A stretch of 64,000 bases of DNA from Rebecca billardiae RCC1528. Lineage: Eukaryota > Protista > Haptophyta. A program made the translations under genes and the position numbers. The notes under the pieces are model-generated. The model was not told the DNA's origin, did not search any database, and was given only the letters and a program-made list of their open reading frames with translations. This document shows, in pieces, positions 1 through 64,000 of the stretch. The first letter of the stretch is position 1. Every line of letters starts with the position of its first letter. The stretch lies in the NCBI GenBank assembly GCA_965240325.2, contig OZ251255.1, positions 434,001-498,000 of the forward strand. The letters run 5' to 3'.

Positions 1-3000
1 GCACTTCCACCTGAGAGAGCGTGCGCGCCGTGCTCACCTGCTGGCGCACGTATTCCAGGTGCCGTGGCGGCAACCCGTGCACCTCATCATCGGCGTCGGG
101 CTTCAGGGCGTGGCGCACGGCGACGCTGCGGTGCGTCGCGTAGAGGCGAAAGAGGTTGTCGTGCAGGTCGAGCAGCATCCACACCGGGCCCTGCGCCTTG
201 CGCACCGGCAGCAGCCAGTGCATGAAGGACTCCGCCGGCGCGGACGTCACGTAGCCGCGCAGGGACACCGGCGCGAAGCACGGGAAGAGCTCCTCGCGGG
301 GGATGACGTCGAGGATGCGCTTGGCCGACTCTGGCATCTCCACCCAGGCGGCCTCCCACACCTCCTCGGTCAACGCGTCCACGCACGCGTCGAACACGCG
401 CAGGATGGTGGGCACCTCGTTCGCCGAGTGTGCGTAGCCCGTGATGAAGGTCTGGCGCTTGTGGAACGTGCACAGGAAGAGGTGCCTGCGCGGGCACAGC
501 AGCTTCCACGCGCCGCGCAGGCCCTTCTGGCCGTCCGAGATGGTGACGCCGTTGGGGTCGTCCCACACAGCCGCCCCGCCGAGGTGCTGCATGAGGTATC
601 CGACGTGCGCGCACCACGAGTCCAGGCACTCCACGTCGACGATGTACGACACGCACAAGACGAACAGCTGCCGGTTGGCGTTCACGGCCAGCGTGACGAA
701 GAGCATGCCTGCGTCGCGCGCGTGCGTGCGCGCGGGCAGGTCAGACGGGCGGGCGCTGAGGCGGCACGGACGCACGCGGCGTCGCGAGGGCGTGCCCGGG
801 TGCGGCGGGCGCGCGCACCCGCGCGCTTCGCGCCACCGCTGGCGGGGCGGTGCAGGAAGCACGCGTCGCTGAACGCGGCCGTGTTGCCCTTCGCGTGAAA
901 GTGCTCGCGGTAAAGCGCCTTGGCCTGCTTGGGCACGTAGTGGAAGCCACCCACTGCCTTCTTGCCGCGCACGTCAGCCAGCGCCTTCTGCACCTCCGCC
1001 GCGTCGGGGTTGAAGGCCGCGCGCTGCGCGCCCGCCGGCAGCCCCTGCTGCACCTCGTCGTGCACGCGGCCGAACATGGCCAGCAGCGCGTCCTCGACCG
1101 AGTTCTCGTGGAAGATGATGGGAGCGACCTCGTTGCCCTCCTGCGACAGCGACGCGCACACGGCCACGAGGTCGCGCGACATGGCCGTGTCGTCCCCGTA
1201 GATCTCGGCGCGCGCTTCTTTGTGCGCTCGCGCGATGAGCGATTCACCCATGGGGAGCTCTGCGTCCAGCTGGCGCGCGACCTCTCGTGCTTGCTGCGGG
1301 CCGTAGCACAGCTGCGCGTGCGTGGTCCCGCGCCGGGCCAAGCGCGCCTTCCAGTCCTCGACGATCGCCCGCCCGAGCTCGTGTTGGGAGTACGGCGTCG
1401 TGCGCACGCCCGGCTGGTTGGTCGGGCGCGGCAGCGAGCCGATGGGGTGTTCCTCGGACCCCTTGCCCATGCGCAGGTTGCGGCACATGGAGCCGTGCGC
1501 GACCGAGCGTTGCACGGCCCACGGCGGCGCGCCAAACGTGTCCACGTACTTCGACGGGCCCACCACCACCACGGACGGGCACCCGGGCGTGGGGCATCCG
1601 ATCGTCAGCTTGGCGCGGTCGACGCGCCGCGTCGGCGGCATGGCCCCCCGGTGCAGCGCGCACTCCAAGGCGTGCGTGAGCGCGTCGGCGAGGCGCGGGT
1701 ACACCTGGCGCACCATCGGGGGCTCGAGCAGGGTGGCGTCCGCCTTCACCTGGGAGTACGGGCGCGGCGCCCGCAAGCCCATTTTCCTCCACAGTGCCAG
1801 GGGCCGGAGCTCGAGGCGGTGCGCTGCCGCCGACGTGCTCGCCGAGGTGCTCGACGGCGCGGAGTAGCGGAAGTACCCGGCGTCACCGCCGTGGTGCAGC
1901 GACTCCGGCGCAACAAGCCGGGCGCCGGCCTGGCCGGCGCGGGGCTCGGCGGGACCGGTGGAGGGCGGCTGCGCGCGAGCGACGATGGGTGGACACGGCA
2001 TGAGGGCAGCCAGCGGGTCGCGCGCGCGAGCGGCGTCGCTGTCGGCGGACTCGTCCGCCTGCAGTGCCGCCTGCGCCGCGCGCGCGCGGGCGTCCGCGCA
2101 GTCGTCGTCCGCGATGCCCTCCTCCCAGTCGCGCACGTCGATGGCGGCACTGGCGGGATCGGCGTCCGTGACGAGCGGCTCGCCGCGGGCGTCGGACTCG
2201 CCGACGCGCATCGTCGGCCAGTCCGCGCTCAGGGCGAACAGCGGCGCGTTGCCGCGGGCGGCCGCCGTCGTGTGCGTCCTATGGCCCACGGACGCGTCGA
2301 CGAGGGGCACTCCACCGCGCGCCCATGCGGGCGCCGACTTCTCCGTCGCCAACGCGTCGGCAAGGTGGCCACCGAGGTGGGCACGCTGGCCGGCGTGCAG
2401 GGCCAGGGCGAGGTCCCCGCCGGACAAGAGGCCACCTGCGTGCGGCAGCGCAGGGAGGGCCCTCAGCCGCGCGTCGTCGTCGTCATTGCCGCCGTCGCCA
2501 CCGGAGGCGCCGCGCGGCTGCGGCGGCGCGCGCGAGGCGCAGCCGGGCGGCTGCGCGATCACCGCGCGCGCGCTGCTGCTGTCGAGGGGCGGCCCCGCCG
2601 GGTGGAGTGGCGGGCGCGCCGTCGCGGCGCACACAGCAGCGCCGGGCACCGTCACCGCGACGCAGGGCACGGCGTCGCCCGCAGCGCAGGGTGCGCCCGG
2701 CGCTGGCGTTGCCACGCGAGCGGGCGAAGAGTGCCCATCGCCAGGCCGCGGCGACGCGGGCTCGTGCGCGCCCGGCGCGTCCGAGCTCGAGCTTTGGCGG
2801 GCGCCGGTGTGCCGCAGCGGGGCGGACGCTGCGTCGGGGCGACGCACGGCCGTGGGCGCGCGCGGCCCGACAGCCGGGTCGTCAACGCCATCGGCGCGTG
2901 GGGGCCGCGCGCCCTCGTCAAAGGGGGCGCCCACGTGCGCGCCCGTGCCGTGCGCGGCCGCGGCGGTGGGCGCGCGCCCACCGCCGTCGGCGTGAGGCGC

Positions 3001-6000
3001 GGGGTGGCCGCCCGCAAGCCCCACGACGTGGGGCACGGCAGGCGCCGCTGCGCGCTCATGTGCGAGCTGCGCGCCGTCGGCAGCGCACACGGGCAGCGCC
3101 AGCTGCAGCGCCGACTGCGCCCAGGCCCGCTGCTCGTGGTCCGACGGCGCCTGCTGGCCGTGCGCCGCGGTCGGCAGGTCGACCACCAGGCGGGAGACGT
3201 ACTCGTGGTGCGCAGGCGAGCCGAGCCGGAAGCGGGCGTCAGCGCCAGCGCGCGTGGGCTCAGCCCCCCAGCGCAGCCTGGTCTCAAACGAGTGCTGGAG
3301 CCCGCGCTCGAGGGCGGGCACGAGCCGATACGGCGTGGGAGGCGGGTCGGAGCGCGCCGCGCACGGCGTGGCGGCGGGGCGAGGCGCGCTCGGCGGCGGC
3401 GTGAACGAAGCGCGGAATGTGTCCGCGAGGCCCCGCCCCCCGAATGAGAACACAGCCTTCAGGACGAGCGCGTCCGCCGCACCCTGACGCGTAGGCCTCT
3501 TGCGCGAGGACGACGGCACGGACCCCGAGGACGCGGCGCGCGCACTGGGGGCCGAGCGGTGATGCCACATGGCGGGGAAGATGTGCACTGCACCTGCGCT
3601 TTCCTGCAGGGCAACGTCGCCGTGCAGCGGCACGGCGTCGGCGCGCGCACCGGGGGGGCGCGCGCCGACCGTCTGCAGCGGGAAGGGATTGGTGGGCACA
3701 CTTTGCGGCAAGTGCAAGAGGACCACTGCCGTCCACAGATGGTCCTCGTCGGTCGTGCCGTCGACGTGCCACCCGTACGTCGTGACGTCGCCGTCGTCGC
3801 ACGTGCCGCGGCCCCCGTCGGGCGGACGCATCGGCCGCCCGAAGACATGCCAGGCCGTGAGGTCGAGCGCGTCGAGGCCGCGGACACCGTCAGAGGCGTC
3901 GCCGCGGAACAACGAGCTCACGACGCCCTTCAGCGCCGCCACCACGCGCTCAAAGGCGCGGCACCCCAGCACCGAGCGCGCAGAGGAGCCGTGGTCGCCC
4001 ACCCCCCAGCGCCGCTGCGCGGCCGCCTCGCCGCCCGCGTCCGCGGACTGGTACGCGTGCACCGTGCGCAGGAGGCCGCCACCCTCATCCAGCAAGGGCA
4101 TGGACGCATCGCCGTCCCCGCCGAGGCCTGCGTGCTGCAGCACGTACTCGCGCAACGGGCCAACCAGCACGCCCATGTCCATGTCCAAACGCTGCGGTGC
4201 CGCAGCGGCGGCACCAAACGCGGCCTGCAGCGCGCGCCCAACCGCGGCGTTATGCGCGAGCATGTCGTCGAGGCTGGGCGCGGGCGCCGCCGCAGGCGTC
4301 GGCGCCAGCGCGTCGCCCAGCGGCGGCTCGCCTGCAGGCGGCAGCGCGCGCGGCACCACCACGGCGGAGGCAGGGCGCATCGCGCCCGACGCCGCGCTCG
4401 TCACCTCGTCGCGCCACGGCGCAGCGGCGCCCACGACAGCGTGCGCACCGCACAGCGTCAGCACCAGCGTCACTGGCGGCTGCGAGACGGCCGCGCCGGC
4501 CACGAGGGCCTGCGCGAAGGTGGCGTCGAGCAAGGGGTGCAGACGCGCGCCCTCGCCGACGTGCACCAGCGCGGGCGCGAGCGGGATGACCACTGCCCAC
4601 ACGGTGCGCTCGGCGATGGTGGAGGCGGCCCGCAGCAACGGCCGCGCCAGCCACCCTTCGCGCAGCGAGCCGTCCTCGCACGCGGCCACAAAGGCCGCAA
4701 GACCGGCGTGGCCGTCGGCGACCACGGCAGCACGCAGCCTGACGGCGGCTGCGCGCACGGCGGCGTCACGTCCAGCGGCGGCGCCGGACGTGGCAGCGCG
4801 CGGCGCTCCATCTGCCGCCACCCCTTCGCCGGCCCCCACGACGGCCTGCGAGACGGCGCCGAGCCACGCCAAGCGGGCGCTCTCGAGTTCCGCACGCAGC
4901 TGCTGGTCGCGCCAGCGTGCCTGCTCAGCCGACGCGGGAACGAACGCGCGCGGCTGCGCCGGCACGGGCGCGCAGAGCGCGCGTACGGCAGCGTACGCCT
5001 GCGTGCGCAGCTCCGCCGCTCGCGCACGCAGCGCGTCCGCGCAGAGGCTGCTGCGGCCTGCTGGCCACGACGCCACGCGCTCGAAGGCGACGAACAGAGG
5101 CTCGGACTGGCCAGCGTCCGCGCCGAAGACGGCGCGCGCGTAGTACATCACCGCCTCGGACGGGCATGACAGCGGCGGGCACGGGGGGGGCGCGCCCGTC
5201 CAAGCGCCCGACGGCGCCGCCGCCGCCGCCGTCGTCGCCGGGAGCACGTCGTCGACGCCTCCGCCAGTCCCAGCACCTGGGCGGGCATCCGGACGGGGGG
5301 CGCACAACGCCGCCAGAGCCAGCTTCGTCCGGAACGGAGCGGCGGCCCAGGCCGCACGCACTGCCCACGCGCATGCGCCCTGCGCGTGCTCAGCGGCGCG
5401 TGCGTGCTGCCCTGGGGTCGGCGCCGAGGACGACGGCGACAGCGACTCCGCGCCACCCGAGCGGCGCGCGTGGGACGTGCCTGCGGGCGGCGGCGCCGGT
5501 TTCCCTCCGAGCGCCGCTGCGGACGCCGTCAGTCGCGCCGTCTCCGCGAAACTGCCCTCCTCCGCCAGAGCCCCGTCGGCGGAAGCACCACAGGCAGCGC
5601 GCACGGCGATCTGCGCGACGGCCCTGAACCAAAGGGCCGCCGCGCACACGCGCGCCACCGAGTCCGCGCGCTCACGCAGCGCGTCCGGGTGCGAAGCCAA
5701 CAACTCCGCACACTCCACCACAGTGAGCAGCGCGTCGGCGCCGCTGCCACCCCATACGCGCGGCACTGTGACCTGCGCGGCGGCGGCGCCAAGGCCCACG
5801 TCGGTGCTGTGGACCACGCCGAGGGTGCACAGCACCAGACCAAAGGTGAACCTCCACGGGGCTGCTGCCGAGGAGAACTGCAGCGTGCACAACGCGTCGT
5901 CAGCCGCTGCGATCACCGCGTCCACGAGCAGCAGGTCGTCCTGACTGCTGGGGCCGGCGGACACATGCCGCATGCCCGCCTGCGCGGTACGTGCCAGCAC

Positions 6001-6039
6001 GTGCGGCGGAGAGGCAAACGCAGGCGCGCGCGAGCACAC
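1..6039 (-). mobile_element. Mutator-like (MULE) DDE transposase gene, 3' end runs off the window; long N-terminal extension
   Basis: ORF 682..6039 spliced over GT-AG intron 709..836 continues in frame into an exon from 708 to beyond position 1. The product reads FSDACF (D1) ... GMLFVTLAVNANRQLFVL ... VTISDGQKGLRGAWKLLCPRRHLFLCTFH (D2 and CxxH) ... TSAPAESF (E), the MULE catalytic signature. Upstream CPTPGCP...HGSMC resembles the MuDR/WRKY-type zinc DNA-binding domain. The start codon is uncertain. Confidence 0.85.
3440..3960 (-). other. 2OG-Fe(II) dioxygenase-like domain inside the MULE ORF
   Basis: YGWHVDG (HxD) ... LWTAVVLLHL ... GAVHIFPAMWHHRSAP (distal His) ... VLKAVFSF (basic residue on the last strand). 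Boundaries are approximate. Confidence 0.6.
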
Positions 6040-6797
6040 ACACGGGGCACATCGTCAGACAGGGGACGGGGGCGCATGGGAGTGGTGCGGTGTGCGCGCG
6101 CGCGGCGGCGCACGCCACCAACATCGCTGCCGACCACACACACCCGCCCCGGCCCACCGCGACCTCGCACCATTCACGAATCACGAGTGCGACTTGCCTG
6201 CTCGTCGCGGCCGGCGACCGTCGACGCCTCAGACCGACTCGGATGCGAGAAGGGGGAACTCCTGCGAGGGGAGGCCGCAGGGAACAAGAACGGTCGGTGC
6301 GTGTGCGCGATGCGCCGCGCGCGACCGCGCGGCGCGCGCACGACGCCCGCGCGCGTGGAAGGCGTACCCCCTTAACGTCGTGCTCACGCCCAGCCCTCCC
6401 TCGTGGCGAGCTCGGGAGCAAGTTTTGCGGCGCGCCCCCCGGCGTCGCATTTCTCTAACTAATTGACGAGCAACGTTCCGGCGGCGGTCCGGGCGGGAGG
6501 AGTCGACGGCGTCGTTTCGTCGCGGGTGGGCGTCAGGCTGCGCGCAATACGAAAGTACCCACCCCCGCTCATTAGGGTACTCCGCCCGAATACAAGGCGG
6601 GCGTTCGCGCCGGTTCGCCGCGAGCGGTATCTTCCGCGTTGCGGGCGAGCGGCGCCATTTGCTCGCTCCCGAAGCTTCTGGCCGTCGGAAAACTGGCGGG
6701 GGTGCCAGTCCGGAAATCGCCGTGCTGAGATGCGGAGGTTTGTCGGAGTTCTGGTTGCTCGGTCGGTCCTCGTCGGACTTCCGGAGGATTCCCTTAT

Positions 6798-8786
6798 CGT
6801 TACCGTAACCCGTCCGACACGAGCCGATTTTCGGGGAAATTCTCGCGCGGGCCGCACGAGCGCACAGAAGACGCTACGGTGGCCGCGCAGGCGCCTGACG
6901 AGTGCCCCGGGCATGGGACTGCAACATCCCACCCAGCCTCCCCATCCCTCCGCCCCTCTCTGCCTCGCCGGGTTGCACGCGGCTGGCCGGTCACGTAGCT
7001 CGTGGTGAGCCATTCGTGAGCGTGGAGCCCTGCTGCTCAGTGCGGCGATGCAGCGAGGCGAAGCGGCGCGTAAGATGGCGCATCTTACTCCGAATGCAGT
7101 CTGCTGCCAGCACAGCCGCCCTCGCCGGAGTGCCTGGTCGTCACCTTCGTTGTGTGCACCTGTCGCGCGCTGCTGTGAACAAGCGAAGTCTCAGGCCTCC
7201 CCGGAGCCATTCAAACACGCTCGTCCTCGACGAGGCGTGCGCGAGGCACCGCGCGAGCGCGGGAGCGGCCCTTCCTAGCATACTCCTGCACGGCCATCCA
7301 CCTCGCCACAGCCTGCCATGTCACACTCCTCCCCGCACGCAGTGCTCGCATGCCGCGTGCAAGTCGGTCGACTGACCTGGTAGGAGGGTGCACAGAAATA
7401 TTCGACTGCGAGGAGACGGCAGCGAGCCCACGCGCGCGGCGCCGTCCCGCGCTTCATTGTGCTGTTCTAGACCAGTCGCGCGCCCGCGGCACCGCGCCCG
7501 CCATCTCCGCGTCGCGTGCCAGTCCACGCCGCGCGCGTGGCTCTCGACGTGTGCGTCGAGGGCGTCGTGCGTCCGATTCGTACCCGCATGTATTCAACAA
7601 ATACGACAAATCGCCGAGCTGGACGGAACTTGGTCGCGCGATGGCATGGTCGCGCTGTGTGACGTCGCTCGCCGCAGGAAATTCGGTACGCGACGAGAGC
7701 ACGGCGCACGCGCACGGCGCGGCGTGGGAGGCGGGGCGGTGGTGTCCTCGAGCCATCCCGCCCGCGCCGCGGTGCGCCAGCCGCCACCTCGCCGCGCCGT
7801 GGCCCATGCCGCGCGGCAGGTGTCGACCAGACCGACCTTGCCGCCCAACAGAGGGCCGCGCCGGAAATTCTGTATTTGTTGAATACAGACTTACCCACGT
7901 GCCCGCGATGCGGCGGCGCCCATGGCGGCGGCGTGGCGCGGCGGCGGCGGCGCGGGCAGCCTGACGGGCCAGATAGGGCGCGCCAGGTCGGGGCGATCGT
8001 GATGGGATGGTTCCATACGCATCAGTGCGTGCTCCTGTGCATCTCAAGAGCGCGCTGGGCGCCCTCTCTCGCGCCTATGCCCATCCCGCGCGGTCTGAGA
8101 AGCCTCCCGGTTTGGCCATTGTCGTGCCGTGCTCGGTCGTGGCTGCCCGGCGGGTCGGAGAGGTCGAGGCGAGCCGGGTCGTTCGCGACGGACGATGCCT
8201 ATGGGTCATGGCGAGTGCCAGCACGCAGCTCGGGCGCGCGCCCGGCGCCTCCTCGCCGCGCTACATCCACACCAAGATCTGGCCCAAAAACAGGCTTCAA
8301 GCAGAGCGAAACTCAGTCTGGGAGCTGCTCAGGCCGCTGTGTGCGGTTTGAAAGCGCGCAAACTTGTGGAGCGGGTGCTCACATGGGTTGAGCACAATGC
8401 GACGTTGCGTTTTTCCGCGAAACACCACTTCCTCGCCTCTCCGCGCGCGTGCCGCGCGGCTCCCGTGAAGTCATCTTAACAGGTCACGTGTGGCCGCCCG
8501 TGGAGCGAGGGTGGGCGAGGAGGGGCGGGCGAGGGTGACGCCGCCCCGGGGAACCGCCTTGGCAGGCCGGCCGACGCCTCGCAGCCCCCCTCGCGGCACA
8601 CATGCGCGCACGCCCGCCGCTCGGAGCGCGCCATCGATTCGAATGGGCGTGCGCGCGAACGACCATGCTCAAACGGCTTCGGCCCGATCTTTCCCCACTG
8701 TGGCGGCGCGAAGTGCCGCGAACGCGGCATGAAAAAAAATCCCCCGCATCCCCACTGGGCGGAAGTGCGGACGGGTTACGGTAACG
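6798..8786. repeat. 19-bp perfect inverted repeat pair bracketing about 2 kb of non-coding DNA
   Basis: CGTTACCGTAACCCGTCCG at 6798..6816 and its reverse complement at 8768..8786. No TSD seen. Confidence 0.7.
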
Positions 8787-8835
8787 CCGAAAATCGATTT
8801 CTTTACTGTGCAACAATTCCTGTCGTCTTGAGATA

Positions 8836-9343
8836 CAGGCAATCGCGGGCAATAAGAAGTCAGAGATCTGCCGGCTAGCCTCGGTTTCTTAGCTGTTCGG
8901 TAGCCCGAGCGCCTACGGAGCCTCAGTTTCTTAGGTCCGCCCGCCGCGCAGGCGCGGGGGGCGCAGGGGGGCAGAGCCCCCCCGCCGAGTCTTTAGGCCC
9001 GGCCGGCGAGGCCGAAGAAAATTGTTGGGCCTTTTTGGAGCAAATCTGGCATGATGTTGCATGCTGGGCGTGTGCAGTGGAGCAGCTCCCCAGCAGGACT
9101 GGAGGAGAAGTGACCAGCAAGACGACCAAGTTGACTAGTACAGTAGTCCGCGCGGGCGGCGCCGCGGCGCGCCACGCGTCCCACGCGCCTCGGACCCGAG
9201 CCGCGACGAGTAGTCTCGGTTTCTTAGTGTGACTATGCGTATAGCGAACCAGCCAATCGCTAGCCTCAGTTTCTAGGCCAGATCCGCAGATAGCAAGCCC
9301 CAGTTTCTTAACGTGACAGCTCCTTATTGCCCGCGATTGCCTG
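8836..9343. mobile_element. MITE, Tc1/mariner-type (TA TSD), 508 bp
   Basis: Perfect 21-bp TIRs CAGGCAATCGCGGGCAATAAG (8836..8856 and 9323..9343), flanked by TA on both sides. About 5 internal copies of a CTC(A/G)GTTTCTTAG-like motif. No credible ORF. Confidence 0.9.
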
Positions 9344-10127
9344 TAAGGCTCTCAAACTTCGGAATGTCAATATTCGCCTGAAATGAGCTGGTCAGTCACG
9401 CTGACAATAATAAGTTTTGCGAAAATAAAATGTCACATATACTGGAGATATACGACCTCAATCTCGACGCGATCTCGTCGGCAACATTAGTACATCAGGG
9501 GAGATATACATGCACGATCTGCCAAGGTGATCTCGCTCTGTTTATTGCTGCACCAGAATAGCACCGTCTAGACGATCACATTTTGGCAGTCTGAAATTGG
9601 CACAGGCGGCGGATTCTACACCCTGGAATTAAGCCTTAACGCCTATACTAACTAGTTCGTCCAAGTAAATACCCGCGTGTGATAGTTATATTCATCATGC
9701 TAATAAGAGATTTCGTCGGGCGGATATATATATGAGATTGTGGCACCCGACGAGCGTGTAACGGTCGGCGGAGCTCTGTGACCCCGCCACTCTGACTGAG
9801 CAGCCACCATTCCCCGCTCCGAGCACGGGCGGCGCGCGGTCCCTTGGACGATCACATATGACGGCGGCCAGGCGATGGATCGTCATCATCAGGACTGCTG
9901 ATGGCCAGCAGCCCGCGACGACGTACTACGCTGTGCAATGAACTTATTCGACAGCCATACCGATCATCGGATGCCGGCTCGCAGAGCCGCCGGCGCCGCG
10001 TGGGAGCCCCGGAGCAGTGCAGTGAAGAGGATGCGAGGTCAGACCTCATCGAAGAGAACCGGCCCGGGCCCATCGACCCGGCCCGGACCCACAGCGGGCG
10101 ACCGCTGGCCGTGGCAGCCAGCAGCCG

Positions 10128-11353
10128 TCACGACTGCTGCCGCTGCTGCTGCTGCGGCGGCGCAGCTTCGGCGCGCGCGGCCGCAGCGGCCGCTGTGTCA
10201 GAAGCGGGCGTCGGGGCCGTGCGGCGGCGCAGCCCTCCGCCCGCCCGCCCGAACGCAGCGGCGGCGGCGGCGGTGGCGCCGGACGGCGGCGCGGCCTCGG
10301 CGCCAGCCGCCGCCGCGCCGGCAAGGCCCGGCGTGCCGCCAATGCCGCCCGCGCGCGCGGCGGCAATTGCGGCGGCGGGCGCGGCCGGCGGCGGCTGCGG
10401 CGCGTCGACGGTGGACTGGCAGAGCGGACAGGTGTTCGCCCGGACCAGCCAGCGGCGGATGCACCTGCGACCGCCGAGCGCGCGCGCCGCGAGCGCAGCG
10501 GCAGGCGGCGGCGCGCGGGCCGGGGGCCGGGGGGCGCGTAAGCAGTCGGTCGCGCCGCCGAGGCGCCGCCACCGCGACCAACCGACGGCCACCCGCCGCG
10601 CCATGCCGCGCCGCGCGGAGGTCCGCAGCCAGCCAGCCCTCCGACTCAAACAAGCCCGCGCGCGCGCCCAACCCTACCCCCTACCGCAGCACCCCCGCGC
10701 GCTGCACGCACCCTCCGTGCCCAACCCTACCCCCAACCCTACCCCCACGCGCGCGCGCCGCGCGCGCGCAACGCACCCTTTGTGAAACGCGTGCGCGCAC
10801 GGCAGCACGCTCAGCGCCTCGCCCTGCGCGTAGTCTGCGAGGCAGATGGCGCACGCGCCCGCCGTGCCGAGGCCGAAGGCCGCCGGGGGGCGGTGCCGGG
10901 CGGCGGGCTCGGGCTGGCGGGGTGCGGGGGGGCTGGGCGGCGCGCCAGGACGGAGCGCGCCGCCGCGCGCGGACGGCGGCGGCGGCGGCGCGGCGGCGGC
11001 GGCACCGTTCGCGGTGTGCGGTTGTTGGCTGCCGTCGGCGTCGGCGTCGGACGGCGAGGCCACGCCGCCGGCCGCGCCGCCCTGCAGCGCCGCCGCGCCG
11101 CCGCCGCCGCCGCCCGCGTGCGCGCTCCCCGCCGCCGCGCCCAGCGCCGTGGCGATGGCGGACGCCGCGCTGCCCAGCGTGCTTGCTCGAACGCCGAGCG
11201 CGCCGAGCGCGCGCGCCGCGCTCGGCGGCGGGCCGGGCGCGCACAGCGTCGGCGGCGAGGGCGGCTGCGGGGAGGCGGCGGCGGCGGGGTGCGGCGGCGA
11301 GGGCGGGGTGCTCGGGGGCTGGGGCGAGGCCGCCGTCGCGGCGTCGGCTGGCG

Positions 11354-11384
<31 letters not shown>

Positions 11385-13203
11385 GCCGCCACCGCCGCCG
11401 CCCAGCGCGCGAGCGCTCTGTAGCAGCGCGCCGGCGGCGGCTTGCATGGTCGAGCCCACGCTGCCGCCGCCCGCGGCGGCCGCTGCTGCGGCGGCGGATG
11501 CGGCAGCGGCCGCGCCGGACGCGCCGCCGTCCGCGCTGCCGCCGCCGCCCTCGGCCCACGCCCGCTGCGCACACGGCAGCGCCCGCGCGCCCGCGCCGCC
11601 GCCGCCGTCCGCCCGCTGCGGCGACGGCTGCGGCGGTGTGTAGTAGACTGTGGGCAGGCTCCGGATCACCGACTCCCGGACTCCGCGCCTGGGCGAGGGC
11701 GAGGCGACGCCGCCCACCGCCTCGCACGAGAACGTGTAACAGAACCAGAGGAACGTTACACTGCGCACACACGCACACACACACACACACACACACGCAC
11801 ACACACACGCACACACGCACACACGCACACACGCACACACACACACACGCACACGCACACACACACACCCACAGCGCAGGTGAGCGAGCAGCGAGCAGCG
11901 AGCAGCGCGCAGCCACGAGCGAAGGCGCGGGCGCGGTGGCGTCGGTGAGCTCGCACGTCACTCGTCACCCGCGCCGCACGCGCGCGCGCGCGCTCGCGGC
12001 GCGCGCTCGCGGAGCGGCGCGTGGGCGCACGCAGCCGCTGCCGCGGCACTGGGGTGGGCGGCGGTGGCGGCGGCGGCGGCGCAGGAGCACCACCACCACC
12101 ACGCGCCACAACCCACCGCGCGCGGACGCGCGCGCGCGCGCGCCTGCGCGTACACATAGCGCACGGGGTTGACGGTAAAGATGGCGGCCGAAAGCGCATG
12201 CAGCCACGGCGCCGCGCGCGCGCACGCGCCGCCGTGCCACAGCCAGACCGCGCCGATCACGAACCAGACGCAGTTGAGGAAGCCGAGCGCGCGGTTGCCG
12301 TACCTGCGCACGCGGGGTGTGTGTGCGTGGTGCGTGTGTGTGGGCGGCGGGTGGGTGTGGGTTAGGGTTAGGGTTAGGGTGCGCGCGAGCGCGGCGCGGC
12401 GGTGGGGGGTGCCAGCGGTGGGCGCGGCCCCGGCGGCAGCTGGGCGGCGCCGCCCCCAGCGCAGAGCAACAGCCGCAGCCCGCGGCAGCTGCGTGCGCGG
12501 CTGCACGCATGCACGCGCGCTCGTGCGCGCACGCCCCGCACGCCGCCCCTCACGCCCGCGCGCGCACGGCCCTCCGCCCCCGCCCTCCGCGCAGCCGCAG
12601 CCGCAGCCGCAGCCGCAGCCGCCGACACAGCCGCCGACACAGCCACAGCCACAGCCACAGCCACGGGCACAGGGCGCGGGGCTCGGGGCGCGGGGCTTCG
12701 CACCAGAGGCGGGAGCGACTCAGCTGCAGCAGCCGATGCGCCGCCTGTCTGCCCTGGCGGAGGGTCTCGGCGATGGCGCGGAGGTCGCGGTGGAGGAGGA
12801 GGCGGAAGGGGAGCTGCACCGACTGCAGCGCGAGGTGCAGCCCCACCCACGAGCGCAGCGCCGAGCACGCGCCCGCCTCCCAAGTACGCAGTAGCACCAT
12901 TCCCATAAGTGGAATTAGCGAAAGTGAGTAGACGACCCCGAACGCAATCATCGGGCGGAGGAACTGGAGCGAGGCCTCGGGCGAGCGCGCGAAGAGCTCG
13001 TCCGTCGCGTGCTCATCCACCCCCTCCGGCTCGTCCTCGTCGTCCGGGTCCTCCGCCGCCGCGGCGGCGGGCGGCGGCACGGCGGCGGCGCCCGCCGCGG
13101 CCGCCGAGGCGGCCGCCACGGCGCGCGCCGCGGCGGGCCGCGGCGCCGGGTCGCGCGGCATCGGCAGCGCGTCGGCGACGAGGGTGTCCACCGTCGCGAC
13201 CAT
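10128..13203 (-). CDS. Transmembrane RING-H2 E3 ubiquitin ligase, 4 exons
   Basis: ATG at 13203 (MVATVD). Several TM helices. CAICLADY...LPCAHAFHKG|CIRRWL...CPLC is joined across intron 10465..10776. Other introns are 12304..12703 and about 11761..12153. Confidence 0.88.
11766..11870. repeat. (CA)n microsatellite, intronic
   Basis: Direct reading. Confidence 0.9.
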
Positions 13204-13835
13204 CGGTGCGGCGCGCCTGGGCGGCTCCGCGCGCGCGGCTGCGGCTGCGCACCCTGCGCTGGGGGCGCGCACAAGTGCGGTTGGCGCGGTGCGCAGAGAC
13301 AGGCGGCGGCAGCCACCCCGGCACGGGCACTCGGGAGAGCCCTCCGCCCGTCCGGGTGCGAGAAGAAAGCACCGCGCTTCGTCAATCGAACGCGCCGTCG
13401 CCGAGCTCCATTTTTTTCCCGTCGAACGGAATTCGTCTCCGCAGCGACCGCCGCCCGTGGCCCCGTGGGCACGCCACGACGGCGCCGCCGCCCGCCGCGC
13501 TCTCGGGATGACTGATTGTGGAATCCGACTGTAGCGTGTAGTGTTGCACTCTTCACGAGTCACTACCTCAGCAGCAGCAGCAGCAGTGCCAACCGCAGAC
13601 GGCACTGCATATGGCAGGGCGGCACTCAGCCGGGCCGGCGGACGGCGGCCCGGGCGCGGCCGCTGCGTGCCGCCGGGCCCGCGGCCGCGCCGGACTGGCG
13701 GACGGCCGGTCATGACCGCTGACGATCGGCGACGTGCGATGGGCAGCCAGCTAGCTGGGCGCTCAGTCAGTCAGCGGTTGCCAGTCAGCATGACTCGTAT
13801 ATATATACGGTTCAGTCACTGAGTCAGTCCGGCCG

Positions 13836-15782
<1,947 letters not shown>

Positions 15783-16025
15783 GACGAGACGATGGCTGCC
15801 GACGCGTCGGCTCGGTGCAAAGTCAAAGTCCGGTGGGGCGCAAGGCCCGACGACGGGCGACGGCCCGCGCGCCCGGACGCCACCCGGCCGCTGCCTTTGC
15901 CGAACTTCGGGCAGACGGCGGGTGCGCACTGGCGTCAGCAGCAGACCGGCACGCACGCCGAGTGCCCACGAAGCGGCGGCGCCCGCTCAGCACTTCCGAC
16001 CACCGGCCGCGCGCGCGACGGCGCG

Positions 16026-16353
16026 ATGGGCTCGCCCCCGCGGTGGCCGCGCGGGCACGGGCTGCGGCTCGCCCTCCTCCTCGCGCTGACCGCCGCCCGG
16101 ACCGCCGTCGCCGGACGGCTCGTCGACCAGGACTCGTGCGAGCCGTGTGGTCGGTCGCCTTGCCTCAGCCGCTTCTGCCAGCGCGGCATGTGCGGCGTGA
16201 GCCTGGCGACGATGCAGCTGCAGGCGCAGGGGTGGGCGGTGGAGCTGCCGGACCCATGCACACCCGGCGCGTACACGTGCACGCGCGACAGCGAAGCCAA
16301 GGTCGCGCGCTGCGAGCTCGGCGCCGCGGAGAGCGGCGGCGGCGGCGGCGGCG

Positions 16354-16388
<35 letters not shown>

Positions 16389-16920
16389 GCCGAGCGGCGA
16401 CGGCGGTGGCGGCGGCGGCGGTGGTGCCGCGTGCTTGCCGGCGCCGCCGGTGCCCGCGTGCCTGCCCCCGCGCGACGGCGACGTGCGCCTCCAGCCCACC
16501 TCGCTCGAGCAGCTCGCTACCCAGGTGGGTAGCTACTCACATTACCCGCGCGCGTCCGGCGTACTGATGCTTTACTCGGAGCGTAACGGCTCGGCGGACG
16601 GGCGCGGCGGCGGCGGCACCGTGCGCCGCGCGCACTGGTCGATCACCTGCGGCGGGCGGCGCGCGGACGACCTCCACGCCGTCGCCGCCGCCGCGTGCGC
16701 CGCGCTCGGCGCGCCGACGGCGGGCGCGCGCGGCGCGAGCGTGGCCTTGCTGCCGCTGTTGCAGGCGCTAGCCGACGCGACGGCGGCGGCGGAGCCCGGC
16801 GCGGAGGGCGCCGACGGCGGGCCGAAGCGCTCGGCGACGCAGGCGGCGCGCGCGGGGCTCGCCGCGATGACGGCGCAGCTGCGCTCGCTCTACGGCGCGG
16901 CGGCCGACAGCGGCGGCGGC

Positions 16921-16958
<38 letters not shown>

Positions 16959-17671
16959 GGCAGCGTTGGCGCTTGTCGGCGGCCCGGCGAACCTGTCGAC
17001 GACGATCGTCCCGCTCAAGGCGTGCGGCGGCGCCGACGCGCCGCGCGAGCCCGCCGCCGGCCCGCGCCACTGCCGCGGCAAGCCACTCACCCGGCGCTGC
17101 CCTCTGAACTCCGTCGTGACAGTTACATGCGGGGAGCCTGTGACCGTTACGGAGGCTGTTACGGAGGAGGCGGGCGGTGGGGAGGATGGCGCGGCGGTGG
17201 GTGGCGGCGGCGCGGAGGCCGAGCGCGCGGGCTCGGACGTGCACGCGCCGAGCGCGCAGTCGCTGCTCGGTGCGTCAAGCGGCGGCGCCAACCCTAACCC
17301 TAACCCTAACCCTAACCCTGCCGCCATCAGCCGCCAGTGTGGCAGCGCTGGCGCCGCGCCGCCGGTGCCGTGCGCGGTGCCCTCGCCCCCGCCGCCCGCG
17401 CGCGACGCGGGCGGCGGCGGCGGCGGCGGCGGCTCGTCCGCGCACGCGGGCGCGGGCGGCGGCGGCGGCGGCGCTGGCGGCGGCTCTGGCGATGCAGCGG
17501 CCGGCGGCGGCGGCGGCGCGCGCGCCGGCGGCGGGAGCGGCGGCGGCGCTGCCGGCAGCCAGGCCGACGGCGGCGATGCCGAGGCCGACGGCACGCGCGC
17601 GCCCGCCGAGTGCCCCCGCCTCTTCGCGCCCACGCCGCAGCTCGTCGGCCTCGACTTGTATTGCGTGCACA

Positions 17672-17705
<34 letters not shown>

Positions 17706-17906
17706 CGGCGCGGGCGGCGCGGGCGGCGCGGGCGGCGCGGGCGGCGCTGGCGGCGCGGGCGGCGAGGGTGGCGCGGCGGGCGGCGGCGCGGCGGGCGGCG
17801 GTGCGGCGGATGCACCGGTCGTGTGCTTCCTCCGCCGCGCGCTCCCGGACCCGGCCGGTGCGGCAGCGGAGCCCGGCGGCGGTGGGCCGCGCGTCGGCGG
17901 CGGCGT

Positions 17907-17979
<73 letters not shown>

Positions 17980-20900
17980 TGGGGCGGTGGGTACGGCGCA
18001 GGCGGCTATGGCGGCGGCGGCGCCGGGCCGCTGGGCGGCGGCGGCATCCCCACCAACCCGGCGGGCGTCACCGACTGCGCCGCGTTCGACACCGCGCGCG
18101 CGTGCCCCAGCGCGACCGCCGCCGCCAACGGCGGCGGCGGCCATGCTGACGGCGGCGGCGGCCATGCTGACGGCGGCGGCGGCCATGCTGACGGCGGCTG
18201 GCGTCCGCTGCTGCTGCAGAACGGCGCGTACCTGTGCGCGGGCGACGCGCCCGCCGCGCCGCCGCCGCCGGCGGCGCTCTCGGCCGACGCGCCCGCCGCG
18301 GTGCTCGCGCAGTCGCGCCGCCGGCCGCGCGTGCTATGCTTGCTCTCCGGACCGGCCTCGCTGCCCCCCGGTGCGCTGGGCGCGGCGGGCGACGGCGCGA
18401 CGCGCCTGCTCGGCGCGGTCGACGCGCACGGCCTCTCGATCCCAAAGTGCATGGAGGGCGTGCCGCCCGCCGTCGGCGCGGAGCGCACGAGCCCGGTCGG
18501 GCTGCACCTCGGCCCCGCGCCCGCGCCGGGCGGCGGCGAGGGCGAAGGCGGCGGCGGCGGCGCGCCTCCGCCGTCGGATGACGCGGCGGCGGGCGCGGCC
18601 ATTGCCGGGCTGCGGCTAAGCGTCTGCGCCGCTGGCGCTTTCTGCCCGAACCTGTTCAACCGGACTCTGTGCCCGCCCGGACACTACTGCCTGCCGGGCG
18701 CGGTGTCGCCGGCGGTGTGCGAGCCCGATCTGTTCCTCGGCGCGCGCCGCGTGCTCGGCGCGCCATTTGGGCTGCGGCCGCGCGGCGCGGCCGAGCGCTG
18801 CCCGGCGGGCAGCGCGCGCGCGCCGCAGCGGCGCGCGTGGGTCGGCGCGCTGGCGCTGGGGGGCGCGTTCGTGGTGGCGGCGCTGCGCGACCTGGACCGG
18901 CACAAGCGGCGGAGCGCGGCGAAGCGCCGGGCGTCCGACGACACCGCCGCCGCCGCCTCGAGCCCGCCGCTCGCGAATCTGCATGTCGAGATTGCGCGCC
19001 TCACGCGCGTGGTCCAAGTAGCCATCGGCGCGGGGCGCGCGCGCGGCGGCGTGCCGCGGCCGGGCGACGGCACGGCGGGCGCGTTCGTCGGCGCGGCGGA
19101 GGCGGACGGCGCGGCGGTGCCCGCGCCGATGGCGGCGGCGCTCGCGGCCGCGGACGAGCGCGCCGCGCCGCGCGGCGGCCGCGCGGCCGCGGACGCGGCC
19201 GCGGACGCAGAGGCTGGCCTCGGCGGCGTGCTGGGCGGCGCGCTCGGCCGGCGTTGGCGCGGCGCCGCCGGGCTGGACGCGGCGGGCCCGGGCGGCGGGG
19301 AGGACGGCGGCTTCGCCAAGCTCTCCGACCGGATCTCCTTCCAATTTGAGGAGCTCGGCTTGCGCGTGCGCGTGCCCCCCGCGGTCGCGGCGCGGCGGCG
19401 CGCCGCGTCGGCCGCGGCCGCGGCCGCGGCTGCGGCCGCGGGCGCGGCGCCGGGCGCCGTGCCGGCGCTGGCTGGGGCGGCGGCGGCGGGCAAGGGCGGC
19501 GGCGGCGCGCCGAGCACGCCGCCGCACGCGGGCCGGCGCGGGCACCAGCCGCACGCCTCGCCGCCCCCCGCCTCACCCGGCCAGCTCGCCGCGGCCGCCG
19601 GCGGCGCCACGCTCGAGGAAGCCGGCGAATGGTTGCGCGTGTTGCACTCGGTGACGGGCTCGATCGAGCACTCGTCGCTCACGGCGGTGATGGGCGTGTC
19701 GGGCTGCGGCAAGTCGTCGTTCCTCAACGTGCTCTGCGGCCGCGCGCAGTACGGCGTCCCCACCGGCACGCTGCGCCTCAACGGCCGCGACGAGTCCGGT
19801 GCCGAGTCCGGTGGCGGCGGCGGCGGCATGGGCCGACACCGCGCCAGGTTGGGCTTTGTGCCGCAGGACGACTGCGTGCGCGAGGCGCTGACGGTCTTCG
19901 AGAACGTGCTGCTCTCCGCGCGGCTGCGGCTGCCGCGCGGCACGACGGCCGCGCGCGCGCGCGCGCTGTCCGCGCACGTCCTCCGGACTCTCGGGCTCGA
20001 AGGAGTCCGGGACTCGGTGGTGGGCTCTGCGTCGAAGCGCGGAATCTCTGGCGGGCAGCGCAAGCGTGTCAACATCGGCCTCGAGCTCGCGGCGGACCCG
20101 CTCGCGCTCTTCCTCGACGAGCCGACGTCCGGGCTCGACGCGACGACGGCCGAGCTCGTCCTGCTCGCGCTGCGCCGGCTCACGCGTAACGGCCGCACGG
20201 TCGTAACGGTCTTGCACCAGCCGCGATACTCGGCGTTCCGACTGCTCGACCGGCTGCTGCTGCTCGGGGTGGGCGGGCGCACGCTCTTCTGCGGGCCGCC
20301 GCTCAAGGTGGTGCCGTACCTCGGCGCGGCGGGCTATCCGATGCCGTACGCCGAGAACCCGGCGGATTTTATGCTCGACGTCGCGTCGGGTCTTATCCCG
20401 CCGCGCCGCCGAGCCGCCGGCGGCGAGGGCGGTGCAGGCGGCGCGGCGGGCGCGGTGGCGGCGGCGGCGGCGGCGGACGGCGGCGGCGTGGTGGGTGTGA
20501 GCCTGGACGGCACGGACGAAATCGAGCGCGAGCGCGGCGGCCGCGGCGGCGGCGGCGACTCCGAGCCCTCCGCCGAGCTCCGCACAGAGGCCGCCACCCT
20601 GCAGCTCGCCGCCGCGTGGCGCGCGCTCAGCGGCACCCTGGGCAGTCTCGCGGACGAAGTGCCGCCGCCGACCGCCGTGTTCAGCCAGTCGCAGCGGCTC
20701 GCGGCGCTGGGCGCGTGGCGCGTCGCGCTGGCGGCGGCGAGGCCCGTCGAGCCCGCGGGGCCCGCCGCGGCCGCAGCCGCCGCCGCGGCCGCTGCGACGC
20801 CGCAGCAAGCGCCCAGCGGCCTCGACGGCGCCGCCGCCGAGCCGCCGCCGGCCGCGCGGCGCGTCGAGCGCGCGCGCGCGTTCGCGCGCTCGTGGCGGCT

Positions 20901-23900
20901 CGCGCGGCGCGCGCCCGCGCTCGCGCGGCGGTGCGCGGCGCTCGCCGCCGAGGGGCAGCTGCACGTGCTCGACTGGCCAGGTGTGTGCCGCCGTCTTTGC
21001 GCGCGCAATACATGAAACGGGCTGCTTGTTCCTTTCTTCGCGCGCGCGCGAACGCGCGCGACGGCGCGTGCGCGCACCGCCGCCGCCGTGCGCGCGCGCG
21101 CTGACGCGCGCGCCGCCCGCGCGCTTTCGCGCGCGATATGTTCGCGCCGCCGCCGCCGCCGCGCGCTTTCGCGCGCGCGCAGTGCTGCTGAACGAACTCG
21201 AGGGCCTCGTGCGCGCGGGCGTGCTCACGCGCTCACAGCTCACGCTCCTCGCCGCGCGGCTGCGCGGCCAGCTGGAGCGATCGCGCGCAGACACGCTGGC
21301 GTCGGCGCGCGCGTCGGCGCGCGCGGCGCCGGGCGGCGCGGCGGCGTGCGGCGGCGCCGTCGCCGCCGCGGCGGCGGACACCGCGGCGGAGGGCATGGCA
21401 GACGCGGCGGCGGCGGACGCGTGCATCGGCCGTGGTGCGCTCGCGCGCGCGCCGCGCCGCGCCGCACCTCCGCCTTTCCCGCCCGTGGGACGCGCCGCCG
21501 CCGCGCCGCCGCGCCGCGCCGCCGCCGCGCGCCCACGCACGCGCGCGCCGCGCCCTCGCGCGCGCGCGCAGCCGAGTTTGAGGCGGTGCTCAGCATGGCT
21601 GCCTCCTCGCGGGTGGAGGATTTTGACCTCGACCGGGACGGCCGGATTTCCGCGGACGAGTTCTTCACGTATCAGCTTGAGGTCTACGGGCTGGCGGAGG
21701 CGGAGGTGTGGGCGCGCTGGCGGCAGCTGCAGAGCTTGCGCCGCGGCGGTGCGCGCGGTGGCGGCGGGGGTAGCGCGCGCGCGGCGGAGGCGGGCGCGCT
21801 CGGGGGCGGCGGAGGCAGCCGCGGCGGCGCCGGGCCCGCGCCTGCCACGCTCGGAGGCGCGGCCGAGGACGGCGGCGGCGGCGGCGGCGGCGCGCTGCCG
21901 ATGGCCGCGGTGGGCGCGGTCGAGTCACTTCAGCCGGTGCGGCTGCGCGCCACGCCCGGCTTTGGCAGCCAGCTGGCGGTACTCGTGGGCTCATATGCTG
22001 CGCAGCAGGTGCGCGCGTGTGCGCGTGCGGCCGCGGGTGCACGCGGCGGCAGCGTACGCCCGCGCCTCGCTGCCTGTGCGCGTGTGTGTGCGCACGGCGC
22101 ACGCGGCGGCAGCGCACGCCCGCCACACCCGCCGCCGCGCGCCGCCGCGCGCGCGCGCGCTCGCTGACGGCATGCGCCGCGGGCGCGCCCGCCGCGGCTC
22201 ACACGCCCGGCGCGCGCGCGCGCGCTCCGCCACGCAGCGCCGCGTGTCCGGCGGCCTCGCCGCCGCCCTCGACTGGCTCGCGATGGCGCTGGTCGCGGCG
22301 TTCGTGGGCGGGCTGCAGCGCGCGCAGCTGCCCGATAACTATGGCCGTCTACCCACGTTGTATGCACTCACCCTGACGCTATTTAGCCTGTTCGTCGGGC
22401 TCTCGTCCGGTGCGGGAGATTGCGATCTCGCGGCGCGCCGCGCGCGCGGCGGGGTTGCTGCTGCGGGCGGCGGGCGGTGCTGCCGCGCCGCGCGGCGAGC
22501 ACGCGGCGGGTGCCCCCGCCTCCGCGCCGCGCCGTCGGAACTCGGCGGCCGCGCATGCGCGACGGCCGCGCCCACACACGCGCACTCACGGCCGCCGGCG
22601 CGCGCCCCCCCTTCCCGCCACCGCTCCCCCGGCCCGCGCTGCGCACCAGTCCGCTCCTTCGCCTTCGACACGCCGTCCTTCTGGCGCGAGTCGGCGGCGG
22701 GCGTCTCGCCCCTCGCATTCTTTGCCAGCCGCGCGCTCGCCGACCTGCCGCCGCTTGTTGCGCGCTGCGCCGTGTTCGGGGTGGTGTTTTGGTCGGCGGC
22801 GGCGCTGAACGTGACGCTACAAACGCTGCTGCTGCTGCTGCTCGCGGTGATGCTCTGCGCGTCCGGTGCGCGCGCGCGTGCGCCCGCCCGCCGCCGGAGG
22901 GGGGGGGCGCGCGCCGCCAAGCGCCCGCGCCGCCGCCACTCGCCGCCGCGCCGCGCCGCCTGCCCTACCCACCGCCGCGCCGCCCGCCCGTCCGCCCCCT
23001 CCGCCCCCTCCGCCGCCGCGGCGCGCGCGCGCGCGCGCAGGGCTGGGGTACCTGATCGCCATCCTCGCGCCCGCCTCCGTCTCCGTCACCGCCACCGGCG
23101 TGCTCATCTGCGTTCTCTGCGGCTTCTTTGGGGGCGTGGTGCCAACTGTCGCCGAGGCGCGCGCGCCGCTGATGCGCGCCTCGCTCGGCGCGAGTTACGG
23201 GCGGTGGGCGCTGCAGTGCCTCGCGGCGGAGGACTTTGGCGGGATCCCGTCCGCGCTGTACGCCATCGTGGGCGAGGAGCTCATCGAGGTGCGCACCCCA
23301 TCAGCCCGAACCCAAACCCGAACCCTAACCCTAACCCGAACCCCAGCCCGAACCCTAGCCCCAAACCTCGCCGCGCCGCGCCCCGCGCTGCCGCCGCGCC
23401 GCGCGCGCGCTCACGCCCGCCGCGCCTCCCGCCCTCGCGCCCGCGCCCGCGCCCCGGCGGCAGGCGGCGGGGTACCCGTCGCCCGCGGCGCTGCGCGAGG
23501 CGGGCGCCGGCCCGTGCGACACGCCCCTCGCCGTGCTCCTCACCATCGGCCTCCTCCTCCGCGCCGCCGGCGCCGCCGCGCTTCTTCTGACACACCGCGA
23601 CAAGCAGCATCGGTCGCCGCCGTGCGGCGCGGCGCCGGCGCGCGGCGCGCGCGCGCTGCACGGCATCGCGGCGACGCTCGAGGTGAGCGCGGTGGCGGCG
23701 CGAGATTCGATCTCGCCGCCGAGGCACGGCTCGCGCCAGCAGCCGCGCGTGCCGTGGTCGCCGCTCAGCGCGCAGCCGCAGCCGACGGGGGCGCACGCCG
23801 GCGGCGCCGCTGACTCGTTGACGGGTGGCACGCCGCCGCCGCCGCCGCTGGCGCTTGGCGACGCCGCCGCCGCCGCCGGCGGCGGCGGTGCCGCCGCCGA

Positions 23901-24057
23901 GTTTGTCGACGCGCGCGACGCGCGCTCGCGCTCGCACTCGCAGTCGCCCGCGCGGCCGGGCGCCACGGGGCCAGCGCAGGCTGGCGCAGCCGGCGGTCCG
24001 CCGGGCGAGGCGGGCGCGCAGACGCAGCGAGGCGCCGGCTGGGCGCGGCTGCTCTAG
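16026..24057 (+). CDS. ABCG (white/brown) half-transporter with signal peptide, Cys-rich extracellular N-terminus and an EF-hand; multi-exon
   Basis: Signal peptide from ATG 16026. CAAGAFCP..CPPGHYC repeats, then a TM helix. Walker A GVSGCGKS, signature ISGGQRKR, Walker B LFLDEPTSGLD, H-loop TVLHQP, ENPADF. TMD exons include FWRESAAGVS and SYGRWAL. Apparent frameshift near 16353. Exon boundaries are only partly resolved. Confidence 0.88.
17290..17319 (+). repeat. Interstitial telomere-type (CCCTAA)n array
   Basis: AACCCT repeated about 5 times. Similar arrays at 12361..12379, about 23310..23345 and 43718..43732. Confidence 0.85.
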
Positions 24058-24482
24058 AGCGGAGGTAGGACGCCGCCGCCTGCCACTCGCTACACCCAGC
24101 CGCGCCGGCCTCGCCATCGGCATGCTCGTTGCGTCGTGGCGGCTGCGGCGGGCCCGCTCAGCCGAGCGGCGGAGTGGGCGGTGCTCTGGCCACCGCAACT
24201 GCGCCAACGCGACTTCTGCAGGCCGGCGCCCGGCGCGGATACTAGGCTGCTGCTGGAAAGTGATGCGTGCGCTGCGTGCTGCTGCGTGTTTCAACGCGAC
24301 TCGCGTCATGTCGGCTAGCATCAGTAGCGCAGACTACGCGTGACACTGCTGATGCTACTGCTATACGACGCGACTACTACTACGATATGACGACGACACT
24401 CGCCGGACGGAGCATCACGACGCAGCAAGATCATCGTCCGCCGCCGGCGGATCGGTCGGATCGGACGGCCGGCGCAGACAAA

Positions 24483-24486
24483 TAAT

Positions 24487-24531
<45 letters not shown>

Positions 24532-24539
24532 TAATATAT
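24483..24539. repeat. (TA)n microsatellite
   Basis: Direct reading. A second (TA)n lies at about 25660..25690. Confidence 0.9.
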
Positions 24540-25657
24540 CGAAATGATGATGCGCGCACGCAGCATTCCGCCTACTATACAAGTGCTGATATATCCCCTC
24601 TTAGACCACAGTGTCTAACGAGAACTTTAGTCGGGCCAACCGTCGGCGGCCCTTGGCAACATGGCCATTGACGGCCGGTAGAGGCCGACAGTAAGGCAGG
24701 ATCCAGGCGGAGGCTCTCACCAGAGTTGGCGGCGCCGCGCGCGTCGCGCGCGCGCGCAAGGACTAAGGAGAGACACCATTCGGATCGTAGCTGGCAGCCA
24801 AGGGCCCAGTAGGCAGCCGAACGCGTGAGGCCTCGGAGAGAGGTAGCTGGCAAATGGAACATCCAGGACGTACAAACGTACTTGGATGCAGCCGTACGGG
24901 CAATACGTATGATGCAGAGGTACACTGTCGCGCGACAGGAAGAGTGTGAAGTACGATCAGTCATCGCCGCCGCGCGCGCGCGCGCGCGCCAGTGCAGAAG
25001 GGAGAGGACAGGCGGAGCCGGGACCAAACGCGGAGCCCACGAAGGCAGAGGCTCGTGCGACACACGAGGATCACACGCCGCACGAGGACCGTGGCCGGGT
25101 GCGGCCCCCGAGCAGCGGGCAGAGGCAACCTATCGACGGTCGCCGCACCGAGTGGCAGCCATTTCGTCCTGCGGCGAAGTCTTGCGGCCGGGCGCGCCTC
25201 CTGCGCCGCGCCCCCGGCGCGGAGAGTGGACGGGCGCGGGGTTGCGCCTTGCGCCGGCGCATCTGTGCGCGTGCCCACCCAAGCGCACGTGTTTGCGTCG
25301 CGCTTCGAAGGAGGGGGCTGGCACCTATCTTGGGGAGGGAGGCTTGAAGGCGGCATGCCGGCTGAAGAGCAGGGTCGCTCCCCCCCGCACAGTAGGAATC
25401 AAAGCTCTTTTCCCTCCCACCCGCCCGCATTCATTTTCGTTGTTACGGAATTCCATCTTTTCCGGCGAGCAAGCCGAGCCTGTTGAAGCAAATGAAACGG
25501 CTTCATCAACCAACCTTGTTAATCAATGGACCGACAATTTTGCTGGTTGCCAGCGCTTTTTCTTTTCGCCGTAGGAAAGGAATCGTGGGGGAATCGTTGT
25601 CTGTTGCCCAAGGTATCCACAGTCAGTGGGTCCCTGGCAAAAGACAATGACGAACAA

Positions 25658-25691
<34 letters not shown>

Positions 25692-26216
25692 TATCGCTTA
25701 CTTCAGCGGTGACCATGGAGTCCGACTCTGCCCCAAAGAAAGCGGACGAATCATCGGATGGAACATTGCTGGTTCGGCATCAACATCAATATCAAGACTA
25801 GACCGCCCACAAGTTCAGAGACACTGTAACTTGCTTGAACAAACGTTGGGCTCACCAATCGACCACTCCCGCGAAGCCGAGGTCAAATGTACAAACGTTG
25901 ATGAACCTCGTCTCGCGGTGAGCCTCTGCTTTCTGCTTGCTCGCGTAAGGAGATGGCGGAGGCAAAGCCACTAACAATAACAAGGGCGCTCGGGCTGAAA
26001 GGCCCGGGCGTCCGCCCCCCACACTCGTTCCGGTCGGGGGCCGCCCATTAAAGCAAGGACGCAGTGGGGGGAGCGGGAACTTAGGCGCGCGCGCGCGCGC
26101 GCGCGGTAGTTTGCCAGCTGAGGACTAGCAGTGTTATTCTATCCGACTATGCTGCTGATGTCTGCTGTGGTTGCTGGCGGACTGATGCCAGCGCTTGCGG
26201 ACTCCGCGGCGGCACC

Positions 26217-29200
26217 TCAGATGCTGAGCACACACTCGCCAGCAGCAGCAGCAGCGACGAGAGCGGGCGCCGGTGCTGCTACTCGTCGCATCACCCCGCG
26301 GTCGTCGCCTCCGCCCGACGCGCCCCCCCCCGCAGCAGCAGCAGCAGCAGCCTGCTGCCGCTGCTGCTCGCCGCTCGCGGCCCCCGCCTCGGTGGTGGAT
26401 GTCGTCGCCGCCGCCGCCGCAGCGGCAGTGGGCGGCGCGCGGCCCGACTGCCGCCACGCCGCGCGCAGCGCTTTGGCGCCGCCCGCCGCGCTGATCTTGC
26501 CGTTGCCGTCGAGCGCCAGCCGGCGGAGCGTCGCGTTCGGCCGATCGCCGCGCAGCGCGTCGGCGAGCGCGCGCGCGCCGCCGTCGCCGATCCCGTTCTC
26601 GCGGAGCGTGAGCTCGGTGAGCGTGGCGTTCTGCCGCAGGCACGCGCCGAACGCCGCGGCGCCCTTGTCGCCGAAGCGGTTCCGATCCGCCCAGAGCTGG
26701 AGCACCGAGCGATTCGCGCCGAGCGCCGCCGCGATGGACGCGCCCGCTTCGGGCGGCAGGTCCGCGCCGCTCACGCGCAGTTGCAGGAGGGACGTCGCGC
26801 CTCGCAGGCCGTGGGCGAAGGCGGCGGCGCCCGGCGCGCCTAGCTGGGAGTAGTCGAGCGTGAGGCGCGTGAGTGTGCGACTGTCGCGCACGGCCTCGCC
26901 CAGCGCGCGCGCGCCCGCCGCGGAGCTCGTGAAGCCGATCAGACTCGCGGCGGTGAGGGACGGGCTGGCGCGGACGCAGCGCGCGCACGCGACAGCGCCC
27001 GCCTCGGTGAGCGCACAGGACTCGAGCCAGAGCTCCCGGACTCTGGGCTTCGCGCCGAGCGCGTCGAAGAGGCCCGCCTGCGCCTCGTCGTCGGACAGCG
27101 CGCCCGCGCGACCGCCCGGCTGCGCTCCGATCTCCTCGCCACCCTCGCCGCCGCCCTCGCCGCCGCCCTCGCCGCCGCCCTCGTCGCCCTCCGCCCGGTC
27201 CGCCTCCGCCGCCTCGCCGCCGTCGGCGTCGGCAGGCGGCGTGGTGAGCGGCTCAAGCAGCGTCAGGCTGCGCAGCTGCGCGCAGCCCTCGCGCAGCGCA
27301 GCGCCGAGCGCGCGCGCGCCACGCGCGCCCATGCCCGTCCCGCCGAGCCGCAGCTCCCGGAGGCTCTCCCGGTTCCGCCGCAGCCCGTCCGCGAGCGCCT
27401 CGACGCAGTCGGCGCCGAGCGCGGTGGCGCGCACTGTGACGGTCACGAGGCGCGGCGCGGCCGCGCGCAGCGCGGCGCGCAGCGCGGCGCGCTCCTCTGC
27501 GCCCAGGGCGCAGTCGTGGAGGCTGAGGGCGGAGACGCGCCCGTCCGGGCTTGAGAGAACGCGCGCAAGCCCGCCGACCACCTGTCGCGGGAGGCAGCGG
27601 AGTGTCACGTCTTCGAGGCTCAGGGGCAGCGCGGCGCCAAGGGCGGCCGCGTGCTCGGGCGCGACGCGCGCCGCCGTGGCAGCCTGGTGCTTCTTCGCAC
27701 CGCCGCGCGCGCCCGGCGGCGCGGGCCCGCGCGTGGCGGCGCGCACGGCGCCGCCCGACGCTACCAGTCTGCGCAGCCGCGAGTCGCCCAGCTCGGCCAG
27801 GAGCGCAGACCAGTCCGCCGCATCCGCGCTGCTCGCGCCGCCGTCGCGCGCGCCGCCGCGCGCCAGCAGCGCGCCGAGCCGCGCGGAGAGGAAGCGCGCG
27901 CGCACGGTCGCGTCGAGCGCGCGCTGCTCGTCACCCACGGCGCGGAGGATGGCGGCGAGGTCGCGCGGCTCGCTCGCGCGCGCGTCGGCGATCGCGAACG
28001 CCGCCGCGCGCGCGCCCAGCCCCCGCGGGAACGCCGCCTCGCGCTGCCGCTTCCGCTCGGAATCTTCCAAGTCTTCCGCGTGGAACCCATCGACCAGCGC
28101 GACGCCGACCGTTGGTCGCTCCTCGGCGGGGTCGGGCACGCGGCAGTCCCCGCCGCCGCGCTGCCGCCGGTGCTGCGTCGACGACGACGGCGCGTGCCGA
28201 GGGTTGCGCACGGCAACGAGCACGTCGTGCAGAAACCCGGGGCCGCGGCCGCTCACCAGACTTGTGTACAGTTCAAACCCAACCCACGCGCGCGTGAACG
28301 CTGCGCCCTCGCGGTCGACGACGCTCACGGTGCCGTCGGCGAGCTGAAGCGCGCGGTAGAACGGCGAGTGCGCCACGGGGCCCGCCAGCTCCGTGCCCAC
28401 GGCGTGCTGCCGAATCGCGTACGCACACACCCAGTATACGGTCGCGCCCGTCGCCTCCGACGGCGCGCCGGCCGGCGCGCGCGCGCGCGCGTGCTCGTGC
28501 AGGCACGCGACGAAGTCGGCGACGGGCTCGCCCCACCAGTGGCTCACGAACCACTGCGGCGGCTGCGGCCCGTTCGCCACGAGCTCCACCAGGCTGCACC
28601 CCCGCGCGCGCGTCGCCGGCAGGATCAGGTGCGCGTTGAGGTCATACAGCGAGATTGTATCTCGCGAGAGCGGCGCGCCGGCGCGCGCGGGGTCGGTGGA
28701 GGTCCAGCGCTCGCGCGCGCAGAGGACGGTGGCCGCGTCGAGCAGCCGGTCGAGCTGCTCGAGCGTGATCCCGCGCAGCGCCGCCTCGCCGATCTCGCAG
28801 CCCGAGAAGTTGCCGCCGCCCCGAGGGTTAAGGACAGCCCAGCGCTCGGACGGTCGGAGCGGCGCCGGAGCGACGAGCGAGCCCTCGGCAAACTCGTGGC
28901 CGCGCGCCATGACCACCGCGTCGGGTGTGCCGGGAGGCGGCGGACCGGCCGGGAGGCCGGCCTCCCACGCGTGCAGCTCCGCGTACCACCGCGCGAGCGA
29001 CGCGGCGCCGCCCGCCGGGTCGGGCAGCGGGCGCGCGCGCATGAACGCGCGCGCGCGCAAGCGGCAGCTCCAAGTCGTCGGCGAGCGCGGCCAGGGCCAG
29101 GAAGTGGCGTGCACCGAGCGCAGCGCCAGAGTCGTGCTCGAAGCGCGCCCAGGCGCGCTCGGACGCGCCCTCCACCTCGGCGGCGGGCGCGCGGACGGCC

Positions 29201-29319
29201 TCCGCGGCATGCGGCTCCGCGGCCGCGCGCGCGCGCGCGGCCGCGCCGACGACTTGCGTGGCCGCCTGCACGGCTCGGCCGCCGCGCCGGGAGGATTCGG
29301 ATGACGCGCCGTTTCCCAT
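26217..29319 (-). CDS. N-myristoylated TIR/HET-like domain plus ribonuclease-inhibitor-type LRR protein (frameshift at a (CG)n tract)
   Basis: MGNGASS start at 29319. PQWFVSHWWG...YWVCAYAIRQH...FTRAWVGFE. C-terminal LRRs such as LTELTLRENGIGDGGARALADAL. The N-terminal frame joins the main frame only across (CG)n 29046..29058. Confidence 0.75.
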
Positions 29320-29907
29320 CGCGCGCTCGCGGCGTGCCCCGTGCGATCGCCCACGTGCTCACGCAAGCGCCGAGCGCTGGCCGCCGTTGCTCGTCAGCCC
29401 ACCGTGCGCGCGGCCGCCGAGAGACGGACGGGCCCTGATGATCGCGTGTTGACTGGCCCAAAGAAATGGCCAAGCGGCAAGCGCGGCCCCGGGCCGGGCG
29501 GACGAAACTGACTTGAACCAATTCCGACGGCGCTACGGCAGCCCTCATCAATCGGTGACGGCCGTGACGGCTTCCGATGCCAGGCGGTGACAGTTGGCGG
29601 GCGTCAATCCGTCGCCTACTAGTAGATGACAGACACGTGCGGAGTGACGCCTTGATGACGTCATCGCGTGTGCGCGCGAGGGTCAGCGACGCCGGCGGAT
29701 GCCGGTGCCACGGTGGCGGCGCGCTGGGCATCATTGCGATGCGGCCGGATCTGGCGGACGCCGACCGTACGTGAAGGCCAAGGGCAGGCCGGCACCCTGA
29801 CCGGAAACCCGCCGGCGCACCGCCGTCCGCCGGCCGCGACGCATGCGGCTCGCCCGCGGGCGCGACTGGTCCCGTGCCCGACCGCTGACCCCAGCGTGTG
29901 CGCGTGC

Positions 29908-30741
29908 TCACGAGGTCTCCACTTTCTCGACGTCCCAGAAGTTGAGGTAGCAGTCGACCATGTAGTCCGTCGGCTTCTCCTTCCGCCAGCGCTCCGCGTC
30001 GGCCGGCTTGTTGTAACGGTATTTGTGGAGGCTCTCGTGGTTGGCTGGGTTCAGCCAGCGGCCTGCGTACGCGTGGCCGTTGTTCGCGACGTTGTTCTCG
30101 GCCCACTCGTCGAGGTTGGTGAGGAAGTGGATGGCCATCAGGTTGAGCACGCAGTCCAGCACCGTCTCCGCCATCGCGTTCACCAGCACCGTCGTCACCA
30201 TGCAGATTGTGCCCTGAAACTGCTCGCGCGCAGCGACGCGCGTGAGGACGGCGTGCGGCCGGTCGACGGCAGGCGGGTCGCCGAGGCGCTCGCACACGGC
30301 AACGTAGCTGCTGTACATCTCCTCGTACCGGCGCAGCACCAGGTTGTACGACTCGCCGTACCCGGCGAGCAGCATCACAGGGATCGTCACCACCACACGG
30401 ATGGCGAACAGCAGCCAAAAGTACTGACGCGCCGTGAGCGACGAGAAGACGATGTCATCGCCCTCCTCCTCGAGGTCGACGATGCGCTGGCCGAAGTTGA
30501 GCGCCGAGTCGGCGAGCATCAGCACGCAGTACACGGCGAGCATCACCGGCGCGACGTGAAACTTCCCCGGCATCTTCAGCCGCATTCGCCAGCCGGCCTC
30601 GGTCGAGTATTCGTCATACATTGCGGCGAGCCCCTGGCGCAGCGACGCCTGGAGGGTGCGCAGACCAGCGCGCTGCTCAGCCGTGAGCTCTGGGCCCTGC
30701 GGGTTGAGCGGGTCGCCCTCCTTGTACCGGCGTGGGGGCAT
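29908..30741 (-). CDS. Intronless multi-pass membrane protein of unknown function
   Basis: Normal amino-acid composition, strong GC3 bias, 3-4 hydrophobic segments, TVLDCVLNLMAIHFLTNLDE motif. Confidence 0.75.
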   Translation of the reverse strand: MPPRRYKEGDPLNPQGPELTAEQRAGLRTLQASLRQGLAAMYDEYSTEAGWRMRLKMPGKFHVAPVMLAVYCVLMLADSALNFGQRIVDLEEEGDDIVFSSLTARQYFWLLFAIRVVVTIPVMLLAGYGESYNLVLRRYEEMYSSYVAVCERLGDPPAVDRPHAVLTRVAAREQFQGTICMVTTVLVNAMAETVLDCVLNLMAIHFLTNLDEWAENNVANNGHAYAGRWLNPANHESLHKYRYNKPADAERWRKEKPTDYMVDCYLNFWDVEKVETS

Positions 30742-31199
30742 GGCGTCGGCGAATGTGGGCGAGCGGCGGCAAAGCAGTTGACGCCGTCGTCGTGCTTGAC
30801 GTCGGTCAACTTTCATTCACGTCATCGACTATGGGGGTACGACTTGTTTTTATTGCATGAAGTTTCTGAACAACTACTTTCCGATACAGTTGACTGAAAG
30901 AATCAGAGTAGAACTTGCGCATAATAATGACTGTCGTTTCTCTGGCGCGGCATTCATGCGGACGAAAACCGGAAAAGTTCCTCTTATTTAGTGGGATGCT
31001 GGGCGCCGCGATGCATTGCATGCCGGCCGATTTAATGATACAGTAGATGGTTTATGCGGTGCTGGGCGTGCAGCGCCTCGCCCTGCGTGCGACCACCACG
31101 GGCCGGCACCGCACTGTTACTGACTGACTCCCCGGCGTGTGCCCCGAGTGCCGGCGTGCCGTCACGTGGTCTCCACCACTCGGGACGAGCCCACCAGGC

Positions 31200-31810
31200 C
31201 TTCTCGACGTCCCAGAAGTGCATGCAGGTGAGCAGTCAGCCATGATGTAGGGCCGTCGTCGCGGCTTCACTTCTTCCTGCCACTACCGGCATGTTGACCA
31301 CGCCGGCAGTCACAGCTGCCAGCACCGTCTCGTCCGCCATATCGCGTCAGCGGCACCGTGGCGTCACCTTGCAGATGATGCCCGCCAGGAACTGCTCACG
31401 CCGCCGGTCGCGGGCCCGACCAGGCGCTCAGCCTGCCACTCTTATGGCGGCCGCCCGATGGCTAGTGCCGCGGCGCCGGCTGGTCGACGGTTGGCGGGAC
31501 GTCGGTCCGGGACGACGCCGAGGCGCTCGGCACTCACACCGGCCGCGTCCGCCTAGCTGCGGCGCTGCACAGCTCCGCTGGTATCGACTACGACGCAGCA
31601 CCAGCACAGCCGGCACCAGCTGGTGGCACTGGCGCCGATCATGACTCTGTGACGAAGCCTTCAAGAAGTTATCGACGGTCCGGCCCGGCCCGACCCCGGC
31701 TGAAGCGCGCCGCATTGTCAGGCCGCGAACCGGTGCACAGCTGCTCCGAGCAGCAGCCTGCCACTGCTGATGTCTGATGCCGAGCAGCGCGGCCCGACGC
31801 GACGATTGTC
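31200..31810 (-). pseudogene. Degenerate tandem paralog of the 29908..30741 gene
   Basis: Colinear matches (TTCTCGACGTCCCAGAAGT; CCAGCACCGTCT..CCGCCAT; CGCCGAGGCGCTCG) interrupted by many 1-4 nt insertions and deletions. Confidence 0.8.
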
Positions 31811-31926
31811 CGGTCGCGTCTGCTGCGACACGCTGATGATGGCCCATCAGCTGGGGTAGTGGCCCGGCGGCCGCCCGCCGCGCCCGTCGGGCTATCGTCC
31901 GATCATAGCACTGCTCGCCATCGCGC

Positions 31927-34473
31927 CTACGTCACCGGCCAAGCAGGCAGCACGACCGGCGCTGGGCCTCGGACAGCCGCTCGCGCATCCTCCGCAGCAG
32001 TCAGCAGGGGCTTCGCCGCCGCCGCCGCTGCCGTCCGCGCCACCGCCTGATCGTCGGCCGGGGCGTGCGCCGCGCCGTCAGTCGGAGAAGCCCCCGCCGC
32101 TGCCCCCGCCGCGGTGGCCTCCGCGTGGCCGAGTGCCGCTAGCTCTGCCGAGCCGAACGAGAGGAAACCGCCGTGGCGGCCGCCGCCACTGTCGCCGCCG
32201 CCTCCGTCTCGTCTGGACGCGCTGCCCCCGCCTCCGGACGGGACCTGCTGCTGCGGAGCACCGGACCCGGGCGCTCCGGAGCCGGACCGGACCTCGACGA
32301 TGCTGCATGCGGCGCCGGCGCACACGCCGAGCGCAAACACGCCCGAGTCCGCCAGCGCCTCGACGCGTGTCGGCACCTCGCAGTCCGGGGGCAGCTGCGC
32401 CTCCCCGGGTTCCCGGCCCGCGTTCCCGCCCTGCCCGAGCGCGCCGTGCGTGCCGCGGCCGCACGCGTACACGGCGCCGCGCGCGTCGAGAAACAGGCTG
32501 TGCTCGGCGCCGGCCGAGATTGCGATCACGGCCGGGGGCGGTGACAGCGGCACCACGCCGCCGCCGTCCAGCCGCCCCGCGCTCGGCGCCGGGCCGCGCC
32601 CGACGAACGGCTCGAGCCGCGCCGGCCTGAACACGGACGGCAGCGCCACCGCCGCCTTGCACCAGCGCGGCCTGCCGAGCCCGAGCCGCCCGCCCTCGGC
32701 GCAGCCGCACGCGTACACGCTGCCGTCCGCGGCGAGGAGGAGGGTGTGCGAGCGGCCTGCGCTCGCGCTGACGACGCGCACGGCGGCGAGCGAGTCGACG
32801 CGCCGCGGGAGCAGCTCGAGCACCGCTGGGGCACTGCTGTCACAACCGTCGCCGCCGCCGCCGCCGCCGCCGTGAGCGCCGCCGCCGCCGCCGGCGGAAG
32901 CGCTCACGCCGCCGGCGTGGGCCCCGTCGCAGGCGCCACAGTCCGCCGCGCCTTCGCGCCTGCGCGCGTCGGCGGTGCCGTCGCCGGCGGCGGCGGCAGT
33001 GGCGTGGGCGCCGCGTGGGCGCTCGGTGGCGCTGCCCGCGCTGTGCCGCCTGCCGCCCGCGCCGCCATCTCCGGCGTATCTCCCGCTCGAGATCTGATCT
33101 CCCGCCGATCTCGTCGCCGCGTCCGCATCTGCGGGCGCGCGCTGCCCGGCATCGCCGCCCAAGTCTGCCGCGGCGGCGGCCGAGCCACGGCGCTCGTCGT
33201 GTGCCCAGCGCGGCACGTCGGCCACCGCCGTCGGCCGGCCGTGGCCGAGCTGCCCGCTGTCCGCGCGGCCCCACGCCCACACCCGACCGTCCGCCGCCAC
33301 GGCTACTGTGTGGTCCCGGCCAGCGCTCACGCCAACCACCGCGCCCGCGCGCGCCGCGAGCGAGTCGATGCGGCGCGGCGTGTACTGCCGCTCCTCGCCG
33401 CCGTGGCCGAGCACGCCACACAGCCCGTGGCCCCAGCTGTACACGCCGCCGTCGGCGCCCAGCGCAAAGCTCTGCACCTGCGCCACGGCCAGGCGGCGTG
33501 GCGCGTCCGGGGGGGGGGGGGGGGGCATGGCGCGCGCGGCGCGGCGCCCCTCAGCCAGTCAGACGCGCCGCCGTCCGGCCACGCGGGTCAGCCGCGCGCG
33601 CGCGGTACGCGCCACGGAGAGGCCGCGCTCTCCTCCGCCGCGGGAGATCGCGATCTCGCCGGGCCCCTCGGCGCCGCGCGAGATCGCGATCTCGGCACGC
33701 ACCTGCGCGGCAGCGACTGCCGCGACACGCACCGAGTACGCGAGGGCGGCGACCGGGCGCGGCGCGCACTGGTCCTCCTCGTCGCCGTGCCCCAGCCGCC
33801 CCGCGCCGCCACGGCCGCAGCTGTACACACGCCCCGCCGCGCTCAGCAGCAGCAGGTGGCTCCCGCCGGCTGCCACAGCCACCATGCGAACCGCCGCCGC
33901 CGGGCCGGCGACCGGCCGCGGCGTCGGCACGCACAGGGGCGGCGCGTGGCTCGTCGGCGGCGTGGGCGGGCCCGGGCCGCCGTGGCCCAGCGCGGCCTCG
34001 AGTGCACTGCGCACCAGCGTGTGCCCGCGCAGGAAGTGGCCACACGTCGAGACGCTGCCGCCGCGCCGCCCGGCGGCGGCGGCGCCGCAGCCGCCGCCAC
34101 CGCCGCCGCCGCGGGCGTCCACAAACGCGCTGAACACGGCGCGCACGGTGCCACCGCACGCGACGAGGCGCGAGTGGCCGCACGGCGCGGCCGCACGCCG
34201 CTCGCGCACGAGCAGCGCGTGCGCCCACGACGCCGCGCCGGCCGGGAGCGCGCGCGGCAATTCCGAGTCGCCGCGAGCAGCCGCGCGCGCGCGCAGCGCG
34301 CGCTCGAGCGGGGCGAAGCGGAGGGCGCGGCAAGTGGCGCTCGTGCGCGCGAGGTCGTCGAGGTGCTCGACGTGGAGCAGCACGAGCTCGAGCAGCGCGT
34401 CGGGCAGCGCGTCGACGAGCGAGAGCGCGGGCACCTCGAGGAGGTGCCCACCCACCAGCTCGGCGGCCGCCAT
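31927..34473 (-). CDS. F-box plus RCC1-repeat protein
   Basis: LVDALPDALLELVLLHV..LARTSATCRAL (F-box). Multiple VAAGGSH/VSAGRDH/YSCGRG..GRLGHG repeats. Intron 33478..33702. Confidence 0.85.
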
Positions 34474-34629
34474 CGTGCTCCGGCCGCGGCGGCCAAGAGC
34501 GATCTTGCGCGCGAGATTTCGCCGCAGCGCCGCCATTTCTTTACGCCGCCGCATCAGCCCCCGTCTGTGGGCGGTGCCGCGGAGGCGCAAGAGGGGCGCG
34601 CGTCGCGGCGCGCGTGCGCTTCGTGCACG

Positions 34630-35135
34630 ATGCGGGGCTCGCGCGAGGTGTGCCTCGCCGCGCTCGTCGTCACCATGATGATCTCGTGGTACGCCGTCAA
34701 CCTCCACCCGGACCTGAGCGTAACGGACGCCCCGCGCAACCGCCGTTTCGGCGGCGGCGTGGGCGCGTTGCACGCGCAGCGCGCGCTCGTGGCGAACGCG
34801 GGGATGGCGGCGGCGGCGGACACGGCGGCTGCGCACGGCGGGCAGGGGGCGCATGCCGCCGCGTCCACGCCCGGCTCGAGCGGGGCCCTCGCCGCAGTCA
34901 CGGGCGGCGGCGCGGTGGGCGCGGCGGCGGGCGGCGGCGGCGCGGCCGCGGCCGCCGCCGAGTCGGGCGCAGGGTGCCCCCCCGACCGCCGGCCGTATCA
35001 CGTCATCATGACCGCCGCCTCGGGCAAGTACCAGGTGCGTGCACGCGCCCGCGGCCCGCGCGCCCCCCGGCCGCCCCGGCCCTGCGCCCCGGTGCGCGCG
35101 CGCGCGCGATCGCTCTGTTGGCCCGGCTTTGCTGA

Positions 35136-35166
<31 letters not shown>

Positions 35167-38100
35167 GCGGCTGCGTGCGCGCAGGAGTGGCAGTCGCGCA
35201 TCGCGTACTACCACTACAAGAAGCAGAAGGCCCTGCACCCGTGCTCGGAGATGGGCGGCTTCACGCGCCTCGTCAACCTCCCAGGCGGTGTGCGCGCGCC
35301 CGCGCGCCGCCCTTGGGCGCGGCGCCGGCGGCGGGGGGCGCGGCGCCGGCGGCGGGGGGCGCGCCGCCGGCGGCGGGGGGCGCGCCGCCGGCGGCGGGCG
35401 CGGCAGGTCTCGCGCCGGCGCGGTTGTGCCGGTGGTTTGGGCAGGGGGTGGCGGTGTGGGTGTGTGGGCGGCTGGGTGGGGGCGGGTGGCGGGCATCGGG
35501 CGTCGTGCGCGAGCCGCACGCGCGGCGGCGGAGGCTGGGTTGCCTAGCCCACTGCCGGCGCCCACTGCGGGCGCGCACGCTCGAACGCACCGCACCGCGC
35601 GCGCCCCGCCCGCTGCCACCACCACCGCCGCCGCCGCTCACCCCCGCGCCCGCCGGCACCCCCGCCGCCGCCCGCCGCGCGTGCCCGCAGGCAAGCCCGA
35701 CGCCCTCGTCGCCGAGATGCCCACTGTCGTTGTGCAGCAGCTGTCGGGCGGGCGGCGCGAGGGCGGCGATTACGGATTCATCGTCATGAACAGGTGCGCG
35801 GCGGTTACAAACGGTTACGGGCGGTTACGGACGGTTGCGGGCGGTGACGGGCGGTGGCGGGCGCTGGGGGGGCGGTGGGCGGAGGCGCGGGGGCGGGGCC
35901 GCGTGGCAGCGCCACGAGCGCGCCAGTGGCGGCGGGTGGGCGGGAGTGCAGGGCGGCGCGCGCGCGCGCTCGCTCGCCGCGCGGCGGCGCCGCCGCCGCT
36001 GCGGACAGCTGCCGCCGCCGTGGCCCCTTGCAGCGCAGCGAGTCCGGGGCGTGGACGGACTCAGCCCCCTCCACCCCTCGCGCCCCGCCCTCTCGCGCGC
36101 AGGCCGTGGGGCGTGATGCAGCTGCTCAAGACCGAGCACTGGCGCGCCATCCCTGAGGAGTATGTCCTCATTCTCGAGACTGACCATTTATTTATGCACC
36201 CGCCGCCGAATAAAGCGACGCCCACGCAGCCCGCGGCGTTCAAATTCTACTACATGAACTCGAAGGCGCGTGCGCGCGCGCGCGCGGGCGGAGGGGCCGG
36301 GCGGCGGTGTCGGCGGCCGGCTGGCTGGCTGGGGACTGGCACGGCCCGCCTGCCGCTCGCGCGCGCGCGGGGTCGCCGCCGGCGCCGGGAGCGGCTGCGC
36401 GCGCGCCCTTGGCAGGCCGAAACCGCGTGCGCGTGCGCCGCACCCAGCGGACTCTCCCGGACTCCCCTCCCCCGCCCCCGCGCGCGCAGGACGTGAAGCT
36501 GCAGCCGGTGATCCGCAAGTACTGGCAGGGCAGCTTCGACGAGGTCGACCCCGTGGGCCCCTCTCCCGCCATCATGACCAAAGCCATGCTTGAGCGCATC
36601 ACGCCGGCATGGTGCGCGCGCGGGGCGGCGCGGCGCGTTGTGGCGCGGTGCGATGTGGCGCGGTGTGGCGTGCGCGCGCGGTGCGCACGCCGCGCGGCGG
36701 CGGCGCGGCGTGTGCGCCGCTGTGTGTGCTCTGGAGGAGGCCAGGGGAGGGGTGCGGACAGCACGCGCGGGGGTCGGGCGCTCGCCCACGCCTCGCGCCA
36801 CCAGCCCGTGCCCCCTCCTCTGCCTCACCCCCCTCCTATTTGATCCCCCGACGCGGTGTATTGATTGGCTGTATGCATTCGATCGGTTGCCGTATGCATT
36901 TGCTGCGTTGCCGTGTGTGCAGGTGGGACTACTCCCTGCGCATGAAGCGCGACGACCCGGACGCCAACCGAGAGTTTGGCTGGGTGCTCGAGATGTGGGG
37001 GTACACGCTCGGCGTGCTCTCTCTCGGCATCCACCACATCGTCGACCCAGAGTTCCAGGTGCGGCCGGGCGCGGGGGGGGGGGGGGGGGGTGAGGGTGAG
37101 GGTGAGGGGTAGGGTTGGGGCGCGCCGCGGGGCCGGGCGCGCCGTGGATCTGGGCGGGAGGGGCCGGGCGCGGGGCGCGCCGTGCGGCCGGGCGCGCCGC
37201 GCGGGGCCGGGGCGGCGGCCGTGCGGGGCAGGGGCGGCGCTCGGGCGCGCTGCGGGGCCGGGCGATGACAGAGAGCGTGCACGTGCGTGTGTGGTGCGGC
37301 GTGTGGCGTGTGCATGCGCCTGCGTGTCTGTGCGGATCTATGCGGACGTGTGCGTGTGTATCCCGCCCCCCCCTCACGCACGCGCCTTCCGTGCCGTGCG
37401 CCGCGCCGCGCGCGCCTCCGCCGCCGCGGTGCCGCCCCGGCGCCCTCGTGCGCGCCGGGCGGCCCTCCCCACGACGCCACGCCGCCGCACACACCCACAC
37501 ACACCGGCGGCACACCAGTGCGAGCCGCAGGGCACCGGGATGGACGGCATGCACATTTACCCGATCTACCACTACACCTTTGACATCCGGACCGACACGG
37601 TCTGGTCGGTCTCGAAGCGCACCTTCCACGGCCGGTACTTTCCGCGAAACTACCGGATGCCGCCGCCGTGCTCGTCCGAGTCGCACTTCGCGCTCGCCGG
37701 CATGTTCAACGAGGCGTCGGCCAACCTGCCCGGCTGGGAGGGCGACGACGCCAAGGGTGACAGGTGCGGCGGCGGTCGCAGTGGCAGTGGCGGCTTGCGG
37801 CAGTGGCGGACACGCGGCGCAGCGCACCCCCGGCGACGCCCTCGCGCTCCTCTGAGCCGACCCTGCCCACTCGCACCCGGCCGGCCCTACCCTACACCGC
37901 CCACACACGCCTCGGCGCCCGCGCGCGCGCAGCCAGCCGTGGCCGGCTCGCACGGACGACTGGCGGAACGACTACAGCGTCCCGCCCTCCGCGGCGGACG
38001 CGGCCGTGGCCGCGGCAGCCACGACGCCTGGGCACTGGCCGACGCCGCTGCGCCCGACAGACCCCGCGTTCGGCGCGGCGGCGGCGCGCGGCGCGCGCGC

Positions 38101-39544
38101 GCTGCTCACGCACGCGGCGGTGGGCACGGGGCCGTGGCAGTGGGGCGAGAGCCTGACCGTCTACATCCTTGCCAGGGGGCAGCTCGGTGCGCGCCCGCGC
38201 GCGCGCGCCCGAGCGCGCGGCACGCGCGGCGCGAATGCACGCGCGCCCGCCGCCGACGCGCGGCCGCCACCCTCGCGCGCACCACCGCCGCCGCCCCCAT
38301 GCGCCGCCGCGGTGGCCAGGCGTGTACTCGCACCCGGTGCGCGCCGTCAAGGGCGGCACGGCCGCGGCGGGGCGATGGCGCTTCGAGACGGCGGCGGATG
38401 CGGAGAGCGGCGGCGGCGACGGCAGCGCCGCGCAGGCGGCGCCGCTGCGCTTCATGGTGCGCGCGCGCGCGCGCGCGTTGGAGCCGCGCGTGCGCGCGCG
38501 CGCGGTGCCGCGGCCTCGCAGCCGGCGTCTGCTGCGCCTGCCCGCGGCGCGCTGGGGCTGCGCCGTGCGGACGGGGCGTGCCGCGTGGCGCCGCCCGCCG
38601 CTCGCGCTCACAGCGTGCGCACCGCGCCCTGTTGCCTACCTGCGCTGGGGGCGCGCGCCTTTGCTCTCGTGCGCGTGTGTGTGCGCGCTTCATCCTCTGG
38701 CTGCTCGGCTCTGATTGGCTGCTGCTGCTGCTGCGTGTGTCATCCTCTGGCTGCTCGGCTCTGATTGGCTGCTGCTGCTGCTGCGTGTGTCATCGCGATG
38801 CGTGCACCCGTGTGTACCTGTGTGTATCTGTGTACCGTTGGCGCGTGTGCGCGCCGCCGCGACCTCCTGGGACGCCCTCGTCGGCGGCAGGTGTGCGGCG
38901 TGCACTACCGCGTCACCTTCAGCCTGGGGGGCGGCAGCTGGACGCTCAGCGCCACGCCGGTCGAGGGCGGCGGCGCGGCGGTGCCGGGCGTGCTCGGCGG
39001 CGGCGGCCCGCCGCGCGGCACGCACGCCGCCGAGGCCGCCAGTTACGAGTCCGGCTCTCTCGCGGCGCAGATGGTGGGCACCGGACCGTACCAGTGGGCG
39101 GGGATGACGCCGTGCGTCTTCCTCCGCGGCGGCGTCTTCATGACGCCGTGGGCGCCGGGCACGTGGGGCGCCAAGCCTGGTGCGCGCGCGCAGCGGCGGG
39201 CGGCCGCGGAGCTCGCGCGTGGCCGTGGACGCGGACGCTTGCCGCCGCCGCGCGCGACACGTGCGCACACCGCCAGCCGCGCCGCGCGCGGCGACGGGCG
39301 CGCGCACACCTCACTCACCCCACCCGCGCGCCGCGCCGCGCGTACGGGCTGGCTGGCGGCTTCAGGCGACCCGAGCGCGATCGTCGCCACCTTCTACGGC
39401 ATCAAGCACGAGCTGACCCTCTCGTCCGCCGAGTGCGGCAAGCTGCTCTCGATGCGCGTGAGCGACCGCGACCGCGTGCCGGTGGCGTTCATGCACGAGA
39501 AGACGAGTAAGGGGGCGGGCGCGTGCCAGGGGCACCACGGCTAG
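34630..39544 (+). CDS. Hydroxyproline O-arabinosyltransferase (HPAT-like) with C-terminal extension; multi-exon
   Basis: Type II TM anchor. YHVIMTA..YQ|EWQSRIAYYHY, MGGFTRL, FIVMNR|PWG, EEYVLILETDH, GPSP, FGWVLEMWGY, HYTF and SKR motifs. GC-AG intron 36266..36489. Confidence 0.88.
38691..38790. repeat. Perfect 50-bp tandem duplication, intronic
   Basis: CATCCTCTGGCTGCTCGGCTCTGATTGGCT...GCGTGTGT occurs twice. Confidence 0.9.
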
Positions 39545-40355
39545 CTATAGCTGGCTAGCGTGCGCCCGGCCGCCCGCTCCGCCCATCAGCGCGCGGGAGG
39601 GCTGCCCACGCGGATGTTGAACCCGTCACCCGACCGCGTCGCACGCGGCGGCAGGCGCAGCGCACAGCGGGCAGCGGCCCTCAGCCGAGTCATACTCATC
39701 GCGCTCGCCGCACGGCCTCCGAGGTCACAGCAGAGTACTTCAGACCGTCGTCCGCTGAGGCATGCAGTATAACATCTCAGAGTAGCGCGCTTCGCCGGGC
39801 GTCATCCGGCCCGGCCCGCTCGCGCGCCGCGCAGCCTGCGGGCTTGCTGGCGGGCGCAGCCGCGCCGGAAGCTCCGCCTGATGCGGGCAATCGGCGGGGC
39901 GAACTAAGGATCTGAGCGGATGACCGCCAAACGAATATGAATCGTCGCCTGACAGTCTGATTTGCTTCGTTCGAATCTTCGATCCGCGACGCGAATATAT
40001 GTAGTATATGAATGAATAACCATTTTAACTCACATTGGCGGTCAGTCGGTCACCCCACCGACCGAGTCGAGTAGTCGACGTCGAGCTGGATGAATCTGCA
40101 TTGACGCGATCCCGCCGAACTATGATACTACAGAGTTTGGATGGTGGTATACTGTTCAAACCCCCAGTTTCCAGGTCTCTCTTGGAGAGCGTGCGATGAA
40201 GGATGGCGCGGCAACCTGCCACCGTGAGCCTTACGCACGTTAAAACAAATAAACTGTATGCGTGATTTACACTGCGCAACCGCGACGAACCACGTGAGTA
40301 ACGGGGGTGGAGACTCACTGGAGAGTTCCACGGCGCGTGTTGTCCCGTGGCGGAG

Positions 40356-41945
40356 ATGAGCAGCTCTCCCTCGGAGGGGCAGCGTGTGCAGCGCACTGCT
40401 TCACCGCCGAGCGGGGACTTGCCGCAGGCGCCGATCTCGCCCGCCCGTGATGCCAATCCCCGCCTGGGAGATCGGACCCCCACCCTCGCGATCCGCGATG
40501 CGCTCGAGCGCGCGCGCGACGCGGGTCGCCGCCGCCAAAAGGTGATTCAAGTGCCCGCCGTGGTCTTCGGGCTCAGCCTCTTCATAGTCGCCCTGGCGTT
40601 TGGCTTCGTGCCCACGCTGGCCAACCTGCCATGGGCACGCGGCTCGATGGTCAGCATCAGCTACACCCTCGGCCTGCTGTCCCTCCTGCTCGCGCTCATC
40701 CCGACTCAGCGGCGCGTCGTCCGCGCCGGCGTCGTGCTCTACTCGCTCTTCATGCTCTACACCGCCGGCGGGGTGGGCGCGGGGAGCGTCGTGCCGACGG
40801 CGCTTGCGCTGGCCACCGACACCCACGAGCCGTGCAGCGGCGACGGCGCTGCCTCCTCCAGCGCGTGCACGCTTGCTCTCGTGAGGCTGGTGCGCTCGTG
40901 CGTCATTGTGGCCGTGCACGTGTGCGGCATCGTGCTCTTGCTCGGCTCGCTCTGCCGCGCGCGCATGCAGGCGCGCGCGCAGCTCGATCTGGTCTGGCGT
41001 GTCTTCGCGGTGACGCAGATCGTGATGGGCCTCGCCCGCCTCTCGTTCGACATCCCCGCTGCGCTGGGGTACCACCCGCCACGAGCGGCCCCGTTCGCCT
41101 CCGCGTCTCTGCTCCTGTTGACCGGCGCGGCGGCGGCGACGGGTCGGCTGCGTGAGGTGACGCAGGCCTGGCTGGCGTCCAACGGCGAGGGCATCCGCTC
41201 CGCGTCGATGCTCAGCGTGCTGCTCAGCGGGCGCTCGGCGGAGGAGGCGCTGCTGCTGGCAGAGGGCCTGCTCCGCAGCGTGAGCGCAGACAAGGTGGAC
41301 GCTGCCGGGCTGCGCGGCGACCGCTCCGAGCAGGAGTGCTTCGCGCTCTCCGAGCCCGCCTCGTTCGGCAGCGTGGACGCCTTCGTGTGCCACGCGCACG
41401 GCGACAGCGCGGAGGAGAGGGCCGAGCAGCTCCGGCTGTGGGCGGCCGACTTCAGCCGCGAGCACGGGCGCGCGCCGCGGCTGTGGATGGATGCCTACTG
41501 CCTCGAGGCGAGGTCCATCGAGCCGTCGCTAGAGTGCCTGCCGGTCTTCCTGGCGAGCTGCGACCGGCTGCTCGTGCTGCACGGCCCGGCGCTCCCACAG
41601 CGCCTGTGGTGCGTGACCGAGCTCTTCTTCCACCTCTCGATCGGCGCACAGCGCGCGAGCAAGACGGACGTGCTCCGGCTGCCCAGCGCGACCGCCAACA
41701 ACTTGTTGCCGGCCGGCCTCCTCGTCGCCCAAGACTTTGACGCGCGCCGCGCGCAGTGCATGTACAGCCACGACCGGGATCTTCTCCTGACGATCCTGGA
41801 GGCGTACCCGGGCGGCATCCCCGCGTTCAACACCGCGGTCTCGCGCATGCTCGTGATGGGGTCGGAAGGCGGCGGAAGCCGCGGGCCGGACGAGCAGCGC
41901 GGTCATCATGGCGCCATTGTTGTGCCGGTTGGCCCCACATTCTAA
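40356..41945 (+). CDS. Intronless multi-TM (about 6) protein with C-terminal TIR/HET-like domain
   Basis: Hydrophobic helices followed by DAFVCHAHGD...LWMDAYCL...LPVFLASCDRLLVL...RLWCVTELF...FDARRAQC...DRDLLL. Confidence 0.8.
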   Translation: MSSSPSEGQRVQRTASPPSGDLPQAPISPARDANPRLGDRTPTLAIRDALERARDAGRRRQKVIQVPAVVFGLSLFIVALAFGFVPTLANLPWARGSMVSISYTLGLLSLLLALIPTQRRVVRAGVVLYSLFMLYTAGGVGAGSVVPTALALATDTHEPCSGDGAASSSACTLALVRLVRSCVIVAVHVCGIVLLLGSLCRARMQARAQLDLVWRVFAVTQIVMGLARLSFDIPAALGYHPPRAAPFASASLLLLTGAAAATGRLREVTQAWLASNGEGIRSASMLSVLLSGRSAEEALLLAEGLLRSVSADKVDAAGLRGDRSEQECFALSEPASFGSVDAFVCHAHGDSAEERAEQLRLWAADFSREHGRAPRLWMDAYCLEARSIEPSLECLPVFLASCDRLLVLHGPALPQRLWCVTELFFHLSIGAQRASKTDVLRLPSATANNLLPAGLLVAQDFDARRAQCMYSHDRDLLLTILEAYPGGIPAFNTAVSRMLVMGSEGGGSRGPDEQRGHHGAIVVPVGPTF

Positions 41946-43217
41946 ATCCATCCACGACACTGTCACTGTACAGTACGCGTCGTGAGCTGCGTTCCTGAGC
42001 TCGTGCGTTCGGACTGGAACCAGCCGGTGCAAGACGGCTGCCGCCTTCTGAGTCGGGCGGCGTCCGCCGGAAACGCGGTGCTCGGGCGTCCTGACGGCGC
42101 GGCGGTGACACCGGCGCGCTGACTCACGACTACAGTATATAACTAACTGCCACTAGCTGCGACTAAGCCGTGACGGCGATTAGTATATCATCCGTGAGAG
42201 TCGTCGGAGACGCCCCGGACCGCGCGGGCGTTATCGTACGCGACGGTACGCGTCGATAGCCAACTAACTATACTGCGCGCTTATATTAGCCAGCGCCAGT
42301 GGCGCCTCACGGAGTTCGGACTCTGGCCGAGCCGCCGGCTGCCCGGGCCGGCCCGGAGCAGCCGCGGGCGACCCCTGACGCCGCCCGGCCCCCGGGCTGG
42401 CACCGTGAGGCCGCGGGAGTGAATAAGGATTAAGGGACAGGGTCGGCGACTACTCACTCCGTCTGACGTCTCCGCCGAACCGCCGCGAACCGTGTCAGCT
42501 GACTGGTGTCATGCACGGTAGGCAGTAATACTGTTGAAGAGTAGTAGTAATATATTGTTACTAAGTTAGACAGCACGTCATCCGTCGTCATCAAACCGAC
42601 ACACGGGCTGCAGCAGTCGAGGCCATTGTGACTGCGGCGGACGGGCGGCTTGACCGGCCGTGCGGCCGGGCCGGTACTGACCGTCCGAGTTACACTGTCA
42701 GATGGGGTCCAGAGGCAGAGATCGACCGAGCAACTCCAAAAAACACTATAAACAGCGGAGTGAGCGGTAGCTAGTGCTGGTTATTTAGAAGGGCCGGGGG
42801 CGGCGTCGCAGCGGCAGGCCGGCTGCTTCCCCATAGGCCATACGCAGCCTGGCGGAGTCCAGCCGGTGAGCGGCAGCGCGCGCCAGTTCGGGCTTCGTCG
42901 CCTTTTTTGCTGGCTGGAAAAGGCAAAAGCGCAGGGCTCAGTCGACAGCTTGAGCTCCAGAGCACGTCGGCACGGGCCCCGCCGTAAAAATACCTAAAAA
43001 CCACCCCCAAAAGTTACAAAACGCGCCCACCCGTGTTTTTTGTTTTTTTTCGCCGGTTGCGCGCGGCCCGGACCGAGCCGTTGGTGCTCCACAGCCACAG
43101 CCAAGCCTGCTGATGGGCGCAGCGGCTTTGGCGTGGCGCACGAGGCCTGTCGCGGGGCGGGTGGCGGCGTCATCGGCGCAGGCGCGGACGTCCACGGGTG
43201 AGTCTCGAGGCCGCGCG

Positions 43218-45101
43218 ATGGACGACGCGGAGGAGGCGTACGACGACGACTTTGAGGACGACGACGAGCCGGACGCGGCCGCGTCGGCGTCGGCGGCGGA
43301 TGCTGCGGCGGCGGTGGCGGCGGAGTCATCGCAGCCCGCGCCCGCGCCCGCGCGCGCCGCGCTCAGCGCGAGCAACGCGCCGCCGGCGCTGGGCGAGCCG
43401 GCGGCGCCGGCCGATGGGCGTCCCAAGGCTGGCCGGCGGGGCGCCGCGCCCGTCGCGCGCGCGCACGCCGACCCCGGTGCCGACGCGGCGGCCGACAGCG
43501 GCGGCGGCGGCGGCGGCGGCTCGGCCGCGGCCGCCGGCCGCGGCTGGGTCGAAATTGCATGGGACGAGCTCGAGCTGGGCGACGTGGTGGCGCGTGGCGC
43601 GTCGGGCGAGATCCGCGTCGCGTACTACCGCGGCCAGCTCGTCGCCGCCAAGTCGCTCTTCGCCGGCGCCGCGCGCTCGCCGCTCAAGTCGGAGCAGGTG
43701 TGCCCCGCCGCGCCGCGCCTAACCCTAACCCTCACCTAAACCCGAAGCCGAAGCCGAAGCCAGCCGGCAAGCCCGCCCGCGCCGCGCACGCGCCGGCTGG
43801 CCTGCCGCATGCCGCGAGCGCGCGCGCCGGCTGCGCGCGGAGCGGGGAGCGTGCCGCGCGCGGGCAGCGGGTGTGGCGTGCCGGCAGCGCGGGGGCGTTG
43901 GTGTGTGCGCGTTGGTGCGTTGGTGTGTGTGCCGTGTGCGGAGAGCGCTCCCGCCCTGCCGTGCGCGGCGCCGCGGCGCGCGGCGCATGTGGCTCCGCGG
44001 CCGTAACCGTCTCCGTACCTGCCTCCGCGCGCGCGGATGCGCACCCGCGCACCCGCGCGCCCGCGCGCCCGCGCTAAAAACAACAACAACTGTTTATATT
44101 TTTTTTCGCGCAGGCGGAGTGGCGCCGCGCCTACGACGAGTACATGAGCGAGATCCTGACGCTGTCGGGGCTGCGCGGCGCGCCGCACGTGCTCACGCTC
44201 CTCGGCGCGTGCATGCAGCCGGCGCTCGGGCGGTGCGCGATCGTGTGCGAATTCTGCGAATGTTCTCTTTTCGAAGCCTTGCACACGCCGCCCAGCCACC
44301 TGCTCAGCCCGGCGGCGCGCGCGGCGCAGCTCGCCGCCGCCGCGGCCGCGGCGGCGTCGGAGGCGGCGGCGATGGGCGGCTCGGCCGCGCCCACGCCCGC
44401 GGCGGCGGCCGTTGCCGCCGACCCGCGGCTCCGCAGGCCGGCGGCGGCGCGCGTGCTCGCCCTGCTCCTGGGCCACGAGTCCGGGTCTTCCCCGGACTCC
44501 GACCCGGCGGCGGCGCTCGGGTCCTCGCTGGGCGTGGCGGGCGCGCTCGACGCGCGCACCTACAGCAAGCGCGCGCTCGCGGCCGTGCTGGCGCAGGTGT
44601 GCGCGCGCGCGCGTTGAGTGCTCGCGCGTCGAGCGCGCGCGCACGCGCGACGGGCACTCGCATCGGGCGCGGGCGCGCGCGGCCTCCGCGAGGCCTGCGC
44701 CCTGCCCCGCGCCCGCGCGCGCCCCCCGAACCCACACCCAACCCCCGCCGCTGCCCCCGCCGCCCCGCCAGGTCGCGGACGCGCTCGCGCACCTGCACGC
44801 CCTCGCGCCCGCCATCGTGCACAGGGACGTCAAGTCTCACAACGTTCTGCTGACTGTGCGGCGCGCCGGCGGCTCGGCGGCCGCGGGCGCGGCGGCGGGC
44901 TTGGCTGACGGTGGCGGCGGTGGCGGCTCGGCGGCGGGGGGGGCGCTCGAGCTGAGCGCGCGGCTGTGCGACTTTGGGCTGGTGGGCACCACGACCATCG
45001 ATGCGGGTACGCCCGGGTACATGGCGCCCGAGCTCTTCAAGAAGACAGCCTACTCGAAGGTGCGTGCGCGCGTGTGCGTTTGCGTGTGCGTGCGCGTGCG
45101 T

Positions 45102-45150
<49 letters not shown>

Positions 45151-45393
45151 CGTGTGCGTGCGTGCGTGTGCGCGTGTGTGTGTGTGCGTGTGCGTGTGTG
45201 TGTGTGCCTGCCCTGCCTACGCACAGCGCAGCGCTAGAGCCGGCCGCGTGCCAGGGGTGGTCAGGGCGGGCGTGGCGTGTGCTCTGCCGCCGCCGCGCCG
45301 CCGGCCTCAGGCCAACCGACACGCGCCCGACACGCACGCACACACGCACGCACACACACACGCACACACGCACACACGCACGCACACATGCAC

Positions 45394-45432
<39 letters not shown>

Positions 45433-45968
45433 CACACACGCACACACACACACACACACGCACACACACACACGCACACACACACACGCACACACACACA
45501 CGCGCACACTCACGCGGGGGCCCGCCGCGCGCGCGCGCGGCGCAGGCGGTCGACGTGTACGCGCTCGGGATGGTCGTCTGGGAGGCGTGGGCGGCCGAGC
45601 TGCCATTCGACGGGTACGCGCCCGCGGACATCAGGCGACTGGTCACCGCCGGTGAGCGACCGAGCCTGCCGCGCGCGATGCCGCGCGCCGTCGGCGAGCT
45701 CGTCACCGCCTGCTGGGACGCGAACGCCGCGCGCCGCCCGGCGGCGGCGGAGGTCGGCGAGCGCCTGCGCGCGCTCGCGGAGACGCTGCCGGCCGGCGGC
45801 GCGCGCGCGGGCACGCCCGGCCTCGGCGCTACGCACCCGCCAGGCCACGCCCGCGGCGGCGCCGCCGCCGCCGCCGCGCCACGAGAGCCCGCCGGCCCCG
45901 CGGCCGCGCTCGCCAGCCGCTCGGAGGTGGTCGCTCTCTCGGACTCACTCGACGCGCTCCTGCGCTGA
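43218..45968 (+). CDS. TKL-group protein kinase, 4 exons
   Basis: [40 protein letters not shown]...RP. Introns 43698..44113, 44597..44771 and 45060..45545. Confidence 0.92.
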
Positions 45969-46384
45969 GCGCGCCGCCGCTGTGGGCCCCGCGGCGGTCC
46001 CGGGCGGGCGGATGCGGGACGAGGCGGCGGGGCGGAGGCCGCCCGTCTTTCCTCGAGCTCGCTCCAAGCGGCACGGGACGGCCTGCGCGCGCCGCCCTCG
46101 CCAGCCGGCCGGGCAGGCGGCAGCGTGGGCCAGGTGCCAGTAACGGCCCGCCGGGCTGACGTGACTCCGACGGGCTATGACGAGCCGAGCGCCGGCCTGA
46201 CGGCAGCCTCCGAGATGACCGAGATTGGAGCGTCGCGGCAGCCGCGGTAGTCCGCGCATCATACACCGCGCGTAAATGATGAACGAATAACATTAACGAT
46301 GGCGCGCAGCGTGACTCGTCCGAGTCACGTCGGCGTCCCCGACTCGCCGCCGCGGCCGGCGTCCGCGACCGCAGGCGCATATGG

Positions 46385-48104
46385 TAGGGGGGCCAAAGTG
46401 GCACTGTGACGTGACTGACGGCTACGAGCGCTGGTCCTAGCGAGTGTTTAGCGCTGCTGAATTGGGGCTGGATCATATGCCCTCTGGAGGGGTCTGGGCC
46501 AGCCAAGTAAAAACATCAGGTGTACATACCCTGAATATAGGGCGTAACGGCTAGCATATTTACTTATTAGAATGAGCCTGAACTTATTGGAAACGGCATG
46601 TAACGGCTGTCGTATATGTGACATATAGACCATGTCGACTTCACTTTGATAGAGCATCTCGGCGAGATCGTTCTGAGTCCCCAGCAGCAGCAGGTCCCAA
46701 CATGCGATATAGGCTGTGTACTGGCAGGCTGTCAAACACGTAGTTTCCCGGAAGCCACTGGTCGTTACATACCCACCGTGTATATAGACGCCATGCTGAT
46801 GAATACAGTCTCGTCTGATCTCGAGCCGCGAGATACGTTTTCAGACTGTGTATACGGCCATGCGTACGGCGTATTGCAGATATAGTAGACCCGAGGCACC
46901 GGCCCCATGTCCTCAGCCCGGGAGTACTCTCGGGCATAATCAAGGTTTAAAGTCACTCGAGCCAACCGTCACCGCTCCATGGCCGAGACCTACGAGGCAG
47001 GTCAAATCTGTCGTCGTTGCAGTGCGGCACAGTGCCGAGCATGCGATTCGGCAGCAAACGCCTGCTCCAGGTGGTGGCTGGCGTCTCTGCACCAAACCAG
47101 GCCGGATGGGATCGGTCCATATATGTACGCCCTACCCTTTTCCGCGCTATTTCTGGGCGTTGGGGCGGATATTCGGCCTACAGAGGCTGATCCGGCGCTG
47201 TTCGGCGCTCCTGTCTGGCTGCGCGGAGCCGAATGGCAAGCGCCGGCGTGTGCAAGGTGTCAAGATTGAGACGGTCTCTGACGCTCCCGCCGGTCTTGGG
47301 CGCACCAGGGTGCATTGAGGCCCATCTGCGTCTGCTTCTGCAGGCATGCGCGTCACAGGGGCGCGCTTGTAGGCACGGTCGAGTGCACATCGGACCTGTC
47401 GAATGAGCCATCCGCTGCCTGCGAGCACGTCCGCGACGTCCTGAGAGGCGAATGGGAGGCGCCCCGACGCCATCTGGGGGCACGCGTGACCCATACCCAA
47501 CGTGCTGACCATCGCAAGTGCCACGGCAGGTGCAAACACGGGCCCTACGAGCGGAACATGACAGTTGCGGGCTGCGCGGAGGTGTTGCGCGCGAGCTCGC
47601 GCCGGTCTGCTGACGGCGATTCCGGCGCAGCAGGGCAGGTTAGGCGAGCTGGGCATCCACGGATACACATGCACACTTGGGGCGAGCATCGATCTCGCCG
47701 GGGCGAGTTGATCTTGAGCCACAAGGAGGGGTAGCGTGACGGGCGTACGCAGCGCAGCAATTCAAGCCGGCCGACGCGCGCCGCGCACGGCGCGAGGTGG
47801 CCAAGAACCGGGTGGTGAGCCGCTGGTGGCGCAAAGACAAGGGTCAGAAGCGCCCACCAGCGTCACGCGCGCGCGCTCCCGAGACCATCTCGGCGTATCA
47901 TGGGACGCGAGCGCGCGGCGGTCCACTGCCTCCGGCCGCTCATGCTCGAGCGGAACCGAGCTCTGAGCGTCCGAAGGCGTCGGAGCTCGATTTTCGAGCG
48001 GGGTCCGAGAAAAAGGCTCCGCGCCACCCTAAAAGGCCGAGGGAGGAGCGAAAATGCGCCGCGGCTTTGATTTTCTTTTTTAAATGAGCGGTTTGGCCCC
48101 CCTA
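46385..48104. mobile_element. Non-autonomous TIR DNA transposon, 1720 bp, 7-bp TSD
   Basis: 13-bp perfect TIRs TAGGGGGGCCAAA / TTTGGCCCCCCTA. Direct repeat CATATGG at 46378..46384 and 48105..48111. Interior has lower GC and no recognisable ORF. Confidence 0.85.
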
Positions 48105-48735
48105 CATATGGCATCCGTCCATCGTCAGCATGCCAGCGCAGCACGCACTATATATATAAGTCTCCGAGTCTCAGGCTTATCCCGCGGCTCCTGCGTCCCG
48201 TCAGAGTAGTGCGGCACCGTTACACGCGGCCACACTTCGTTATAACGCAGGCGCGGTCACACCGTGACCGGGTCACCCCAAGGCTACTAGTGGCCCAACG
48301 GTGCCGCGGGTGCCCGGGCGCCGGGGCGGCGGCCGCCGGTCCGCGCCGCGGGACTGACGCGGTGTGACGCGGCGGCTGTCCGACTCTGCCGAGCTAGCCC
48401 GCACCGTAGCTGATGTGATGCGCGTGACAATTGTCGGACACGGCACTCGAGACATGCACGGGCGCAGCTGATGGCAGCCAGGCCGAGGCGCGAGCACCGC
48501 GATATTGCGCGGCAACTCACGCCAGAAGCACTGGCCGGGATCAGCTGGCGGCTCCGTCACATCCTGAATGCAGCGGCGCGGGCGCGGCTGTGCCGCTCGC
48601 TGCCACTCTAACACGGGCCTGCCACCATACACGGGCTGCGAGCAGGTGGCCCACGTGCGCAGACATCCAGCGACGTGCAGCGTGCAGCAGCAGCAGCCCC
48701 TGCCGCGCGCCGCCGTCGTCAGTCGTCAGAGCACA

Positions 48736-49308
48736 TCAGAACCGCAGCGCGGACGCGGCCGTGTGCCGCGACTCGGTGGGCGCGACGCGGGAGCGGCGGA
48801 GCCTGGACGGCGTGCCGGGCAGCTCGTCGGCGTTGTCAAGCCCGTGCGTATCGGGCGGCACCCACATGATCGGGAGCCCCTTCCCGCCCGCGTCGAGCGG
48901 GCGGGTCTCCGGCGCCTGCAGCTTGAGCCCCAGCGCCGCGAGCTCGGCGGCGAGATCGTCCGTCGAGAGGAAGGCGCGGTCCGGCTCGAGGTCGACGCGC
49001 ACGCTGGCCGGCGGGGTGGTCTCCTCGGGCTCCTCGGGCTCGGCTGGCTGCGCCGCCTTGGCCCCGTCGCCCTCCTCCTCGTCCGACTCGACGTCGTACT
49101 CCTCGCCGACCTTCCAGCTGACGCGCATGTGCCGGCTGTCGCGCTTTGGCCGGTGCCGGCCGGCAAGGATGGGGGTCGCAAACTTGCTCGCGGATGGGGC
49201 CGAGGGCAAAGGCTCGGAGTACGTGGTGCCGCTCGGCAGCTGGGCGAACACGGGGGCGTCCTCGTCTGCGCTCGCATATGCCGGAGACCGCGGCGGGGTC
49301 GTCAACAT
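48736..49308 (-). CDS. Hypothetical acidic, largely disordered protein
   Basis: ATG 49308 (MLTTPPRSP). Coding-like codon use. Contains RVSW, a possible PP1 RVxF docking motif. Confidence 0.6.
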   Translation of the reverse strand: MLTTPPRSPAYASADEDAPVFAQLPSGTTYSEPLPSAPSASKFATPILAGRHRPKRDSRHMRVSWKVGEEYDVESDEEEGDGAKAAQPAEPEEPEETTPPASVRVDLEPDRAFLSTDDLAAELAALGLKLQAPETRPLDAGGKGLPIMWVPPDTHGLDNADELPGTPSRLRRSRVAPTESRHTAASALRF

Positions 49309-50691
49309 GATCGTGTCGCACGCCGAAGACGCGAGGCACTGGCTGGTATCCGCCCACCCCCAAACCACGCACACTGCGCACCCGCGATTCACGACCCGCC
49401 CCCAATGGCCCAATCAAGGGCTTAAGGGTGCAAAAATACCGCCTGATCAAAGCCTACAACAATGCCCATTAGCAAGAGGGAGTATCAAACATCATTCACA
49501 CGCCCTCCCCTATCATAGCTTGTGTGCGGCGGTACATTTCGTCAAACTGGCGATTATCAAACACACAAACCCAGATCGGGGGGATCTTTCGAGAAACTCG
49601 TGGCGATACCTTGGCCGTGGTTATACAGGTGGATACGGGTGATCTGGACAGTGGCCGACCCAACTCACGCGGAGGCCTCCCTGGGAGCATTGGGGTCGAA
49701 GGGGCGCCAGGGACGGACTTCAGGGGGTCCCTGGAGTTCCGCCGCAGCGCGCTTTCTGCGCTGCGGGCCCGTCTCCGCGCGTGGCGGCCGCAATGGCACT
49801 GTCCAATTAGCCCCTGGCACTGGCTGAGGCATGGGAATCGAGCTCAGAGACGCGCGCGCGGAGGAAAAGCGTGTGCAGCGGCTCGGACGGTTGCTCTGGG
49901 ACCTACCCACGCCAGCGCAACCGCGCCTTGCCTCGGAGTCCGCCCTTCCTGAGTCCGCGCACGCGCCTTGCGGCTTGAAACGCTGGCGTTCGCCCTTGTG
50001 CGCGGGACTCACGAAACAAGGCGAAGGCGGCGAGAAGCGCGACCTGGCGCGTGCGCAGACGACGTCTCACGACCAGGTGAGTTCAGCGAACATCGTGCGC
50101 CGTCGTGGCGACCCGCCAGTGGGCGCTCGTGCTCGTTCGCCCACGAGCCCTCGCCACGAGGCCCGCCGCCCGCTGAGTGTCCAGATAGCCCCTGTGTCCA
50201 GTTAGCCCGTATCCACCTGTACCGGTGTCTTTCATCAAGAATGGTACTCCGCTATTCGTCATCGTCAAATCTGTCGTACTATTCGATCGCATACAATTTG
50301 GCGCCGAACGCCTGACGACATATTATCAACCTCGTCAAAAACTGATTGCATCCATCCAAAGGCTCCACTGCACACTGTTCATGAACTCACAAACCTCTCA
50401 TTGAGTGTTACTACTTACTTCACAGTCTAAGTCTTGCTGTCAGTCTCATCACCAATGCTGCACTACACCGCGCAGTACCGGGCCATGCGCGCACCACATC
50501 CGCGCTACGTGGCCTGCGCGCTGGACGACTGAGAGCCCATGCCGACCCACTGCGTTCCACTGCTGCCCGCATGCACCCCGAGTCACCAGTTCATTCACAG
50601 TGAGTGCCAGGGCGTTACTCCAATAACTCCATTCACGGCGTCATCACCGAGTGTGATCGGCCAGCCGCTCCGCTGACGATGCTGAGTCGTG

Positions 50692-51966
50692 TCATCGGTG
50701 ATGGCCTTGGCGGCCGCCGCCTGCCGCGGGCGCCCGCGGCCCCGAGAGCCTCGCGCGCCACCTGAGCTCCGCGTACAGCAGCCAGCCGCCGCTCAGCCAG
50801 CGCTGCCACTCGCCGCCCGGCTGCAGCGTCGCGTTGGTGTCCGCCGAGCAGTACGCAGAGGCGTTCACCGCGCGCTCGAAGCGCGCGCGCAGCGCCGGGC
50901 CGCCGCCCGGCGACAGCGGCTCGGGCTCGCCCACGAGCCGCCGCTCCTCCGCCTCGGTGAAATTCCAAATCGCCTCGAGCTGCCGCTCGGCCGCGCACCG
51001 GACTTTTGGCGCTGGCAGGACTCCCTCCGGGTGCACCTTGGCGAAGGCCGTGGCGACCACGTCCGCCCAGAGGGTGCGCCGCGCAAGGTCCGCGCCGACC
51101 AGCCCGCTCGCGCTCGCCGCGGCGAGCACGTCCATCACGTGCGCGTACACCGGGGGCTGCGCCTCGTTCGACCGCCGGTTGGCGAGCGCCTTCCCCTTAG
51201 AGGTCGCGCGCAGCCACGCGCAGCCGTGCGCCGCGCGCATGCGCTCGCAGACGAAGCGGGTGAGCAGCGGCGCGGTCGAGCCGCCCGGCCCGTCGTCGCG
51301 CAGCCGTATCAGCGTGACGTTCGCCGACGGCAGCCGCGCCCAGCGGTCGTGCGCGCGCCCGACCCACCGGTCGATTCCGAGCGGCGTGGACAGCCACTCG
51401 ACAAGGGGCACGTGCAGCGAGCCGGCGTGCGCGAGGGTGTACCCCGGCCTGTACGGCACGGGGCGCGTGTCCTCGGCGTGCAGGCTCACCGCCCACTCGT
51501 GGTACGGCCGGTACACCAGCACCACCTCGACGGCCGCCAGCGGGGGCGCCAGCAGCTCCAGCAGCCGCCGCCCGTCCGCATCTGGGTCGGAGAGAACCTC
51601 TGCGGAGATGAGAAGCTGCGCGCCGGGGCTGCTCGCGACGCGGCGGGCGGCGGCGGTGAGCGCCCGGCCGGACGGCGTGCGCTGCAACGTGCGCCCCGAG
51701 CGCTGGTCCATCATGATGTTCAGGTGCTGCAACGCGCCCGTCCAGACGCCGTCGATTGTCGGGACCACGACAGCGTCCTCGCGCTCGACCAGCCGGCGGA
51801 GTCCGGAGTCCGGTGCGATCAGCGCCTCCTGCAGGGCGGTCGAGCCTGTCTTCATCGGCCCCGCGTGCACGACTGCGCGAGGCGGCGGCGCTCCGAGCGC
51901 CGCCGCCGCCATCAGCAGTAGCCAAAAGAGAGATGGCGAGCGCAACGCTGCCGCCAGGCCCGCCAT
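50692..51966 (-). CDS. Secreted or Golgi sulfotransferase-like P-loop protein
   Basis: Signal peptide. VVHAGPMKTGSTALQ (5'-PSB-like), LLISAEVL, VLVYRPYHEWAVS (3'-PB-like). Confidence 0.7.
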   Translation of the reverse strand: MAGLAAALRSPSLFWLLLMAAAALGAPPPRAVVHAGPMKTGSTALQEALIAPDSGLRRLVEREDAVVVPTIDGVWTGALQHLNIMMDQRSGRTLQRTPSGRALTAAARRVASSPGAQLLISAEVLSDPDADGRRLLELLAPPLAAVEVVLVYRPYHEWAVSLHAEDTRPVPYRPGYTLAHAGSLHVPLVEWLSTPLGIDRWVGRAHDRWARLPSANVTLIRLRDDGPGGSTAPLLTRFVCERMRAAHGCAWLRATSKGKALANRRSNEAQPPVYAHVMDVLAAASASGLVGADLARRTLWADVVATAFAKVHPEGVLPAPKVRCAAERQLEAIWNFTEAEERRLVGEPEPLSPGGGPALRARFERAVNASAYCSADTNATLQPGGEWQRWLSGGWLLYAELRWRARLSGPRAPAAGGGRQGHHR

Positions 51967-52485
51967 CGTCCATTGCCCCCCTTTATTATTTCTTTGATCC
52001 GCCCATCAGTCCATCACGAGTCACGACATGTGTACGCATGCAGTTCGGCCCCGCCCTTTATAATTCGGCCATGTAGTTCGGGACTTTCTGCTCACTTTCG
52101 TCGGGAGCGCCCGCAGTTTTCGGGCCGCCTGAATAAGATCCCGTGGACCCTCCCCGTGTGGTTAGTCAGAGCCTCTGAGCGCGGCTCTCCGGAGCGCGTG
52201 GACTCCGAGCGCGGGGCGGCCGTTCTTGCTGCAATGGCCGCCTTGATGTGGTCACGGCAACGCGCCCCTCACCTGCCTGCGCCGGTCTGTTTTGTGGCGG
52301 TGCGAAATAAAATAACATCGCCACGCCCATCACGAGAAACTCGACGGATTGACTGCCGGCACTTCCGACTTCAGGCAATCGCGGAATCGGGCCTGCGGCG
52401 CGCCGCTGAGCAGTCACTGAGCAGCTCGCTGCATCTGCGCCCAGCAGCTGCGCCCGCCCGCGCCGCGGGGCGCTCGTGGGGGAGC

Positions 52486-53538
52486 TCAGCGCTGCTTCTT
52501 GAGGTCGGCGTGCTGACCGCCTGCCGCCAGGCCGGACGGCGGCGTGGGCGTGGCGGCCGCGGCAAGGCCACTGGCAGCGGCGGCGGCGGCGGCCGCGGCG
52601 TGCGGGCGCGGCGGCGCGGCGGCGGCACTGCCCGCCGCGGCCACGGCTGGCTTCTTGCCCGCGGCGGGCGGTGGCGGGCTCGCGAAGAGCCAGGCGTCCC
52701 CGAACGCCGGCGTGCACAGCAGGCACCCCGCCGCGTAGCTGCCCACGCCCAGCCCCGCCAACGGCCCCAGCAGCGGGACTGACATGAGTAACTGGAGTAC
52801 CAGCCCAAAGCCTAGGAGCTGCGGCGCGGCGCGCGCGCACAGGCGGAGCTGCTGGCTGAGGCCGACGGCGCGGAGCGAGGCGAGGTGCACGCGCACGCAC
52901 TGCACGCCCGTCGAGAGCGCGCTCACGCACAGCGACAGCGCCGCAGCCGCGCGCGGCCGCGCCTCGCCCGCGAGGCCGCGCGCGGCACCCACCGCCATCG
53001 CCGCGCACACAGCGTGCACGAGGGTTGCGAGCGTGGCGCGCAGCGTGGGCAGCGCGCGGCGCTCGACGCGGAGCCGGCGCGCGCGCGTCTCCCCGCCGTC
53101 CGCCGCCTCGACGCCCAGCAGCACGAACTCCACCGCCGGCGTCGCCGCGAGGATGGAGGCGAGAAAGAAAGCGCACGACGGCCAGAGCCCGAGCACGCCG
53201 CCGAGCCCGTGGGCGAAGGAGACCCACTCGCGCAGCGCGGAGCGCTCGGCGTCGACCGCGGCGTCCACCGCCGCCTCCGTCCGCGCCTCGCCGAGCCACA
53301 GCCGCAGCGCGCCGAACAGCAGCGCGGCCAGGCCGACGAGCGCGATCGCTGGGAACGCGAAGAGAACAGCGAGCGAGCCGGCGGCGAGGACGAGGGTGGA
53401 GAGGGCGTACAGGACGACGGCGATGGCGGCGAAGGCGCGGAAGAAGCGCTTGTACGTGCGCACCACGCCTGGGTCGCGCGCCGCGAGCTTGATGCCGCGC
53501 AGCGCCGCGAGCGCGCCCGCGGCCACGCCGCCGAGCAT
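52486..53538 (-). CDS. Multi-pass membrane protein, EI24/CysZ-like
   Basis: ALRGIKL N-terminus, TM hairpins, C-terminal LGFGLVLQLLMSVPLLGPL..GSYAAG pattern. The family call is tentative. Confidence 0.55.
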   Translation of the reverse strand: MLGGVAAGALAALRGIKLAARDPGVVRTYKRFFRAFAAIAVVLYALSTLVLAAGSLAVLFAFPAIALVGLAALLFGALRLWLGEARTEAAVDAAVDAERSALREWVSFAHGLGGVLGLWPSCAFFLASILAATPAVEFVLLGVEAADGGETRARRLRVERRALPTLRATLATLVHAVCAAMAVGAARGLAGEARPRAAAALSLCVSALSTGVQCVRVHLASLRAVGLSQQLRLCARAAPQLLGFGLVLQLLMSVPLLGPLAGLGVGSYAAGCLLCTPAFGDAWLFASPPPPAAGKKPAVAAAGSAAAAPPRPHAAAAAAAAASGLAAAATPTPPSGLAAGGQHADLKKQR

Positions 53539-53871
53539 TGGACGATCGAGTCGAGACGCCGCGGCGGCCGCCCGCTCCACTCCCGCCCGGCCGGTCCTTT
53601 TTTCTGATTTCTTTGCCCGGACAAGGTCTGGAGTCCCTTGGCAGTGGTGAGCAGCTTTCACAGCTTGGCTCGGCAAAGAGGCTCGGCTGCCGCCGCGGCA
53701 ACCCCACGGACGGGCGCCGGGGCGCCGCACAGAAAGCTGGTGCGCGGCTGCGTGTGGTGCAGCGCTGGTGGCAGTCCAAGCCGCTGCGCTCATTTTGCGC
53801 CGCCGCCAGCGCTCGCGGGCGGCCTCGGGGCGCGCGCCCAACGTGCCCGCCTCGGCTCTGCGCGGCGCGGC

Positions 53872-56692
53872 ATGCTGCGTGCCCTCGGGATCGGCGGCCC
53901 CGCCAGCCCGGCCCCGCCGCCCCTCGTCGCCAACGCGCGCCGCATGGCGCCGCGCACGTCCGGCGGCGGCCGCGTGCGCCGCGCCTCTGTCGACGACATC
54001 GGTGTGACGCTCCAGGACGGCTTCGACCAGGAGACGGGGCGCGTGAAGGCGCCGCGGACGGTCGACGTGCACGTCGACGCCCTCGCCGACGAGCCCAACC
54101 CCAAGGTCCACGCCGCCGAGCGCCTGACCGCGCGCATCGAGGAGGCGCGCGCCGCCGCTGCCGAGCTGCGGCTGCGCACGCGCGTGCCTGCGCTCGTGCT
54201 GGGCTCGGCGGCGTTCTTCTCCGCCGCGGCGCTCGCGGGCGCGCTCATCGCGTCGGGCTCCGCCTGGGCCACCTTCGCGCTCCTCGCCTGCGTCCCCTCC
54301 TTCCTCGTCGCCCTCCTCGGCCTCTTCGCGGCCGACGGCGCGTGGCCCGCGGTCGTCTCGGTGGGGGGCACGGCGCTGTTGTGCGTGGACGGGTGCGTGC
54401 TGCTCGCGCGCTCGGTGCTCGACGCGCTGCTGATCGGCGGGCAGTGCCCCTGGCCCGACGCCGCGCTGCCCGCCTCCGCCGCCGCGCTCCCCATCCCGCG
54501 CCTCACCGTCTCGGCCGACGGGCGGCGCGACGCGGCGGCGCGCGCGCTCGGCGGCGCGTGTCAACTCGCCCTGACGGAGGGGACGGTGGCGCTGGCGGCG
54601 GCGCTGCTCGGCGTCGGCTCGGCGGCGCACGTCGGCCGCGCCCTCGCCAAGAAGCGCCCGCGCCGCGCGCTCCTCTCCGCGCTCTGGGGCTCGATCGGCC
54701 GCTACCTGACGCTGCGTGGGCTCGGCGCGCTCCTATTGCCCGCCGCTACTGGCTTTACCCGCATTCTACCCGGCGGGCTGGAAGGGACGGGGCTGGGCTC
54801 GGAGGGCGTGACGCTGCCGCGGCTGGGCTCGCTCGGCGCGCCGGGCACCGCCGACGACCCCACCGGCGTCGTCGGCGCCTCCGCCGAGCTCGCGTGCGCG
54901 CTGCTCCTCCTGCTGTGCGGCGTGCCGCTCGCGCGCCGCGCGCCGATTGCGCGTGTTCAGTCGTGGCTCGCGTGGCGCCCGCCGCCCGCGCCGCCGACCA
55001 ACTCGGTGGACGCGGGGATCGGCTCGCTGGTGGGCACGCAGCCCGACGCCGAGGTCATGATCGGCGCGGCGCAGGCCCTCTACGTCTACATCACCCTCGA
55101 CCATATCACCTTTCTAGATGTACTTAGGAGAGGGGTAAGTCGACCGCCTCCGAAGGAGCTGGACGCGGACGGTGGCGAATGGGCGGCGGCGGAGGAGGCG
55201 GCGGAGGCGGAGGCGATGGTGGCGAGGCGGAGCGTGGTCGGCGGTGGCGGCGCGCGCGGGGGCAAGCGCCGCTCCGTCGAGCGCGCGCCCGCCCCGCCCG
55301 CCCAAGCCGCCGCCGCCGCCGCCGCGGCGGGCGGCGCGTCGGCGCGCGCCGCGCCGCCCGGCCGCGCGGGCGGCGCGGGCGGCGTACACGGCGCCATCGC
55401 GCGCGCGCCGCGCCCGCCGCAGCGCACGATCACGGGGATCTGCGGCGTGGAGGGCGGCGGCAGCCCGTCGCGCGGCGCCAACCCGTTCCACGGCGGCGCC
55501 ATCGCGCCGGGCTGCCTCCCCGCCGCCGCGCCGGGCGCGGACGGACGGGCGGGCGCAAGAGGGGGGTTCGATTCGGGCGCGGCGCCGGCGGCGCGGCCGG
55601 CTGCGCTGACCGTCGTGACGGGCGCCAGCTCGCGCGCGGCGGCGGCGTGGCCGGGCCTGTTCGGCGGGCCGCTGCACGGCGTGGACTCGGGCCACCACTC
55701 GCCCCTCTCCTCCGAGCCCTCCTTCCGACGCCACTCGTGGCAGTTTCCGGGAACCGACCTCGGCCGCGGCCTCGGCGGCGGCGGCGGCGGCGGCGCGCTC
55801 GGCGGCGCGGTGGCGCATGGTGGCGGCGGCGCCGGCCGCGGGCACCGGCGGCTGTCGACGCTGCACACGACGGCGCGCACGGCGCACTTCGGCGACATCG
55901 ACGCGTACGTCTGCCACTCGTGGCACGACGACCCCGAGGCCAAGTGGGCCGCGCTCGAGGCGTGGCGCGTCAAGTTCAAATCGGCGCACGGCGGCCGCGA
56001 GCCGCGCGTGTGGCTAGACAAGGTTTGTGTTGACCCGGAGGTCCGGGCGTCGGTGTTGCAGGCGCTGCCGCTGTTCGTCGGCGGCGCGCGCGCGCTCGTC
56101 GTGCTCGTCGGCGAGACGTTCACCACGCGCCTCTGGCCCGCCGTCGAGCTCCTCCTCTTCCTCCACCTCGGCGGAACGCCCGCGCAGGTGCGGCGAGCCG
56201 CGCGGCGGCGAGCGCGCGGCGAGCGCGCGGCGCGAGCGCGGCGCGCGCGGCGCGCGGCAGCGGGCGGGCCGCGGCGGGTGGCGGCGCGGGCCGCGGCGGG
56301 TGGGCCGCGGCGGGTGGCGGCGCGGGAGTGACGGTGTGTGTGTGTGTGTGTGCCGCGCGCCCCGCGGCTCACGCGCCCCGCCGCCCGGACCCTCTCCCTC
56401 CCGGACCCCCGGACCCCCGGACCCCCGGACTCCCGGACTCCCGGACTCCGCCAGGTGCACATCCGGCCGCTGGAGACGGACGCGGTGCTTGGCTCGGCGG
56501 CGGCGCTGCTCACGCGGCTGGAGCGCTTCGACGTGCGGCGCGCGGCGTGCACCAAGGATTCGGACAGGGAGCGGCTGCTGCAGTTCGTCGACGCGGCGTA
56601 CGGCGGCTCGACCGCGGCGTTCAACCGCGCGGTGCGCGGCGCGCTGCGCGCGTGCGTCGAGGCAGGCGCCGCGGGCGGCGCGCGGCGCAAGC

Positions 56693-56741
<49 letters not shown>

Positions 56742-56988
56742 CGGCGGTGGCGGCGGCGGGATCGCTCTGAGCGTGGGCATGCTCACGCGCCCGCCCGCGC
56801 CGCCGCCGGGCGCGTCCGCCGCCGCGCCCAGCCGCCCCGCCGCGGCCGCGCCGCCCTCGCCCTCCACTTCGAGTGAATCGAGCGCGCCGCCGCCGCTGTT
56901 CACGCCGCCGCCGCCGCGCGCGTCGCCCCTCAGCGCGCTTGGGGGGCTGTTCGGAGGCGGCGGCGGCGGCGGCCGCAGGAGCAACTGA
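53872..56988 (+). CDS. Multi-TM protein with C-terminal TIR/HET-like domain (paralog of 40356..41945)
   Basis: TM helices. DAYVCHSWHDD...VWLDKVCV...LPLFVGGARALVVL...RLWPAVEL...FDVRRAAC..DRERLL. Intron 56188..56454. Confidence 0.8.
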
Positions 56989-57656
56989 GACTGAGTGGCG
57001 AGCGTGCCGGCAATGGCTCCGGCGCGCACTCGGCGTGCCGGGGCACGGCCGCGGGGGCGCTCGGCGGCACCCAGCCTCCTAGCAGCGCGCGCGCCAGGAG
57101 CCAGGCAGGCGGGCAGGCGGGCGGGCATGCCGTGTGCGCCCGCACTGGGGCGGGACTGGCCGCCGGCCGGCGGGACCCAACGTCACAACGTGCTGATCGT
57201 ACGATGCATGCTACTCGTATAAGACATGGCGGGCACGACGGAGGAAGTGCACAGCCGCAGGCTCCCAGAGTCCCAGTCCGTGCGGCGCGCCCGCGGCGGC
57301 ACTCCTCGGCGCCGCGTGCGCTGCACATCCGTCAGTGGCGCGCGGTCAGAAATCTTTGTAGTGAAGTAATGTTGTCGGCGGCTGGCCTGTCGAGCGGTCT
57401 TTCGCGCACGGCATTTTTGTGCGTGCGGCCACGAGTTCTCCGCCGGCGCATTTCATTCTCTCGTCATCAGCGAATGCGCAGTTGCGCTGCCGGCGCGTCT
57501 CGTCAAATGTGTGGCAACGGGCTGCGCACGCACCGGAAGCCCGGTGATGAATAAAGCGCAGCCGGGATCAAGACGACGCCCGAGCGGCACCGCGCAAGTC
57601 GCAAGCGTAATCGTCGTGCATCGTGCACGCCCGCGTCCGCGTCGCGCGCAAGCAGC

Positions 57657-59422
57657 ATGCCGCGCCCGACGACCGCACGCCTGGCGTGCGCGCTCGCGCT
57701 GGCGGCGGCGCTGCCCTGCGCCTCGGCGCTCGCCAGCCCGCCGCGCCGCCTCCTCTGCCCCTCGCTTGTCTCGCGCGCGCGGCCGATCGGACGCCCGCGA
57801 ACGCTCGCCGCCGCTGCAGACGACGCGCCTCCGCCGCCGGCCGCGCCGCTCGCGCCGCCTCCGCCGCCGGGGGTGACGAAGGAGGTGCTGGCGGGTATGA
57901 CCGTCGCGCTCGCCTCCATCCCCTCCTCCGTCGCCTTCGCCGCCATCGCCGGCGTGTCGCCGCTCGTCGGCGTTTGGTCCTCGGTGGTGCTCGGCCTGGC
58001 GGCACCGCTGCTGGGCTCGCGGCCGGGCGTGATCTCGGGGGCGGCGGGCGTGGTGGCGGTGCCGCTCGGCCCGCTTGTCGCCGCGCAGGGCCCCGCCGTC
58101 ATCACCCTCGTCACCCTCCTCGCCGCCATCATCGAGGCCCTATTCGGACTACTCAAGCTGGGTAAGTTGGTTAACCTCGTCTCGCCGACCGTGATGAGCG
58201 GCTTCCTCAACGGTGCGCCAACGGCCGGCGGCGCGCGCGGGGGGGAGCCGTGCCGCCCGGGAGCGGGGCGCCGCGCCGTGGGCCGCGTGCGCGCCGCGGC
58301 GTGCCGCGCGTGCCACGCCCAGCGCGCGCGCGCGCGCGCGCGCGCCTCCCTCCCGCCGCCGCACGTTCCGCTCGTGTGTTTCGTCGTATTCCCCCGCCGG
58401 AAGAACTAAAGAAGAAGAAGAATCTCCTTTTTTGGCGCTCCTGGGGATAGCGTATGCACGCGCGGTATCGACCCCCTCCCGCCTCACGGCCGTGCGCTCC
58501 CCACCGCGCCGCCACGCGCCCGCCGCGCGCCACGGACGCACCGCCAGGCCTGGGTGCGCTATTGATTCAATCGCAGCTCAAAGTGTTCGGCGCGGCCGCG
58601 CCGAGCGCCGCCGCCGCCATGGGCGTCGCCGCCGCGACGGCGGCGCTGGTGCAGCTGGTGCCGCGCGTGACGTCGGCGGTGCCGCCGTCGCTCGCGGCGC
58701 TCGTGCTCACGACGGCGGGCGCGCGCGCTCTCTCGCTCCCGTCAGCCACTCTCTCCTCCTCCGCCGCCGAGGGCACCTTTGCCGGCGGGCTCGCGGTGCT
58801 GCCCTCCCTGGCTCCCCTCCCGGACTTGTCGGTGACGGCCGTTACGGCGGTCGGCGGCGTGGCGCTGTCGATCGCGCTGATCTCCGTGCTGGAGACGCTG
58901 CTCGCGGCGAAGGTGCTGGACAGCCGCGGCGGCGCGAGCGGCGGCGACGACGCCGCCGCGCAGGGCGGCGGCGCGGCCGACCGCAACTGCCTCGCCATGG
59001 CTGGGGGGAATCTAGCGTCAGCGCTGCTCGGCGGGTTCGGCGGCTGTGGTTTGATTCCCCAGACGGTGCTGAACGCGCAGTCCGGCGGGCGGGGCCGGCT
59101 GTCGGCGCTGGCGTACGCGCTGAGCATGGGCGGCTTTGTCGTCGCCGCCGCCCCACTCGTCGGCGCTGTCCCTGTCGCCGCCCTCGCAGGCATCATGATG
59201 ACAGTTGGCGCGACCACGATTCAGTGGGCGCCGACGCGCGCGGCGCTGGCCGACGCTCGCACGTCCCGGACGCACGTGCCCGGACTGGCCGCGCTCGCGC
59301 TCGCCACGGTCGTCTGCTTCAAGGTGGACATGGCCGCGGGCATCGTGCTCGGCATCGTCGCCGAGAAGGTTCTCGGCCGCCTGCTCGGCAAGCCGCCACA
59401 CAGCGCCGCCGCCGCCGCTTAG
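57657..59422 (+). CDS. SulP/SLC26 anion transporter, no STAS domain, probable bipartite plastid-targeting leader
   Basis: KEVLAGMTVALASIPSSVAFAAIAGV..GSRPGVISGAAG, VMSGFLN|GLG, ETLLAAKV, GN..SALLGGFGGC, GGRGRLS, VPVAALAGIM. Intron 58213..58547. Confidence 0.88.
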
Positions 59423-60090
59423 CCGCGGGCAGCAGCCGGCGCAGCGCCCGGCGCTGACCGCGCTGAGCCTGAGGGCAGCACAGCCCATGGAAGTGTCAGC
59501 AGCAAGTGACAGTATAGCAGCATCAGCATATCAGCGCACCAGACATCGTCGTCATATCGTAAGCGCTACGACGACTGCTGCGGCATATGCGCGCGCGGCC
59601 GATGATATCGCGGCCTCAGCATCAGGCTCATGAATTGCTGGCGGATCATCATCGCGTCGTCGCGATCTGTCAGTGCATGCGGTGTGCCGCCGTGACTCGT
59701 GAGCGCACGCCACTGCTCGGTCGTCGTCGTCCACGTCTGACTCGGTCTCGGAGCCGCCCGCTCGACGCGGGATGAGGGTGATGACGCCGCCTCCGACGAT
59801 GACCATTGGCAGCATCGCGCTGCGGACTAGCCACGCGCGCCGCACGCCAGCGTACCGCGCCCCCGCGTGGTCGGCGTCCGCTCGGCAGCTCGCCGCGTCG
59901 GCGGACGAGATGGCAGCATCGGCCATCGGCCGCCGGCGCCGCCGCTGGCCTGGGGCCGAGGCGGCGCGGCGCACGCGCGCGACCGATCGGGCGGCGTGGC
60001 GCGCGGCGGCGCGAGGCAGCACGCTGCGAGTCCGCGGGCGACCAGCGGCAGGCGGGCGCGCAGGCGCCGGCTGCGCAGCGCTCGGCGTCG

Positions 60091-61961
60091 TCACTGCGGC
60101 GGTGGCGGCATGCCTGGTGGCGGCATGCCCGGCGGCGGCCTGTAGCCAGGCGGCGGCATGCCAGGCGGCGGCATCCCGGGCGGCGGCATGCCAGGCGGCG
60201 GCATGCCCGGTGGCGGCATGCCCGGTGGTGGCATGCCGGGCGGTGGCATGCCCTGTGGCGGCATGCCGCCATAGCCCTGCGGCGGGCCCCCGTACTGCTG
60301 CTGCTGCCCCGGCCAGCCTGGCGGCGGCCCACCCATCCCAGGCGGTGGCATCCCAGGCGGCGGCATGCCGGGCGGCGGCATGCCGGGCGGCGGCCCGCCG
60401 TAGCCCGGGTGCCCGCCATAACCGCCGGGGCCGGGCGGCGGCGGCGGCATGCCGCGGCCCATGCCCGGCGGCGGCGGCGGCGGCATGCCGGGCGGCGGCG
60501 CGCCGGGCGGCGCCATCGGCGGCTGTGGCATGCCATAGGAAACGGGTGCGGCGCTCACTGCGCGGCGGCGGCGGCGGGCGCGGCGGCGGCGGCGGGCGCG
60601 GCGGCGGCGGCGGGCGCGGCGGGAGCGGCGAGGGCGCGGGGCGGGGCGTCAGTGCGGAGCGGGGCCTCCTGCCGCGGGGCGGCACGCACGCCGGCCTCAC
60701 GCGGCACCGCACACAGTCCCGTGCCACACCGCGCGCGCGCACCCGCTGGGCGTGGCGCCATCTGTGCCGCGGACGGGCCACCGACGCCGCGCGCCGGCCC
60801 TGCCAACCCCTGTGGTGCCGCGCCTGGCTGCGGCGGCGGCATCCCTGCGGCGAGGGCGAATGCGCGCGGCGCGGGGCGCGGGCGCGGCGGCGGGTGCGCG
60901 GGGGCATGAGCCGCCGCGCGGGCGGGCGCCGCGTGGCCACGCGCACGCCCACTGCACCCACGCGAAGAGAAGAAAACAAAAGAAAAGAAAAGAAAATCAA
61001 AACAAACCCAAGGGCCTGACAGCCAACGCGCGCAGCGCGGGCGAGCGCGCGCGCGCCGCCCCGCGCCCCTGCGGGTGTGGCGCGCCCCCCGCCCAGCCCC
61101 CGCGGCCCCGCGCGCCCTCCCCGCACGCGCCAGCCCCCGCCCAAACCCACCCGGCACGCACGGCAGCCAGCGCCCCCCGCCGGCTCGGCGCACAGTGTGG
61201 TTGTCGTCAGCGCAGCGCTCTTGATATCAATAAGCGTGTGAAATGCCTCACCGCCGGCTGGGTGCCCGCCTGCCCCCCCGCGCGCGCGGACACGGCGCGG
61301 CGACGCGCCCGCCACGCCCCGGCGCTGCACCCAGCGCCCGCGCACGCCACCGCGCGCGCACACCCCCATCCCCCCCGCCGCGCCTCGCGCGTGGCCCTCC
61401 ACCAGTCTGACGTGCTTAGCGCCGCTGCAAGGCTCAGCATTAGCATGGGGTTATTCGTCACAAGGCATAGAGCCTCAGTCAATAAGCGGTGTTTGTTCGT
61501 CCTTGCCCGCAGCAGACGCCGCGCGCCCTCCCCGCCCTCCCACACACGCGCACATCCCCCCGGCCCGCACCCCCGCGCGGCCGCGCCCCCGCGGCCATGC
61601 GCGCGGCGCGCGGCCGCGCCGCCGCCGCACCTCTGCCCGCCGCGGCTGCGGTGCCCGGACCGCTCTCCGCCTTCTCGACGACCTTGATGCGCGTGTCGTC
61701 CTTCGGCGGGGGCCCCTCCACCGAGAGCGAGACCACGCACTCGCCGCGCACGAGCGTGAGCCCCAGCGTGCGCTTCTCGTCGACCTCCTCCTTGCCGCCC
61801 TTTGTTTTGTTTGTCCGCCATTCCTCGCAGTCGCCGAGGACGAGGTTCATGTGCTTGTCGAAGGCCATGAAGCGGCCGACGAGCACGCGCGAGTCGTGCA
61901 GGGTCACCCGCATCCGGTAGTTGATCAGCTGCAGCATCTTGTTCGCCTTGGGCGTCGCCAT
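60091..61961 (-). CDS. SNRPB: Spliceosomal Sm core protein B/B'
   Basis: [48 protein letters not shown] and a PPPGM-repeat tail. Introns 60845..61630 and 60558..60742. Confidence 0.96.
61179..61258 (-). ncRNA. Intronic box C/D snoRNA; D' guide to the LSU rRNA 5' region
   Basis: GCCGGC terminal stem, degenerate C box GTGAGGC, 13-nt guide CGCTTATTGATAT complementary to conserved LSU ATATCAATAAGCG, D' AAGA, C' CTGACGA, D CCGA. Confidence 0.7.
61427..61510 (-). ncRNA. Intronic double-guide box C/D snoRNA (SSU and LSU targets; snR53-like D guide)
   Basis: C AGGACGA; guide CCGCTTATTGA plus D' CTGA (LSU TCAATAAGCGG); C' GTGACGA; guide CCATGCTAATG plus D CTGA (SSU CATTAGCATGG); terminal stem. Confidence 0.82.
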
Positions 61962-62153
61962 GGCGCCCGAGGCGTGCTGCTGCGGCTCCGACCGCGTAGC
62001 AGCGATGCGCCGTCGGCAGAGGGGCGACGATGGCGGCGGACAAGATGAGTCCGGATGGGCCAAGCCAATGCACCGGACTTTCACGTGGCCACCAGCTCGC
62101 CAAGCGCCGGGGCCGAAGCCACGCGCCAGCAGCACAGCCAACCTCGTTCGACG

Positions 62154-62582
62154 ATGGTGCGCGCTGCACGCTGCGCGCCCCCCCCGCGCCTGGCCGCGCG
62201 GGGCGCCGAGCGCGGAGCGCGCCGCCGTGGCCGGGGCGTGCGATGCAGCCAGTGCTCTCGCGCAGGCTGTGGCGCGCCGCGCATCGCGCCGCTCGCCCCC
62301 GATCCGCTGCGATCGGACGCGGACTGCGGCGGCGGAGCGCCCACGCCTCACCGCGCCGCGCGCCCGCCCGCGCCTGGCGCCGCGCAGGATCAACCGGTGA
62401 AGCTGTGCAAGGTGACGAAGGTGCTCGGCCGCACCGGCCAGACCGGCCAGGTCACGCAGGTCCGCGTCGAGTTCCTCGACGACCCCGCGCGCTCGATCAT
62501 CCGCAACGTGAAGGGGCCCGTCCGCGAGGGCGACATCCTGATGCTGCTGGAGTGGGAGCGCGAGGCGAGGCGACTCCGATAA
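62154..62582 (+). CDS. RPS28: 40S ribosomal protein S28 (eS28)
   Basis: ATG-only first exon, intron 62157..62387, then [51 protein letters not shown]. Confidence 0.97.
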
Positions 62583-62667
62583 GCGCGCCGCGTGCGGACG
62601 GCCGCCGCGGCCGCGCCGCGCGCCACGCCGGGCGCGCCGCGGGCCCACGCCCGACGGACGCGCTCGA

Positions 62668-62712
<45 letters not shown>

Positions 62713-64000
62713 TTGCCTGAGCCTCGCTTGGCGCGGTCGTCGCCGGAGCGGACGAGCGACGCGTGTGTGCTCGCGGCGCGGTGCGTCGGGTGCTCGTGGT
62801 TTGCCTCGTGCTGCCGTGGCATCGCAGCTGCTCCCGCGCGTCGGTGGCCTCGGCGTGCGTGTGCGCACCGCTCCTGGAGGCCGGGCCGGGGCCACCGGAG
62901 GCCATCGGGTGCACAGGCGTGCGCCCGTGGCTGGAGTTGAGCTGGGTGGTGGGCTGTGTGACTGCGCGGGCCGGCGGGGCGTTCGACGGGATTGCTCGTG
63001 CTGCACGGCGCATGGCGGGTTGCAGATGGCCGTCCGCTGCGACCTAATGCACCACGCTGCGCGTGGCCTCCTCACAGATTCGCCTCCGAGGCTGCTACTG
63101 CTAGTGCTGCCGAAGTGATTTCGGTCCGCGGGCGCGGCCGAGCCGGGCGCCCGCCGGGCTGGTTGGTACCTGCGCGTCGTCGTTCTGCGTGACTCAGATC
63201 GAATGAACGCGGGCGCGCCGCGGCCACTGGCACATCACTCGCAGTATTCACGAGCTGATGATGCTGCTGCTCAAATTATATATACTTATTATAATTGTTT
63301 AATTGTTTTATTGTCAATGGGCCCCTGATGATTCACAATGGCGATCTCGGCAACAGTAGTAGGGGAGATACACGATCTGATGAGACCGCACCGCGCCACG
63401 GCAGCACGCACAGGCACTAGCCACTACGACTACTGATGAGTATATATATATACTACGACGACTGCTGTACGACGCTACTCTCAACTCTGTCCGAGTTGGA
63501 CTGTAGCGCGCAGTCGTTATCAATATCAGTGCTCGGTGATGCCATTCCCCATTGGCGCATTGCAGGCCGCGGGCATATCGAATAACCGCGCTGAGTCGAT
63601 GCGCGAGTATATACCGGCTACTGTAAGCAAGCCGTGTAGCAGCAGATCGCGAGCAGCAGCGGTTGCAACGGTTGTGATCGAATAATAATTATAAGTAATT
63701 GTCCGACGACATACCGTCATTTAGCCGCCATCATAATATTCATAACAAGTCCTTGACGTTTGGCTGAATCTGTATGTGACACAGAGTGACTAGTGAGAGT
63801 GGCGCAGCTGGCGTGCGCGGCACGACCGCGCGACGCGGCGCGCGGAGTCGGATTTGATTGAGTCGTGCTTCCGACGGCTGGGCTGGGCTCTGGGACATAT
63901 TTATTTGTAAGTGATGACTCCGCAAGCGCCACGCTCGTCAGACACCTACATATGGCATGCTGGTTGTCGAAATCACAGTAAATCAATGGCGGGCTGCTGT

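Follow-up and report, generated by a model that had tools for sequence, protein, structure and literature searches.

Introduction

Transposon-borne enzymes that act on host silencing marks are already known, with TET/JBP in fungal elements and SET and VANC in MuDR, and KI-MULEs carry a Ulp1 protease. Genes for TET/JBP enzymes are carried by the fungal DNA transposons KDZ, Plavaka, EnSpm, PHIS, hAT and IS3EU (PMC12730594). MuDR is not among the TET/JBP-carrying lineages of that study, where it is mentioned only for Vandal and SET cargo; according to the same paper, VANDAL elements carry the anti-silencing VANC, and a Phytophthora MuDR carries a SET methyltransferase (PMC12730594). A family of WRKY/GCM1-type zinc fingers has been described in MULE transposases (PMC1702500). 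The Arabidopsis protein ICU11, the product of a host gene, is a P4H/AlkB-like 2OG dioxygenase and an accessory protein of PRC2 (PMC7368280). Our literature search turned up no MULE described as carrying a hydroxylase-type oxygenase.

Here we analyse a 64,000-nucleotide stretch of contig OZ251255.1 (the window) of the haptophyte Rebecca billardiae RCC1528, in which a first-pass annotation had noticed 2OG-Fe(II) dioxygenase-like motifs and a MULE transposase in one open reading frame. The best explanation overall, which we consider likely though well short of certain, is the giant transposase of a recent Mutator-like element with a diverged prolyl-hydroxylase-type domain.

Results

The element is 17,760 bp long and lies in a very GC-rich host genome, extending from -10966 to 6793 in window coordinates (G000:C39:423034-440793), so that its right-hand 6.8 kb occupies positions 1-6793 of the window. 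Its boundaries were placed where the copies cease matching, at 6793/6794 and about -10967, and its terminal sequences are GGGAAAAC...GGATTCCC. The right terminal inverted repeat (TIR) of about 490 bp (6305-6793) is 97% identical to the left one, as seen in four copies, where 6305-6794 matches the left end in inverted orientation, and is followed by a 9-bp target site duplication (TSD), TTATCGTTA (6794-6802), identical to the 9 bp just before the left end of the element. Matching 9-bp TSDs were present at four of the five testable copies (C39, C1, C5 and C8), the exception being the C12 copy. Together with a DDE core containing a CxxH motif, the long TIRs and 9-bp TSDs support the assignment of the host element to the Mutator superfamily (MuDR/MULE).

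At least 10 copies of this family (family A) are present in the genome, with a mean difference of 0.055% (99.9% identity). In none of the 10 near-identical copies is the 1,785-aa frame of exon 1 disrupted, and of the 13 sites that vary among them, 9 are synonymous (binomial P 0.0018). The best explanation is that the 17.76-kb element is autonomous, very young and recently active. It may still be active, because at least 10 copies lie about 0.05% apart and exon 1, which holds the oxygenase-like domain, is intact in every one of them; if so, the element is an experimentally tractable system.

The open reading frame reported at 682-6039 on the minus strand was found as described: it runs for 1,785 codons without a stop and has a coding GC pattern, with GC3 at 0.83-0.96 and GC2 lowest. 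It is exon 1 of one giant transposase gene of about 3,600 codons. Exon 1 (837-6039, minus strand) is open from 6039, has its first ATG at 5973, and ends one base into a split codon, after 1,734 complete codons. A phase 1 intron of 128 nt (709-836, minus strand), with GT at 836 and AG at 709, interrupts the DDE core exactly where it had been placed; the reading frame is not the same at 708 as at 837, and the family-B alignment picks up at G-MLFVT. Exon 2, which starts with the remaining MULE core (1-708 in the window, minus strand), is open for 1,968 codons, on to about -4930. The two exons were searched and aligned separately, by reference, and not as a joined spliced protein. As had been proposed, the core is divided by the intron, with the first catalytic Asp (D1725, motif FSDACF, 865-867, identified by motif and position) in exon 1 and the rest in exon 2. 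In the frame resuming at 708, and in sequence 75-82% identical to family B, lie the second Asp (ISDGQKGL, 533-535), the CxxH (CTFH, 461-472) and the Glu (APAESF, 230-232), all on the minus strand, and the D...D-x20-CxxH...E pattern of the DDE core can be seen by inspection. The Pfam MULE profile PF10551 matched at the right place (window 461-712; E 0.025, 15.4 bits), with scores of 15-22 bits overall that lie below its cut-off of 27.6. A word search with the transposase core returned no homologs, and phmmer against PDB sequences gave only chance matches.

Upstream of the core in exon 1, the zinc motif that had been noticed at about 1470-1610 was located at 1483-1596 (minus strand; residues 1482-1519) as a zinc-finger-like C-x4-C-x27-H-x3-C, running from C1482 to C1519 and kept in families A and B. 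It was recognized by motif and has no Pfam match; its spacing and position would fit a DNA-binding finger of the WRKY/GCM1 type found in MULE transposases. The transposase part is set apart from the oxygenase-like part by a low-complexity linker of about 600 residues. Within the N-terminal half, conservation is highest in residues 421-545 (4405-4779, minus strand), where families A and B are 60-83% identical; this block matched neither Pfam nor the 2OG profiles. C-terminal to the DDE core are a SWIM-like finger and then a long tail with OTU-protease-like motifs.

A second MULE family (family B) is 15.9 kb long and 42-54% identical to family A. Its TIRs measure 672 bp and are 100% identical, the C27 copy is flanked by a 9-bp TSD, and the two families have a GGGAAAA terminus in common. 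In family B, one uninterrupted frame of 3,254 codons covers the oxygenase-like segment, the DDE core and all that lies between them. The fusion of oxygenase-like segment and transposase is older than the split of the two families. Within the oxygenase-like segment, identity between the families is 54%. With a synonymous divergence of about 1, dN/dS between them is 0.55 for the oxygenase-like core in an overall range of 0.37-0.66, the core being no lower than the linkers.

The candidate 2OG/Fe(II) oxygenase-like domain, proposed to be a double-stranded beta-helix (DSBH), spans residues 681-880 approximately (3400-3999, minus strand) and is supported by hhalign, a shuffle control and language-model neighbours; the part aligned by hhalign covers residues 750-832 (3544-3792). 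The HxD...H...K motifs, which had been put at about 3440-3960, all fall inside that range. H758-V-D760 (3760-3768, minus strand) are candidate iron ligands in register with the HxD of PF13640-type enzymes, and H827 (3559-3561), in the motif IFPAMWHHRS, is a candidate distal iron ligand that aligned to the reference distal His. Candidate 2OG-binding basic residues are R834 (3538-3540, +7 from H827) and K861 (3457-3459, +34), the latter in a strand-like stretch, LVLKAVFSF, which is separated from R834 by a basic, NLS-like loop insert. All of these residues are invariant in families A and B. When other genomic copies were inspected for the HxD/H residues, H758, D760, H827 and K861 were kept in 10/10 copies and in family B; conservation of the motif residues covers 13 copies of the two families. 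The earlier observation as a whole, an open frame carrying oxygenase motifs, a zinc motif and an intron-split DDE core in the places given for them, therefore stands.

Profile-profile comparison supplied the main evidence on the nature of this segment. In an hhalign scan of about 65 composition-matched 200-aa windows from both exons against 15 PF13640-type oxygenases, the sole match was to residues 651-950 (probability 69-73%, P 3-4e-5), with every other window at or below 0.3%. Across tests, the probability ranged from 65 to 81% and P from 1.2e-5 to 6e-5. The segment scored 36.1, about 11 sd above 200 column shuffles (11.1 ± 2.2, maximum 18.8), and the reversed query scored 11.7. Independent reference sets gave P 3e-4 for phage sequences only and 7e-4 for the YbiX family, and combined they gave 81% and P 1.2e-5; families A and B queried alone each reached 65-67%. 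The YbiX-seeded homolog search added little diversity, because all of the sequences that it gave were at least 80% identical. Scores of 34-39 for the segment are within the leave-one-out range of the most diverged annotated members (27-42), and AlkB (25), RoxA (20) and TauD (13) all scored lower against the same PF13640-type profile. The hhalign match extends over about 60-70 columns and takes in little beyond the two metal-ligand motifs. Among ESM-atlas neighbours of the 191-aa core, nearly all were PF13640, OGFOD2-like or P4H clusters (0.86-0.87, and 0.79 for the 471-aa piece); these scores are below 0.9, with shared-feature counts of 115-123, and serve as leads only.

Other searches of the segment were negative. 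Pfam, even at E<=10, returned nothing for the open reading frame, the 471-aa piece, the 191-aa core or the family-B piece, and a word-index homolog search with the 471-aa piece likewise returned nothing. Exhaustive HMMER of the A+B alignment against 1.84 billion representative proteins yielded 0 matches at E<=0.001, a metagenome scan with back-translated peptides gave 67 pattern matches, none of them real, phmmer of the domain against PDB sequences gave chance matches only, and tblastn of the core against phage genomes found no match. The two AlphaFold2 models, one made without an alignment and one with a 3-row alignment, had pLDDT values of 35.6 and 37.8, which are low because no alignment beyond the two families can be built. 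Foldseek and VIA-align on the low-pLDDT model gave noise, with a best Z of 4.3 and with FTO, T7H, TraH and EFE at Z 2.9-3.5 among unrelated folds.

Discussion

Taken together, the sequence comparisons suggest that the segment is probably a genuine 2OG/Fe(II) oxygenase that has diverged very far and resembles protein hydroxylases, not TET or AlkB. The most credible alternative, which we nevertheless consider unlikely, is that it is no oxygenase and that its HxD, H and K arose by coincidence in a part of the N-terminal extension that is conserved and partly disordered yet unrelated to such enzymes. A chance origin would agree with the failure of Pfam, HMMER and PDB sequence searches, with the lack of a confident fold, with a short profile match resting on two motifs, and with an unremarkable dN/dS and the absence of the canonical Arg and GG-strand. 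Against it, first, the segment was the only one of the composition-matched windows to match and scored far above its own shuffles. Second, the match was reproduced by two reference sets and by each family alone, with the ligands in register. Finally, the language-model neighbours independently indicate the same family.

It is also conceivable, at a lower probability again, that the segment is a true DSBH relative which has lost catalysis and now serves the transposase as a binding or scaffolding module. The canonical position of the 2OG-binding Arg is not kept, a long loop precedes the last strand, and purifying selection on the core is weak, as might be expected of such a module; yet none of the three candidate metal ligands has been lost from either family, although the domain has diverged by 46%, and the invariant R834 and K861 are still on hand as candidate 2OG binders.

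Somewhat less probable still is a fusion that is genomic only, in which the oxygenase-like part and the transposase would be separate products of one frame, released through an internal promoter, polyadenylation or proteolysis, for instance by the protein's own OTU-like protease. The low-complexity linker between the two parts and the protease-like motifs in the C-terminal tail would suit this reading. However, no stop intervenes in the 10 copies of family A, nor in the 3,254-codon frame of family B in spite of the synonymous divergence between them, and codon bias is uniform along the frame.

The first-pass annotation had also raised the possibility of a base-modifying oxidase that counters methylation silencing, and had remarked that the motif spacing looked more prolyl-hydroxylase-like than TET-like. 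The second remark is borne out by the PF13640 profile match, by AlkB at noise level and by the P4H/OGFOD2-like language-model neighbours, Tet_JBP being judged by Pfam only. Nothing points to the first. A TET/JBP- or AlkB-like enzyme that freed the DNA of its own element from 5mC or 6mA, and so evaded methylation silencing, would have precedents in the TET/JBP genes carried by several superfamilies of fungal DNA transposons (PMC12730594); the domain, being fused to a DNA-binding transposase, would be delivered to the element's DNA, and a substrate is not readable from sequence at such divergence. We nonetheless regard this as very improbable: E. coli AlkB alone scored 18.2 against the segment, in 9 columns that do not touch the motifs (probability 0.9%), whereas YbiX alone scored 28.1 and spanned both motifs, and no Tet_JBP or AlkB-type profile of Pfam matched at E<=10. 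That the segment is part of a neighbouring host gene is rejected because every copy has it between the TIRs. It is also present in the second family, and it shares the open frame of the transposase, as had been claimed. The host genome contains at least 54 PF13640 genes, and no close host paralog of the domain was found in it.

Returning to the diverged hydroxylase reading, the protein would have, from N- to C-terminus, the conserved block 421-545, a PF13640/PKHD-type domain at about 681-880 with an intact HxD...H, the low-complexity linker, a WRKY/GCM1-like finger, the intron-split DDE core, a SWIM-like finger and the tail with OTU-protease-like motifs. The domain would fold as a double-stranded beta-helix, bind Fe(II) and 2OG, and hydroxylate a protein and not a base. 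It might act on the transposase or on a host factor belonging to the machinery of ubiquitin, silencing or chromatin, and transposition or escape from silencing would then hinge on the supply of oxygen, iron and 2OG. In its strongest form, which we put forward as a speculation that is doubtful as it stands, an active hydroxylase would be brought by the transposase to its own insertion/excision complex and, with the OTU-like protease, would rewire either the stability of the transposase or a factor with which the host controls ubiquitin, silencing or chromatin, so that Mutator transposition or silencing escape would be gated by oxygen, iron and 2-oxoglutarate. Gating of this kind, were it real, would be a class of its own, and a new one, among the ways in which transposons counter host defence or sense metabolism. 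More generally, with a prolyl-hydroxylase-type oxygenase in a Mutator transposase, the transposon repertoire would grow to include protein hydroxylation and oxygen/iron/2OG sensing. The domain was missed by Pfam, by HMMER on 1.8 billion proteins and by AlphaFold2 and was found only by a calibrated profile-profile scan and language-model features, which illustrates the limits of standard annotation.

Among known enzymes, the segment most resembles the PF13640/PKHD hydroxylases, such as E. coli YbiX, the cyanophage and pelagiphage oxygenases and the prolyl 4-hydroxylases, with which it has Y-x-W-H-V-D and G-x-x-h-I-F-P-[AS]-x-x-x-H-R in register, and its predicted strands, in a low-confidence model, fall where those of a DSBH are expected. 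It differs from them in remaining below every Pfam threshold, in lacking the GGxL strand and the Arg at +10 from the distal His, and in having several loop insertions, including a 24-residue basic loop before the K861 strand; moreover, those enzymes are proteins of about 200 aa, whereas the domain here is embedded in a transposase of 3,600 aa. ICU11 serves as a functional comparison: it illustrates that chromatin silencing can involve a 2OG oxygenase of the prolyl-hydroxylase-like kind, and for this reason an epigenetic role would be compatible with a P4H-like sequence. With the fungal TET/JBP transposons the element has in common a probable 2OG/Fe(II) oxygenase inside a cut-and-paste DNA transposon, although the enzyme here would come from another branch of the superfamily and the domain lies in the transposase's own open frame. 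Like VANDAL, the Phytophthora MuDR and KI-MULEs, it is a Mutator-superfamily element with a putative extra protein- or chromatin-directed activity; unlike MULEs with accessory functions, it has its extra domains within one giant polypeptide.

Results

The open frame at 682..6039 (-) is the exon 1 part of a giant transposase gene in a Mutator-like element (family A), and its residues ~681-880 (ORF numbering throughout) probably form a highly divergent oxygenase domain of the 2OG/Fe(II) class, prolyl-hydroxylase type, whose metal triad is intact, a prediction drawn from profile comparison and residue conservation. The 15 references, all annotated as PF13640-type oxygenases, were YbiX of E. coli and 14 genes from cyanophages and pelagiphages; in their alignment HxD, GGEL and H..P...G.R were in line as expected. 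The hhalign queries were all 200-residue windows, at a step of 50, of the pairwise alignment of family A with its diverged sister element, family B, over both exons. Matches were confined to query windows over residues 651-950 (probability 69-73%, P 3-4e-5, score ~36); the partly overlapping 601-800 and 801-1000 gave probabilities of 7% and 27%, and all others gave ≤0.3% with scores of 6-13. The register set YGWHVD on the family HxD and IFPAMWHHR on the distal-His strand; the match rests on these two motif blocks, and neither the GG-strand nor an Arg at +10 is present.

The reversed query scored 11.7, and 200 column shuffles scored 11.1 ± 2.2 (maximum 18.8). The same region was matched by the phage references alone (P 3e-4) and by a separate 110-sequence YbiX-family profile (P 7e-4); the phage and YbiX sets combined gave 81% probability (P 1.2e-5), and families A and B as single queries gave 65% and 67%. 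Leave-one-out scores of annotated members ranged from 27 to 208, and different true DSBH enzymes scored lower against the same profile, at 25 (AlkB), 20 (RoxA) and 13 (TauD). As single references against the segment, YbiX scored 28 over both motifs and AlkB 18 over nine columns outside them. In the ESM atlas, the 191-aa core that holds the motifs had neighbours (0.86-0.87) that were nearly all PF13640, OGFOD2-like or P4H clusters, leads only. The first-pass annotation had called the motif spacing more prolyl-hydroxylase-like than TET-like, and the PF13640-type match, the P4H/OGFOD2-like neighbours and the lower AlkB score agree with it.

Of the profile and structure searches which that annotation proposed, the profile-profile comparison gave a match, and the others did not. 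Pfam matched nothing in the segment even at E≤10, a word search found no homolog, exhaustive HMMER over 1.84 billion proteins had no match at E≤0.001, and none appeared in metagenome contigs or PDB sequences. Two AlphaFold2 runs on the segment had pLDDT of 35.6 and 37.8, a low confidence because no alignment can be built, and fold searches on this model returned noise (best Z 4.3).

The candidate ligands H758-V-D760 and H827 and the basic R834 and K861 are identical in 10 of 10 family A copies, all with the 1,785-codon frame intact, and do not vary in family B either, where the segment is 54% identical; the HxD/H residues, whose retention in other copies had been suggested as a check, are kept in both families. 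A TAG stop lies within the segment in the family B copy on contig C24. After the distal His and ahead of the K861 strand lies a 24-residue basic loop (3460-3540, -), whose basic stretch (SRKRPTR in A, GKKPRR in B) resembles a nuclear localisation signal. The A/B dN/dS of the core, 0.55, does not fall below that of other parts. Within the set of 10 young copies, synonymous changes account for 9 of the 13 variable sites (P 0.0018), evidence of selection for the entire exon and not for the domain in particular.

The long frame proposed at first pass holds: its 1,785 codons lack a stop, and their third positions are 83-96% G+C with second positions lowest throughout, as in translated frames. The proposed intron 709..836 is exact (minus-strand GT at 836-835, AG at 710-709, phase 1). 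Exon 1 carries the first catalytic Asp at 865-867 (-) and, as read from the sequence, ends ...FSDACFLHRPAS (-); exon 2 starts at 708 (-), reads G-MLFVTLAVNAN, and holds the second Asp in ISDGQKGL, CxxH 21 residues on and the Glu in APAESF, its frame remaining open until ~-4930 (negative coordinates lie left of the window). The Pfam MULE domain in exon 2 is weak (15-22 bits versus a cut-off of 27.6). The zinc motif noted at first pass, C1482-x4-C-x27-H-x3-C1519 (1483-1596), is kept in family B. On contig C27, a single family B frame of 3,254 codons extends from the N-terminal region across the DDE core, with the intron read through in frame. This frame and those of exons 1 and 2, which were searched and aligned individually rather than as a joined protein, yield a predicted gene model of ~3,600 aa.

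Other parts of the protein also drew attention. Residues 421-545 (4405-4779, -) are the most conserved of the N-terminal half, at up to 83% between A and B, above the oxygenase-like core, with no family or fold detectable. A Cys-rich, PHD-like cluster follows a SWIM-like finger. In the A/B alignment the C-terminal tail (~-3900 to -4800) has an OTU-protease-like motif, PGDGDCYFHA, with a degenerate upstream copy, PADGDDVLHA, in which the Cys is replaced; Pfam gave no OTU match in the tail at E≤1.

The assembly has 72 Mb in 41 contigs, and the window, at G000:C39:434001-498000, is 73.7% G+C. Genome comparison found at least 10 copies of the ORF DNA at ~100% identity and 3 at ~70% in patches. Extended left of the window, the sequence common to the copies spans -10966 to 6793 (17,760 bp) and ends in inverted repeats of ~490 bp, 97% identical and starting GGGAAAAC, with the 9-bp duplication TTATCGTTA on both sides (right, 6794-6802). 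The combination of long TIRs with 9-bp TSDs typifies the Mutator superfamily. Separate 9-bp duplications flank the copies on contigs C1, C5 and C8; on C12 the copy lacks a matching TSD (flanks ATTACTTTA, left, and AAGAAACAA, right), possibly through recombination between copies or rearrangement. Family B (G000:C27:988664-1004515 in the same assembly, 15,852 bp; three copies, ~99.5% identical) shares the architecture, with perfect 672-bp TIRs that start GGGAAAA, as do those of family A, and a 9-bp TSD, TATATAATA.

Every TSD is an AT-rich 9-mer (TTATCGTTA, TAAAACAAA, TAAACTGTA, ATTTTGTAC, TATATAATA), against ~74% G+C in the window, and a partly palindromic AAACTGTA-like sequence recurs in several copy flanks; together, the 9-mers and flanks suggest a preference for AT-rich targets. 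Two copies on contig C22 (459110-467467 and 478869-487226), ~19.8 kb apart, share an identical flank including the palindrome TAAACTGTATACAGTTTA, which occurs nowhere else in the genome; the pair seems to have arisen by tandem or segmental duplication, not by two insertions. Internal direct repeats (~-9897..-9472 and -8955..-8568), 84-97% identical to adjacent stretches, lie in the element's left part. The element also holds a second giant ORF of 1,505 aa (-9447..-4933, +), convergent to the transposase gene, without a Pfam match; its family B counterpart has 1,495 aa. Right of the element lie host genes for an ABC transporter (ABC_tran + ABC2_membrane_7; 16435-21012, +), an LRR protein (26220-29366, -), an RCC1-repeat protein (31930-33528, -) and an LSM-domain protein (61482-62822, -).

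Discussion

At the level of the gene model, the oxygenase-like domain lies in the same polypeptide as a MULE transposase, and this fusion is older than the split between families A and B. The host genome encodes at least 54 PF13640 domains, and no close host paralog of the segment was found in it. The first-pass annotation had considered a base- or protein-modifying oxidase; of the two, a protein is the more likely predicted substrate. ICU11 is a P4H-like enzyme that acts in chromatin silencing (PMC7368280), so an anti-silencing role for the segment is possible by analogy and, if there is one, would not use TET- or AlkB-like chemistry. Our literature search returned no description of a Mutator element with such a domain; the known oxygenase cargo of transposons is TET/JBP, carried by other superfamilies (PMC12730594).

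Follow-up and report, generated by a model that had tools for sequence, protein, structure and literature searches.

Two families of TIR/HET-like genes, with a six-helix membrane module or LRRs as partners, within 31 kb of a haptophyte genome

In bacteria, plants, and animals alike, TIR enzymes occupy a central place in immunity, but to our knowledge virus sensing and resistance are largely obscure in the bloom-forming algae of the sea. A preliminary description of a 64,000-nucleotide stretch of contig OZ251255.1 from Rebecca billardiae RCC1528 (hereafter the window) had pointed to three TIR/HET-like genes within 31 kb, which raises the questions of whether these genes truly belong to the TIR superfamily, whether they form a single undescribed family, and what their products might do. 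The window DNA is very GC-rich and of the haptophyte algal type. All three genes were found where they had been placed (Table 1), and the glutamate codons reported near 28273, 41620, and 56147 match those found here. The composite motif said to be common to the three, [FY]V[SC]H.[WH] ... W[MLV][DC] ... R.W...E, occurs exactly three times among the 113,424 six-frame residues of the window, once in each gene and nowhere else, and did not appear in any of 300 residue shuffles of the six-frame translation.

Table 1. Positions of the three genes and their features in the window.
Feature	Position	Strand	Remarks
Gene 1, main ORF (1049 codons)	26217..29366	-	In order: extension at the N-terminus, the divergent TIR/HET-like domain, a linker of ~100 aa, LRRs of RNI type, and a tail of low complexity
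Gene 1, candidate 5' coding part with MGNGAS start (N-myristoylation-type motif)	29040..29319	-	Frame differs from main ORF
Gene 1, TIR/HET-like domain, 291 aa	27927..28799	-	Motifs FVSHWW, YWVCAY, TRAWVGFE; alignment A3; AF2 pLDDT 88
Gene 1, RNI-type LRRs, ~ten units, acidic Gly/Glu-rich insert between	26442..27644	-	Pfam LRR_6 E 2.4e-14; translation
Gene 1, Glu codon	28272-28274	-	
Gene 2, predicted CDS in a single exon, 529 aa from 40356	40347/40356..41945	+	Six-helix membrane module, juxtamembrane linker, HET/TIR-like domain
Gene 2, six-helix membrane module	40542..41147	+	Profile search, hydrophobic segments
Gene 2, HET/TIR-like domain, 186 aa	41304..41861	+	AF2 pLDDT 91; RPP1 TIR Z 11.2; Foldseek
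Gene 2, Glu codon	41619-41621	+	
Gene 3, predicted exon 1	53638/53872..56187	+	Membrane module, long low-complexity linker, first two thirds of domain
Gene 3, membrane module	about 54178-54924	+	Within exon 1
Gene 3, HET/TIR-like domain, first two thirds	55861-56187	+	Within exon 1
Gene 3, Glu codon	56146-56148	+	
Gene 3, predicted intron, GT...AG, 267 nt	56188..56454	+	Inside TIR-like domain; predicted from sequence
Gene 3, predicted exon 2	56455..56988	+	Last third of domain, then Gly/Pro-rich tail
Gene 3, F-D-x-R-x-A-x-C ... D-R-x-x-L-L block	56455-56700	+	Last third of domain

None of the three window proteins matched Pfam TIR, TIR_2, or HET even at E ≤ 1, and across all Pfam families the only match was LRR_6, found in gene 1. 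Likewise, no NB-ARC or NACHT domain was detected in them at E ≤ 1, and the Toll-like arrangement of extracellular LRR, single TM, and cytosolic TIR is absent from all three, which agrees with the earlier statement that they lack both NB-ARC/NACHT domains and a Toll-type ectodomain. The proposed TIR (flavodoxin-like) fold was examined using AlphaFold2 and Foldseek, and the gene 2 domain, whose model reached a pTM of 0.87, proved to match TIRs, with weaker agreement for gene 1 (best Z 5.5). In VIA-align, the gene 2 model matched the TIR domain of RPP1 with a Z of 11.2 (134 aa, 3.0 A), followed by those of IL-18Rbeta (10.5), RPS4 (9.5), MyD88 (9.4), and SARM1 (9.2), and the best 15 rows were all TIR or ThsB. 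The top 50 PDB matches in Foldseek were also nearly all TIR, with a probability of about 1.0 to plant TIRs. The modeled Glu lies on helix 101-114 (alpha-C), directly after strand 86-93 (beta-C) and four residues past the conserved Trp, a placement like that in catalytic TIRs. In a comparison with PDB sequences that fell short of significance (E 0.4), the profile of the gene 2 domain alignment (A4) matched TIR blocks locally, with R-L-W-C-x-x-E falling on the W-C block of SIGIRR's TIR domain. An apparent likeness of the gene 2 domain to KAT8 in a phmmer search of PDB sequences was discarded, as these were only chance matches, and a single relative (P0113) found no match in PDB. With the catalytic TIRs (RPP1/RPS4/RUN1, SARM1, and AbTir/ThsB), the window domains share the flavodoxin-like fold, the F-x-S-H block of beta-A, and a Glu predicted at the start of alpha-C, four residues past a conserved Trp. 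They differ from them in falling below Pfam thresholds, in having an extra invariant W-x-D-x-x-C(-I-D-Q) block after beta-B as well as an extra C-terminal helix, and in their partners, which are a 6TM module or directly joined LRRs rather than NB-ARC, SAM/ARM, or Thoeris components. The best explanation, which we hold with moderate confidence, is that all three are TIR-superfamily genes, from two families, that would operate through a Glu-based TIR-type signaling or cell-death mechanism.

A word search with gene 2 returned only one relative and an exhaustive profile search was therefore warranted, which yielded at least 3,315 representative clusters (50% identity) with a cutoff of E ≤ 1e-3, while 679 remain when the cutoff is tightened to E ≤ 1e-30. 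Genes 2 and 3 are 37% identical and match one another in BLASTP, with 2e-18 for the core and 1e-7 for the block at the C-terminus, while the nearest relative of each resides in another organism: P0001 for gene 2 (49% over 512 aa) and P0025 of Diacronema lutheri for gene 3 (61% in the domain). The two are old paralogues within a very large, mainly haptophyte family of marine protists. The alignment with P0025 also runs across the predicted intron junction of gene 3. In the A4 alignment, which comprises gene 2 and 90 relatives, the family is characterized by the blocks D-A-F-x-S-H-S-W, W-x-D-K-x-C-I-D-Q, and R-L-W-C-x-x-E, and the Glu is invariant together with D25, W61, D63, C66, P80, R100, and W102. 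Because the Glu, Trp, and Arg of R-x-W-x-x-x-E are invariant across these 91 domains and are retained in all three window genes, catalysis is the simplest explanation for their conservation. This weighs against another reading, in which the domains would be non-catalytic TIR-type adaptors that recruit effectors to a membrane or LRR sensor by homotypic assembly, much like MyD88 or the TIRs of TLRs. An adaptor role seems improbable, even though the adaptor TIRs (IL-18Rbeta, MyD88, TRIF, and MAL) score almost level with the catalytic ones and genes 2 and 3 both lack a near-invariant Gln and other conserved positions. The Gln of C-I-D-Q is replaced by Ala in gene 2 and by Pro in gene 3, with the W, D, and C of the block kept, and both genes have Cys for the near-invariant Ser of S-H-S-W. 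Among the 47 columns with ≥80% conservation, gene 2 departs from the consensus at 14 and gene 3 at 11. On account of these departures, either domain could be catalytically altered.

The same alignment connects the family to HET. The domain has a HET-like signature in its sequence, and Pfam HET (PF06985) matches 61 of the 91 aligned domains, all weakly (best E 0.0012), compared to 47 for TIR_2 (best E 7.4e-7) and nine for TIR. W-I-D-x-x-C-I-x-Q is one of three sequence blocks of HET domains and is more typical of HET than of canonical TIRs. The consensus of the gene 2/3 family, which is not a fungal family, has counterparts of all three blocks; the window proteins themselves score nothing for HET, and genes 2 and 3 are without the Gln of C-I-x-Q. 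Fungal HET domains stand alone or precede NACHT-WD40/TPR, whereas the window domains follow a membrane module or precede LRRs. One could therefore imagine HET-type effectors of cell death or self/non-self recognition that act without cleaving NAD+, as might happen when cells fuse or when the compatibility of mating partners is at stake. HET being the Pfam family that matches the most members and the family's HET-typical W-x-D-x-x-C-I-x-Q block both speak for such effectors, but we consider them very improbable, as every HET match is weak and the 6TM or LRR architecture is unlike that of fungal HET proteins; we also know of no allorecognition system in haptophytes, which counts against them as well. 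HET has been described as a remote TIR relative that retains the Glu (PMC4986451, PMC9153377), and its enzymatic activity was still to be established as of a 2023 review (PMC10197012). Through the present family, the HET domains of fungi are linked to relatives spread widely outside that kingdom. Its domains are delimited and offer one Glu as the residue to mutate, which makes the question of HET-type NAD+ cleavage testable outside of fungi.

Genes 2 and 3 had also been credited with about six N-terminal TM helices, and indeed both show six hydrophobic segments ahead of the domain. The gene 2 N-terminus as a phmmer query matched the N-termini of 35 of 108 relatives, and a profile of this membrane module matched the gene 3 N-terminus at E 1.6e-19, with reversed and shuffled controls no better than 0.01. 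A Pfam search of the module in 37 members found no family. The gene 2 module obeys the positive-inside rule for an N-in/C-in topology, and the loop joining its helices 3 and 4 contains a pair of conserved Cys. From these features, the architecture of the family can be read as a conserved six-helix module (predicted N-in/C-in, with a putative outer-loop Cys pair), a conserved juxtamembrane helix, and a predicted cytosolic TIR-fold domain. Unlike Toll-like receptors, genes 2 and 3 encode proteins with six predicted TM helices and without LRRs. A very large protist family, amounting to thousands of clusters, thus couples a conserved and unannotated six-helix module to a HET-like TIR domain.

The three genes had been presented as a single family, but BLASTP of gene 1 against genes 2 and 3 found no similarity, and two families are present. 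By its sequence, gene 1 belongs to a separate family without a name, and its kinship to genes 2 and 3 is at the superfamily level only. At this level, hhalign joined the two families (95.5%, E 1.4e-8) over 143 columns that include all motifs and the C-terminal block. The list of fold matches to the gene 1 domain model (Table 1) was weak but TIR-dominated and covered residues 79-270, and Foldseek of the same model against PDB gave no match at E ≤ 1e-3. Its top rows suggested a DnaG/Toprim fold at a TM of about 0.2, which we set aside as another fold or, at most, a generic alpha/beta likeness. None of 22 members of the gene 1 family has a Pfam TIR or HET match, the Glu is kept in at least 90% of alignment A3, and in gene 1 the counterpart of the HET Gln block reads Y-W-V-C-A-Y-A-I-R-Q. 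The domains that accompany the TIR/HET-like domain in this family include LRR, EF-hand, TPR, ankyrin, and ubiquitin. Gene 1 represents a second TIR-like branch that is missed by Pfam and is paired directly with repeat sensors.

The earlier view of gene 1 as a myristoylated protein with C-terminal LRRs stands with respect to the LRRs, whereas the myristoylation-type start and the main ORF do not share a reading frame. This MGNGAS start is at 29319 and the switch between frames occurs close to a (GC)n tract around 29040-29065, such that joining the two parts requires either a 3n+1 intron or a 2-bp difference in the tract. A low-resolution GC3 profile over this region clearly favored frame A below about 29130. 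Close homologues begin alike (MGSGAS in P0003 and MGGCAS in P0005), and a myristoyl anchor is plausible for gene 1, albeit with a start that is out of frame in this assembly. The protein would be cytosolic and possibly N-myristoylated, with a TIR/HET-like domain followed directly by RNI-type LRRs and no NOD; the intervening linker has no Walker A motif. Its combination of LRR sensor and TIR output recalls the logic of Toll-like receptors and NLRs (TNLs). Unlike in those proteins, the TIR precedes the LRRs, which are cytosolic and RNI-type, there is no TM between the two, and a linker of ~100 aa occupies the interval with no NB-ARC/NACHT.

The three genes are real and only partly new. UniRef already lists an Emiliania huxleyi relative under the name 'TIR domain-containing protein', and a 2025 paper (PMC12489294) describes TIR genes of Gephyrocapsa that combine several N-terminal TM helices with a conserved Glu and whose expression responds to EhV infection, so the label 'undescribed' holds for only a part of what is found here. 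Published TIR genes of Gephyrocapsa number 15. Catalytic TIRs from unicellular eukaryotes have been reported as well, with a Chlamydomonas TIR clade that includes haptophyte TIRs (2026 preprint 10.64898/2026.04.20.719644). Compared by published description, the Gephyrocapsa huxleyi TM-TIR proteins are likewise from a haptophyte, place TM helices ahead of a TIR with a conserved Glu, and have no NBS/LRR (PMC12489294). Genes 2 and 3 share this layout, each with six hydrophobic segments followed by the domain, and gene 1 is outside its scope. The membrane module, the HET-like signature, and the family size are not defined in that paper.

With a Glu-based TIR-type mechanism, input would be received by the membrane module of genes 2 and 3 or by the LRRs of gene 1, the signal would lead the TIR-like domains to self-associate, and the alpha-C Glu would cleave NAD+ or a related nucleotide. 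Either the product could serve as the signal or NAD+ could be depleted, perhaps in the setting of stress, immune, or cell-death signaling. What the analysis demonstrates is homology, fold, motif conservation, and architecture; catalysis, activation through oligomerization, and the role in the cell are inferred. It is also conceivable, if rather unlikely, that the domains provide a general signaling output unrelated to immunity, with an NAD-derived messenger made below many sensors (light, gas, Ca2+, or nutrients) in a role resembling that of cyclases. The diverse fusions of the gene 1 family, the sheer size of the gene 2/3 family, and an H-NOX cluster as the nearest Pfam-bearing neighbor in an Atlas feature search (only 0.75) all fit such an output, although large, fast-diverging families with shuffled domains are equally typical of immune repertoires. 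Moreover, we know of no messenger or receptor for signaling of this kind, which counts against it. The virus responsiveness of the Gephyrocapsa TM-TIR genes (PMC12489294) does so too. A broader conjecture, to which we give only limited credence, is that haptophytes and other protists of the sea possess a one-component signaling system spanning the lineage, with the HET/TIR-like domain as its common catalytic output. The 6TM module would then be a new receptor core that senses a ligand or the state of the membrane and gates a TIR enzyme. Gene 1 would stand for another, still unnamed branch of the TIR superfamily, in which LRR, EF-hand, TPR, or ankyrin sensors are coupled directly with no NOD, and NAD-derived messengers would serve both immunity and general physiology.

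The presence of three superfamily members in 31 kb might further suggest one co-regulated immune locus. Such a functional cluster is extremely improbable, as the genes are on different strands, belong to two families, and have RCC1-repeat, HPAT-like, and kinase genes interposed among them. These unrelated genes indicate that there is no operon-like system, and the nearest relatives of genes 2 and 3 in other organisms, together with their low mutual identity, similarly argue against reading the co-location as functional.

Beyond eukaryotes, a search of IMG/VR by pattern and tblastn recovered no viral relatives and BFVD gave only a weak match to a Tetraselmis virus TIR/WD40 protein, so there is no evidence for virus-host exchange. 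The prokaryotic matches consisted of two MAG contigs, L001 and L002, which we read as probable eukaryotic contamination rather than bacterial members, since the domain of L002 is divided between two reading frames, as by an intron, and L001 is a contig-end fragment. Atlas clusters of relatives bear both TIR and HET names.

The preliminary description had placed three genes for TIR/HET-like proteins in the window, and all three were found there, interspersed with genes unrelated to them. The window has a G+C content of 60-82%, and its genes contain introns. Among named relatives, those closest to the genes studied belong to two haptophytes, Diacronema lutheri and Emiliania huxleyi, so the window most likely derives from a haptophyte allied to Diacronema, a pavlovophyte. 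The composite motif reported for the trio, [FY]V[SC]H.[WH] ... W[MLV][DC] ... R.W...E, occurred three times in the six-frame translation (113,424 residues), once per gene, and not once in 300 shuffles. The codons of its Glu likewise lay where they had been reported (28272-74, 41619-21, and 56146-48). A search with profiles of both families described below identified no additional copies of either in the window.

Coordinates and strands of the three TIR/HET-like genes and of the genes between them
Feature	Position in window	Strand	Structure
Gene 1 (TIR/HET-like domain, RNI-type LRRs)	26217..29366	minus	open frame
RCC1-repeat gene	31927-35625	minus	
Hydroxyproline O-arabinosyltransferase-like gene	~35000-38000	plus	split over two ORFs; probably has introns
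Gene 2 (six-helix membrane module, HET/TIR-like domain)	40356..41945	plus	one uninterrupted open frame
Protein kinase gene	44412-45968	plus	
Gene 3 (six-helix membrane module, HET/TIR-like domain)	53872..56187 + 56455..56988	plus	joined over a GT...AG intron of 267 nt

The Diacronema homologue P0025 aligns right across the gene 3 exon junction. Short tandem CCCGGAC(C/T)-type repeats (56395-56452) lie at the end of the gene 3 intron, immediately before the AG acceptor. The gene 3 linker between membrane module and domain (54930-55850; ~300-350 aa) is of low complexity and rich in Ala, Gly, Pro, and Arg, and part of it could be an unrecognised intron; the linker of the Diacronema homologue is of similar length, with no detectable sequence similarity.

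Judged by sequence, genes 2 and 3 are clear paralogues (BLASTP 2e-18 with 37% identity in the core, and 1e-7 in the C-terminal block). They were rejected as a recent tandem pair, since their closest relatives belong to other organisms (P0001 for gene 2, with 49% identity over 512 aa, and P0025 for gene 3, with 61% identity over the domain), which makes them old paralogues. Gene 1 had no detectable similarity to gene 2 or gene 3 by BLASTP or single-profile HMM search. Therefore, we built one alignment per family: A3, for which a word search queried with the gene 1 domain supplied 22 sequences, and A4, comprising 91 sequences (gene 2 and 90 relatives) from an exhaustive profile search. Profile-profile comparison matched the two over 143 columns with 95.5% probability (E 1.4e-8), including F-V-S-H, the W-x-C/D strand, R-x-W-C-x-x-E, and the C-terminal block. 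Thus, the three genes have a superfamily domain in common while belonging to two distinct families.

Even with the threshold relaxed to E ≤ 1, neither Pfam TIR nor Pfam HET matched any of the three window proteins. Among the A4 domains, 61 of 91 gave weak matches to Pfam HET (best E 0.0012), 47 matched TIR_2 (best E 7.4e-7), and nine matched Pfam TIR. The family consensus reads D-A-F-x-S-H-S-W ... W-x-D-K-x-C-I-D-Q ... R-L-W-C-x-x-E-L-F ... F-D-x-x-x-A-x-C-x-x-x-x-D-K-x-x-L-L, and a middle block of the W-x-D-K-x-C-I-D-Q type characterises HET and not canonical TIRs. Given also that HET is an accepted remote relative of TIR that has kept the functional Glu (PMC4986451; PMC9153377; PMC10197012), the label "TIR/HET-like" was accurate. 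In the relative P0001, ~70 aa absent from every other aligned sequence interrupt the R-L-W-C block (~437-505); automatic gene calling probably left an intron in place there.

The AlphaFold2 model of the gene 2 domain was confident (pLDDT 91, pTM 0.87), and its best match among 48,161 PDB representatives was the RPP1 TIR (Z 11.2, 134 residues, 3.0 A), followed by the TIRs of IL-18Rbeta (Z 10.5), RPS4 (9.5), MyD88 (9.4), and SARM1 (9.2). The top 15 rows were TIR or ThsB throughout, with nucleoside deoxyribosyltransferases and SLOG/LOG folds ranked lower, and nearly all of the top 50 Foldseek matches were TIR domains (probability ~1.0, TM ~0.5). The "helix block" that had been described as separate is present, but in this model it is part of the domain itself, supplying its final strand and helices. 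The gene 1 domain model, also confident (pLDDT 88), is considerably extended at the N-terminus and contains a disordered insert; its best Z was just 5.5, and its match list was TIR-dominated over residues 79-270. Its nearest shapes in the ESM Atlas were unnamed clusters of diatoms, oomycetes (with a TPR fusion), and ascomycetes.

The Glu is invariant across A4 and ≥90% conserved in A3. In the gene 2 model it is predicted to sit on the second turn of helix 101-114, right after strand 86-93. It lies four residues beyond the invariant Trp, a distance also seen in plant W-C-L-x-E and in SARM1 W-x-x-x-E. The family profile also aligned the W-C block of the SIGIRR TIR domain with R-L-W-C-x-x-E, and D-A-F-I-S-Y-S of the TLR15 TIR domain with D-A-F-x-S-H-S. 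Genes 2 and 3 retain D25, W61, D63, C66, P80, R100, W102, and E106, while in both the near-invariant Ser of S-H-S-W is Cys and the near-invariant Gln of C-I-D-Q is replaced (by Ala in gene 2 and by Pro in gene 3). With departures from consensus at 14 (gene 2) and 11 (gene 3) of the 47 columns that are ≥80% conserved, they are divergent family members. Overall, the preliminary interpretation is supported on fold, HET/TIR kinship, and Glu retention, and NADase activity and an immune role would be reasonable expectations for the window proteins.

Members of the gene 2/3 family typically measure 430-650 aa and have several hydrophobic stretches ahead of the domain. By phmmer, the gene 2 N-terminus matched those of 35 of 108 relatives (best E 4e-24), and a profile built from these picked up that of gene 3 at E 1.6e-19, against 0.01 for the best of the reversed or shuffled controls. 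This region is a homologous module and shares more than hydrophobicity. Conserved features include a basic helix before TM1, L-L-A-L-L-P-T-D following helix 2, two Cys in the helix 3-4 loop, and R-x-x-x-Q-x-W-L-A-S past helix 6. The charge distribution of gene 2 fits a six-helix N-in/C-in topology, which would place the TIR-like domain in the cytosol. No Pfam model was found for the module. The best-scoring relative, P0023 (1110 aa, ENA), has two full module-plus-domain units in tandem (domains 287-473 and 785-970); these represent a true tandem fusion or else two neighbouring genes called as one. Another relative, P0049 (563 aa), continues past the TIR-like domain with a further hydrophobic segment and, at its C-terminus, a C-type lectin domain (Pfam Lectin_C, E 8.7e-6), which suggests a variant bearing an extracellular sugar-binding domain.

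The gene 1 domain leads into a linker of ~100 aa and then about ten LRR_6 repeats, with no NOD between domain and LRRs, as had been described. The myristoylation motif claimed for it fared less well: MGNGAS is present, but out of frame with the main ORF. The frame switch, located only roughly by the GC3 profile, falls close to a (GC)n dinucleotide tract on the minus strand (approximately 29040-29065), and requires either a 3n+1 intron or a 2-bp difference in tract length (an assembly slip or a real polymorphism). Two of the four closest homologues start with MGSGAS and MGGCAS, so lipid anchoring is plausible, although unproven for the gene 1 copy. Family members occur in diatoms (a Seminavis "expressed unknown protein"), and Atlas cluster labels also place them among haptophytes and chlorophytes; in other organisms the domain's fusion partners are RNI-type LRRs, EF-hands, TPR, ankyrin repeats, or ubiquitin. 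None of the sources searched gives this family a name.

The claim of an undescribed family stands in part. An Emiliania family member is already named "TIR domain-containing protein" in UniRef, and Atlas clusters of relatives bear TIR and HET names. In Gephyrocapsa, 15 TIR genes are differentially expressed (PMC12489294, 2025), and a 2026 preprint (10.64898/2026.04.20.719644) reports catalytic TIRs from several unicellular eukaryotes, as well as an algal TIR that produces 3'cADPR and whose clade takes in haptophyte TIRs. Our literature search found no paper defining the 6TM module, the non-fungal HET-like signature, the family size, or the gene 1 family. This makes genes 2 and 3 new members of a known haptophyte TM-TIR kind with a conserved membrane module not previously described, while gene 1 represents an unnamed branch of the TIR superfamily.

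A search for viral relatives of the domain found none. Homologues were present on two contigs filed under bacterial MAGs, L002 (2809-3650) and L001 (13-261), from an unclassified bacterium and Chitinophagia. We rejected both as bacterial members, since they are probable eukaryotic contamination of the bins; on L002 the domain is spread over two reading frames in an intron-like pattern.
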